From Catajapyx aquilonaris (Eukaryota), in contig JYFJ02000716.1 in the NCBI GenBank assembly GCA_000934665.2, forward strand, positions 1-64,000: a stretch of 64,000 nt of DNA, given 5' to 3'. The notes beneath the pieces are model-generated. The model had not been told where the DNA came from. It saw nothing but the letters and a program-made list of their open reading frames with translations, and did no database searches. The translations under genes were made by a program, and so were the position numbers. Below are positions 1-64,000 of this stretch, one piece after another; position 1 is the first letter of the stretch, and every line of letters begins with the position of its first letter.

Positions 1-383
1 ATCAATCGTCAACGCTTTAGGATTAGCAGTTTGCCATAAACTGCTACAATCAATCGTCAACAGTTTAGGATTAGCAGTTTGCCATAAACTGCTAAAATCA
101 ATCGTCAGCGCTTTAGGATTAGCAGTTTGCCATAAACTGCTAAAATCAATCGTCAGCGCTTTAGGATTGGCAGTTTGCCATAAACTGCTACAATCAATCG
201 TCAACAGTTTTGGATTGGCAGTGTGCCATAAACTGCTACAATCAATCGTCAACAGTTAACAGTTTAACAGTTAGCAGTTTAACAGGTAATACCAGTTGAC
301 TGAATTTAACAGTTAATTTGGTTAGTCGTTATTTCTCGTTAACAGTTAATTTTAACTGCTACGATAATTTCGTCACAACACTT
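1..383. repeat. 48-bp hairpin-containing minisatellite (at least 5 units, truncated by the window start) decaying into AACAGTT-like subrepeats; probably the internal array of a non-autonomous transposon
   Basis: Units start at 1, 49, 97, 145, 193 and 241 (partial). Consensus ATCAATCGTCAACRSTTTAGGATTAGCAGTTTGCCATAAACTGCTAMA; each unit contains the inverted repeat TAGCAGTTT-gccat-AAACTGCTA. Confidence 0.9.
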
Positions 384-384
384 C

Positions 385-443
385 ACAGGAAGGGGTCTAA
401 TAAGCAGGAGGGAGATGGTGGGCGGTGAGGAAGGACCAGTATA
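385..443 (-). mobile_element. Truncated second copy of the solo-LTR-like element at 478-828
   Basis: 385-443 (acaggaagggg...aaggaccagtata) aligns with 771-828 (acaggaaggga...aaggaccggtata) and ends at the same terminus. Confidence 0.6.
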
Positions 444-477
444 AAGTGCTGCCTTATTCTCTTTTAGATCTCGAGTT

Positions 478-828
478 TGTAGCGGTACGTCGGGGATAGG
501 TGTGAATAACGTACAAGGGTGGGCTAATAACTAGTATATTACAATATGTTACATAAATACAGTGAGAAGGAAATAGGATGGAAGAAAGGAAGGAAGGACC
601 TGATCAGGCAAAGGATGGGGTGAAAAGAGGGTCGAGCCCACCAGTCCAACTCCTATTTATGGAGTACTTCTCTGTGGGGGTCAAGGTAGGGAGGGTTGGA
701 AGAAGGGTAGCAAGAAGGACGCGGGTTCATGACCCGATAAGTCTATGGAGGAGAGGAGAGAGTGAGCTGGACAGGAAGGGACTAATTAGCAGGAGGGGGA
801 AGGTGGGTGGTGAGTAAGGACCGGTATA
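478..828 (-). mobile_element. Solo-LTR-like insertion (351 bp) with 4-bp target-site duplication AGTT
   Basis: Interrupts a copy of SDR exon 7 whose empty site (ctcgAGTTtgatc) is seen at 6876-6888. AGTT at 474-477 and 829-832; imperfect terminal inverted repeat TGTAGCGGT...ACCGGTATA; TATA-like CATAAATA on the minus strand. Confidence 0.7.
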
Positions 829-943
829 AGTTTGATCATCTTGTATTGAGACAGAAGAGCGAGAAAAGATGTTCCTTTCGCAAACAAGAAGCCTGAAATG
901 TATGAAGGCATAAACCCTGCAATTAGCATGGCCTCTTTATCTA

Positions 944-1298
944 ATAACCAAAGTGACTCTTCTTACCCTCCTGAATTTTGAAATTTTTTGGATTTTTAAA
1001 ATTCGGCTTGGCCTATAATGATGAGAAAACATCACCTCAGCTGCTAATACCCACGTTAGCAGGGTGAAAATAACGCCAAAAGGCGATGTTCCAAACCCAC
1101 AACACATCGCGAGTCGCTCGTCCCGGCTGCCCGGTCGCTGTCGCCTTTCACCGCGTCTGTAGCTCTCTCCGGTGCCACGAAGGAGAAGGGTCATCTCGCA
1201 CGCTTTGAAGTCGAAGGCGATTATAATAATGGAGAGCCAGGACAGTGAGCATATACTACATAAGAGGAGCATAAGAGGAGTTTGAGGGGGATGTGACA
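944..1298 (-). mobile_element. Possible LTR/retroelement remnant at the deletion junction of the pseudogene
   Basis: GC-richer non-SDR sequence abutting the exon 7 remnant; begins TGTCACAT on the minus strand. The other terminus and a TSD were not identified. Confidence 0.3.
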
Positions 1299-3200
1299 TT
1301 TCTTATATAAAAAGTGAAAAGCGTAACAATCCCGACAAAATAATTTTAGATCAGTGCTTACCCTGTCACTTTGATGGTAAATTACTGGCAACATATTGTG
1401 TTACATGCTGCACATTCTTATCGCATGTTATATCCAGCTGAATGACGTGCATTCTGTCCGAGTTCATTTTAAGAAGTGGGTCGGAGCAAAACGTGCGCTT
1501 GCAGGCGCCTTGGTGCGGGTGGTTTGGCCGCTCGGGCCAGTGACATAATTCTTGCCATCGTACTGACAGCATGGTGCCGCAGGTTACTCACCAATTCACG
1601 TAGGTTGAAAGCTACAGCATGGCCAAATCCTGAATCACATCCTGAGACAAGCACTGCCCTCCCTTTTCGGTCAAGCTGTGAATTAATGTCAGTGACATAA
1701 TCCTTGGCATAATTGATATTGAACCTATCACACTCGATATCCAATCTTTACCTTTTCCGACCTCATGATCCATACCCATCCACAGAGAAGTAATGGAATC
1801 ATGACTCCACAAGTGGCGAATACACTTTGGATGTCGCATCTCAATATGAACTTCAGTAGTGAAGCAATAAAGCATATTGCTGCGAGCCTGAACTACTCTT
1901 GCAGGAGGTCATTGTAATAAGGAAAAAAATGCCATCTCCGTTCTGAAAATGATGTAACTGATGCTGTCACAAACTAGTCATAAAATATGGGGAGTTCTGT
2001 TAGATAGTCTACAATATAAAAGTTTACTTTAATTTAATGACGTAAATGGGGGTGAGTTACCGAAATTTACCAAGCACATGTGGGAAGTAACATTAAAGGC
2101 CCTTTTCACTTAATTCTTTTATTCGATTATTCCATTTGTGTTACTGTGGCGTTCAATATAAGTAGCATGATAAATCCAATAAACACTTTTAATGACACTA
2201 GTGTAGTGATTGTGAAATACGCTTACTTAGGTAACACTCTGGGCTAACCTGGAACAATGTGTAGGCTAATCTCCAGAAGACTGATCATACAAGTTAATCC
2301 ATTCAAAGATGCACATCTAATGTCGTGTTCAAGGTCTGCAAATGTGTACAATAACTTTTCTCCTCTATTGATGTGCTATTTTTAAAAAAAGTTTATATTT
2401 ACTCCGTTGGGAGAATCGGCGATCCATTAGGGGGGTGGAAAACCACCATTTTACCACTCAATTTTTCTGAACTTTTCCTCTATTAATATGCAAATATCTG
2501 TCACTTTTCTTCAGCACAAGTTCTGGTGTACTGAATTAGCGAGGCAGCCGAGGTTTAAATCCTATCAATTGTTCTTGAGTATTAAATCCCGGTCCCATCA
2601 ACCTCATTTCTTGTCGGATAGTTCGTTTTTAGTTAACTACGCAACCCTGACGCAATCGTGGATTAGATCCTTAGAAAGAGAGGTGTCTGAAGCGGTCTGA
2701 AGGCCATGGAGTGTTATTTTGTTCAAACTTGGCACATGCAGAATATAAGGAAATGAAAGTCCAAGGTGATCTTTGTTTATAGTCCGATTTTTCAATGAGT
2801 TGACCAATGAAGCTGAGTCGTTTATTTAATGCGGCAGACTATTGCCAAGTATTGGCAAAAATTGATTAATTGTATGCATCCTGATTGCAGAGTTGTAGAA
2901 AAACGTGTAACCCTCAAAGCACTGGGGAAATCGCGGAGTTTCAAGGTGAACATGACTAACGTGATTTCCTTTTGTGGTGAAATTTCTTTCTTCCGCAATG
3001 TTGCATGAAGTATTTTCCAATACGATCCAAAAGGTTACCTTTTAAAGAAGCAGTGACGTGAAATAGCACCATGGTTTTTGAATGGTTCAGTAGAGTTAAT
3101 CGTTAGACGTTGGAGCACTGGCTTCTTTAGTTTTTAGCACTTTTCAAAATGTGCGGGAAATATTCCTTTACAATAAATTCATTGGTGCTTTGACATACTT

Positions 3201-5689
3201 TTAGTGATCAATCATCTTGTAGTGAGACAGAAGAGCAAGTAATGTTACTGTTTTTGCCTGTGAGAAATCTCCAATGAAAGAAGGCGTACACCCTGCAGCT
3301 AACATGGTCACTTTATCTGCAATAGACCCTGGAATGTAGTTTGAAGCAGGGTATGTTGAATGCACTGCGTCCACCATGGAGTTCACCACTTCGCTCATGT
3401 CGGTGGTCTGCAAATGAGAGTGTGTCTAATCGTTATTAAGACTATTACACATTTCCTCCCGCATTCCCTCACTATACATGTTATCTACGATGAATACATA
3501 ATTATACCGTACAGGTTCGTGAAACACCGCACAGCTCTGTACGTACCCCATTTGCTATCATTGCTGCTGTTGCTGTGACGACCTCATCTCTGGACTTGTC
3601 TTCTATTATTTTTGTTTCTTTTACTATGTTGGTGGCTACGTTGCACATACAGAAGCAAACATTTGGGGTAGATTAGAAGAACATTTTGAAATGTAACTCC
3701 ACGTGAATATTACTGTTACCATTCATGAAGTTTCCGGGATCGATTGTGATCACTCGGATTCCATTTGGTGACAATTCCTGTCTGATACACTCGGAGAATC
3801 CCTTCAGAGCCCACTTGGATGAGTGGTACGCTGATCCAAGTGCTGCTCCAAACAGGCTGGAGATGCTGCATACATTTACAATACGGCCTGATACAACAAA
3901 ATAAGATCGTAAATATCTTGTATATCATGCACTGCAACATTAACATCCTGCTTGATTTGAGCCATATGCTGTGCAAAACATTCCCCTTTCCAAGTACATC
4001 GGCTACAGAATAAATGCATGTAATTATATCTATCGTAAGCACGAGGCCCCTCTTTAATGTAGCCCTACACTCTTTATGTTGTGATCCATGCTGTGCCATG
4101 ATGTTATTACTTACGGTTTTCTTTGTCAAGAAGAGGTAAAAAGGCTTTTGTCATTCTAATGTGGCCGTAGAAGTTGACAGACATTACTTTTTCATAAGTT
4201 TCCATAGGTGTATTTTTTACATAGCCTAATGTAGAAATGCCAGCGTTATTTATTATTCCCCACAATTCTGAAACATTGAAATAAAATGACGTTACCTTCA
4301 AGCATAAAGAACTTTTACCTGTGTGATTAAAATGCACAATTTACATCCAATTATCTGTTAAAACCCAATAGCAGCACAGGCAATGATTAAACTCGGTCAA
4401 TGAAAAGAAGAATATTGAATACCCTTAGAGGCCAAAATAATAAGGAGGCCTATCATGGGTATTCATTTATTACTCGTACATTGATCAATTTCCAATTCGA
4501 ATTATTTGCATGTCCGTGCAATGACATGACCATTTCTTGTCCAAAACATTCTTTGTAACAGAACATTTATTTGGAATAATGGTCCTAAAACTCATAGTGA
4601 ACCAAACACTGGGTCAGGGAATCGCTCTTACAATCTGCAAGGCTATTCAATTGGGGCCAGCTGATAGTAAATCCAGAACGCATGATTAATCCAATAAATA
4701 TCATGGATCAACCACTTGGGCTGGATTTATCAGAGGGGAATGGCCTTAACTATTCTTATAGCCTGAAATATACATTAACAGCATACCGTCTGATTTTGTC
4801 GGCAGATTGTCAGTCACATACTGTAAAGCATCTATCACGCTCTTCTCTGAGGTTATATCCAGCTGAATGACATGCATTCTGTCCGACTTCATTTCACGCA
4901 GCTTGGTCGCACCCTCACCTCCTTTGTCCAACAAGAGGCAGCCGGCATACACGGTGAAGCCCTGCATTAAAATTAATTCACATCTTGCTTTATAACAACA
5001 TACTTAAGTCAATCATAATGTGCATGGAAAGCTGGGCGATAATAAGTAACTTACAAGCTCATGCAATGTACAGGCTGCAGCATGACCAAATCCAGAATCA
5101 CACCCTGAAATGACCACTGCCTTTCCGTCGGGACATACCTGCGGAAAAATACAAAAATGGTTGTAGAATCTATTAATTTCCTGTCAATTGTGTTTATTTA
5201 CAAAAATGCAGGATGATAATGGGCAGACACTCATGGAATTATTTTGTTGAATAGTTATCATACTACTTTATCATACGTTATCATAGTACATAAAATGTAC
5301 TCTATTAAACGTTTAAGTTTATGTCATTGAGGTCGAATGATGAGGAGCATATAGGGCTTTAATCACAATAACAGTTTTAGCAACAAAATGCATGCATTAT
5401 TTTAATAAATGCTGTGCTCTTCCCCTGAGTATTATAGATACCTATTGGTTCTTAAATAATTATATGAAGCATAAAGTGATTTGTTTCTCTATAAATAATT
5501 CATTACCTTTCGGGACCGTATGATCCATATCCATCCACAGAAAAGAACATTCATCGTGAGTAACCAGGTGATAAATCCACTGGAGATGTTGAACCCAAAC
5601 AACGACAGAAGGAATGTTCCGACAATGCCCAGGGCTAAGAAAGAGAACTTCTCTTTCAGTATGTCATTGTAGTTTGGAAAAAACGCCAT
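3201..5689 (-). CDS. Membrane-anchored SDR9C-family dehydrogenase (BDH1/retinol dehydrogenase-like), copy 2, ~352 aa
   Basis: Exons 5689-5507, 5138-5055, 4961-4787, 4267-4115, 3887-3720, 3635-3547, 3407-3201; all GT-AG and phase-compatible. Hydrophobic N-terminus, SGCDSGFG, NNAGI, catalytic YHSSK, IDPGNF. Confidence 0.9.
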
Positions 5690-5947
5690 TTTCTGGAAAT
5701 AATTGCATAATCACATTAGTGTATTAGTAAAGTGGGAACACAATTTTATTATTATTAATCAAATTGTTACTTGCACTTTTATCACAGTTAATATCAACGC
5801 ACTGACTACCAGTGAGATTTAATGCTTTACGTAACATTATGTTTTTTATAAGCAGTCTTTCGGTATAGGAATGGAGATTCTGATAATCTGCTGATGTCAT
5901 AAATTGGATGGCTGTATAGGAACCCAGTAATGTGTGAAGCCCCATTT

Positions 5948-6045
5948 ACTTACTCAATTTTGACGGACTACGCGACTACCAATACCCTTTCTGTGATGTT
6001 TCTAATCACTGAAAGCAGCTGTGCTCTGTTGAATCACTTGCGTAA
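5948..6045 (-). promoter_or_regulatory. Putative core promoter and non-coding first exon of SDR copy 2
   Basis: Inr-like TCAGT at 6012-6008, GTAAGT donor at 5953-5948, bZIP/C-EBP-like TTACGCAA at 6045-6038. A homologous block recurs at 10621-10700 and 14574-14675. Confidence 0.5.
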
Positions 6046-6869
6046 AATGCACGCAATTATGAGGCAGAATTTCCACTGAGCAGAAGGGGTAACACTGACT
6101 GGAAGTGTTTTGCCGCAACGTTTATTTGCGGAGAAAATATATTTTCGGTAAAAAAACAAGACAACGGCATGGAAATATTCGCATTGTACGGAACATGACG
6201 TTGTGCTACAGAAATAATAATTACTACAGAGCCAAGTGTCAGAAAATATTGCTGCTCCATATATTTCATTTCAAAACTTTGCAAAAAAAAAGAATAGTTA
6301 CATCAGTATGAAACAAGGTGTTTCTTACATTACAGAGGAGTGGAAGTGTACAGTGTTAAGCAATATTCCCATACTGCTTAGGGTGGGAAAACTTTTTTTA
6401 AATCCGGTGTCGTGGTGTATGAAGCACTTATGTTACCATTCCTTTTCAGGCGTTAAGTTCATTTATCACTTAGCCCACCTTTCATGTACGATACGACATA
6501 ATTCATTGCAAGGTGTGTTTGCGCACTTCCCCAGCACAACGCATTATATCTGTATCGTTGCCTTATCTCATAGCAAAGAGGAAGGCCGAAAGTTTTTTTT
6601 TTTACATACATTACAAACCCTCGATATGAGCACCGCGTGTGACACGGCAGGCGTTTAACCGGATTGAAAAGATATTGGAAAATGTAGCATACCACACATT
6701 CTTCATATTTCCGCTAATTTTAGTTTTAATAAAATAATTCAAAGGTGGTGGGATTGTGACCTTTTTGTTTGGATGCTTGAGAAATGAATTACTAATAATA
6801 ATAATTCATTGGTGTGAGTGGAGGTAGTACAGAGACAGAGTCCGTGACAAAGTGTTGTCTTATTCACTT

Positions 6870-9789
6870 TTAGATCTCGAGTTTGATCAACTTGCATTGA
6901 GACAGAAGAGCGAGAAAAGATGTTCCTTTCGCAAACAAGAAGTCTGAAATGCATGAAGGCATAAACCCTGCAATTAGCATGGCCACTTTATCTAAGATTG
7001 ATCCTGGAATGTAGTTTGTAGCAGGGTATGTTGAATGCACGGAGTCCACCATGGAGTCCACCACTTCTGTTATGTCGCCATTCTACGAAAGAGAATTTGG
7101 GAAGATTACACAATCATGTCCTCCTTCATCACCTAGCTCACTATACAGTATATCCCACATTATCTACTTCTAATAAAATCATGACATGGCAAACAAATGT
7201 TGCCGGAGAAGACAAATTCCACAGTTATTATTACTTGTTGAGGAGAGAGAGGGGGGGGGGGTTACGAATCCATATTATGACGAGGTTCTTGTAATGTATT
7301 ACAAGACATCAGTACTTACTCCATTCGCGATCACTGCTATCACTGCTGTGATTTCATCGTCATCTTTAGGCTTGCCTTCTCTCCTTTTTATTTCTTTTAT
7401 TTTGGAGATAGGAAGTACGTTGGTGGCTACATTGGATAAAGAGACACAAACAGATGCTGGTCATTTTAGTCTCTAAGTATTTAGAAATGTCCTACTGTGA
7501 GAAGAAAATAATTTAGCACAATATCGGGAGTCTAAGTACCCTGCTGGCAATATGGATTGTCTGTGTCAAAATAATTCTAATCCATACACATTATTTGCAA
7601 CAACTGGACCGAGGTTGGAGAGGTTCCTGGGATTCCTTCCAAGATAGATTTTTCTCCGTTTATCTGCATACTTAGTCCAGGATGTGTTTAATAACAGCCT
7701 ACTTGCTAAAAAAAGGGAAATGCTATACCCTTCATGAAGTTTCCGGGATAGATGCTAATCACTCGCACTCCTGTAGGTGACAATTCTTGTCTGATGCACT
7801 CGGAGAAACCATGAATAGCGTACTTGGATGCACAGTATGCTGAGACAACAGCCATTCCTATAAGGCTGTTTAGGCTGCATACATTCACAATACGGCCTGA
7901 AACAACAAAATAAGGGTCAGTAACTCTTGGAATTGTCTCAGGTAGAGAGAGAACCCGTATATTAATAGCATTTCTAAATAAATAAGACTGTCTAGATTAA
8001 TTTTGTTATCGAGGCGTAATTTCAACGTACACTAGGTTTTATACGTTATATGGTTAAGTAGGGAATATCCTCTAGAATGCACCGAAAAATTATCATACAG
8101 CTTGTAGTGTGATAAGCCATGCTGAATATTCCCTAATCAATCATCATACCGTACTGAAAGTTAGGAAGAAAAATATATGTAGCCTACTGTTAGCAAGCGC
8201 TAGTCATCCTGCATACGTACTGCAACCTTACGTGATGTTGAGATCCATGCAACACCAAAGCGGAAACTTGTTTTATTACTTATACCTCGCGCTTTTTGTA
8301 GCAAAGGCAGAAAAGCTTTCGTCATCCTAATGGGTCCGAAAAAGTTGACAGACATCATTCTTTCAACGATTTCATGTGGCGTATTTTCTAAATAGCCTAG
8401 TTCAGAAATTCCTGCATTGTTGATCACGGCCCATAATCCTGAAACGATAAAATAAAATGGCATTACCTTTAAGCATTTTGTTAGGGCCGGTTGAATCCTG
8501 ACAACATATTTTACTGCCTTTTGGCCATATTTCAAAAATGGATCTCACTTTATGAGCAGCATCACCACTTCCAACATTATTATTTGTCTAAATAAATATA
8601 CAGAATATTTTTATCATTTCATGAAATACTGCACATCCTGACATGTCTTCCTCACAGGGGTCATATTCGAATCAATTACTCCCTTGAACACAAAGCATTT
8701 TTTGAGGTTATGTATGACTTAATATCTCATTGAATGTAGGCCAACATGGTTTACAAACTATCTTGATTTATTTAGAGAGAGAAAAGAACCCTATACTATA
8801 TAAGTAGTCAATAGCATAAAGGAAATGACGAACCGTTTGAATTTTCTGGGAGATTGTCAGTCACATACTGTACTGCTTGTTGGACACTATTTTCTGACGT
8901 TACATCCAGCTGAATGAGGTGCATTCTGTCCGATTTCATTTCACGGAGTCTGGTCACACCTTCTCTACTTTTATCCAACGAGGTGCAGCCAGCATACACG
9001 GTGAAGCCCTGCATTAAAATTAATTCACATGTTGTTTTATCACATGTTAAAATAATATCAATTAGCGTGGAAAGAATGGGAGCTAATAAGTAACTTACAA
9101 GTCCATGCAATGCACGGGCTGTAGCATGGCCAAATCCTGAATTACACCCTGAGATAATCACTGCCTTTCCGTTCGGGTTGAGCTGCCAAAAACATCAATT
9201 TTATTAAAGTCGCGTTATATTTTCACCTTACCATCTTTCCGAAGGCCGGTAGTCCCACAGTATCATAACTTATGCTAAGTTATATTAACTGTTATTTATT
9301 CGTGGATAACTTATTGGTGTCACTGAGGTAAAATGAACAGTAGGTTAGTGAAGGGCTTCAAGCACAATGACAATCTTAGGTGCAAATTTTTAAAAAATAT
9401 ATTTACAGTAAAACCCCTCTAAGTTGGACACTCACGGTTCCGGCCACAAAAAGTGTCCAACATGGAGGGGTGTCCAACAACAGGGGTTTTACTGTATTTG
9501 AAGAAAAAAACTTCAAGTTCCCCCCATACCTTGTAGAAATATATATTCACGTGTGATTGTTGAAAATTTGAACAGGGATTTGTTACTTATATTTAAAATA
9601 TATTACCTTTCGGGACCGCATGATCCATATCCATCCACAGAAAAGGACTGTCATCGTGAGTAACCACGTGACAAATGCACTGGAGATGTTGTACCCAAAC
9701 GACGACAGCAGGAATATCCCAACAATGAACATGGCTAAGAAAGAGAACTTCTCTTTCAGCATGTCATTGTAGTCTGGAAAAAACGCCAT
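6870..9789 (-). CDS. SDR9C-family dehydrogenase, copy 3, ~360 aa
   Basis: Exons 9789-9607, 9182-9099, 9008-8834, 8438-8286, 7896-7729, 7426-7320, 7082-6870. Motifs SGCNSGFG, NNAGI, YCASK, IYPGNF. Confidence 0.9.
9406..9494. mobile_element. 89-bp Tc1/mariner-pogo-type MITE in intron 1 of SDR copy 3
   Basis: TIRs CAGTAAAACCCCT / AGGGGTTTTACTG flanked by TA on both sides; internal GTGTCCAACA subrepeats. Confidence 0.8.
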
Positions 9790-10620
9790 ATCCTGGAAAT
9801 AACGGCGGAAGTAAATCACTGATATCTTATAGGCTACATTATAAGGAACACAATTATTCTTAAAATGAAATGATTTATTAACTTTTTCAAAATTCTCCTT
9901 TTAAGACTTACATATTGTCATCAGACACCGGGTCACTGATCACATTATTTCAAATAGATCAGCTGAAACAATTATTGTATTATGTGGCTTACATAGCAAA
10001 TATCAATGTATATTCTGCTAATCAAGTTAGCCGAAACACAATCAAAGCGAATTAAATGAGAATATGAGAATTCAGTTTCGATGTGCTGATTTAATGTTTA
10101 ATATACGACGTATATAATCATGATTTTCCACAGTGTATCACATTGAGAGAACGACAATATATTGTTAAATTATGCTGACTTAATGAAATTTAATGAACGC
10201 TTCAAATTCTGACACAACTATGCGTTTCATGAGGCCCAAGGGGCTTAGTTCAATATGGTACAAGAAATATTTTTATGAAGCTGGGTTAGGTGTTAACTTT
10301 TACCATTACTAACTTAACTAGGCCTATATACTAGCTTTGACCATGTGTGGGGACTCGGGAGGTTTAAAAAAAATTGAAAAATGTAGTAAGTATTTCATAT
10401 CACACATACGTTATAGCGAATACAGTACTTTAATTCCTAGTGCCTAAAACAGCAAATTAATTTGCATTAATTTGTTTTCATGGTTTTGTAATTATTATCA
10501 AATATTTCAATGACTACTGTAAAAATTATTGTCACCAATATGCGTCATCTCCCAAAGAAACATATTTTGCCTCTTGATAATTATATTACCCCAAAGATTG
10601 TACTCCCTCAATATATTGCG

Positions 10621-10700
10621 ACTTACTTCGAAATATAACCTTGTTGTTGGGTGTCTTTAAACACTGAAAGCAGTGCGCCACTGTTGTTGCACTTCCATGA
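10621..10700 (-). promoter_or_regulatory. Putative core promoter and non-coding first exon of SDR copy 3
   Basis: TCAGT at 10667-10663, GTAAGT donor at 10626-10621; homologous to 5948-6045. Confidence 0.45.
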
Positions 10701-11755
10701 AATGGAGATAATGATGCAGAAATAGTAGGAGCAGGGCTGCAGAAAAAATATCCTCTCTTTTGAAAAAAGAATATTGGACGGCATTGATTCGCAGTATAAT
10801 TATTCAAGTTTAGCTGCAGAAATGATTTCCTCATAAGTGTAAGAAACTAATATTGCCAAAGACACTCCATTAAAAAATTTACAAATGGATACCAATCTGT
10901 ACGATAAACACTTTTTTGCGTGCATTACCACAGCAAAGCAGTTATGTGATTAACAAGTTAGTGTTGCCTAAGACTACACTTAGTCTAATCACGTAACGTT
11001 AATGGCGTCAGAATTTTTTACGTGTATTGCGAATATATTTTTATGTGTAGTATTCTAAGGTACTACCACCGAATCTACCATTTCCGCCCATGTGCATGTG
11101 TGTGTTGTGATTGTGTCTCCCTCCCTCCCCTCCCCACTTCTGGATGTGAGGTTGCATTTTGTAATAATTTACTCGAGTTAATTAATTTGTGTATTGTTTA
11201 AAAAGAGCACTGCAACTGGCCATGTAATTATTCATATTTAACAAAGGATCCCTTCCAAGTTTGACTTTGAGGTACTGTACATACAATGATTTTTGTTGGA
11301 ATTTGTTCATAAGAATATTACAAGTACTCAGTTTCGTAATATTGTTTTTTGAGTAATGAAAACCTACACTTGAATGTTGAGGATATGCAATTTTTGTCTA
11401 TTTGTAATGGCCACAGGAGGTGCTCGGAACGTCGCAGAATTTCCTTTTTAATATTCATGACAATTCCAGATGATTGCAAATTCTTTTAATTGCGCATTGT
11501 CAGCAACATATTTTGTCACGTGCCGTTTCTCGTATTACAACAACAGGTTGTTAGGTGTTCATCCGCCATGCAATCCACCCTCAAAAGCGTTTTGTAAATT
11601 ATTGACGTATTTTCCAGTCAACCAAAGAAGCAGAGGACTTGTTGGTTATAATATATTTCATCTGTTTATTATTTGGCATTTGATGATTATTTATTAGTGC
11701 TGTAAGTGACAGTACAGTGAACATATGTGATGCCGAATTTATTTCTTAATCAGGG

Positions 11756-14272
11756 TTATTTGATTAACTTGTAGTGAGTCAAGAGAGCCATCAACGATGG
11801 TCCTTTAGCCCCCACAAAGTCTGAAAAAAAGGAAGGAGTAATCCCTGAAGCTAACATGACTGATTTATCTCCAATAGATCCAGGAATATAGTTTGTAGCA
11901 GGGTATGTTGAATGCATTGCGTCCACCATAGAGTCCACCACTTCGCTCACGTCGGTGGTCTGAAAAAAATAGTTTGTCTAGTCATTTCTGTACATTGTGC
12001 CTCCCGTATTTCCTCACTACATAATAAATTATTATTATACACACTGAGTACATAATTATTGGCGGGAGTAAAAATATTGTTACATACACACTGCGTCCTT
12101 ATTAATCATGCAAATCAACAGCGGAATATCATTAGTCACAATATCAACTATCGTTCTGGTTAGGCAGTAATGATATTCAGAATAATATTTTTCTATTATT
12201 ATTATTCATCATTGTCTCTTACTGATTACCATCTCTCTTGGGTGACATTATGATATTATTGTAGAGTCAATTGAAAGAAACATGCCACAAGAGCATTGTA
12301 CTGTGGTATTTCAAGTGGAGAAACGAGAGGACAGTGCCATCGCTACGAAAGACATATAAACCTTACAATTATAATCAACATCGAAGGCAGATATCGAATC
12401 AAATTAAAATTCTAATTGCCCACATTGTTATGGTGTTGTTACACTATTTTGCATACATTTTTAAAGATTCGCTCGCACAGTAACCAAATATGCACGATGG
12501 TGAGGTTCATGAACTAAAACACATAGTTAAACTCATTACTTACCCCAGTCGAGACGACTGATACCAATGCTTTGATTTGAGCGTCATCTTGGGAGTTGTT
12601 TTCTCTCCTTTTTGTTTCTTTTATTTCGGAGACAGGAATTAGATTGGTGGCTAAAATGGCACAAAATTCACAATCAAATGGAGGTCATTTTATTTTTTTG
12701 AAGTCGGTAGTCGGCTCTCTCGAAGAGAAAAATGCTGTTGAAATATTTGGCGACTACAATTAGTTTATCATAATACGATATACGCGGTTAAAATGCATGC
12801 ATGAACTTGGTGAATCTATGACCTTCTGATTTATAGGGGGAACTTCTTTTAAACTGAAAGTGAAGTGATATATACCATTGACAAAGTTTCCTGGATCGAT
12901 GGTGATCACTCGCATTCCACTCGGTGACAATTCCTGTCTGATGCACTCCGAGAAACCCTTCAGAGCGTATTTAGATGAACAGTATGCCGATGTGAGAGGA
13001 GCCCCCACAAGGCTGCACATGCTGCATACATTCACAATACGACCTGAAACAAAAAAAGGGTCAATAGAAATCATTCATTTTAGTGCCGAAAGGTTTAGGC
13101 TAATATTGATATAGAAGGCATTTAATGAGGAACAAGTGTTCCTACTTTTGATACTCCCTACATTACGTTGTACAAAATGTCCATGAACTCTCATAGTTGC
13201 CTCGTCCAAAAAAATAACGGTTCGATTTCACAAAAAAATATGGGGAAATATTCTGTGTAGCACACCTATCCGTATTATGTGCTATGCAAAATATTTCCCA
13301 TTCATCATTCTAGATGTTAATGAGAAATTACAAAGCACCTGAAAAGCACAGCCTTACCTTGAGGTATATACTCACCGACGCGACGTTGTGATCCATGTAA
13401 TAACACAGTAGTCAATGCAATAATATTCATTTCTAACCTTTTGCTTTCTCAAGCACAGGTAGAAAGGCTTTCGTCATTCTAATGTGCCCGTAAAGGTTGA
13501 CAGATATGAGTTTCTCATATGTTGCCAGTTCATAATTCTCAAAGTAGCCTAAGTCCGAAATGCCTGCGTTGTTGATTAAGCCCCATAATCCTGAAATATT
13601 GATATAGCGAAGATTTCTCTTTAAAAATATAAGTATACCTAGGTATACACTATAAAGCAATAACCACATACCATCTGATTTTTCTGGGAGATTGTCTGTC
13701 ACGTACAGCACAGCTTGTTGCACGCTCTTCTCTGAGGTTATATCCAGCTGAATGACATGCATTCTGTCCGACTTCATTTCACGCAGCTTGGTGGCACCCT
13801 CGCCGCCTTTATCCAAAAAGAGGCAGCCGGCATACACGGTGAAGCCCTGAGTTACAATATTAATCATACACAATATGCAGGCTTGGAAAATTGGGCGATA
13901 ATGAGTATAACTTACAAGTCCATGCAATGTGCGGGCTGCAGCATGTCCAAATCCCGAATCACAACCTGAGATAACCACTGCCTTTCCCTTTGAGTCGAGC
14001 TGACAAAAATACAAATAGGTTATAAGAATCTTAGACGTGTGATTGTTGAAAATATGACCAGCAATTTGCTACAGCTTAAAATATATTACCTTATAGGACC
14101 GTATGACCCATAGCCATCCATAGAAAATGACAGACATCGTGAGTCCCCAGGTGCCAAATGGACTGCAGATGCTGAACCCAAACAACCACAGCAGGAATGT
14201 CCCGACAATGCATACCCCTAAGAAAGAGAATTTCTCTTTCATCATGTCATTGTAGTTTGGAAAAAACGCCAT
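11756..14272 (-). CDS. SDR9C-family dehydrogenase, copy 4, ~357 aa
   Basis: Exons 14272-14090, 13999-13916, 13846-13672, 13590-13438, 13043-12876, 12650-12544, 11959-11756. Motifs SGCDSGFG, NNAGI, YCSSK. Confidence 0.9.
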
Positions 14273-14573
14273 CTCCTGGAAATAGTGGCAAAAGAATATT
14301 ACTGGTACGGTACATTAGGAACACACCCGTTATTAATGAAACTAATTTCTTCACATCTTTAAAGTTACCCTTTCATTGTCATCTCTGACACTGTGTAGCG
14401 TCGCATTATTTCAAATAGACCATCCTTGTTATTGTGCTAGCTTCGTTAAATTATACGTATGAACATTTAAATATCTTCCGACACATTATTGTGTGTTATA
14501 TTACCAAATTGAGATCCTTAATAATATAATTATGTCGCGAGGAATATTTCCTTGGTAATTGGAAGGCCGTAGT

Positions 14574-14675
14574 ACTTACTCAAAATAATGTGACTGACTT
14601 CAGATGACCCTGCTGTGGGACGTGTTTAAACACTGAAAGTACGTAGTATAGATCTCTGCAGTTGCACTTGCGTAA
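14574..14675 (-). promoter_or_regulatory. Putative core promoter and non-coding first exon of SDR copy 4
   Basis: TCAGT at 14636-14632, donor at 14579-14574, TTACGCAA at 14675-14668. Confidence 0.5.
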
Positions 14676-15324
14676 AATGGAGGGTATGATGATGCGGAAA
14701 TCTTTCCTAAGATGATAGAGTATCGCTGACAACAATTTATATCTAGGGAAAAATATTACGTTTAATAAAAAAGAAGCTGAATGGCATTGGAAGGGTCTGC
14801 AGTACTACAAAATAATGCAGTTACGCCAGACTGGATGTGTGAGAAACAGATATTGCTTAAGAATTTTTAATTAAAAAACAGTGTAAGAAAATAATCGGAA
14901 TCGAGCAAGTTCTTACATGTATTACCCCAGTAGAGCAGGTATATACTCTGAAGCAATCCTACGCATAACATAATGCCAAAAAAATTCCATGTTTCGAATC
15001 GATCCTATTTTATAAGTTGATAGTCCCTCACGCCTGCTTCACGCTTTGTTCTGCTCCATTGTTGGGTCGTAAACTCAAGCATTGACAATTCGACATAAAA
15101 AGACAGAGATGACGTGTGAATATAATTATAATTACTGGAAAACGGTTTTTCGGTAAGCTAAAAGTTTAATATTATGGGTAATATGCCGAATCCAAATGTG
15201 GAATCTTGTGCCAGACTAGTTGAGATGAATTGACAATACAAGTGTGTACGTATACTAAGAAATTCTCCACTTTTGTCGACCACGGATGTACAATACAGTA
15301 AGCCAGTGTCTCACTTCATACTTA

Positions 15325-15476
15325 CCACTGGATTCCTCAATCAGAGGTAGAAAGGCTTTCGTCATTCTGATGTGCCCAAAACAGTTGACAGTCTTTCGTA
15401 GGATTCGAGAGAATGAACTTATTTTAAAATAGGCGAGTTCCCCAATGCCTGCATTGTTAATTAAGCCCCATAATCC
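15325..15476 (-). pseudogene. Orphan, degenerate SDR exon 4
   Basis: Reads GLWGLINNAGIGELAYF..., then an indel, then ...FGHIRMTKAFLPLI; splice sites partly retained. Confidence 0.75.
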
Positions 15477-15585
15477 TGAAATAATAAGAATGGAAACGTA
15501 ATTACCATTTTGACTGAATTATAGAATGAACTTATTTAATTGATTTTAATATGGATTCTTAGGGTTACTTTTACCTACATTGGGA

Positions 15586-15737
15586 TTACATAAATAAGAG
15601 TGTAGGTTTAAATCCCACTGTTAACATAAAAAACTTGTCCATAATGGATCCAGTAATGTATTTTGTAGCAGGGGATGTTGAATGCACGGAGGCCACCAGC
15701 ATGGAGTTCACCATCACTTCGCTTACATCGTTAGTCT
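15586..15737 (-). pseudogene. Orphan, degenerate SDR exon 7
   Basis: TNDVSEVMVNSMLVASVHSTSPATKYITGSIMDK aligns with exon 7 of the intact copies, with insertions and an early stop. Confidence 0.75.
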
Positions 15738-16098
15738 GCAAATCCTTAGTCCGAAATTTCTTTCTTACTTTGCGACTGTTCGAGATGAAAGAGAGAAACG
15801 CCAATCGCAGAGAAGTAGGTCTAAATACCTTTATTCTCGAGAGTGAGTTTTTTCAGCTTCTATCATATAATGATGAGGGATTCCTTTTCTTCCCCCAAAA
15901 ATATGTCAAATTTATAAAAAAAACTCTCACAAGGAGTAAGAAGAAAGAGAAGAAATGGAAGGAATTTAAAATCAGGAAACCACGTCACTCATTGCTGTCA
16001 GATACTCTATGACAGAAAATATGCTTCATTCGATTAAGAGATTCTTAAACACACTGCTTTTCCCAATGCCATGGAACATCGTATCAAATATGCATTAT

Positions 16099-18775
16099 TT
16101 AATGTTTGATTAACTTGTATTGAGAGAGAAAAAAAAGCAACGATGATGCGTTCACTGCCACCAAGTCCCCAATGAAAGTAGGCGTGAACCCCGCAATTAA
16201 CATGATCACTTTATCTGCAATAGACCCTGGAATGTAATTCGTAGCAGGGTATGTTGAATGCACTGCGTCCACCATGGAGTCCACAACTTCTCTCAGGTCC
16301 GAATTCTGCAAAAAAGAGTTTGTCAAGACATGACCATACATTTACTCATGCACCATCTGACTACGTAACAAAATAATATCGTACGCATAGTTAAATGCTT
16401 ACCCCAACCGCAAGGAGTGCTGCCATTGCTGTGATGTGATCGACATCTTTGATCGTGTCTTCTCGCCTTTCTATTTCCCTTACTTTGGAGACAGAATATA
16501 TGCTGGTTGCTAAATTGGAAGAAAGAAACACAAAAACTATTATGAATGGACATGATTACATTTTTACGACCTGGTCGTACTGCAGGTGATTCACTAAAAC
16601 GAACATTAAAAATGAACATGATTACTGCGCAGCATCTTTAGTACAGTGTGACAACTCTACAAAAATAACGGTCTATTACAATATTGGATACTTCAGCAAG
16701 TTTATTAAATTATTCTGTTTTATAGAACGGTATGTGGCTCAAAAGTACGTTGCCATGAGCATGTACAGAGAGCTAACCGAGCAACACAGATGTTCTACAG
16801 GTAACCTATATAATCACTTTGCTATTTGCTATAATCGCTCTGAATGTATTCAAGGACTAGGAGGCGAATTTATAACCTTCGGGTGTGATTAGGTGAATGG
16901 GTCCGAAAAAATTATGGAGAGTAAATAGTTACCCTTTACAAAGTTTCCCGGATCGATGGTGATCACTCGCATTCCACTCGGTGACAATTCCTGCCTGATG
17001 CACTCGGAGAAGCCCTTCAGAGCCCACTTGGATGAACAGTATGCTGAACCAAGAGGACCGCCCAAAATGCTGCACATGCTGCATACATTCACGACACGGC
17101 CTGAAACAAAAAGGTGTATGGTTTGACAATGGGAAGTAATTTTCATGCAGAGAGGTGCAATAAAATTATGTCACAGAATGCATTTAATTGATTCACACAG
17201 AGTGGCCAGTTACTCATCATCCCCGGGTGGTGTTGCCTTATGAAGGTCCTTTATTAGGATAATAATATTCCTATAACAAACCTTTACTTCTAGAGAGAGT
17301 ACAAAGGCAGCACCTTGCATCTGTATTACACAGTGCAGTGTAATAATAGACTGACAACCTCACGTATAGTGTTGTGATCCATGCAATTCCACAGTCGTGT
17401 ATGTTTCATCACTTACCATGTGCTTTGTCAAGCAGAGGTAGAAAAGCTTTCGTCATCCTGACGTGTCCGTGAAAGTTGACAGACATGACTTTTTCATAGG
17501 TTTCCATGGTCGTATTTTCAAAGTAGCCTACCTCCGCAATGCCTGCGTTGTTGATTAACCCCCACAATTCTGAAACAATGAAAATAGTCTAGAGTCATCT
17601 TTAAACTTGGTACATTTTGATACATTAGTTAAAAGTTGGCTCAATTCACTGGGGGCCTTCGCATCCTGATTACAAACGAAGTTCATTAATCCTTTGTAGA
17701 TTTAGATGTAGAATAATTACCCAGTGGGCCTCTCAGTGGGGTTAATCCTCTATAAACTTATACGTACAGTACATTGTATATGAATAACATGGATTAACCA
17801 CTTGTGCTGACTTTATCAAGATGACATATCGGCCCTTCCTATTCGTATGCAGACAATGACCCCATACCTTTTGATATGTCTGGGAGATTGTCAGTCACGT
17901 ACTGCACAGCTTGTTGCACGCTCTTCTCTGAGGTTATATCCAGCTGAATGACATGCATTCTGTCCGACTTCATTTCACGCAGCTTGGTGGCACCCTCGCC
18001 GCCTTTATCCAAAAAGAGGCAGCCGGCATACACGGTGAAGCCCTGCGTTACAATATTATTAATTCACATGGTGCTACTTAAGAGGTATGGAATGTTGGAG
18101 CTAATGAGTAACTTACAAGTCCATGCAATGTACAGGCTGCAGCATGACCAAATCCAGAATCACATCCTGAGATCACCACTGCTTTTCCATTCGCCTCGAG
18201 CTGCCAAAAATAAATCATGTTACATTTTAAAAACATCTGGACACACGTCTAAGCATTACTTGATAATGAAAAGCTGAAGCATATGGTATAATAATTTATT
18301 ATGGTCATCATGCTTTGAACTTCTTCAAGATGGGGCAAGTTGAATCTGTTGCGATATAAATCGTGAGTTGTAACATACAGTACGCTAATATTATGGTGCA
18401 GCTATGCAACAAGATGTTAGTATGTGGCTTCTGATGTGCTCATTTTATGTTCAGTCCCAACCAGTATATTTCATATCAGTTACATCATAATATACCAAAA
18501 CGTACTGTCGTAATAATATAATGTCCTAAGCGAATTACAGACTTTTGATTTTTGAAATGTCATGTGTTACCCTTTAAATAATTATTAATTACCTCTCGCG
18601 ATCTTAAGACCCATATCCATCCACAGAAAAGGACCGTAATCGTGAGTACCCAGATGACAAATGCACTGGAGATGTTGAACCCCAAAAACCCCAGCAAGAT
18701 TGTCCAGATGATGCACACGGGTAATAAAGAGAACTTCTCTTTCAGCATGTCATTGTAGTCTGGAAAAAACGCCAT
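16099..18775 (-). CDS. SDR9C-family dehydrogenase, copy 5, ~358 aa
   Basis: Exons 18775-18593, 18200-18117, 18042-17868, 17569-17417, 17100-16933, 16509-16403, 16305-16099. Motifs SGCDSGFG, NNAGI, YCSSK. Confidence 0.9.
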
Positions 18776-19515
18776 CTCCTGAAAATAATGTCAGGAATAT
18801 ATTACATTCCATCATTATTCAACACGCCCCACACCATGATGAGCAATGGAAGTTTTAATTATTGCGAGATGAAAAGATAGAGGGCAACATAGCAGCAGCA
18901 AGAGGCTTAACAAATTAAAACAATGAAAATAATTAGAAGTAGTACCGCTTAATTTGTTTGAATCAACTTACTTCTGATGGTCACAAGTGACTGACTGGGA
19001 ATGCTAGCAAAGTGCCGCAAAGTGCACTTCATAGCTTTGCACAATATATTGCAATATATTGTGAGAGGACTGAGTGATATAAAGGTTACGCAACCCCAGA
19101 TAACATGACTCTGGAGAATATCAATGCATGACGACAACCTTGAGAAAAAAACGACATTATCAAGGTTAATTTAAGCTACACTCTCGCAACACATTAAGCC
19201 ATATTATGTGCCTTAACACAGTTAATTCAGTTTGTTAAAACTAGAGGTATGCGACACTTCGGAAATGACTTCTCAACAGTAGTACTTGCTTCATTATTTA
19301 TTTGGATTTTAAAAATGCAATTGCACCAGTTTCAATTGAAAGCTTATTCATGCACTTGAATATATTGTCACTGGCAGCACATGCTGGCCACATGCATCAA
19401 TAAACAGTACAGACATGCCTGGCAGAGCATGTCAACAGTCTTTAATTTCTTAGAAATAAAAATGTACATTAGCGCCAACGCATTTCTCGACCAAGACATT
19501 AAATTATTTCTTATC

Positions 19516-21805
19516 TCAGCCTTTCAACTTCTTCCTGGAAGACAGTGCACATAACAACGCAAATAATGCTGATTGCGCCATGTCCGAAATAAACGTAGGA
19601 ATTAATCCCGCAGTTAACATGACAACTTTGTCAAACGTAGACCCGGGAATGTAATTTGTAGCAGGGTATGTTGAATTCACAGCGTCCACCATGGAGCCCA
19701 CCACTTCGCCTAGGTCGGAGCTCTGGAAAAAATATAGAGAAAGAGATGCAGTAACTGTGATATTTGTCCACAAAGAACAATATTGACCAAAAGTATTGCC
19801 GTGCTACATAACTAGTGTTATTTATCCATAGTATAGTATAGTCTTTTTCCATCTGCATAAAGTCACGATATTTGAAATTAACCCATCGACAGAGTGATGG
19901 TAGAGCCCAATCAACTAATATATGAAAATTTTGTCAGTGTTTATTATCTCTTAAGAATTTTTCAATTTCAACTTGTGCCTGGCAGGAATTTCAAGCGCGT
20001 CGCAGTAGAGAGTTTTTCCCCCCGGATTTTTTTCGAAAACAAAAGGAAACATCATACGCACCCCAACTAAACGAATGGCTTTCATGGCATGCCTGTTGCT
20101 GATGTCTTTGGTATCGAAACCGGATATTGCATCCTTCTGTTTAAATTCAGGAAATATACACGTGCCTGAAATGGAAAGAAAGTGTTCACATTATTTTGAA
20201 TATAGTCACTGGAAGGTGTAAGTTACTGTAATCATCGAAACGCAGTATTACCCTTTATGAAGTTCCCAGGATCAATTGTGATCACTCGGATTCCCTTTGG
20301 CGAGAGTTCCTGCCTGATGCACTCGGAGAAGCCCTTCAGAGCCCACTTGGAAGAAACATACGCCGATGAAAGCACAACTCCTAAAAGGCTCATCAAACTG
20401 CAGACATTTACAATGCGGCCTGAAAAGATGTTATTCAGATATAAGTAAAAAAATAGCATGCGTAATATTTAAATTAAACCTACGACTCGCTGTGACGACC
20501 AATTTAATTCATACACACCATTGCATTTCTGAAGTAAAGGTAAGAAGGCTTTTGTCATTCTGATGTGTCCATGGAAATTGACAGCCATGATTTTCTCATA
20601 TGCTTCCAGGGGCTGATGCTGGACATCGCCTGCTTGACCGATGCCTGCGTTGTTGATCAAGGCCCATAATCCTGACAAATTCAGAGAAAATGTGAGCATT
20701 ATCAATAAGACAAATACATTTATCAGTAGGCCTATTATAAATTGGTGTAATTCTCAGCCCGCTGATGATACATATTATTATAGTGAGCCATGGCCTCTGA
20801 CGTTGGGCATTTTTTTCGGAAAGGCTGAATCATATGTACGTACAGTACCTTCTGATCTTGGTGAGAGGTTGTTAGACACGTAATTCACAGCTTCTTCCAC
20901 GCTTTTCTCTGACGTTACATCCAGCTGAATGACGTGCATTCTATCCGATTTTATTTCAAGCAGTTTGGCCGCACCCTCTCCGCCTTTATCCAACAAGAGA
21001 CAGCCGGCATACACGGTGAAACCCTATAACATGACAAGATTAGTTAACTAATAATACACACTGTTCAGTATACTCTGTAATAATATTACTTACATGCTCA
21101 TGCAATTTGTAGGCAGCAGCTTGACCAAATCCAGAATCACATCCGGAGACAAGCACTGCCCTTCCATTAGGATCAAGCTGAGAAGAAAATTTTGCCGTTA
21201 TTTTCCAATGTTATCATATTTTAATTTTTCTAAAGAAACGGATTTATTGAAATGAAAAAGAGCGAGGTCATGGCTAATATCTAGACGAAGATGTTGCCTG
21301 CCAGATTTGGCTTTTATACTGGTAAGATAGCAATTATGACCTTCGACCTTGCATGCGATCAGCTGCTGTGTTGCCAACCTTTAACATGGAATGTATCTCT
21401 TGCACTCTTGCCACATTTTATTCTGTCTCTTAGCAGACGAATGATAACAGCTGGTTCAATGAGCTCATTTCCAAATGATGGGCATATTTTGATTTCAAAA
21501 TCTGCATGTATTACTTTGGAAATAACAAGCTATTCTCTCACAAATGTAAATAACTTTGCCATGATACAGCTGACCTGAAGTTGTTAACCTCTTAATTCAA
21601 AGTTAATATACTTAATTATTACCTTTCCAGACCTCAGGATCCATATCCAGCCGCAGAAAAATAAGGGAAGTACTTTCATCCATAATAAAACAGCACTTTG
21701 GATATTCCAGCCGCATAAGAAGAGTAATAGTGGAGCAATAATGAATACTGCTAAGAAGGTATACTTCTCTTTTAGGATATCATTGTAGTCTGGGAAAAAC
21801 GCCAT
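19516..21805 (-). CDS. SDR9C-family dehydrogenase, copy 6 (most divergent), ~357 aa
   Basis: Exons 21805-21623, 21177-21094, 21023-20849, 20671-20519, 20419-20252, 20165-20062, 19722-19516. Motifs SGCDSGFG, NNAGI, YVSSK. Confidence 0.9.
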
Positions 21806-23659
21806 AGCCTGAAAATAATGAAAGAAAAATTCTGATGCATGATATAGTAGGTGTAATGAGGAGGAGGAGGATGATGATGATGATCATGCGAGAAAAGGGG
21901 CATGTTATGATATTACTTGTTCTAGAGTTGCGTGCAATAAATACGGTTCATTCCAGAATAAAATTTTGCAAGACAACTAATTGCCATACGTCAGATCATC
22001 TCTTCACTCATAACGCTCATGAATTGCGAGAATATTCTTCGAGCATTACATTACATAGTACAGCTCGGTTCAATAAAACATTTAATGTTGAATTCTATCT
22101 GTGACAGAAAACTAAAAATACTGCATTTTAACCCACCATTGTGTCAGAATAATAAATGTACGTACGTGTTACTCAAGATAACGTTTGCAATGTCAAATTA
22201 TAATTCAAATTACAGTATTTTAAGGTTTAAAAACCTATTTCTCAATATATTTAAAATAGGTCGAGTGTTTTGGGGTAAATTTGTTATCCAATCTCTTCAA
22301 TTACCTTCGAGTGATTCAATTATTCTTCGAGTGATTTTTCCATCGACGAGTGAATTTTTAAATAAAACCAGAGCAGTAAATATATTTTATTAATCTGCTG
22401 ATCGAGTCTATAAATACAAAAGCTATATTTAATGTCTTTTGAAGCCTTACAGTGGCCAACAATAGAAAGGGAAATCTTTTGCATTATTTGAAAGAGACAG
22501 ATTAACTCATTATAGTCGATTGTCGCCATGATTTTTTAAAGCAGCCATCTTTCAAGGTCGAACCTAAATATTTGAGTCATTTATATACAGAAGCGAGGAA
22601 ACCTAACTAATTCCGAAATAAGACTTTGGTTGCTAATAAGACCAACCCAAATTTCTAATCATCTGATTGCATTAACTTAGGGAATGAGAACGAAGGCATC
22701 CACCACATTATGTGACACCTGACTTACTTACTTTGGCTATGTCCACGTGACGAGCACTGACACTCCCTGGAACACAGTATGCCTCTGCCTCATTTCTATC
22801 ATGTCTATGAGAAATGCATGATGATAAGAGCTTGATTCGGGCTTGGAGCGGCAGATGGTGCACTTGCATAGGTCTTCACTCAGTATTGATCCACCTTGTA
22901 CTTTCTGTAGTCTGTTCCAAAATAATAATTGTCGTGTAGAAAAAAATCATAGCATCACTGATTGTCTGGTTTTAGACAGATTTTCATCGCCCATATAAAA
23001 AATATGTGCTCAATTTGAATTTAATTGACCTTTGCAGCATACAACTACCTTAGAGAGAACGCTGCTAGCACCTGATTTGAATTTATGTGATCCTTTCTGG
23101 CACATAACTAGCAGCAGATTTTACTTATTTACAGTATTGTAAAGACATCAAGAATGCCAAATAAAACTCTAAACACATCACTACATCAGCATTTATTTAT
23201 TGAACTTCCAGAGTATTACAGGATTACAGGTGCAGATATTGTAAATGCTGTCAGGGTGCGCATAGTATGAAGTGATATACATGAGAGCTACTCGGATATA
23301 TACCAGCTCTAAATTGGACCATGCATGCATAGAAATACGGTGTAAAAATATGCAAAAAGCTGGCAACATTCAGTGACTCAAGTATTCTCTCATTTTAAAG
23401 TGCAATACAGCAAACCCTCACTATACAACTGTTGCATTAAAGAAAAATTGGAGTGTGCAAAGAAAACTTCATGATTGCAACTCTCCCGGACTTTGACATT
23501 TTTAAAACTAAAAAAGTAGTCTACACCTCATGTTGGTGATAAACTCTACATTTAATGATCCTGAGAATATCCCCACCTTTGACCATCAACATGTGCGGAA
23601 GTATGTACGTATGTAGTTCAGAAACAGCATGCGTCGTGCACTTAGGGCCATATTATGTC

Positions 23660-26600
23660 CTACTTGCTTTTTATTCGCAACGTCATTTCGATATGAGTTT
23701 TTGGAATATCTGGATCTCCCCATCCCCAAACTGGGTGCGTACCGTCCCCTGTTCTCAATGCTCGAGATTTGATCACCTCAGGAGGAACAGTCTTCAGATC
23801 GTAAGCCAGGCCCAGAAGAGCAAAGACATCTATTATGATAGTCATCAGGTTGAATCCTCTGCCGATTCGCAACTCGGATGCCCTGTAGTCCCATGGAAAC
23901 ACGTGGTGATAGTTGTGGAATCCTTCTCCTTGTCCAAAGAAGCCCATGAACAGTGAGTCTGTCGCCCTTATGTTCCTGTTGGATTAATGTTTAGTACAAA
24001 AACAGGTTGTGGTGCATCGTAATGATCGTACCTGTCGTATGGCATATTCCCGTAGTAGTGGGCGTAGCTGTTGATCAACCACGTCCGGTTGAGTCCCACA
24101 GAGTATCGGCCAATCGCTCCACAAAAGAAGCACAATGCCCAAGATTCGTATGTGAGCCACTTGAACACAAGCGTTGGAATTACATAGAGGCTAGGGTACA
24201 CTAGCCAATAGTAGTACCTGAAAAAGGTGTCGAATTTCAGTTTGGTGATTACAAAAAGCTTGGGTGCATTCCTGTGGCAAATGAAGCACTGACACCATAC
24301 ACGAGAGAATAATATTTTGACGATGTGACTCACTTGTGCTGCCACATAATGTAGGGATCCTTTTCCATGTCACTCATGTCAATAAGCTTTCCCTTTTCGG
24401 CAACATCCGGATGTTTTTTGCACAGTAGCCATCCCATATGAGCGAAGAAGAATCCTCTTTTGATGTTGTGCGGATCTGCATTTGTCTCCGTGAACTTGTG
24501 ATGGACACGGTGATCTCTGACCCACACATATGCTGAATTCTGTAAAAATTGTAATAATAGGTACACTGTACACAAACATGTTACATTTTCTGCGTGCATT
24601 ACCTGTACTGCAAGAGTGTTGCAGATCAAGATGAATATTTTGAGCGGTAATTTAACTTTGTAGCCTCGATGAGCCCAAAGGCGGTGAGCGCCTGCTGCTA
24701 TTCCAATGTTGGTCATTAGCATGTAGCACCAAGCTAGAAAGTTTTAGATAGTGATCAGGAACACGCGATGAACGTAAAGAGCAAGTGCCATTATGGACGG
24801 CCTCAATTCTTGAATTTGCATAAAACGTATCGGGGATTTTTAAAACTCTCTAGTCTGATAATCATTTTCATATGTGTTTCACTTGAAACAGGTTTTTAAA
24901 TATAATCTCATTGACCGAAACTGCTTTAAAAATTGTCTGATTCAATCTGTTGGGAGAAACACTTTACTGAAAGTATTAGGTCTGTACTTCATAAATGTTG
25001 CCTAATTGAAGACTATTAATTTAGAAGGTAGTCATTGTTGACTTACGAAAATAATAACATTTGAAATATTTCATCTATCACATTTCCTTATCTATTCCAT
25101 CTCTTGTTATTATTTTTCAAATGCTAATATATTGTCAGGTTATCACGCAGCATATGGTCAAAATGGAATACAGTATTTTCCTATTCAAGTTGAATGAATT
25201 GTCCTGGATTGACCCTCTTCCTATGAGGACAGGTCCTCCGAGCAAAAAAAAGGTAGTAACTATCTTGAAATTCTGGTAGACCAAGGGCATGGCTTCAAAT
25301 ATTTGGGTCAGTCGTCGTCCAGGGAAAAAGGCATCAACTTTTCTTTCCTTCTTCCTATCAAGTTCTGCTGGAATTTTTCGCTCATATGTTAATAATCTAC
25401 TTGCACATCCAAGCATGAAAAGTTTGCGATATGCGTATAACATTAATATTTTTGTTCGTCAATTTTGCAATTTAATTTAGTACATAATGTTAGGCTCAAA
25501 TCCCGAAAACGGCCATTGCTAGGATTAGCTTCCACCGCAGTAGAAGTGCTGCATGATTATTTTTAAAGAGTTTTAAAATCACTTCGATCATCAAAACCGA
25601 TTTTTCATGTAATGTAATTACCAGTTGTAATAAATGTTTCTGGTATTTATACCTTGAATATAATTATGCTCTTTGTGTGTAATAATTATATCAACCGATT
25701 CCCAAAGAATCTGTTGGTTTATTTGGCAGTTGCAATTAGCTTGCATTTTGCCGTAAGTAACTTACAGTGTGATTGTTAATAAAGTGAAATATAATTCGGC
25801 ATAATTGTATGTAATATTTACCACAATATTATTACAAATGAAGCTTTTAACTGCTGGTCAGATTCTGACCAGAGGAGATTATTATTAATATAGTATACGG
25901 ACCAATACTATTGCAATTTATGGTTTGCGTGGTAAGCAGCAGAATAATTGTTGTAAATAAACATCATTAGGGCAAAACAATCTTACCTACAAAAACAAAT
26001 CTGAGTGATAACTGCAGGGTAATTAAGGTATATAAAGTGTACAATCCACATCCATGGATAAATGTGGATATGATTACGTTCTTCCACACCAGCTGGGTCT
26101 TGAAAGACTCTTTTTCTTCGGCTTCTAGCTTATCTACTTGCTGTATGACTTCTGCTTGTACCAACTCGTCCTCTTCATCGAGAACTCCGGTAAAAGTGAA
26201 CTTGGAATTATTAGGCTTCCCATCCTCATGATTTCTGTGGAATATGAATTACAAAAATATTACGAGACACTCTCCAGGCAGCAAGTATAATCGCCCTTTC
26301 CATCGCCCAATAGAATGATTGGCATTCGATCAAAGTGAGCTCAGATAATCTTCCTCTTGGTGCAGGAAGTAAATTTCGCTTTCGTGGAAATTGATGCCTT
26401 TCACTTGTACGCAAACATGCAAAAGAAAGTAAACTCAATTATTTATCCTCAGGCCTGTCTATCAGCACCGTAACAGCAACTGTTTGACCTTTCTGTAAAC
26501 TCTGGGCAGAGATGGAGAAAGAAATTATTATTATTACTATAATTATGGGGCGGTATCAAGTCCTATTTTCGTTCCAAGTTGAATGTAAGGAAAATAATGC

Positions 26601-27187
26601 TGCCTATTACAGTACTAAGATGCATGAGTCAGTAGCACGTTTATTACAGACACTTCTTATATGCATAAAAAGGAGCCAATAAGATCAATATTACAGAAAT
26701 TTGGAGTTCATGGCTGGATAATCATTATTGCCATATATTATTCTCCTGCTGTATAACGTCGAAGTTTATGTACTTGTAGAATGTCTTTTCCAACAATGCA
26801 ATTAGTATTTAGTAACTTATATTTCATTACACATTCCCTACTCTGGTTGAGATGCCATTTATGTAAGTAATTTGTACGGTTTATATCATTTCTTTTTGTT
26901 TCACCGCGGGATCTGGTTGGAGGAAGGGCCATTCTTATCATGATCACAGAAAAGTACTGCACATATATGATATTTCACAATGGGTACAACGTGCTCACAA
27001 CAAATGAAGCTGACACTTACTCGTAGAATATGAATTGCGGAGTTATGCAATATGGCGCAGAAAAAAGGGAAAGCTGCCATTTATACACAAAAGCGTGGCT
27101 TATTTCCCACGTTTATACATACGATTCGTGCCTCTCTTGGAATCCTCTGAGATCTTCCGTTAGGCAATCCTGGTATCCGGCTACCAT
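23660..27187 (-). CDS. Acyl-CoA desaturase (SCD/Delta9 first-desaturase family), copy A, ~383 aa, signature RATD
   Basis: Exons 27187-27123 (predicted; supplies the ATG in the required phase 2), 26234-25987, 24733-24603, 24539-24334, 24217-24032, 23975-23660. His boxes HRLWAH, HRVHH, HNYHH; TNADPHN, FPWDYRASE, RTGDGT. Confidence 0.9.
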
Positions 27188-29395
27188 TGTATAGCATATA
27201 TCTGAAATAATAATTAATTTATCCAGTCAGAAATATATTACAGTGAGTTTGTTATGTAAGGTTAACGTGAGCCCCATTACACAAAGATGCTGAATTGTTA
27301 AAATGCTCTTGAGTCATTGTGAAGATGTAGTCGAAAACATGTGCAATAGTAAGTCATCTTTTTCAAGCTAAATAAACCAGACAAAAAAATTCATACAATA
27401 TATTAGCCTCCATCGCTTTGGTTGAAGCTCATAACTTTGCTTGAGACGCATTTTCCTTTTCTTTATACACAGCTTCAATCCATCACTGCTTTTGTTCTAG
27501 CTACTGTTTACCGAAAGTCACTTTTTTGTAGCTTTAAGCTTGCTGTCTATTCAATGATGGCAGTGCCTGAGGCTTAGTGGGGATTTCCTTTTCACACATA
27601 CTTAAGGATTAACACAGTGTTCATAAATCAAGATCGTATAGCTTTATCTATGATTTCGTGCTGTTACATGATTTAGAACTAAAGATTTTTTTTTGCCAAA
27701 CTTCAATCTGGACGTCTAATTGGCGTGACTGCACCATTGACGCTTGCATAATATTAGTTTCACGAGGAAAGTTTTATCGCCTTTGAGTGAAGCACAGCAT
27801 ATCAGTTTTCTTGAAAACTTATGTAATAACATGGCATCAGATTCATTTAATATCTAACGCATAATAACTGCCAACCTTATACTTACTAATAAGCTTGAAC
27901 TAACAGCCTGTTAGTAATGATATACTATACTAGCTTATTGCTTAATTGTCATAAACATGTGATTTTATTTTGACGAATATTTGTAGTCATCTTGCTCCAC
28001 AACTGTACCATTGTAAGATAATGCAAATATATATATTTTATTGCATGGCATTGGATCAAGTTACATTGTAAGCAAAAATTCGCTGTAAAGTAATCCAATT
28101 ATTATTATTAAAGCAGTTGTTTCAATTGTCATATTATGTGACAAAAAAAATGCTCCAGGCGGCAAGGTCACGCCGTCGAATAATATTGCGTGTTTGTCGG
28201 CAGAAGATTGTCCAATTAATCGCATTCTGAGGGAACTGTTTCGAAAGTGATGGAGAGTGAGTCGAAGAAGTGAATTATGCCCATTGTAATTCGTGGCCTG
28301 TATAGGGTCAGGCATAATGCGCATTATGAATCATGCCACACGTACGAGAGGAGAAATTCTCTGCTCCGACTAACTGTACTAGTTGTAATGATGCGGCTGG
28401 CATTATCGTGTAAGCAAAAAATTACGCTGTTGGAGTGACGCTAACAACCACCAGGCATTACGTGTATGCCGCTGTAGGTCATGTTACTTGATTAAAGATA
28501 AGACGAGGTTGAGGTATTACATTAGGTGCTAACGAATCGACAGCCTTAACTTTTATAACGGGCCAAAAGTAAGGAATTATTTACAAGGAAATGATGCATA
28601 AACCCGATTTTTGTACGATGATGTATACGATGTACGTATGATGCAATTATTAATTATAGATAGGAAAATGTACATGAATGATTTTTGGCAGGTATTAAAA
28701 GTAATATTACTTTATTAATTTGCAAATTTCGTCTGTTTTCCAAGAGAACCTGACAATACTACCGTGAATTGGTTCTTAATAATATGAAAACCACCTAAAA
28801 CTGCTCAAGTTAATGCTGCAGGTTAATACTGGCAGTAACGGAGATTAAATGTCCCCATTAATTTATTAATTAAGCATTTCTCTAGTAGTCCATTGAGCAT
28901 GTTGGTCTTTCCGCCACATTTGCTATGTATTACATTTTAAATGAGTAATCAGATCGGCGTATGGAATGCTGCGGTAGTTCAAGATAAAATCACCATGGCT
29001 ACTCCATATTCAATTCCTGGAACCAAACTGTACAGAAATTTCTAGTCTGGAGATTGGAAACTTGTACCCAAATAATATTGCCATATTGCCAGTTTGCCAA
29101 AAAAAAGTGTCAAACCGGCTATTAGACAACGTGAAATAATTAGAGTTCTTCCCAAATTGGAAAGTATATAATTTTTTGCATAAATTAACCGCACAGAGTA
29201 GCATTGATTATTATGAGTGTATGTTTCAGTAGCCTACATATACATATTATAACAGTACACATGATTTAATATTATGGATCAAGATTTATATTGAATTTTA
29301 CGAGCATCGCATAAATTTTATCCTAAGTAAATGGATATTATTTCGCGTAAAATATTATCCGCACATTGCCCGTAAAGTGTGACTCACTTGTTGGT

Positions 29396-29684
29396 ACTTA
29401 CATTCTGAGAAACTACACTACACTCTTATCCTTTGTAACCAGTAGAGTAAATCACACACGTTTAGTCACTGACTCCTTGACAGGGCACGCTCCAGCATAC
29501 AAACAACACCTTGGCGTCCTTGTCTGATACTAACATTTGGGATGTCGGGTTTGCTCGTTTCATGGAAGATCGCCGGTTGGGAAAGAGGTAAGTAGGGGGA
29601 GAACTTTCCCGCTACTCCAGGACTGGAAATGCGAAAACACGGTCCCCCCCCCCCCTCCCCTATACCTCCCCCCCCTCACCCCAC
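29396..29684 (-). promoter_or_regulatory. Putative promoter and non-coding first exon of desaturase A with an SRE-like motif
   Basis: TCAGT Inr near 29472-29468, GTAAGT donor near 29401-29396, TCACCCCAC at 29676-29684 within a C-rich tract. Confidence 0.4.
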
Positions 29685-31152
29685 AAACACTGACCGTGCA
29701 AAATATTTTTGCAGGGGTGGAGCCGATCCGGATTCGTGTTATTACGACTCGCAAGAGGAAAATAAAATCTGACATTGAAGGGCGCATATTTGCTCATACT
29801 AATTTCCTGATCATCTAACGAGTCGTGAGATGTTATGTGGAGGTGCTTCCTTAATTTTAAAAAAAAAATCATGAAGAGTCTAATATCACAGCCTGACTTT
29901 AAGAAGGAGGAGTTGAGAGGAAACTGGCTCAACTGCCTCGTGCAGTAGGAAGTCCACTTTTGACAATTTTGTGTTTGACCTTATAACGTTGCATTTGGTG
30001 CAAAGAAGCATTGTGTATACAGTACAGTATGGGAGGCGTGACAAAGTAAGTTATGTACAGTCAATATTTAAAATGCTATTAGCATTTAATACTTACCTGC
30101 CTTTTTATCAAACATTGAAATTGGCAATGAAAGGCTATTTGTGACTTAAAAACATTGGTGGTATTGTGGAAAAAATATAGTATTTGCAATAAACGGAACA
30201 GTAATTGCTACATGCTACACAAACCTTACCTGATGACGTCCAGATAGAGCAACCTACTTTTTGCAAAACACAATGAATCTCCAACTCCCCGGAAACAGTC
30301 TCAAGTCCTTTTAGACTGCCTGTAAAGAATGCATTCCGAAATAAAGTTTAAAAAAAAAAACACTTTCTTTTTTATTATCATCTTTTGTCAAATGAGAAGC
30401 GCTGCATATACTGATGCTACAAGCTCTAATAACTTTTATGCATCATGCCAGATTGTTTTTCTGATAAGATTTCCAAGTCCACAAAATCAACTTGAGCAAT
30501 ATTAATTCTCAAAAAAATGTAGGAACCTGAATTTGAAAAACACAGGTCATCAGTGTGAGGGTTTTGTATACGCATACCTGGTATTAATTTTTTGCGCTAT
30601 TTGTAAAAATTGCAATGTGGGATTGGGTTGCTTTCAAATGTTTTTATAATAATTATAAAGCCATGTGAATTATGTCAGTAAGATATTGGCCGATATTGAC
30701 AGAATTATCTGCCATTGTTATTTATTAAATACATCAGCATTCTGACTGCTATTCATGGTAATCGGTAAAAAAAACATGGGTTAAAATATATATTGTAACA
30801 TGTACCATTTACTACAAGTACAATCACCCTACATAAACAAGATACTGTACCAGCTTTCTGATTCAGAACTGATTTAGTGTTATTACTTTCCTGAATTCTA
30901 CTTTCTTGAGTGTAACCTGCTACACTGAACTGAAGAAAGTTGTTAGGAAAAATTAGAAGGAAGTACTGTACAGTCCTTATATTCATACTGTATTCCTTGT
31001 ATGTGTGTAATAAATATATATTGATAATTTATTGGTGGACGTAAAAAAACTGTTGTACAGAACTATGATTGCATTAAGCTTTTTTGGACCAGTATTTTTT
31101 GTTGATGTGTAGGTCGGCACTTCAGGCACCATGTAACAATGATAGTCTACTC

Positions 31153-33440
31153 GGGTAATTCCATGTGAGATCACCCAAAGATTCACATCCTCTATTTTTT
31201 AATAAAACTGAAAATTTTGGAATATAAACTTACACCATAACAATGAAATATAACATATACATTCTTGAATCTTGGGGTCAATAGTTCACAAGTTACAAGC
31301 AAAATAATGAAAAATTCCAAAAACCGAATACACGTGTTTCGAAATTTATTTATTCCTGAGTAGTTATTAAATTTATCTTACCGTAATTATTTTAGTATCA
31401 AATTTTTAGGAAAGGGAACTACTTTGCAATCTATATTTTAAATTTTTAAAAAGCTATGTTTCAAGACATTTTTACGGGGGTCAAAATCCATGACCTTTGA
31501 CATTTCAAAAAATGTATTTTTGAAAATTACGTAAAAATGTACAATAACACTACAGACATATATCTAACTTGCCCAAAAATTTCAACGGACCTGTTTGCTT
31601 CGTTTTTGAGAAAAAAAATATATAATCGATAATGATGTATTACTACTGCCAGGCTACCGACTGACCTCCAGTATTGAGTGCTTCTGCTTCTGCATATCAC
31701 TTACCCATAACTGTTCAAATACTTCTAATGTCAATTAAAGCCGTGGAATACATTTTACCATACGAGTACATTACACACGTGAGTTTTAAAAAATCACAGA
31801 ACACACATTATGTGTCAGTAGTTCACGTGTTAAGTAACCAAAAAATTCCAACAGCAGGTGACTGTGAGTGGATTTTTTTGCATCATGCCATGGGAAAGGG
31901 CCATGTGACGGAATGGGAGGGACAGTCAAAAGGATGACGGCCCGAGAGAGTCTGCATCGCCCCACCCACAATCAAATTGTGACAGCACAAGACATGTACG
32001 CCTTCTGTCAGTCCACATCATGCAGCATCCACTTTATTTTTGTATGCAATGAAGACGTCCAGGCAACGAAAAAAAAAGTTGCACCCAAGAACTGAAGCAG
32101 CTACTGTCACTATTACGGGAACTCAGAAACTCCATAGATTTATACCAACAACTAGGACTCAAATGAGGGTGCATTTTCTCTGTGCCAGCAACACCTCCAG
32201 GCTGGTGCAGGTGAGCAAGAATAACACCCAAGCAGCAGCAGAAGAGGAAGAAAAGGTTACTTACAGTGTCGGATCATTCTTCGCATGCATTGCAGATGAA
32301 ATGGTGTTCTTAGGCCAGATTTCTGATGTGTCGACTGAGTTTGGGGACTACCATGTCATTGATGTCAATATGATGCAGCAAGAGAGTGGTCATAACTACT
32401 GCTGGCCTCTATAGGGGAAGACAGATGCTGGGTGTCAGTGCACAAAATCCTCTGCTCTGTGCAGTGTAAATTCGACATAGTGACGGGAATTTACAATTTG
32501 ACTGTGCAGGACATTGAAAAAATTGAATATCAACTCCAACATCGTGACAAGTAGTGACCGGAGAGGGTAAGAGACTATATATAACTTGAAATATTCCGAT
32601 GCCTTCCTGTACTTCCTTTGTTCTCAATTTTTAACTACCTTAGTGTTGCAGTTACAATAGTCTACAATACTGTAGTTGAAGCTAATGCCAGGTTTCACTT
32701 ATGTTAATGTGCTGAGGAAGAAAGAAAGGTTCATAGTTGAAAATGATGTTCACCTGCTGTTGGAATTTTTTGGTTACTTAACACGTGAACTACTGGCATA
32801 TAATGTGTGTTGTGAGATTTTTTAAAACTCACGTGTGTAATGTACTCGTATGGTAAAATGTATTGACATTAGAAGTATTTGAACAGTTATGGGTAAGTGA
32901 TATGCAGAAGCAGAAGCACTCAATACTGGAGGTCAGTCGGTAGCCTGGCAGTACATCATTATCGATTAGATTTTTTTTCTTCTCAAAAACGAAGCAAAAA
33001 GGTCCGTTGAAATTTTTGGGCAAGTTAGGTATATGTCTGTAGTGTCATTGTATACATTTTCACGTAATTTTCAAAAATACATTTTTTGAAATGTCAAAGG
33101 TCATGGATTTTGACCCCCCGTAAAAATGTCTTGAAACATAGCTTTTTAAAAATTTAAAATATAGATTGCAAAGTAGTTCCCTTTCCTAGAAATTTGATAC
33201 TAAAATAATTACGGTAAGATAAATAACTACTCAGGAATAAATAAATTTCGAAACACGTGTATTCGGTTTTTGGAATTTTTCATTTGCTTGTAACTTGTGA
33301 ACTATTGACCCCAAGATTCATGAATGTATATGTTATATTTCATTGTTATGGTGTAAGTTTATATTCCAATTTTCAGCTTTATTAAAAAATAGAGGGTGTG
33401 AATCTTAGTTTTTTTTGGGTGATCTCACATAGAATTACCC
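31153..33440 (+). mobile_element. Internally deleted Sola2-like DNA transposon with ~700-bp TIRs
   Basis: Termini GGGTAATTC...GAATTACCC; 4-bp TSD ACTC (31149-31152, 33441-33444); TIRs ~31153-31861 and ~32750-33440. Frameshifted transposase remnant (W)xFFASCHGKGPCDGMGGTVKR...ITGTQKLHRF at ~31860-32500. Confidence 0.8.
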
Positions 33441-33920
33441 ACTCATCTTCTCCGAAATATTTTCATGTGCTGCGGAAGGAGAAGAAGGATGAAGGAAAGT
33501 GCGTTTTATTCAAATTAAGACGATTGTATAACTTGGAAAGAGAAAGGGTGCTTCACCATTGCAATAATTATCATCATATCTGTAAACATTTTTCCGGCGG
33601 ATACGTCATTATCAGTTACATAATGTGAAGCATTTATTTAATCCCGCTGATAATATCCACCAGAGTTGGTAAAGTACATATTTTTCTATTGCAGCATAAG
33701 GGGGCGTTGACGCCAAGTCATTTTGGCTGGGAAAGAAGGTGCGGATGTTTTAAAAAAATGACCAAGGTCAAGGTGAACCGATGTGTGTCTATACGGTTTG
33801 TTCCGTAATAATATCAACAACAGTAAAGTCCTGATTGCATACATTTTGCAAGGACACATAAACCCTGAATCACTGGCCGTGTTTGATGTAGCAAATGGGT
33901 TCCTCCAAGATTTCACAGCT

Positions 33921-34172
33921 GATTTTAACTGAATGAAGTAGAATCCTTTAGGTGTATGTTCCTGGGCTTGGCTCAATTTTGACATTTTTGTGGGTTGACA
34001 AATTATTGCAAAACACAGTCCATGACCACCACTTGTGAGTTAACCTTTAGGTCATTTGTGGCAGAAATATGCAGATTTCGCCACCTAGATTTTAACTGAA
34101 TGTAGTAGTATTATCCTTTGGGTGTATGTTCAATTTTGACATTTTTGTGGGTTGAGCCATTATTGCATAACA
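33921..34172. repeat. Imperfect ~90-bp direct repeat (33921-34016 and 34089-34172), likely a TE relic
   Basis: Both copies share gattttaactgaatg...ggtgtatgttc...aattttgacatttttgtgggttga...attattgca. Confidence 0.6.
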
Positions 34173-36239
34173 CCATCCAATTGGGCCTCGTTAGCAACAC
34201 AGTCACTCTTTTCCCAAACAACTATCTAAAGAAGCTCATTTTGGATGCAAATTCTGAGGAGTTCACTAGGGAAAAACAAGCACTTGGTCGTGTGAATATA
34301 TCATTATTCCTGGCTGTACAGTCACTTCTTATCTACACGAGTGATTTAGACATATGTCACGTCAATTACACAGTAAAGAGCAACACGTACTGTACTGAGA
34401 GTTCTGCATGCAATTTGGCTCAAATAAATGTGACCTTCTCATAGAGTCAGACATAAACAAGAGTTCAACGACATTTCTGACACATAAGGGTCATACTGTA
34501 GTTAATATTTTTGTATTATCATGTATTTTCTCAGATGTAAATAGTTTTATAATGTTCTCTCTGGGTTCATAATATTGAGACCAACTAAATAGGAATGTAT
34601 ATTACAGATGACATGGTACCGTGTAGTTTGTCTGTCACGGCGAAGACGTGCTACGAAGCAAAAAGGCCTTGACTTCAGCGAAATATGTGCAATATATTGC
34701 GCAGATGCTTTTGGTTTCTCAGATTTTTGCAGTGTAGTTTTGTGGCAAATTCTCACACAATTAGGCATAGCTCATCATTCCGGGAGCACGAGTTGTTTAT
34801 ATGCCCTTGACTTGTTCTCAGACCTGCGAAGTAGCTATGCAATTAATTTCAAAACTTAAGAAAACTTGAAAATTTAACATCCTGACGGACGACGCCATTA
34901 TAGGAGCGTTCAGAAGATTGCTTCACACCTTACACTCTTTACAATAACTGGGAAGAAGGTAATCAAATATCTGAATGAATGGTTTAAAGGCGAGGACGAA
35001 ACTGGAGATACTTGCAGTTACAGTAATAACAGTTAAGTAATGTCATTTGGAAATTATAAAAATTGAAATTTATTAAAGGATTTCGGCAGTAAAGTGAATG
35101 GAAAATTGTTACAATATAATGATGATAATGGCAGAAAAATGTTAATTATGTCCATTGGACATGACATAGACGCTACACGATAAATCATTTGTTTCATAAT
35201 TTAATATTCGTAGAATTTTGTAAAAAATCTGCGAAATTATAATCTGGAAATTTTTGCTGATGCTCAGCTGTGAATTTACACATAGGATGAATCTTTTCCT
35301 GTGGTTGGAAACCAATTCTCGGTGAAACCTGCCCTAAATGAGCTTCCCAGCGGTGCATGACATAAGTAACTCAGTGTCACACTTTTAGGCGAGAAGATAG
35401 GATAGAATTAAAACATTTTTGACAATGAAAACGATTGCGAGCTCAGTTCTTAAACTTTAGGTATTCCGAGGTTTACATAAAGTGAAAAAAAATCAGCGGA
35501 TCTCGTCTTGTTTGGAAGTTTGGTCCCATGCAGGAGTTTGTACGCAAGTTACAATCATAATATCTGAGACTTAGAGTAAGACAAAGGCCTGAATGAGTGT
35601 AAGGCCTAGATGATACACAGTGAAGTAATTATGCATAACGTACAGTTTAGAATCTTACAGTGAAACTATCCTTAAAATCCTAGGTGGGTTTATTATTATG
35701 TACGTGTCAAAGTTAATGTGCTTGAATTTAGCTGCAGTTGCATTGCCTGCCAACCTTGATGGACTCTATATACGGTTCGTGTTGAACCCCACGAATGATG
35801 TTCATGTCTGCCTCAACACTGCTGCGCAATGCCAGTTCACACGTTATTCATATGTTTGTAATAAAATTAACATCCCGTATAAGTTGGCCATCATAAAGAG
35901 AACGAGGGAAAATTTAACAAATCTTGTAAAAATTCCAATTAAAATTGCTTAATGTTCATCTATGCATACATAATAATATTATTTTCAATTGATGACAATA
36001 ATCATATAACCCATTAATCAATGCCTCCATCGCATCGTCGTCGTCGATGATGCTAATATTGTTTGTTTATTTTCCTTTTCCACAGTCACAGTAAGTGTGG
36101 CAAGGTGAAAATCATCAGGAGGCATGATTTCGTACCAGTATGTGTTTATAATTTTTAAGATATTTGACTTCAAATTGAGCAATAAATGATAACATTGCCT
36201 TGCTATATTAGTAGACCAATGAGATATACCTGATTCTAT

Positions 36240-39004
36240 TTATTTGGTTTTAAGCTTGTTAATTCTTATAGTCATCTGAATATGCTCTTTGGGGATGTCT
36301 TTGTCTCCCCAGCCCCACACAGGATGGGTACCGTCTCCTGTTCTCTTAACTCGAGCTCGGATCATATCATGAGAAACCGCCTTCAGATCGTAGGCCCAGC
36401 CAATCAGAGAGAACAAATCAATCATCAGCCTGGTAGAGTTAAATCCTCTGTAGAAGACCATATCCGACGCCCTGTAGTCCCACGGAAATACGTGGTGGTA
36501 GTTGTGGTAGCCTTCTCCTTGACCGATGATGCCCATAAAGATGGAATCTGTCGCTTGAATATATCTGGAAAAAATTAAAGCAATGTGTAGCCCAACAATT
36601 CGTAAAATGATTAATATGATCTTTATATGTAAAGTGTGGTTAATGAGGACGGAAATATTACTGGGCAGTAATATTTATAAGTACAGGGTACTTAGAAAAT
36701 ATTGTATCAGCTAGAACTTACTTGTCATATGGTTTATTTCCATAATAATGAGCATAACTGTTGATGAGCCATGTCAGGTTAGCACTGACAGAGTACCTTC
36801 CCACTGCGCAGATCAAGAAGCACGTAACCCAACTCTCAAAAGTGACCATTTTGAAGACCAGGGTTGGAAACACGTACAGGCTGAAGTAGGCCATCGGTAC
36901 ATAGTGCCTGAAGAGTAAGGAAACAGTGACCTATCCGTGATATATGAATTCTTATATTTATCTTGCACACTGTAGTATACTTGTGCTGCCACATGATTAG
37001 AGGATCTTTCTCCAGGTCGCTCATGTCCACCAGCTTTCCTTTGGTCTTGACGTCCGGATGTTTTTTGCACAAAAGCCATCCCATGTGGGCGAAGAAGAAT
37101 CCTCTCTTGATGTTATGAGGATCAGCATTGGTCTCGGTGAACTTGTGATGAACCCTGTGGTCTCTCACCCACACGTACGCTGAATTCTGGCAAGACATAA
37201 GCAATGTACTTCACTGCTCAAAGAGACAAATTGGTTGTCCTACTTTTACCTGCACAGCCAAAGTTTGAAAAACGAGCAAAAGAATCCGCAGCGGAAGTCT
37301 GGCTTTGTATGCTCGATGAGCCCACAGACGATGTGCGCCTCCGGCTATGCCAAGGTTAGTCATTCCTATGTACAGTATACCTGAAAATGATGTTGCATCG
37401 TGTAAAATAATTTTTTAAAAATTGACAGCAGTGTTCGAAATAACCAAAACCACCTGTTTTGAATTGAGGACCCTTCACGACGTGTGGAATGTGATTCCAC
37501 GTGGTCAGTTCGGATTACCCAAGTCTACTTTGCTTATACCGGTGTTGTGGCCATGGCATTAATGATCACGTAACAGTAAACTGAAGATGTTGTAAGACAT
37601 AATCTGGAAAAATTGTGCCAGGCGGATTGCCTTGAACTCTCGACAACACTTTCTCGCACAACTATTACGTGGAATAAGGATTGCCCCTTTGAAGTAGAGT
37701 TCATTCAACGTGGTTGCAGGCACAACAATTTTTTAACAATTAGGTCAATCTTCGGGTTAGTGTATTTTTGTACCATAGTAATGAAGAAAGACTGCCAAAG
37801 AGAGTCACTTTCGTCCTCATTGGAATATAATAAGTATCCTGTTCAATTTTTAACTTATAGTTTGAACGGAGCCTGTGTGGGCCTAGTGTACAAGACCGGT
37901 TGCAATTTCTTTTAGGAGCCATTATTATTTTTATGACGGATAAGAGAGAATGGGCACAGTGATCAGCAATAAGACCAGGTTGCATGACTTACTCGTAAGA
38001 TAGAGACTGGCCTGTACGAGGGAGAGGATAAGATGCATTCCCATGAAGAGCTACTGGGGAATTATTTTGACTAATGCCAGTACACGTCAGTTGTTGGGGT
38101 TTCTGTTATGATTCACATAATGTTGAAACGTGAAATGTACGTGCGTTGTACTTGAGAAAAAGCTGAGCAACTGAGGCATGCAAAGGAAAGATATAGTGTA
38201 TAGGAAAGAATAGAAGATACGAGAACAGAACAAACTCTAAAAAGTAATAAAATTTAAATTGATCAGTATCTTACATACGTTCATTTAGACCTACTGTATA
38301 CACTACAGTGATTATAGTATTGCTAAAATAATATACACAAACTCCTGGAGCACGGAACGCATTAGTCAGAAAACAAAGTTCAGTTGGATTGCTGTTGTAA
38401 TTAATATAATATTGTTGACAAAATCTGATGAACCATTAGCAACAGGCCCAATTCAGACAGGGAATACAAAGGTATATGACAATAATCTAGAAATTATCGC
38501 CACTCTCAGAGCAGCAATCGTGTTTGAATTCAACACAACCTGTTAGATATAATAAATTGCTAAACTGGTTTTTCACCCGGAATAATTTCACTCGGAATAT
38601 TATGTGCTACATTCTTTATACTGTATTAAGCAAAGGAGAGATCAATGTCATCATACACCCCTAATATTATTAAATGTAAATTTTTACGTTATTAAACTAT
38701 TGAGTTTGTTTATTTTATCTCCTAAAACTACTTTGCTTCTAAGTCCAACCCTGACAATAAGATTCTTCTTACCGAGAATGACAGTCCTGAGATAGAGCTG
38801 GCCGGTGAAGGTGGCAATAAGGGCGTATATCCCGCAGCCATGAATGAAGACCGATCTAGTTATGTTGGACCACACCAGTTCCACTTCGAAGTCCTTTTCC
38901 TCCGATTCCTTTGTTTCCACTGCGGAAATGACCTCTGGTTCAACCACAGGGTCCTTTTCGTCCAGAACGCCAGTGTAAACATCGCTGGACGTATTGGCCA
39001 CCAT
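36240..39004 (-). CDS. Acyl-CoA desaturase, copy B, ~359 aa, signature QATD
   Basis: Exons 39004-38773, 37380-37250, 37186-36981, 36907-36722, 36564-36240. Three His boxes intact; same intron positions as copy A. Confidence 0.92.
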
Positions 39005-39582
39005 ATTTTACCTGCTTCTGTAATTAAAATGTTAATTTGATTCCACGTTTCACATCATCATATTATTTTCCAGTTATTGCTTGCAGCTTAAAGACTTTTT
39101 ATCCGTGCCAAAAACGATTCAATATGAAAGATGAAAAGTATGTAAGTTAAACCCTGTCTTCTCAGGGTCTTACTTGACCAGAATGAACATTTGGGTATAT
39201 GTAAAGATTCCTAAACAAAATTGCTTGAAAATACGCATACTTTTGTAATACAAGGTAATTATTATGAAACCCAGAAAAAGTTTCGAAACCATGTCGAAAA
39301 AAATCAAATACCAATAATGCATCGCTTACCTACAGTTCATATTATTATAGATGTCGACTTTGTATTTTTCTTCCGCATACAAATAAGAGCTAATAAGTGT
39401 ATCATGTCATGCTAATTTGATTTTTCATAACACTGTGCGTGCCAGTAAATTGCGCCAACCACACCTATATATACAAATGAGGATGTGGCATAATACCAAC
39501 CAGCGTCAAACTTTGTATTTATTGCGCATAAATAGCTCATCTGCGTGAATCCATCTCCTGTGAGAGAGTGCCTTGAAATATA

Positions 39583-39811
39583 CGTGAAAGTATATAGGAT
39601 TAACATCACGCCATATACACTTAACACCACAATAATTATATAAGTGCTATTTCTTGGTGTCTCTTATAAATGCGAAAAGATCAAAAAATTGATCAAACTT
39701 TGATCAATTTCTTGATTTTTTCGCATCAGAGACACCAAGAAACAGCACTTATATAATATCATTATTATGGTGTTCAGTGTATATGGCGTGATGTTAATCC
39801 TATACTTTTAC
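39583..39811. repeat. ~230-bp imperfect palindrome (foldback MITE-like)
   Basis: ataggattaacatcacgccatatacact...(centre ttgatcaaactttgatcaa)...agtgtatatggcgtgatgttaatcctat. Confidence 0.8.
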
Positions 39812-39813
39812 TA

Positions 39814-39877
39814 TGTGATTGGATGGTCAAAGGTGTCTTGGTTTAACCAATAAGACACCTTTGACCTGCCAATCACA
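39814..39877. repeat. 64-bp hairpin
   Basis: tgtgattgg-at-ggtcaaaggtgtctt...aagacacctttgacc-tg-ccaatcaca. Confidence 0.7.
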
Positions 39878-40039
39878 CTGTCTGAGAATTGAGCTGGACA
39901 TGTTATTGCAATGTTTTGAGGGCGTGGGTGCCAATCTCGACCAATACCTTACTGTCCATTTCAAGCGTTGGTCGATGTAAGGATGAACTTATTTGTAACC
40001 TTGCACATAAGTGGAATTTTGCACCCAAATAATAACTAA

Positions 40040-40170
40040 GGATCGGTTTCATCAAGCGCGGTTTTCATTTTTTTTAAACCCGGTTCTTTCGGAAAATTCC
40101 TATTCTATTTGCAGGGATTTTCCGAAAGAACCGAGGTTTTTATGAAAACCGGGCTTGGTGAAACCGGCCC
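40040..40170. mobile_element. Palindromic PIF/Harbinger (Tourist)-like MITE
   Basis: Termini GGATCGGTTTCATCAAGC / GCTTGGTGAAACCGGCCC flanked by TAA / TTA; the whole element folds back. Confidence 0.6.
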
Positions 40171-42434
40171 TTAGTATTATAGATCTGAACGTGTCCAATA
40201 CTTTTCTTAATCGGCATTCCTATAATAATAGCTATATCCGTTTGTGTATACATACCGCCGTTTTATGTTTGGTAGTAGGCCTATTCTGCTACAGGTAGCC
40301 TACTGTGCAAGAAGATGTGCTATGAAAGACTGACTTATTAGAGGCACGTTATACGTGACGCCGCGTCGAGATGGTTCAGAAAGGTGCGCACGGTGCGCAG
40401 GTTACGGAGCCGCATCTCTGGCAAGATCTCTGGCATGTACAAGAGCTAATAAGTTGCATGTACCCTGTGCAAATTCGCACCAACTGAGCTGCGCAGCCAG
40501 TAAGCAGCATTCGGATGAGCCACCTTTACCTGCGCATCAAGTCGGTTTAATACGGATTTTTCCTGCATTGTAACCCTTTACCTGCGCATCAGTCGATTTT
40601 AAGAGAAGATATCATTTCCGTGTTTATTCCCACGGCAATTAATTTTCATAAATTATTATAGTTGGTTACGTGATATGAAGGTGAAGGAAGTATAGCTGCG
40701 AATAATTTCAGACCGCCACGTTTTGCCAGGTGCCTCTGACGTACAAGCACAACCTTGCAAATTGCATTAATCAGTTTATCCGTATCTCTATAGTCATGTG
40801 AAGGTTCTAAAGACTTTTGAATGGTACAGTAGGACAATCACAGCTTCTCTATGGTGCATGAGTGAAAGAATGTTCATCCAGTTTATCGCCTGAAAGATCC
40901 GTGTAATATCTTGATTTTTGCTTCTTCTCAAACTATTTAAAGCCAATACTCTCCTTGTAGTGGAGGCACTTTGCAATTTGTGATTATTTCATTCGTCATT
41001 AATCATTATGCTACCATAACCTTAATATCTGAATTTCACACAGCTCTTACACCCAGGTATGATGCAAGGAATATGATGCACAATTTCTTGAAACTCTTCA
41101 GAGTCATGAGTTAGAAGTTACTGTTCATTATCATAATGCGCAATAATGCTCATATATTATGAAGTATCCTTCCAGCAAGTTTATTCAGATGTATAGGATC
41201 TGTCACAAGAGATATAGCCAGCATGTTAAGGCGAAAATATTTTTATGCCCCTTTACGCGGAACGCCTCTGTATTGTTCACAAACATGTAATGACGATATA
41301 AAAATTACAGCTGTTATTCTCGTATTTTTTCAAGCATGAAAATATAGTGAAAACATTTTTCCGCTTTGATTGAAAGGTATATTCTCACGCTGGGAATACA
41401 CGATATGACGCTATATACGTATTCCATCTCCATGTGATGTGAGAGCAATGAAAAGTACGATATACGTCTCTCATAATATGCATTGGCATTGACAGGCTCA
41501 CGTTTACAACAACGATGTGATGTCTTCTTCATCTTCATATGGCAGGCTAATCTCAAGACAAATAGCATGTAAAATGCAAAAGCATAAACAGTTGTCGTTG
41601 GTGCAAATTATTGTTATTATTATGCAGTTCTCCGTCAGATACATTACTTGCGTCACTTCTCTGTAATAATTATATTCCCCTGCTCTTGAAGTAACAGGTC
41701 TCAACATGCAAGGACGTAATGTTTCTGATCTTGAATCAACAACCGGTGGATATTTTTACCTATTGGGCAATTGGCATTATATAACTACTCGCAACTACAC
41801 CCTGTCGAAGACTCGTTATACGAGATATACTCATAGAAAGATTTCACTGCATTATATTATTAGCCCAGTCATTTTAGGTTTTGACCCAAAAAAAAATCGT
41901 GTAAAGCTGGAAATTGGTACAGAGGTACTATTCGACCCCATGAACAAGACACTAAAAGTCCTGAGAAATCCGAAGACCGGAACATGGTTTTTAACAAGCA
42001 TAAAGGTCCTAAGTGACAAAAACATCGACATTTCACTCCAGAGTGAGCAGTTTGGCTCGAAATCATCCCAGAATGCTCGTAAGTAACTTGTTTTAAACGT
42101 GAGTGTGTGGGTGTAATCACAGATCCAAACTTTGGCCGGAAGAATTTAAAAAAACAGTAAGAAAAGGTCATTTTTATTAAATATTACAAATACAGGTTAT
42201 ATGATTACGGCCAACAAAATTGAATATTTATCTTGGGTACCTTGAAGGTTAGACCGATTTTAGGGTATATTTGTGGCGCTGATTCCAAAACTGGCATCCG
42301 TTGTGCCCCATCAGCGCTGGTTTTTGAGATATATCGTTTCAAAGTTTGGACCGGTTTACTTTCCGAATCAAGTGAGCCGAAACCTTTTTACATCTTCTCA
42401 GATCTAGGGGAAAATAATCACAGATGTAGTGATA

Positions 42435-43017
42435 CAGATACTTCTATAAGTCGAATCTTCATGGGACCGGAAAAAATTCAAGTTATAGAAGATTCGAGTT
42501 AGAGAAGTTTGGAATTTTTAAAGATCAAAACCCTATAAGGAAACCTACCTTTATATCCAGCGACAAAAGGTGTTCAAAACTTAAAAATAACTGTCACTAT
42601 CACACATACAATGTACCTCATTGTTTTATTGTAAAAAAAAATCCCCGTTATGGACATTTGCCTACTATTAGATTCAAGGATTCCATTGTCACAAGCGAGT
42701 CAAACACTTCTTTCGGTAATGTATGGTAGACGGAGATCAGGAAATTGAGCCTTTCTGCGCATGTGGCCTATACTCTTGACCATTCGGCTGGGCAATGAGA
42801 AAATTTTCCGTACTCGCCAACATGAACTTCGACTTAGGGAGACTGAAAATGCATTGATATCCCATCGTAAGGCCCTGCCTGCACTTCGAGTTATAGAAAT
42901 TCGAGCTAGGGAAGTTTATTTCCTATTATTTTACATTGTGACCAACCAAGCTCATCATTTTATTCGACTTATAGAGAACTTCGACTTAGGGAAGTTCGAC
43001 TCATGGAAGTTTTACTG
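42435..43017. mobile_element. Tc1/mariner-pogo-type MITE nested in the left arm of the foldback element
   Basis: TA-CAG...ACTTCTATAAGTCGAA / TTCGACTCATGGAAGTTTTACTG-TA; internal TTCGA(G/C)TTAT/AG subrepeats; absent from the right arm. Confidence 0.75.
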
Positions 43018-43282
43018 TATGCCTATATGCCATAATTCTGCATATCAAGTTTCATCCACATTGCGCAATACCATTTGGAAAAAATCGAGAAACTTTGAAA
43101 ATGTCTGAAAATTAGGCCTCTTTTGGAGATTTTTATTTCGGTTAGTGGAATTGGTCAAAACCCAATGAACATATATATCAAAAGAAAGACACACCAGGAG
43201 AATGCGCCGATGGAATTAGTTTTTCTCTATAATGTAAATAAAATAATTTATTTTTACATTTCATTGGTCACTTGCTTAGACA

Positions 43283-43624
43283 CATTCCTTCATTCCTTCA
43301 TATACATCACGACTTTTCCTATATTGGGGTGCCTGCGGATAATGAGGAGCAGGTCCTCCTTACCCTCAGATAATTGCAAGGGGGGGGGGGATACAACAGA
43401 TTGCCGACAGGACAGGCTATGCTGGGATGTTGACTTCGGCGGTGTCCCAGGTGACGTCCACCAACAAAGGACGGGCGAGGCAGGAGTACCATCTCATTTC
43501 TGAGTTGTTGGCACCACCAGACCGCATCCCGTTGCCTTGCATGGGACGAAGGAGGACAGCAAAACCTCCAGGCCTCCAGATGGAACGCCTTCTACTTGCC
43601 GAATGAACTGGTTATGCTGGGATG
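43283..43624 (-). mobile_element. Short non-LTR retroelement insert with a simple-repeat tail
   Basis: Flanked by direct repeat (TTG)CTTAGACA (43272-43282, 43625-43635); minus-strand 3' tail ATGAAGGAATGAAGGAATG; absent from the right arm. Confidence 0.6.
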
Positions 43625-44486
43625 TTGCTTAGACATATGCCCAAGAATTAGGACCCCGACAATTAGTGATCTATTTCCGATACATCAGTTGTATTATGTG
43701 ACACTAGTTGTGACTGGCACAAGGTTCACTCTGTTAAGTTTGAGGCCTGACTCATGCATGGTTCTCCAGATAATAATTGATATCTTTTGCTGACATAGCA
43801 TTAAAAATGGTATATCTGCAAAACATATCTATTATTATCTGGAGAACCATGCATGAGCCAGGCCTCAAACTTAACATACTGAACCTTGTGCTGGTCACAA
43901 CTATAGTGTCACTAAGTACAACTGATATAACGCAAATACATCACTAATTGTGCAAGTGACCAATGAAATGTAAAAATAAATTATTCTAGTTATATTTTAG
44001 AGAACAACTAATTCCAAAGGCACATTCTCCTGGTGTGTGTCTTTCTTTTGATATACAGTATATGTTCATCAAGTTTTGACCAATTCCACTAACCAAAAAA
44101 AATCTTCAAAAGAGGCCTAATTTTCGGCCATTTTCAAAGTTTCTCGATTTTTTCCCTCCAAATGGTATTGCGCAATGTGGATGAAATTTGATATGCAAAA
44201 TTATGGCATATATCTGTACATCTGTGATTATTTTCACCAAGATCTGAGAAGATGTAAAAAGATTTCGGCTCACTTGATTCGGAAAGTAAATCGGTCCAAA
44301 CTTTAAAACGATATATCTCAAAAACCGCAGCGCTGATGGGGCACAACGGATGCCAGTTTTGGAATCAGCGCCACAGATATACCCAAAAATCGGTCTAACC
44401 TTCAAGGCACCCAATAAGATAAATATTCCATTTTGTTGGCTTGTGTAATCATATAACCTGTATTTGTAATATTTAATAAAATGACC

Positions 44487-44897
44487 GAAGCAGCAGCAGC
44501 TGAGGGGATTTGGTATCCGGCTGCAAATCGGGAGGTCCAGGGATCAAATCCCCAGGCCGGCAACTCTGACCGTGGTTTTCTGTGGTTTCCCACGGTCCCC
44601 CCAGGTAAATACCGGAGTTGTTTCCTAATCGTAGGCCACAGCCGCTTCCTGCCTTCCCTATCCCTGCCCCGTACTGGAGGAGGTGCGGCGTTTGTGGGAG
44701 GCCTCTTACCCGCACCTAGAGGGTCGTCTTTCAACCTAGCCCTCTGGGGGACTGCACACGGCCTCCGCCATGAGACATTGCACTTGCACCACTGTCCCCC
44801 CCTCCATTCCAGCACTGGAGAGACAGAAAATGGTAGAAAAAACCTCCCCCCTACATAAGCCAGAAGGCTTCAAGGGTGTAATTTTTTAAAAAAATAA
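44487..44897 (+). mobile_element. tRNA-derived SINE nested in the right arm of the foldback element
   Basis: Degenerate A box (GCTGAGGGG) and B box (GGATCAAATCC); central GGTTTTCTGTGGTTTCCC...GGCCACAGCCGCTTCCT segment; A-rich tail; 12-bp TSD AATAAAATGACC (44475-44486, 44898-44909); empty site in the left arm at ~42165-42180. Confidence 0.8.
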
Positions 44898-47073
44898 AAT
44901 AAAATGACCTTTTCTTACTGTTTTTTTATATTCTTCTGGCCAAAGTTTGGATCTGTGATTACACCTACACACTCACGTTCAAAACAAGTTACTTACGAGC
45001 ATTCTGGGGTGATTTCGAGCCAAACTGCTCACTCTGGAGTGAAATGTCGATGTTTTTGTCACTTAGGACCTTTATGCTTGTTAAAAACCATGTTCCGGTC
45101 TTCGGATTTCTCAGGACTTTTAGTGTCTTGTTCATGGGGTCGAATAGTACCTCTGTGCCAATTTCCAGCTTTACACGATTTTTTTTAAGGTTCGACCAAA
45201 ATTTAATCTAAAATGACTGGGCTATATACAGCATAGTAGGCAAAATACCCAAATTCACCACATGTTGTGATTTAAATTGGCAAATGGAACTTGTCGGGTA
45301 ACTAAACTTAAACAGTCTTTCGTTATTTAACAAGGCAATATGCATACGAGTAAATGTGGGCTAAAGTGACCTGATATAGAGCAATGTTTATCGTGGCTGG
45401 AAAGCAATTTTCTTTCAAGGTCATCAAGTGGAAGTAACGGGAAGTTGACAAGTGTATCATTGAACGAACCTGTTCTTCCGTCATAGGTGCGCCTTGTTAA
45501 ATGACTAAAGCATCAATTTACTTGATAATAAAATGATATTTTGCCTGTTCTGTAAAAAAAAAAAAAAGAGTGAGAATAGCAAGCACGTTATCCGACGACT
45601 AAAAACCATTAATCGGCTTAAATAAATAAGAAAATATTTTCGAACTGTACAGCCAAACAAAAACTATGTTCTGCGAAATATATTGTTGGTGCCACCCTTT
45701 TCTGAAGCAACAATTATTATTGCTCTGCGTAATTAGTTATATTTATTTATTTATTTATTTATTTTTATTTTATTTACCCCGTTATGGAGCAGTGGTCTCT
45801 TGAGGGTACGTAATTAGTTTTATTCGTTATACTGGTACCTATTGTGCAAAAAAAGTTTTGTTTTAAACATTAAATCGGCATTCCGAATGGATGCAATATT
45901 TTAATGTTTCCCGGATAGTCAAACGATGATTTATTTTAGTTTGGTTGCTTTTCCTACATGAATTTAATTTAAATTGTTTATGCGAATTTTTCCGGTTATT
46001 ACTATAGCAGAAAAATTGTTTTCCATTAGCTTTTGCGACATCGAGGCGACATCGACAGAAGTGACACTTTCACCTGCACATCCATATTGAAAAATATCTC
46101 CTCCATAATATTCATCCTGAATAGATCTCACGAAGGGCAAGATTATGTCATGCTGAATAATGAACCTTTGAATTTTCCGACGGATGCTTTTGTGAATACA
46201 AAAAAGTGTTTCTTACACATAGTGTATTGCAATGGATCCGAAAAACACACATTTTCTGATTTAAAATTAAAATGTTGTTATGCTATTTAAAGTTAGGTAC
46301 TATCTCGTATGTGTAACAGCCTCTGAATCAATGGAAGTGTTACAGGCTGTAACCGTGGCATGTGATGACTCCTTGATATTATTATATTTGTAAAAAAGCT
46401 GCCGGAAACTAAATGACATATGTAGGCATACACATAAAGTGATTCTATGATGCCATAAGTCTGCCTGAATTATTGTGAAACTCCTACAAACAAAGACTTG
46501 GTTGCGTGCGAATGATCTAATTAACATTCAAGCCAATTTGTCTAATTGGGCATTGCCATGCTTCCAAGCATAACTACATTGAGGATCACTACTTGTAGAT
46601 TTTTATCTGTAGCAAAGATTTCAAAATAAGCATAATTAAGCCTTTTACAGCAAGTTAAGTGAAATAATTACAGGAAGCACTGTCTAGTCATAAATTCTTA
46701 CCTTGTTTTCTTTATGAAAATGGCGACAAAAGCGACTGTCCCTCCCGCTTCTGAATGCGCTATTTTGTCACTATAAACAGTCGTCACTCTCTAAAGCTGT
46801 ACATGCTATGCATCTAGGCAGCTTCTAGGTGTCCTGTCTCGGGTAACTGACCGCCGTAACTACTGTCACCATCGAAAGATCCGGAGTAGTTTTAACGTTC
46901 ACTAGGTCGTATCCCCCTTGAAGCTACTTTCCAACATGATTTTCTTGAATTCAGATACGACGACAAGTTTAGCAGAAAAAAATTCTGGTTACACTAGGTG
47001 CAGTCAGTTTCAGGATAACTTGACCCAACTAATAAAGCTATCCAATCAATTTACACTCTCCTCCTATACTCAG

Positions 47074-47144
<71 letters not shown>
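47074..47144. repeat. (ATT)n microsatellite, ~23 units
   Basis: Read directly from the sequence. Confidence 0.95.
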
Positions 47145-47146
<2 letters not shown>

Positions 47147-48415
47147 TAATGAACTTCGCAATCAGTAAGGGGTATATAGTAATATTGAGAGAAAGGTGTG
47201 AGATTATTGCTACAGGACAAGTTAGTAGTGCTTGTAGTCATGAACACATTCCTGTGAAGCGTGGGACGGTGCTGGGTATTGTAAAAAAATATTTAACAGG
47301 TACTTGCCAGACTTACAAGTTTGAGAGACTTTCAAGTGCCTTCCCTTCTCGTCAGGCAGCTCGTTGATATGAGTTTAGATCTTAAAAGTTGGGGGTCATC
47401 TTGCAAAATATTTGTGCAATTTAATGTTAACGTGATGATTATTTTGGCGTCTTCCGGCAGGAATTCCTGAAATATGTGAATTGTGTGTGACGTAGACGTC
47501 TATTATGAACACAAAATTTGTATCCTTTATAAAGATAAGTACTTACAAATATAGCCCATTACCTGTGATTATCTCTTCACATTTTCTTCTCTTCACTTCC
47601 CCTTTTCCCAAAGAATGCACGTCAGCAGTCCAAGGATATAAGTTAATACACTGCAACATTATCACAATTCATATTGCGCCGCATAAATGACTGCAGGTTT
47701 AACGTGAGAACAAGACACCTCATATTATATTGTATTAAGTTTGATGGAGTTGTGTTCCTTAGGGACCTCCCAAGAAGTTTAAAGGCATTAGCTGCATCAT
47801 GTAATAAAATATTTATTTTATAATATAATTTGTTTACTTATTACACATTTGAATAACGACTGACAACAATCTAAACTCGTTTATTTTACAACACTGGCTG
47901 AAGTGAGCATCGTGTTTCACTTACATGATGCATTTAGAGGGCCAGACGCGCTCGAGACGCGATCACTGCTCACTCACCGCGGTCGTCAATGAGACCTTTA
48001 GTAGCACCAATAATTTGGTCAGGTGTTTAATATTACACTTGGTTTATTGAAAAATTAGTCCGAGATAATTATTATAATGTTTCATACAATACTGGCAATG
48101 TTGAGCAATCCAAGAGAGTGATATGCAGACACTGACGCCACAGTGATTAAAACAATGTCGCTGACATTATTTTGTGACCACAATTATACACTGAGGGATT
48201 GTATTTTACAGCGTAATGAGGAGCATTTAAACAATTAATTTCTTACGGTTAACCCAAAGTCGCCGAGATTTATGCAACACACTAATATACTGTATTTTCT
48301 CAGCTCAAAATACATTGTACTGTATAAACCCGTATTGTACCTGCTTGAATACCAGTATAAGAATAAGACTTGTTAGCCCTTTTGATTACATTTTTACAGC
48401 CTTTAGGAAGCAATA

Positions 48416-51400
48416 TCAATTGAACTTCCTCTTAGGTGAATTGATCCGAAGTGTCATCCGAATGTGTTCCTTCGGGATATCCTTGTCTCCCCATCCCCAC
48501 ACAGGACGTGTTCCATCTCCAGTTCGGAAGGCTCGACTCTGGATAATCTCTGGAGGAACCGTCTTCAGGTCGTAGGCCAAACCAATCCAAGCCAGTAAGT
48601 CGATCAGGAGAGTGTTCACGTTGATTCCTCTTGTGAACCGCAGCTCAGAGGCCCGGTAGTCCCAAGGAAATACGTGGTGGTAATTGTGGAAACCTTCACC
48701 CTGTCCGAGGTAGCCCATCAGAAGGGAGTCTGTTGCGTGAATATTTCTGATGGACGAAAGGGAAACAAATAGAGGTATGTAATGAGAGTAGCGGTTCAAA
48801 ACTGGATTTTGCACGCGAAGTTTTTTAAAAAAAATAAGAGCCACTTGCTCATCACTCTCTTTTTCGGATTCTGGAACATATACAGATCAGTAATCTAGGT
48901 TGACGCAATGATTACAAGTATGTTCTATAGAAATAATTGGAGTGCCTGGTTAGTTAACAGATTGCTGGCAGCTATTGAAGACTGACATAACTATCTGAGA
49001 GTGAAAGTGTGCAAAACTGGAACAATAAATAGTAAGGGCTGGGCTGGTCATACATACTCGTAGCATTAAAATTGCAGGTAAATTTAAAGACGAAAATATA
49101 GATGCACGCCACTTGCGTCTTGCTGCACACTTTTTTCTGTTGTTGTTTTCATAACTTGTTCTCCTTTTCTTTAAGTCACGTGTTTTGGGCCAATGACGCA
49201 GAAAGAGAGAGCAAAATGACTGCAGCTCCTATATCCACCCATACCGGTTCCTCCAACACATTCCGTGCACCAACCTACTGTGGACATGTATGAAAGGTCA
49301 GGATAAGTTTCATGCGCAATATTTTGAATTTTTTTCCGAGTCATTGAACATGTGCTCCTTGTGATTCGTCGGAATTTTAGTGAAATACACAACCGTTCTA
49401 AACTATTTATGTCATTGTTATTTTTAACATCGTAATATAGCTATTATCGATTCCTTATCTGATAACGTCAAACGAAAAAGTAGGTGTACTAATAATTAAC
49501 TTCACTGCTTTCCAGCCACCATACCTAGCACATTGATGTCAATTTCAGATTCTATAACCTTGTGCTAATTCACTTTCTTCTGATAAAGGTGACTATACTC
49601 CGTTCTAACTAGATGTCATATAATCTCTGACCGACAGGGGTTTTACCTCTTACCAAAGAAGCCTGCTGTGAACACCAGTCTAACCAGTGTGATAACCCGA
49701 TAACATTATTTTTGCCGTTACGTAACAGCCGGCCAAAGACCTCACACATGACCATGATGAAGCATATAAACAGCTGAGCAATGTGACTATAAGTCAAAGA
49801 AATAAAAGGAACGTTTCCTATACTCGAAATATTTCATCATCAGACGTTAATCTACTCCTTTTCAGTGTATGGGTGCATTGTTGCCATCAGGTCTAAATTA
49901 TTGATGGATATATAACAAATTCGAAATCATTCTAATATTCTAATAGCTTAACATTCGACAATTTTGAAAGACCTTAAAGTGGAAGGAAAGTCAATGAAAG
50001 TCTCGAAGGAGGTCAGATAGCAGTGTACGTAATAATATTAATAAATTATGCTTCTGTGAATTGCGGAGAGTCCAGTTCCGATACTGACCCATACTCTCAC
50101 TTCAAATGAACTACTTTGTATGGATTCTTTGAACACATTTTCAACCGACCTTATATAAAATATCCTAAGTGAAAAGAATCAAGTCTGTGTATTGAAATAC
50201 GCAGATGCAGCAAAAAAAAATTGTCATAATTATTTGAGATGATTGTGCCACAGCTCTCTGTTTGCTATAACTTATATAATTTTTCAGGCATTATTTTTAA
50301 CAGGCCGCATGTGAAAGTCAACGCACCTGCATGGTAGTAAAATACAAGCCACGAGAGAGCAGCACACACCAACTCTGGGTGGAGAAAAAGCAGGCCAGGA
50401 GTGGCTTTTAAGGATTGAAGGCGGAGGTTTCATGATGGTGTAATTTATGTCACTTCTGTTGATGATTCATTAGGTGACGAACACGCCGTTGGGTTATATC
50501 TCGGAAGAGAAATTCAGATGCCGCACCGCTATATGTTTGCCCATTTTTGTTGTTCCCTATTCAGTTGTTGTCAGCATATTAATTTGAAATTTACCGGTGA
50601 CTCTTGACGGAATTATCTTCCTCACCGACGAGTAATTACAATTTGTCAGACTTCTCGGAAGTGATTTGTTGTTGAATTGATGAAGAACATTAATACCCAT
50701 GTAATATGTCCAGTGAGGAGACCTTCAAATTATGCATTAGACAGCAGCATGAACATTGGTGAAATGCATGCTCATTAACAGCCTTTTTTGGAGCACACAA
50801 TTATACATAATTGAGCGGCTCTTTTTACAAAAAAAGCATTATCTCTTGACATGCCTTAATTGCCTGAAAGCTGTATATATGAATTGTCTGTCACATTGTT
50901 GCTGGCCTACTTCATGTTGTCAAGTCATGTCATGTTATGAGCCATCGCAGATTTTGTTTTTCGTCAATGTAGCTTGCACTCCACCAATTAATCAATCTCA
51001 TAATATGTGTGACAGAAGTCATTACACAAGCTTATAATCTAAAAGTCCAACTTACTTGTCATATGGTCGATTTCCAAAATAATGTGCATAACTGTTGATA
51101 AGCCACGTGAGGTTCAACTGAATCGAATATCTTCCTATTGATCCCAGCAGCCAGCAGGTGAAGTATGTTTCATTGGTGAGTGCTTTCAAAACTATCGTTG
51201 GCACCACCAGAAGGGACAAATATGCCAAAACCATGTAATGCCTGAAGTAACAGATGAGATTGTTTTCAACGAAACGTGATAAAAACTTGCAAAAATGAAA
51301 TGTTACGATGAATACATTATACTGTATTAGTTGATGATATGAATTAATTCGGGCAACATATTATATCATTACATAAGGCGTATGATTATTATTGATGTTA

Positions 51401-53174
51401 CCTGTGTTGCCACATAATGTAAGGATCTTTCTCCAGATCACTCATGTCCACATATTTCCCCTTGTTGAGCACGTCTGGGTGTTTCTTGCACATAAGCCAT
51501 CCCATGTGAGCGAAGAAGAATCCTCTCTTTATGTTGTGAGGATCCGCATTTGTCTCTGTGAACTTGTGATGCACCCTGTGATCTCTGACCCACACGTAGA
51601 GGGAGTTCTGTCCAACAAATTAAATATTAGCAATGAATATTACCAGGCGAAAAAAGGTGATAATGACAAATATTCCGCAGATAAACGCCTGTACTTCATG
51701 CATTGATACAAAAAAAATACTAATTATTGCAATACGTACCTGTACTGATAGGGTTTGCAAAACCAAGAAAAAGAGTCGCAGGGGCAGTTTTGCTTTGTAT
51801 CCTCGGTGTGCCCAGAGGCGATGAGCACCTGCTGCTATTCCGAAGTTGCATATTGACCCATATGCAAAACCTGAAATGAATTAGAATTAACTACTGTATT
51901 ATTTGGCGTGTTTACTATAAGACTCCAAATTCATTAAAATCTGGACGAAAATGTAAAAAACTTGGACCTGTTGCGCAAAGGTTTGGCTATTGGGAAATGT
52001 TTTTCGTCACATATTAGCCACAGTATGAAATTCGCTACTGAAAGGTACCGGTATATAAATGCACTCTGGCCATATTTTCCCCTATACATTTTCATACAGA
52101 ATAATAAAAGTAAGTTCGGAAAGAAACCTTCGTGATGGACAGTAATTTAGATAATATTTCCCTTTATTGAATGTATTCCTACAAGTTAACAGCCCTTTCA
52201 CTTGGGCCATGTAAAGCTTTCTTCGTCTTATTTACTGTTTCCTTCCATTCAAAACACGTTTAAGGCTATCAGTTGTTATAAATAATTCTGAAGGTGAAAT
52301 GGTTTACTTATTATACTACAGGCTACATGTTTTGTTTTGCAAGTTTTATAACAGTAATTTATATTCACCTACTTCACATAGGACAGGATATCACTCTTAC
52401 TCGTGCCATGTGGTGACGTGACTTGCGATATTGAAAATACAGTTAACTTTCATTTTCTTGCTTATAAAGCAATGGAGAGGAGTGATGATATGCAAGAATT
52501 TCCTGCGTGCCAAACCCAGTTACGTGATTAATTTGTCATTTTTCTTCGAGTTCAACAGACCAGGAAGACTTATTTTCCGTGTTCTTGCTCCCACTCTAGC
52601 AATTATACTCTGTGGCAGCATGAAAGAAGTGGTTTTTTTTCTCTCTTAAAGTGAACGCCCAAATCCATTTTGCATTCACTAATAGGTCCCTACCATTAAT
52701 ACTATCCTTTTAAAACACCCTCATTTAAGATATTAATAAATGCAATATGCGACCTTGAAAGTTCTTCTGTGCAAATTGCAGCATTATTTATATTTTTATA
52801 ATAATGTAATGACGCTTAGAGTTAATCCTCTTTTTCTGCACATGCTACCTTATGACGATTTTATGAGATTACGCGACAATTTGTTCAATGTCAAAGAGTG
52901 TAAACGCACCTGCTGCGAATGTTCTAAAAGCAAGGCTTCCGCTGGCAATTAAATACACCGTGTACAGTCCGACTCCATGAATGAATATGGATCCCAGGAT
53001 ATTCCTCCAAACTAGATCCTTCAGTTTCACGGACACCTTTTCGTTGCTTTCTTTTTTCTCAATGTCGTGAATGATTTTCGGTTGAATGTCTCCATCCTCC
53101 TCGCTCAAAACACCGGTGAATTCTGGTACTCGATCCTTCTCCATGTTTGTTGTCGGGTATTCGCTGAAAGACAT
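48416..53174 (-). CDS. Acyl-CoA desaturase, copy C, ~372 aa, signature HATD
   Basis: Exons 53174 (or 53144)-52910, 51870-51740, 51607-51402, 51241-51056, 48746-48416. His boxes HRLWAH, HRVHH, HNYHH. Confidence 0.92.
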
Positions 53175-55482
53175 GAGAATATTAATTATTTGTATACAGA
53201 ACCTTGCAAAAAATTATTATTATGCATCTAAATAGCCATAAGCTGGATTTACGCTTTGTGGCTTTGAAGATTGCACATTTAAGAATCACTGCAGCGTGAC
53301 ATGCAGAAGCACTTAGTGTAATATGTAATTTATCCGGCTAATATCACGACAAGGTGCTGATAATATCAATCAGATTAACCATTCAGTTTGAGTTAATAAG
53401 ATATTTCCTTAACTGTATACACACCATACAGAATAAAACGCAATTATCCGGTACTCTCTCAAAAATAATTATTATCTACTAAGAATAAGTATGATGCATT
53501 CTATGTGCTTCTCTCTGACATGACACTCTTTAGGCGGTGTAATTATATTCTCCCAGCAAGTAACTTATATTTCTTAATGTTTCGCAAAGAAAGTACCGCT
53601 ATTATTTGTTTAATGTCTCTGATGATTAGTTTGTAACGGAAAGCCATGGCAAGAAGAGAGAAAAAAATTTATACGTCTGATGAATTTACGACTTCCGAGT
53701 TAGCGGCCATGCGTGAGGCGTTTCTGCTGACACATTTGTGTTACAATGCCGGAAAAGTGTGTGTGTCTGCTGATGTGCTGCACAATCACCCAGCACCAAC
53801 AATGTAGGTGATCCACTGCCCCGGACATCATTCTCGTGGTGCTAATTGTCGAATCCGTGCACCGGCAAGAGAAAGGATGAACCGCGTTGTTTACAGTTAG
53901 GGTTTAATTAAAATTGTATGGTGTGTTTCATTGCTAAGGAAGGTAAGACTTTGAGGGAGGTTAAGAATGGGAACATTTATACAGTGATAAATTCGTGTCA
54001 CTTCGTCTTGGTGGGATTAGAGAGTCTATAGTGATAGCCTGTGTTACTTGGAAAGCATGGCAGCTCTGAAGTAATTGAAGAATTGCCTGCTAGTTAGCCC
54101 ATTTCGTATGACAGTGAGGTTTGAAGAAAATTGGAGATTTTCTTCTCAATCAGTACAAATTGTGCTAATTAACTGTCAAAAATATTGTAATTGTCGATAC
54201 GAAGAGTTGTGCACAGCTGTAAGTTCGCAGTTAAAGAGGGGCATTGGGGAAAGGTTACACACGATTGATTGCTTCAGAAACAAAATTGCAAAGAATTGTA
54301 ACAATATGAGAATATACCCAGCAGCTGCGAATACCATACTTTTTGTACTTTATTTTTGAAATATTGGCAATAGGCCATAAAGGAAAAAAAACCCACGAAG
54401 TGACGTAATTAAATTAATAAATAATATCGTACTTTTAACAACAACCTTACGCACAACCATGACTGACCAGTGCGTGCACTGTTCATTCTTGACATTATAC
54501 TACAGTATAACGAAGAAGCTACAGTTTTATTGTTTTCAAAATATCCTCGACCTTCTGGGCTTCTCTTTTGTAACTTCTGACCATCAAGGGAATTCATGTA
54601 ATGCGTGTCTTGGAATCCCACCTTAGCATATGAGCAAGGGCGCGATATGAGAACAAGGTGTTGTTCATATTTTTAAAAAAACAACTTCATAGTCCATATG
54701 AATGTATGAGAATAGCATGTTTGGGCGAGAATTTTCGAGCGCCCTTTTTGTGGCTCAAGATCATGCATGCTAGAATAATAATTGCTCGTAATTACCACAC
54801 CTGCAAGACATTCAGGCAATGGAGTTAATATTTCTCAGCATCAGCAATGAATATCGGATTGAAACCCATTGGAACATCTGGAACAAGCTGTATGCAAATA
54901 AAAATTGACAAAATTTGCCTATAAGCTGTAGTTGGTGGCGTACTTTGTGCCAAGTTCTATTGCCAGTTACTATACTTGTTCCCTTGTTCTGACTCTTCGG
55001 ATCGCTTTTATACTACCTGACATACAGCTTTCTTGTTTTTCTGTTTGCGGGTTTAGGTGCCAAAATATGTGACCCAAACCCTCTTTTCGCGTTCCTTTTC
55101 CCATTTCCAATTTCTTTTTATTATTTTCTGGGGAGCTCGGGGTCGTCCACATGATCGTTACGGTATTGTTTATTGCTTTTATAGTCCTAAAACCCGTTTG
55201 AGGGGTTATAACAAGTACTGTGCAGTACAGTGTAGTCTCGAGTTTACTGTGCAGCCTTTGATCTCTGACTGCACTGAGGCAAAGGGCATGTCATCACCAC
55301 AAAGGAATGCATAGAGTCCCTACATATATACAGAAAAGGGAGCTTAAAACACGTGGCTTTCAGAGGGCTTTGTGCATTATTCCTTCGCTGCTTACCGAGA
55401 ATTGACCAGCTGGAGTGGAAATCTCCAAGAATGAATCATACCACATGTTTGTCCAACTTGGATATTCCCCAGTGTTGACAAA

Positions 55483-55684
55483 ATTCGACTTATTAATAGT
55501 AAAAGTGCTGTGGAGTTCACAAAAATATATTCGACTTATCGAGAAAATATAGAGTTATACAAATTCGAGCTATCGGAATTTTCAATTTGCATTACAGTAC
55601 ATGGAGAATACACCAAGTCAAAGATTTTCTTCGACTTATCGAGAATTTCGAGTTATCGGTATTCTAGTTATCGGGATTTGACTG
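55483..55684. mobile_element. One-ended pogo/Tigger-like MITE fragment
   Basis: TTCGACTTATC / TTCGAGTTATC subrepeats ending GGGATTTGACTG-TA; same architecture as 42435-43017. Confidence 0.55.
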
Positions 55685-55927
55685 TATAACAAAATAAGTG
55701 GAAGATCTTGGGGAGGCGTGGTGGACGATTTAAGACGTGATGTGACACTTTATGTTAGATATGCAATGTACGTACGCAGGCTACATGCAGTGAAATAAGT
55801 GCGGGAACATTTTCAGTTCTCTTTGCTACAAAGTGTAAATTGAATGACTTACTCAACCAAAAACTACATGCAAATAAGAATTCTGTAGTATCATATTAAA
55901 GACGCTTAATATTATGTATTTTTAGCA

Positions 55928-56840
55928 TCACAAAATAATTGTGTCCGGCACAAAATGGAAAATATTGATGGCCAACCGTGGTGGACTTATAGGAATTATT
56001 TTGGGATAATCCCAGCACAATAATTATTGACGGTTAATAAATTAAGCGAAACGATTTTCGGACGGGGGTTCAATGTAAATAAAATACATTCGGAACTTTG
56101 GGTGCTCCCTTCCGAGCGCTCATTTTTGTTTCTTTTTGTGAAAAGAACAAAAATTGTCCTGGTTGTAACAAGCGTTTATTTGTGCTGCACAACTATATTG
56201 TCAGGGAAACAAAATTGTTCTGGCATAAATTTTGTCCAGAACAAAAATTATGACGGTGGAAACAGACCTGTGTTTCACCGGAATTTAATTATGGTACAGC
56301 TTTTACACAATATTCATACGCAGTAGGTTCTCAGGACGAATTTTATTTTATTTCTCCATAAAGCTGCAATTACCCGTTACCAGTTTTTCCTCGTTACAGG
56401 CAATAAACAACTAAGGAATCCAAATGTGCCACATCTGTTTTAGTACAATGTTCAAATTCAAATTATCGTTTATTAATAGTGCTTAGATAAATACTGACCC
56501 AAAGGCCTGTTTCCACCGGCATAATTTTTCAGCAAAAAAATAAAAGCACAAATTCAAACAGTGCGAAATTATTCCAAAGTACAAAATTTTGAACTTTTCA
56601 CAAAATAATAATATTGTGCCCGGCACAAAATGGAAATACAAGATGTTCAACCGCGGTGGACTTATCAGAATTATTTTTGCGATAATTCAAGCCCAATATG
56701 ACGGTTAAATTTAGCTTTTCAAAAGGGGTTCAATTTATATAAAATACATTCAGAACTTTGGGTGCTCCCTTCCGAGCGCTCATTTTTGTTTCGTTTTGTG
56801 AAAATGATAACAAAATTTGTCCTGGTTCTGAAACACCCTG
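55928..56840 (-). mobile_element. Tc1/mariner-like non-autonomous relic with an internal ~235-bp direct duplication
   Basis: 55928-56165 repeats at 56599-56827; ends GAAACACCCTG-TA (reverse complement TA-CAGGGTGTTTC, a typical Tc1/mariner end). Confidence 0.55.
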
Positions 56841-57017
56841 TATAATAGGCCTACCAATATTATAAAAACTAAATGTAGTCAGGCATGTCTCATAAAGTTA
56901 TTATTCTGGCCAAAATCCATTGATGTATTAGCAAATAGAAAATATTTAGACTTCTCTCAAGTATCAGAATTGTATGATGCTGAGTAGCCAGTATGGTGAG
57001 AGAGATGAATAACGAGT

Positions 57018-57254
57018 ACTTACATTTTCGGGAGCTTGTCGGAGTGTGGAGTGATGGTCTCGTTGCCTTGAAGAGAGGAGTAATTGTAAAGGCGGTAACC
57101 TGGTCTCCAGTTGGAGGCAGGTGCGATGAGGCGTCTGAGAGTGGCCAGCCAGCCGGAAGGGCCCTCTTCCCTTAATGGCTCCCGACTCTTCAGGATGGCA
57201 TGATTGCGTGACTAATGCGTGTGCTTAACTGTGCGACACTCACATTCACCCTAC
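57018..57254 (-). promoter_or_regulatory. Putative non-coding first exon and promoter of desaturase C
   Basis: GC-richer block ending in an AAAAT|GTAAGT donor (~57023-57018), the same AT|GTAAGT junction as at ~29401; SRE-like TCACCCTAC at 57246-57254. Confidence 0.35.
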
Positions 57255-58882
57255 AGGGTGGTGCACTCACCAACGCCTCCCAAGGAAAAGAAAGAAAAAC
57301 CACTCCGGAAACCACCTTAAAAAATGAAGCAAGCCAATTTTTGCATTTTGCTTCACCTCATTGAGGATGTTAATCACTTCATATCTCATGTGTCAAACTC
57401 TGGTTATACATCAACAGTGCATGACCCTGTGCACAGTAGTCATACGCATGAGGCCCGGTGGTCCGAAGCAAGTGATGGGAACATTTCTCGGCTTCCGGAC
57501 AACAATGCAAGGAAGTCTAAGGGACAATGATCATTAGCATATGGCTTATCTTTAAGGCTTATAATGGAAGTGCTACACAGTATACTGTGTCTGAGGGCTA
57601 TAAAAGTATGAGAATGCGGTTCAGCAGGAGGTTTACTGCTACCGGCGCTGTGGAGAAACAGAAAGGGAGCTGCGATGGTAATAAATTGCTAAGGAGAGAA
57701 TGAGCATTTCCGGATGTTGTCACGACACTTCTAAACGTCAGGTCGTCGACGATTAGCTTGTCTCAATATGTGCAATGTGATAAGTGAAAGAGATTACTTA
57801 CAGTGCAAGTACTTCGAAATTTTATGACTTAATTACCAGACGGTATGTAAAGTTTTTGCTGCCATTACGTCCAGAGTCCTAGTCATGAGAGTGTCCAAGC
57901 GGGACTACATTAAATATATTTCTGCTCATCTTAAAAATTGGTTTGGGAATAAACAATCCAAGACTTTATCATTAAGACCTGAGCAGTGCACCTCCCTGTA
58001 CGTGATGAGAGTTTTTAGAACATAAATCTGTGGTTCTCAGGGGCAAGTAATTTTACTGCCGCTGTCATGTTGCAGGAAAGTGTTTAATTATCCTCTTCTG
58101 TTATGAATGACAGCACCTTCTGCACCTTCTGCACCTTCTACGTTTCCAGTTACTAACCACGCGAATAGAAATTATTCGCTGCTTCGTGAAATCGTATACC
58201 TTAACTTTTCGCTTTTTTAACACGCACCTAGTTTTTGGGCAGTTTCAGTTTAGTACCTCGTCTGGCATGTGTCGTCACGAATCATTTGACGGCTCCCTGT
58301 GACATGGTCTCAGTTGAGTGTTATTTACTATGTACCACCGAGGCATGAACTATACCTCCGTCACACAGTAACGCATATCTGGGCTTCCACACCCATCGTA
58401 AACGGGTAGTTTACGCGTGAACCGGAGCTAACATAAAACACATAATTATCGAACTTGTGTGCGAAACAAGGTAGCATAATTATTCACAAAATAATTTTTG
58501 CTTATGTAGTATCCATATATAGGTCAAAGCATTTCGAACAAAACCGGGCCATTCATTATATTATGGACTAGGAAATTACTTGCATCCTGCATAATTACGA
58601 CAAATTGAAAGAAATCCTAATCTGGCTCACAATAATTACTAGACATGTAACACCTTTACTGTTTTACAAGCAAGCACATGAAGGTGCTTCATCATCTGAA
58701 GTACATTTTTTATACAACTATCTTAGTACAGTATTATGTTCTCAACTTCTCATAAAATGTAGTGGATTTAGCTGCAAAAAAGGTCATCCAAATGCTATGA
58801 TTAATTAAACGTAATGACGATTCAACTTTTGTATGACTGCGCCTGTGTGTATGGCATTTTGTTTATTGCCAGTAAGTAAATT

Positions 58883-61800
58883 TTAATGCAGGTGGTTTTG
58901 GACGGAGTTTCTTCTGGAACTGCCGAAAGTTCGAAGTGATTTCATGAATGCTTCCCACGGTTCCAAATATTTCGCACACAGAAAGTAATTGCTTTCAGGT
59001 AAACTTGTGCCCAACTTGTAAGACTTGGCAGCATCCTGCGCGCTGAGGAGAAAGTCTGTAGCCCTGCTTATTCTTGACTCCACTTCTTCTTTCTGGTGCT
59101 GAAAAAAAAATTAATAGAGCAAGTTAAATATCTCAGCCATATTACTCAGAAGTTGATTAGTCAGAACCAGTCTGTTACACGTTAGTTAAAATTACTGCTC
59201 ACTCTATTCTTCACTTACTACTGTACACGCTATATTATATTAATTGCAACAAATATTGGAGAATTGTTTTAAAATCATACAAATAATTACCTAAGCACAG
59301 AATCTTCTGCTCTTAGCAATTACTAGCCTATAAAACAAAACCCATGCGTTAAAATCCACGAAACAACTTGAACGTAAATAATTAATAAATTGCAAATTGC
59401 AATTTAATGAAAGTCATGTACGTAATACCTGAACATTTCTAAAACATTGCTTTCAGCGTGAAAAAGAGGCATGCTAATTTTGTAGGTTTCAATGACGTGT
59501 GGCCTTCTCTCAGCAAAAATCATCTGAGAGTTCGAGAATAATAACGTGCTTAAACACTCCCCTTTTGCCTCCCAAATTATATGCTATTGTTTCCCTAACA
59601 CTGTAATCCGTGCGTCATTTTAGGTCAATGACGGTGGAACATAATAATTGCATAATGCGCATCTTACTCATATCGAAGTGATGCACATTACGTTACGAAA
59701 TCCAAAGTGTTTCGTTATAGTTAATTAAGTGGTGGCAGCTGCATGTACATATTACTTACATTTTCAGTTACATAACAACCATTCTCGTCAGAACCCACTA
59801 ACCTGAAGGAAGCCATCGGGTTCTTGTAGTTTATGTCGCATCGCATGGGATCGTCTCCTGGTCCTTACTCGTTCAGAAGTGTTATTCAAAATAGGATTTC
59901 TGTACAGGGTGATTACAGCCATGTCGTCTGAGTCTGCAATTCAACACGTTCACGTTTCAACAGTCGTGTCTTACATACATGCCATTTATATATACATACG
60001 TAGATGCAAGCCCGTACCTTTCTCCGTGTTATTAGTAGCATCATCCTGGCCCAAAGCTACGCTCACAAGGTCGGACAAAAGTGGCAGAAAGTACGACCTG
60101 CCCATCACATCAGCCGATCTTGTCCTATAAATAGTTGATCTCGGATTTTCAAACAGCATGCACATGGCGAGAAACTTCCTGCAACCGCACATGTCGACGA
60201 AATTGGATTTAAGTTTTCATGTACACATGTTGATACGTACATAAATCATGATGTACAGAAATTGCATCGAAAGTAATAACCTGTATTCCACATGCCGCCA
60301 GGACTTGACTTCTCTCCAAACTGGTCTGATCCGAAAAACAGCCGGGCTTTTGAGGCCATTCAGAATGCTATTGCAGGAATGCAGGTTGTGAATCGAGTGG
60401 CATTGTCGAGCCACATTGATCCAGTGGGTTACCACCGAGGCACAATGCTGCATCGGGGGCAAAAATAAACATGAGCAAATATGTATGTCTGTCAACTGTG
60501 CAGAAACTTGTTCGGCCATAAAAGTCATCGTTAGTGATGCGTTATTAGGAAGAAGTGTTAATTTTTTTTTCTCCCCCGCCTCCCTCCGGATCGACAAGGT
60601 TTACTGACCTGCGAAACGGGAGTTGATTTTCATAGGACCTACTTACTTCCAAACTAGTCGCGCGAACAACTTCGGTGGCAACAAGGGATGCAACGCGATG
60701 AGAAAAACTTGCATAATTAGCCAAGTGAGGAATGAGAGCAAGCGACACTCCTCTAGAAAGACTCCCTATTTCGCATTCAGGAATCTGCACAAATATGAAA
60801 ATAAATAAATATCATTTTTTTTTTTAAAAAAAGGTGAAATCGACATTTTGTGAAACTTTTATCGGGCATTGAACATTCTGCTTTTTTTTTGCAGTGGGTT
60901 AAAATCGCTTGCAATCTGAGCTTCTATGCGCTGTACTGTGAACTGTAAAGGCACAAAGCGTGAAAAATGTAGTGAAAAGGCAGGGGCTGCGGGGGAGGAC
61001 CTGAATGAAAAACTCGCAGTCAATCCGCGTCAGCTGAAAAGCCAGGCAGTTGCTGTCCATGTCCAAAAAGTTGAGCGTAATGGCGGTGTCGAGGACGATT
61101 CCGAGCTTTTGCCGAGCAAATCCAGCGTCTGCAAAGAGAGAGAGAGAGAAATCATGCATTGTCTGTTATTCACTTGATCATCAAAAGGGGATATTATAGT
61201 CCGCGCTTCGATCATACAAAAAAAAATAAGAGTGTTTGAAAAGTGAAAGGAATACTTTACCTGACAGAGTTTTTGAATTGCGATGCAGGCTGTTGATCTG
61301 CGGTTGAATTTTCGCCAGCAAGAATTTCTAAAATTTGAATATAAATTATAATTCGTCCTTATTTTATAGTGCAAATAAATATCGGTAGGCTATACATGAA
61401 AATAAGATTTGCGCTCAATTGTTGTGAATTTCATGGCTCATGGTTTCTTCATATTTGCAAATTATTATTTTTTAAAGCAGAGGATAAACAATTACATCAG
61501 TAGTCATATACTCATGTACTGCTGCCATCTGCTTCAAACCGAATTGTTGCTTGCGGGTTCGGCAGATGGCAGCAAAACATCGGGAACACTCTTGGAGTAC
61601 AGGGTTTCATTATAATTATTACGAACCACGAGACCCCCGGCATCGGTTTTAAACATATAAGGTCTCCTATAATTGCAGTCCTCCCATCATTACGTGCAAT
61701 GGGTCATTACCTGCTCCATGTACAGAAGCCTGAATGATAGAGGGCAGTAGGCTATTCCAGGGGTCCAGAAAAATATGGGGTTTTCCACGGTGGCTGCTCT

Positions 61801-63974
61801 GAGGGTTGAATGAGGCATTAGCGAACCGTCAGGGAGGCGCTGGTTGCAACCAGGATCGATTATCAAATCCTGAAAATGCGAGAGGTGAATCACTCGGTGC
61901 TGCTGAAGTGCATTGTACGTACACGCATCTGACATGCTTCAGAAGAAGAAGAAAAAAAATCAGTGGTGCACACTCTAGATATTATTTTTCACGTGTTTTT
62001 ACACCCACGCTCTCGATATGTGGTGATCGTAATTGCATTAGGCAGGAATATCGCATAGCCTTCAGCTAATTACAAAAGGGGGTTAATGCACTGATTCCGC
62101 AATTGGGTCCGAAATCTATGTGGTATACCATATGGCGCTGCATTATTATGCGAATGGTTTTGCGCTGCACCTACACAATATGGCTCTCGACTCTGTTTCA
62201 TCCGAAAGTGTATTTTTCGTCTGGGGGGCATAATATAACCCCTGATATTTTACCAGCCGGTTAGGATTTTTTTGTTTCTATCCATGGGTGAACACCATGT
62301 TTGCACCGTACAATTTCGAGTCTTCTAGCATCATACCTGAGTTGAAATGTAGCTTTTCAGCATGTGTTTGGATGGTGTTGTCAAAAAATCGTCATTATCT
62401 GAGTCCGTCCAGGCTCGTAAACATGGGCTGGAAATAGTCCGCCGTATTCGCATTAAAGGCTTGTTTCCAAAGTCCTGAAATATTTTGAGTCGGAATTTTC
62501 ATGTTTTAAAAACGGTTTTAATGTGGTTTAGGCTACCTGAAAGACCAGAACTTTGGAGGCGTGAGAAGCAGAGGGTGTGATTCGGTCTGTACGAAGGCGC
62601 CTGGTTCGAGACGCCGACGCCTTTTCCCACAAGCTCAGCGATTGATCCACAGACTTCTTGAACGCAGCATCTCTCTGGAAAAAAGAAGGACCAAAAAAAA
62701 AGGTGGTAATTAAGAAAAACTGCCTGGAAGCGAGAGGGAGGACTGTAATGAGAAACAAGTGTATATTATGCACCTCCGCTTGTAATCGCAGTCGCACTTT
62801 GTCTTCCTTTTGACTAGTCGGAAGGTACAGTCCGTAAGAACAATTTTCAGAAACTCCGCTGCCGAAGCGGTTCACTCGTAGAACAGGATCCTCCTTTGGT
62901 TGGACCCGCTTTTTCCTGTGGATTTTCTGCCAATATGAATGCGTGAGTGAACAATCCACACAGTCTCCATCTGAATACACCACACGGCAAGTGCGTACCA
63001 CTACACTGTTGTAGATGTGAATTTGAGCCATCGATGCACTCGGGTAAATGCCACCACTCAGGGAGTATCGTAGGCTGCTGTCCACCTGTCCAGGCTTGGC
63101 ATGCACGTTGTTTAGAGTCGTGTCCACTTTCTTTGACATTGCAAAGTAATCAGTGTGTTCAGTACATTCAGTAATTTTTTAAGAACCTACCTCACTCAGG
63201 ACGGACCCAGTGTATCTGGAACTCTCACCATCCCCGCCTCCGTACAGGTTGACAACTCTAACGATACCTGATTCCTTCGACACTTTGGTGGTCACAGGCC
63301 TCAAGATGTCCTGACTGCTACAGAACTTGACTCTTTTCCCTGACATCGTCACCCCAGACACTTGTTGAGACGGGCACAAGAAGCAGATTCGTTCCTTCCA
63401 CAGTTTCCACATACCCTTCATAAAATTGGTCTGCCGTTATTTTTTTAGCAACGGACAAACACTTGGTGTTATGTGTACCTCACGTCCGGTCAGTCCTCCA
63501 AGTTCGAAGTACATCAAGGCTTTGTTGCAGAAAGCGAGTTTGATGACACGTCTCTTGTCGCTGTGGACACTCATGGTCACCAAATGCAAAGGGACGATGC
63601 TGATCAATTCGAAGTTGGTCAGGGCCGGATCCAAGTGTGGCATTTGGAAGATGCACCATCCTTGGCGTTTTGGAGGTATGTAGTCAGTAGCTAATATTAT
63701 TCTCGAAGGAGTGACTCCTGTACGATTTTGAGCACAAACGACTCGTAATTATGACAATTACGTACTTGCCTTCACTTCAAAGTTGATATTTTCTAATTTT
63801 AAAAAAAAGTGTGCGAAAGAGAGAGAGAGAGAGAAACTTGCCTAAATGAACTTCTCGTATTCCTTGTCCATGCTTCGAGATTTGCGCAAAGGGGCTTTCA
63901 AGTAGAACCGTGTCTTGAAACTCAATGTACTCGGAAGACTTCAGAAGCCTCTGAATACGGTCGTCTTGGGCCAT
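58883..63974 (-). CDS. RasGEF (CDC25-like) domain-containing protein with an unrecognised N-terminal region
   Basis: Phase-compatible exons 63974-63842, 63717-63479, 63415-63191, 63130-62774, 62674-62537, 62474-62337, 62241-62171, 61936-61711, 61327-61261, 61128-61001, 60784-60647, 60447-60281, 60178-60018, 59933-59803, 59098-58883 (extra small exons possible). RasGEF-like segments: LAFQLTRIDCEFF, FSHRVASLVATEVV, WINVARQCHSIHNLHSCNSILNGLKSPAVFRIRPVW, YFLPLLSDL. Confidence 0.75.
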
Positions 63975-64000
63975 GTTTGAGCCAACTATGTCAGGAATCC

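Follow-up and report, generated by a model that had tools for sequence, protein, structure and literature searches.

The locus considered here, within a 64,000-nt stretch of the Catajapyx aquilonaris genome (hereafter the window, on contig C278 of the assembly), raises the question of whether two side-by-side families of lipid enzymes, acyl-CoA desaturases and BDH1-like (SDR9C) oxidoreductases, constitute one biosynthetic pathway or two expansions that became neighbours. Spliced models place five intact SDR genes and three desaturases on the minus strand, all co-oriented (Table 1), as a sequence-only reading had proposed: the three desaturases abut the SDRs, and the distance given as ~1.9 kb between the DesA stop (23660) and the SDR1 ATG (21805) measures 1,855 nt. 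The claim that no other gene separates the arrays also holds, since none of the 11 ORFs in this gap gave a Pfam match; the cut-off was reached by none of the 68 ORFs (of at least 45–66 aa) scanned in the gaps SDR1–DesA, DesA–DesB and DesB–DesC, and one sub-cut-off zf_CopZ match falls inside a transposon-like element. The gene order thus stands, but the arrays are less tidy than described, as they also hold this TIR element, further repeats separating the desaturases (self-blastn), an SDR pseudogene and exon debris. The TIR element gave no Pfam match above the cut-off, and we take its broken ORFs to be those of a transposase by motif likeness. Beyond DesC, the next recognised gene is represented by a RasGEF-domain exon, which marks the boundary of the locus.

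Table 1. Features located in the window (positions are those of the whole 64,000-nt stretch)
Feature	Position	Strand	Remarks
SDR last-exon remnant	830..935 (ends approximate)	-	translation resembles SDR4 C-terminus
SDR pseudogene, exons 1–3 only	1370..1934	-	extra base in T run after ATG; in-frame stops
Shared block	2593..6564	.	90.9% identical to G000:C335:102538-106478 (blastn); holds SDR5 / twin C335e
SDR5, BDH1-like SDR9C	5689-3201	-	352 aa; spliced model
SDR4	9789-6870	-	360 aa; spliced model
SDR3	14272-11756	-	357 aa; adh_short match
SDR exon debris	15321..15786	-	decayed exon 7 and exon 4 pieces, out of order; tblastn
SDR2	18775-16099	-	358 aa; spliced model
SDR1	21805-19516	-	357 aa; adh_short match; most divergent window copy
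Inter-array gap	21806..23659	.	motif scan and Pfam scan of ORFs
DesA, first-desaturase family	26234-23660	-	5 located coding exons; three His boxes
TIR element, DNA-transposon-like	31178..33406	.	broken internal ORFs; 688-bp inverted arms, 92.9%, self-blastn
DesB	39004-36240	-	359 aa; 5 located coding exons
DesC	48416..53163	-	in-frame ATG at 53144; 5 located coding exons; probable further upstream exon
RasGEF-domain exon	60220..60600	-	Pfam PF00617, E 1.3e-11

Motif matches alone place two poly(A) signals in the inter-array gap, 104 nt and 459 nt downstream of the DesA stop, and, near 22733, a splice donor that may serve a leader exon of SDR1. A splice acceptor 3 nt before the SDR1 ATG implies that the first exon of this gene is non-coding. 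With a stop and two poly(A) signals after DesA, there is nothing in favour of a desaturase–SDR fusion or read-through.

DesA, DesB and DesC share 65–68% protein identity, and each carries three His boxes with canonical spacing. Homology to named acyl-CoA desaturases was recovered for 596 of 776 candidates at E<=1e-15, nearly all of which, among the matches listed, carry PF00487, while two single-piece desaturase ORFs taken alone gave no Pfam match. For DesA, no start exon could be placed: the first located exon contains only out-of-frame ATGs, and no convincing small coding exon was found upstream. However, 11 of the 16 desaturase paralogs compared likewise have no in-frame ATG in that exon, and the C776 and C34c desaturases possess a small upstream coding exon; thus, a frameshift in DesA is not the preferred explanation, although a recent lesion is conceivable. 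The sequence-only reading had ended the locus at 53174, where an ATG sits directly upstream of a splice acceptor and, hence, is probably not the start of DesC.

Residue comparison indicates that the substrate tunnel of these desaturases is altered. The position that we take to be SCD1 Tyr104 of TM2, counted back from the first His box with SCD1 numbering, is occupied by Met, Ile and Gly in DesA, DesB and DesC, respectively, so that the Tyr distinguishing Desat1/SCD1-like C16–C18 delta-9 desaturases is lacking in all three; it is retained in 2 of 27 desaturases compared from this genome (C3563 and C8482). Since this position caps the tunnel in SCD1 (PMC9617917), its loss suggests that DesA–C probably act on very long chains, beyond C18. 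Of the roughly 29 desaturases counted in the genome (30 matches, spread over 14 contigs), three lie in the window. DesA–C belong to a lineage-restricted clade, for which database searches brought up a single close relative, the Logan protein P0010. Desaturase expansions are known independently in insects, and the available text on insect first-desaturase clusters (Helmkampf et al. 2015, PMC4298175) describes the same tandem intron-sharing paralogs, dispersed satellite clusters, pseudogenes and three His boxes, although that text mentions no linked SDR and DesA–C lie in a lineage-restricted clade.

The five SDR genes are structurally uniform, each with seven coding exons, GT-AG introns and identical phases (0,0,1,1,1,0), and encode proteins of 352–360 aa that are 58–73% identical in pairs, as computed before one SDR5 exon edge was corrected. 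All of them bear the classical SDR signature (Gly-rich cofactor loop, NNAG, catalytic Ser and YxxxK), and adh_short exceeds the Pfam cut-off in SDR1 and SDR3. Two N-terminal hydrophobic helices provide the membrane anchors that had been postulated for these enzymes. Moreover, the proposed diversification of substrate-contact residues is borne out, as divergence is concentrated in the substrate loops (dN 0.35–0.46 versus 0.10–0.14 in the core), which evolve 3–4 times faster than the core; in the loop after strand 6, dN is about equal to dS (0.46/0.44).

These genes represent 5 of the 13 members of a clade spread over four contigs. The nearest named matches are BDH1-like proteins and the best solved relative is DHRS9; the clade falls in the BDH1-containing group of the tree (92/90 support at the grouping node) and shares intron positions with a BDH1-like pair on C505, whose members (C505a/b) look like conventional BDH1 copies. 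Pfam, homologue matches and tree placement support the assignment of both arrays to the desaturase and SDR9C families. A homology search with an intron-containing SDR ORF returned only 3 of 680 candidates, and a HMMER search with representative SDRs found no close relative, the best full-length identities being about 35–44%. The same kind of tandem lineage-specific expansion is known independently from amphioxus, with 14 BDH1-like genes according to the available part of PMC3184775. In contrast to the BDH1 group presented there, the clade combines the two hydrophobic helices with a long stem (0.74–0.76 changes per column), a shortened and hypervariable substrate loop, and loss, in 12 of its 13 copies, of the Arg after the catalytic Ser that is common in the reference rows. 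This remodelled pocket and the hydrophobic N-terminus argue against a role as mitochondrial 3-hydroxybutyrate dehydrogenases.

The histories of the two arrays differ. For the desaturases, dS amounts to 2.83 between DesA and DesB and 1.96 between DesB and DesC, and is saturated between DesA and DesC; DesA–C were recovered as one clade in 0% of 200 bootstrap trees (AU p=0.02), DesC grouping with desaturases on C34 and C2444. For the SDRs, dS ranges over 0.34–0.56 among SDR2–5 and 0.88–1.04 between SDR1 and the rest, while older splits within the clade reach 1.2–2.8. Four of the five window SDRs are, thus, young and the three desaturases old, and the parallel expansion proposed earlier is not sustained, since desaturases that are saturated or nearly so at synonymous sites and do not form one clade stand beside the young SDR2–5. 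The ages of the SDRs could be understated by gene conversion. Both arrays presumably arose through unequal crossing-over.

The surroundings of both families were also compared across the genome, although the assembly is fragmented and other contigs were covered over their fetched parts only. There was no SDR match, and hence no second desaturase–SDR contact, in the fetched stretches of the 13 other desaturase contigs, and no desaturase match on those of C335, C4012, C5074 and C505. Under uniform placement, a desaturase–SDR contact is expected 0.007–0.019 times, a value to be read with the fact that this pair of families was chosen after being seen. When any contact within a set of seven expanded lipid families is counted, 0.66–1.88 are expected and 3–4 were observed (P for at least three, 0.03–0.29; for at least four, 0.005–0.12), among them elongases next to desaturases (C776, C352) and P450s next to WS/DGAT genes (C125). 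Moreover, a desaturase pair lies ~1.1 kb from a long array of unrelated EcKL genes, a contact expected 0.03–0.085 times and just as tight, which indicates that expanded families meet in this genome regardless of pathway. The matches listed give lower bounds of at least 15 for FAR, 148 for elongases (exon-level), 32 for WS/DGAT, 14 for FAS and 121 for P450.

With moderate confidence, we consider that no self-contained pathway is encoded here and that two tandem arrays, expanded independently of each other, lie side by side in a genome with many wax-lipid enzymes. The desaturase array would be old and its members divergent; the SDR array, derived from BDH1, would be younger and still subject to gene turnover. 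The desaturases are predicted to be di-iron enzymes of the ER that would place a cis double bond in acyl-CoAs whose chains probably exceed C18, and may feed a genome-wide wax and cuticular-lipid machinery whose other parts lie elsewhere in the genome. The SDRs, probably membrane-anchored and of NAD+ type, would interconvert neutral hydrophobic alcohols and aldehydes or ketones, each copy with a different pocket. Both arrays may serve surface or gland lipids. As it stands, the locus adds one more example of known lipid-enzyme families, here two, that have expanded in tandem within a lineage, and the uncharacterised 13-gene BDH1-derived clade and the set of roughly 25 desaturases without the chain-length cap are good targets for enzymology.

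Against independent expansions, the improbable contact, the co-orientation of all eight genes and the short gap speak for a genuine functional cluster, whose linkage would be kept by co-regulation or co-inheritance and whose products would be made in gland or epidermis. In such a cluster, the desaturases would supply unsaturated very-long-chain acyl-CoAs, an unlinked reductase would convert them into alcohols, and NAD+-type SDRs would yield aldehydes or ketones. The fast divergence of the SDR loops and the further lipid–lipid contacts are consistent with this route, and unrelated enzyme families are physically adjacent, as in a biosynthetic gene cluster. However, desaturases and SDRs are not interleaved and no co-duplicated unit pointing to a joint origin was found, either here or in the fetched stretches; the genes share no upstream sequence detectable by blastn except one repeat, a search that short motifs would escape; and the EcKL contact is equally tight. 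Furthermore, no FAR, elongase, WS/DGAT, FAS or P450 match lies on C278 or C335 among the matches listed, which includes the fatty acyl-CoA reductase, the step linking acyl-CoA to an alcohol or carbonyl substrate. The different ages and the absence of a single desaturase clade also speak against such a cluster, although arrays of different age could have been drawn into a common pathway later on. Altogether, we regard a functional cluster as unlikely, yet as the first of the alternatives.

Known systems resemble the locus in part. The Nasonia genes NV10127–NV10129 belong to another SDR family, which is prostaglandin-dehydrogenase-like. They offer a precedent in which three NAD+-dependent SDR paralogs shape a pheromone, a fatty-acid-derived signal whose oxidation state or stereochemistry they alter, but, in the available text, they have no signal peptide and no linked desaturase is mentioned, and their function is demonstrated, whereas the window SDRs are known from sequence (PMC5050451). 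Octocoral terpenoid clusters likewise place unrelated animal enzyme families side by side; as far as the accessible part of the source goes, these are conserved across species, include the committing enzyme and are linked to a product, unlike the present locus, which is known from its genes (PMC12685057). Candidates for fatty-acid-derived biosynthesis are loosely clustered in the pheromone region of Heliconius chromosome 20, a megabase-scale QTL region according to the part available (PMC7790645), in contrast to two abutting arrays here. A literature search in which coverage of subscription journals was thin found, among the titles and abstract openings listed, no description of a desaturase–SDR cluster in an arthropod. 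The sequence-only reading had spoken of insects, which is loosely supported, the best PDHA matches being insect proteins at 83–84%. Should co-expression and a shared product hold, the locus would join a small number of arthropod biosynthetic clusters that combine several enzyme families, the search for animal lipid pathways by gene neighbourhood would gain credibility, and BDH1-like enzymes would acquire a role in wax or signal chemistry.

A joint reading, which appears doubtful and somewhat less probable than the functional cluster, would attribute the locus to a greatly expanded wax and semiochemical machinery set in several multi-family loci, namely desaturases and SDRs here, a desaturase inside an elongase array (C776/C352), and WS/DGAT with P450 genes (C125). 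Here, very-long-chain desaturases would be combined with a new, membrane-anchored, BDH1-derived clade in which the window SDRs may work as oxidases of NAD+ type and several copies outside the window as reductases of NADPH type, jointly yielding a range of long-chain unsaturated products (aldehydes, ketones or secondary alcohols).

It is improbable that the SDRs are a Shroud/CG8888/BDH1L-type expansion whose substrates are sterols, isoprenoids, carotenoids or xenobiotics from the diet, with the desaturases as unrelated neighbours. The birth and death of these SDRs have been rapid and have left pseudogenes, a pattern that also suits detoxification families. The large elongase, WS/DGAT and desaturase sets, however, point to heavy lipid chemistry, and the BDH1 grouping and the introns shared with the C505 pair speak against this reading, although the tree does not settle the sister group of the clade and no search returned a sequence named Shroud. 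In support of sterol or carotenoid substrates, retinoids and steroids are substrates of SDR9C enzymes (PMC3184775, in part) and BDH1L oxidises carotenoids in birds and fish (available text of PMC12421482); moreover, the accessible part of a preprint describes Shroud, CG8888 and CG13377 as one clade and reports Shroud duplications in crickets, with as many as about six copies (bioRxiv 10.1101/2025.04.14.648839).

An assembly artefact in the adjacency or copy number (a mis-join, or haplotypes assembled apart) is very improbable, for although the assembly is in 20,583 contigs and the window shares a 4-kb block with the end of C335, where C335e has an extra base in a homopolymer, the window contains no N and its gene copies are far too different in protein sequence to be alleles. 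On C278 and C335, the shared block has different neighbouring genes, so that the two contig ends are not taken for alleles. A young duplicate within one broken array would be likelier for SDR5 and C335e, which are separated by a dS of 0.04 and a dN of 0.06.

Splice-aware alignment places eight genes in the window, five intact BDH1-like SDR9C genes (SDR1-SDR5) and three acyl-CoA desaturases (DesA-DesC), all on the minus strand. The SDR proteins (352-360 aa) are each encoded by seven coding exons, with the same intron phases in every copy, and contain the Gly-rich cofactor loop, NNAG, Ser and YxxxK motifs, together with a hydrophobic N-terminus falling within residues 10-59; for each desaturase, five coding exons were located, and all three proteins carry three His boxes. 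The adjacency, single orientation and gene-free gaps described in the sequence-only reading are thereby confirmed, with corrections. The DesA stop and the SDR1 ATG are 1,855 nt apart, and no Pfam cut-off is reached by any of the 68 ORFs lying between SDR1 and DesC, in a scan that short exons would escape and that covered 150 of 156 listed ORFs, the other 6 being outside the window. A TIR element lies between DesA and DesB, the SDR array additionally contains a pseudogene and exon debris, and RasGEF is the next recognised gene past DesC. A housekeeping PDHA exon on another contig has its best matches in insects, at 83-84% among 8,000 scored candidates, and the animal is accordingly taken to be a hexapod-like arthropod.

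Positions of the features discussed (Cn, contig n of the assembly; the window lies on C278)
Feature	Contig	Positions	Strand
48-bp tandem repeat	C278	1-254	
SDR5	C278	5689-3201	minus
SDR4	C278	9789-6870	minus
SDR3	C278	14272-11756	minus
SDR2	C278	18775-16099	minus
SDR1	C278	21805-19516	minus
DesA	C278	26234-23660	minus
DesB	C278	39004-36240	minus
Nested inverted repeats	C278	41889-45186	
DesC	C278	53144-48416	minus
LDL-receptor-family gene(s)	C278	76800-88100	
SDR copies with altered cofactor loop	C335	72570-100841	
TRIP4/ASC-1	C335	85000-86800	
C335e, twin of SDR5	C335	103137-105612	
Elongase array (at least 6 genes)	C776	42000-69000	minus
Desaturase within elongase array	C776	57.3-59.0 kb	plus
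WS/DGAT matches and P450 genes	C125	128000-145000	
EcKL array and desaturase pair	C1276	1-53421	
Two ORFs	C352	99398-100570	minus

No start exon of DesA was located at 26234 or upstream of it; in its paralogs on C776 and C34 (C34c), the matching acceptor is preceded by a short coding exon at a distance of 150-340 nt. The nested inverted repeats between DesB and DesC, with copies on C4012 and other contigs, are probably non-autonomous transposons. The contig starts with 5.3 copies of the 48-bp repeat, which likely account for an assembly break in the SDR array. Some 24 kb past DesC lie the LDL-receptor-family gene(s), followed by CNOT11, a zinc-finger gene and a SPO22-like gene.

On balance, we lean towards two tandem expansions, independent of each other, that would have ended up as neighbours. 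The parallel expansion proposed earlier does not hold, since the three desaturases are rejected as one clade (AU p = 0.02; 0% of 200 bootstrap trees), rough Nei-Gojobori dS estimates are far apart (DesA-DesB 2.83, DesB-DesC 1.96, DesA-DesC saturated, vs 0.34-0.56 among SDR2-5), and the gene order, three desaturases then five SDRs, repeats no desaturase-SDR unit. In the tree, DesC is placed with genes from C34 and C2444. SDR1 differs from the other window copies by dS of 0.88-1.04, and older splits among off-window copies reach 1.2-2.8; the SDR estimates could have been pulled down by gene conversion. Moreover, in tblastn comparisons covering stretches of the 13 other desaturase contigs and of the other SDR contigs (parts only of the larger ones), the former yielded no SDR and the latter no desaturase, and the upstream regions of SDRs and desaturases have no common sequence but one repeat.

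Genome-wide, both families are expanded well beyond the copies in the window. The SDR exon search gave 15 matches, namely a distant pair on C505 and 13 close copies (five on C278, five on C335, two on C4012 and one on C5074) that form one clade with a long stem (SH-aLRT 100; 100/100 in a second tree with 7 of the 13). This clade is nested in a group containing named BDH1 proteins, with sister-group branching lacking clear support, and DHRS9 is its best solved relative. Since C335 copies are interspersed among those of the window in the tree, and the 4 kb surrounding SDR5 are 90.9% identical to the C335 end, the window array probably continues on C335. TRIP4/ASC-1 splits the C335 array between copies a and b. 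For the twins SDR5 and C335e, dN (0.06) exceeds dS (0.04), and C335e carries an additional base in the T run where the SDR pseudogene also has one; relaxed selection, positive selection or a slip in the assembly would account for this.

For the desaturases, 30 exon matches were obtained, spread over 14 contigs, and 27 genes were modelled, leaving out partial ones on C1276 and C13270. Most belong to a lineage-restricted clade for which database searches yielded one close relative, a Logan protein. Elongases (at least 148 exon matches on 22 contigs) and WS/DGAT (at least 32 C-terminal matches on 18 contigs) constitute a very large wax-ester toolkit; FAR has at least 15 matches and FAS at least 14. 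At the position equivalent to SCD1 Tyr104 in TM2, identified by its distance from the first His box, DesA has Met, DesB Ile and DesC Gly, and Tyr is kept in 2 of the 27 genes. Given that a copepod desaturase carrying Thr at this site is stated to use C22-C26 chains (excerpt of PMC9617917), DesA-DesC likely act on longer chains, in agreement with the elongase and wax-synthase expansions. As for the SDRs, the Arg that often follows the catalytic Ser in the reference rows is missing from 12 of the 13 clade copies, which suggests substrates that are neutral and hydrophobic and not hydroxy acids. The BDH1-type Asp of the Gly-rich loop is kept by four of five window SDRs (SDR4 has Asn), and five off-window copies (C335, C4012 and C5074) have lost it and gained an Arg after strand 2, a possible NAD-to-NADP switch; by SDR cofactor rules, the window copies are presumably of NAD+ type and these five of NADPH type.

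A functional cluster, the co-regulated lipid pathway of the sequence-only reading, appears rather unlikely: the divergence of the SDR substrate loops stands in its favour, and the ages, the tree and the lack of a repeated unit count against it. That divergence was upheld, with dN among SDR2-5 of 0.35-0.46 in three substrate-facing loops vs 0.10-0.14 in three core segments; variability of these loops is a general trait of SDRs. The acyl-CoA made by a desaturase would not be an expected SDR substrate before a reductase or other enzyme acts, and among the matches listed no FAR, elongase, FAS, WS/DGAT or P450 lies on C278 or C335; the locus would therefore supply at most two non-consecutive steps. 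Octocorals show that conserved animal gene clusters exist (excerpt of PMC12685057), and paralogous SDRs shape a Nasonia pheromone (excerpt of PMC5050451). Information on biosynthetic clustering is described as largely lacking for Lepidoptera (excerpt of PMC7790645), and no arthropod desaturase-SDR cluster appeared among titles and abstract openings, which is weak evidence. Taken singly, the arrays resemble known cases, as desaturase expansions, tandem and dispersed, are standard in insects (excerpt of PMC4298175) and BDH1-like genes are expanded in tandem in amphioxus (excerpt of PMC3184775).

Action of the SDRs on sterols, carotenoids or xenobiotics is improbable but a real rival, because BDH1-like enzymes can use carotenoids (excerpt of PMC12421482) and crickets have additional copies of Shroud, a related enzyme (excerpt of bioRxiv 10.1101/2025.04.14.648839). 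That the neighbourhood is an artefact, in an assembly of 286 Mb in 20,583 contigs, is very hard to credit.

With genes placed uniformly over 100-285 Mb, a crude null with assumed effective genome size and array spans from search listings, the expected number of desaturase-SDR contacts within 5 kb is 0.007-0.019. Since this pair was chosen after sighting, the fair comparison covers every pairing of seven lipid families, with P450 counted twice because its scoring was incomplete, where 0.66-1.88 contacts are expected and four are seen: the window, desaturase-elongase on C776 and C352 (three contacts if these count as one event) and WS/DGAT-P450 on C125. This excess is mild (P(>=3) 0.03-0.29; P(>=4) 0.005-0.12). 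As a control, desaturases on C1276 lie ~1.1 kb from an array of more than 20 EcKL matches (genome-wide, at least 84), expected 0.03-0.085 times, and further desaturases have ionotropic receptor, aminopeptidase, vanin and ING genes in their vicinity; expanded families thus meet in this genome, common pathway or not. The C1276 EcKL matches are single-exon, in tandem, and end beside the desaturase pair.

The C776 desaturase and elongases are a closer pathway pairing than that of the window. The closest paralogs of this desaturase are five in tandem on C352, with a degenerate elongase exon 3.3 kb further. On C125, three WS/DGAT matches adjoin the P450 genes. The two C352 ORFs beside the degenerate elongase have no Pfam match, and we take them to resemble an MpaB/DUF2236-type oxygenase.
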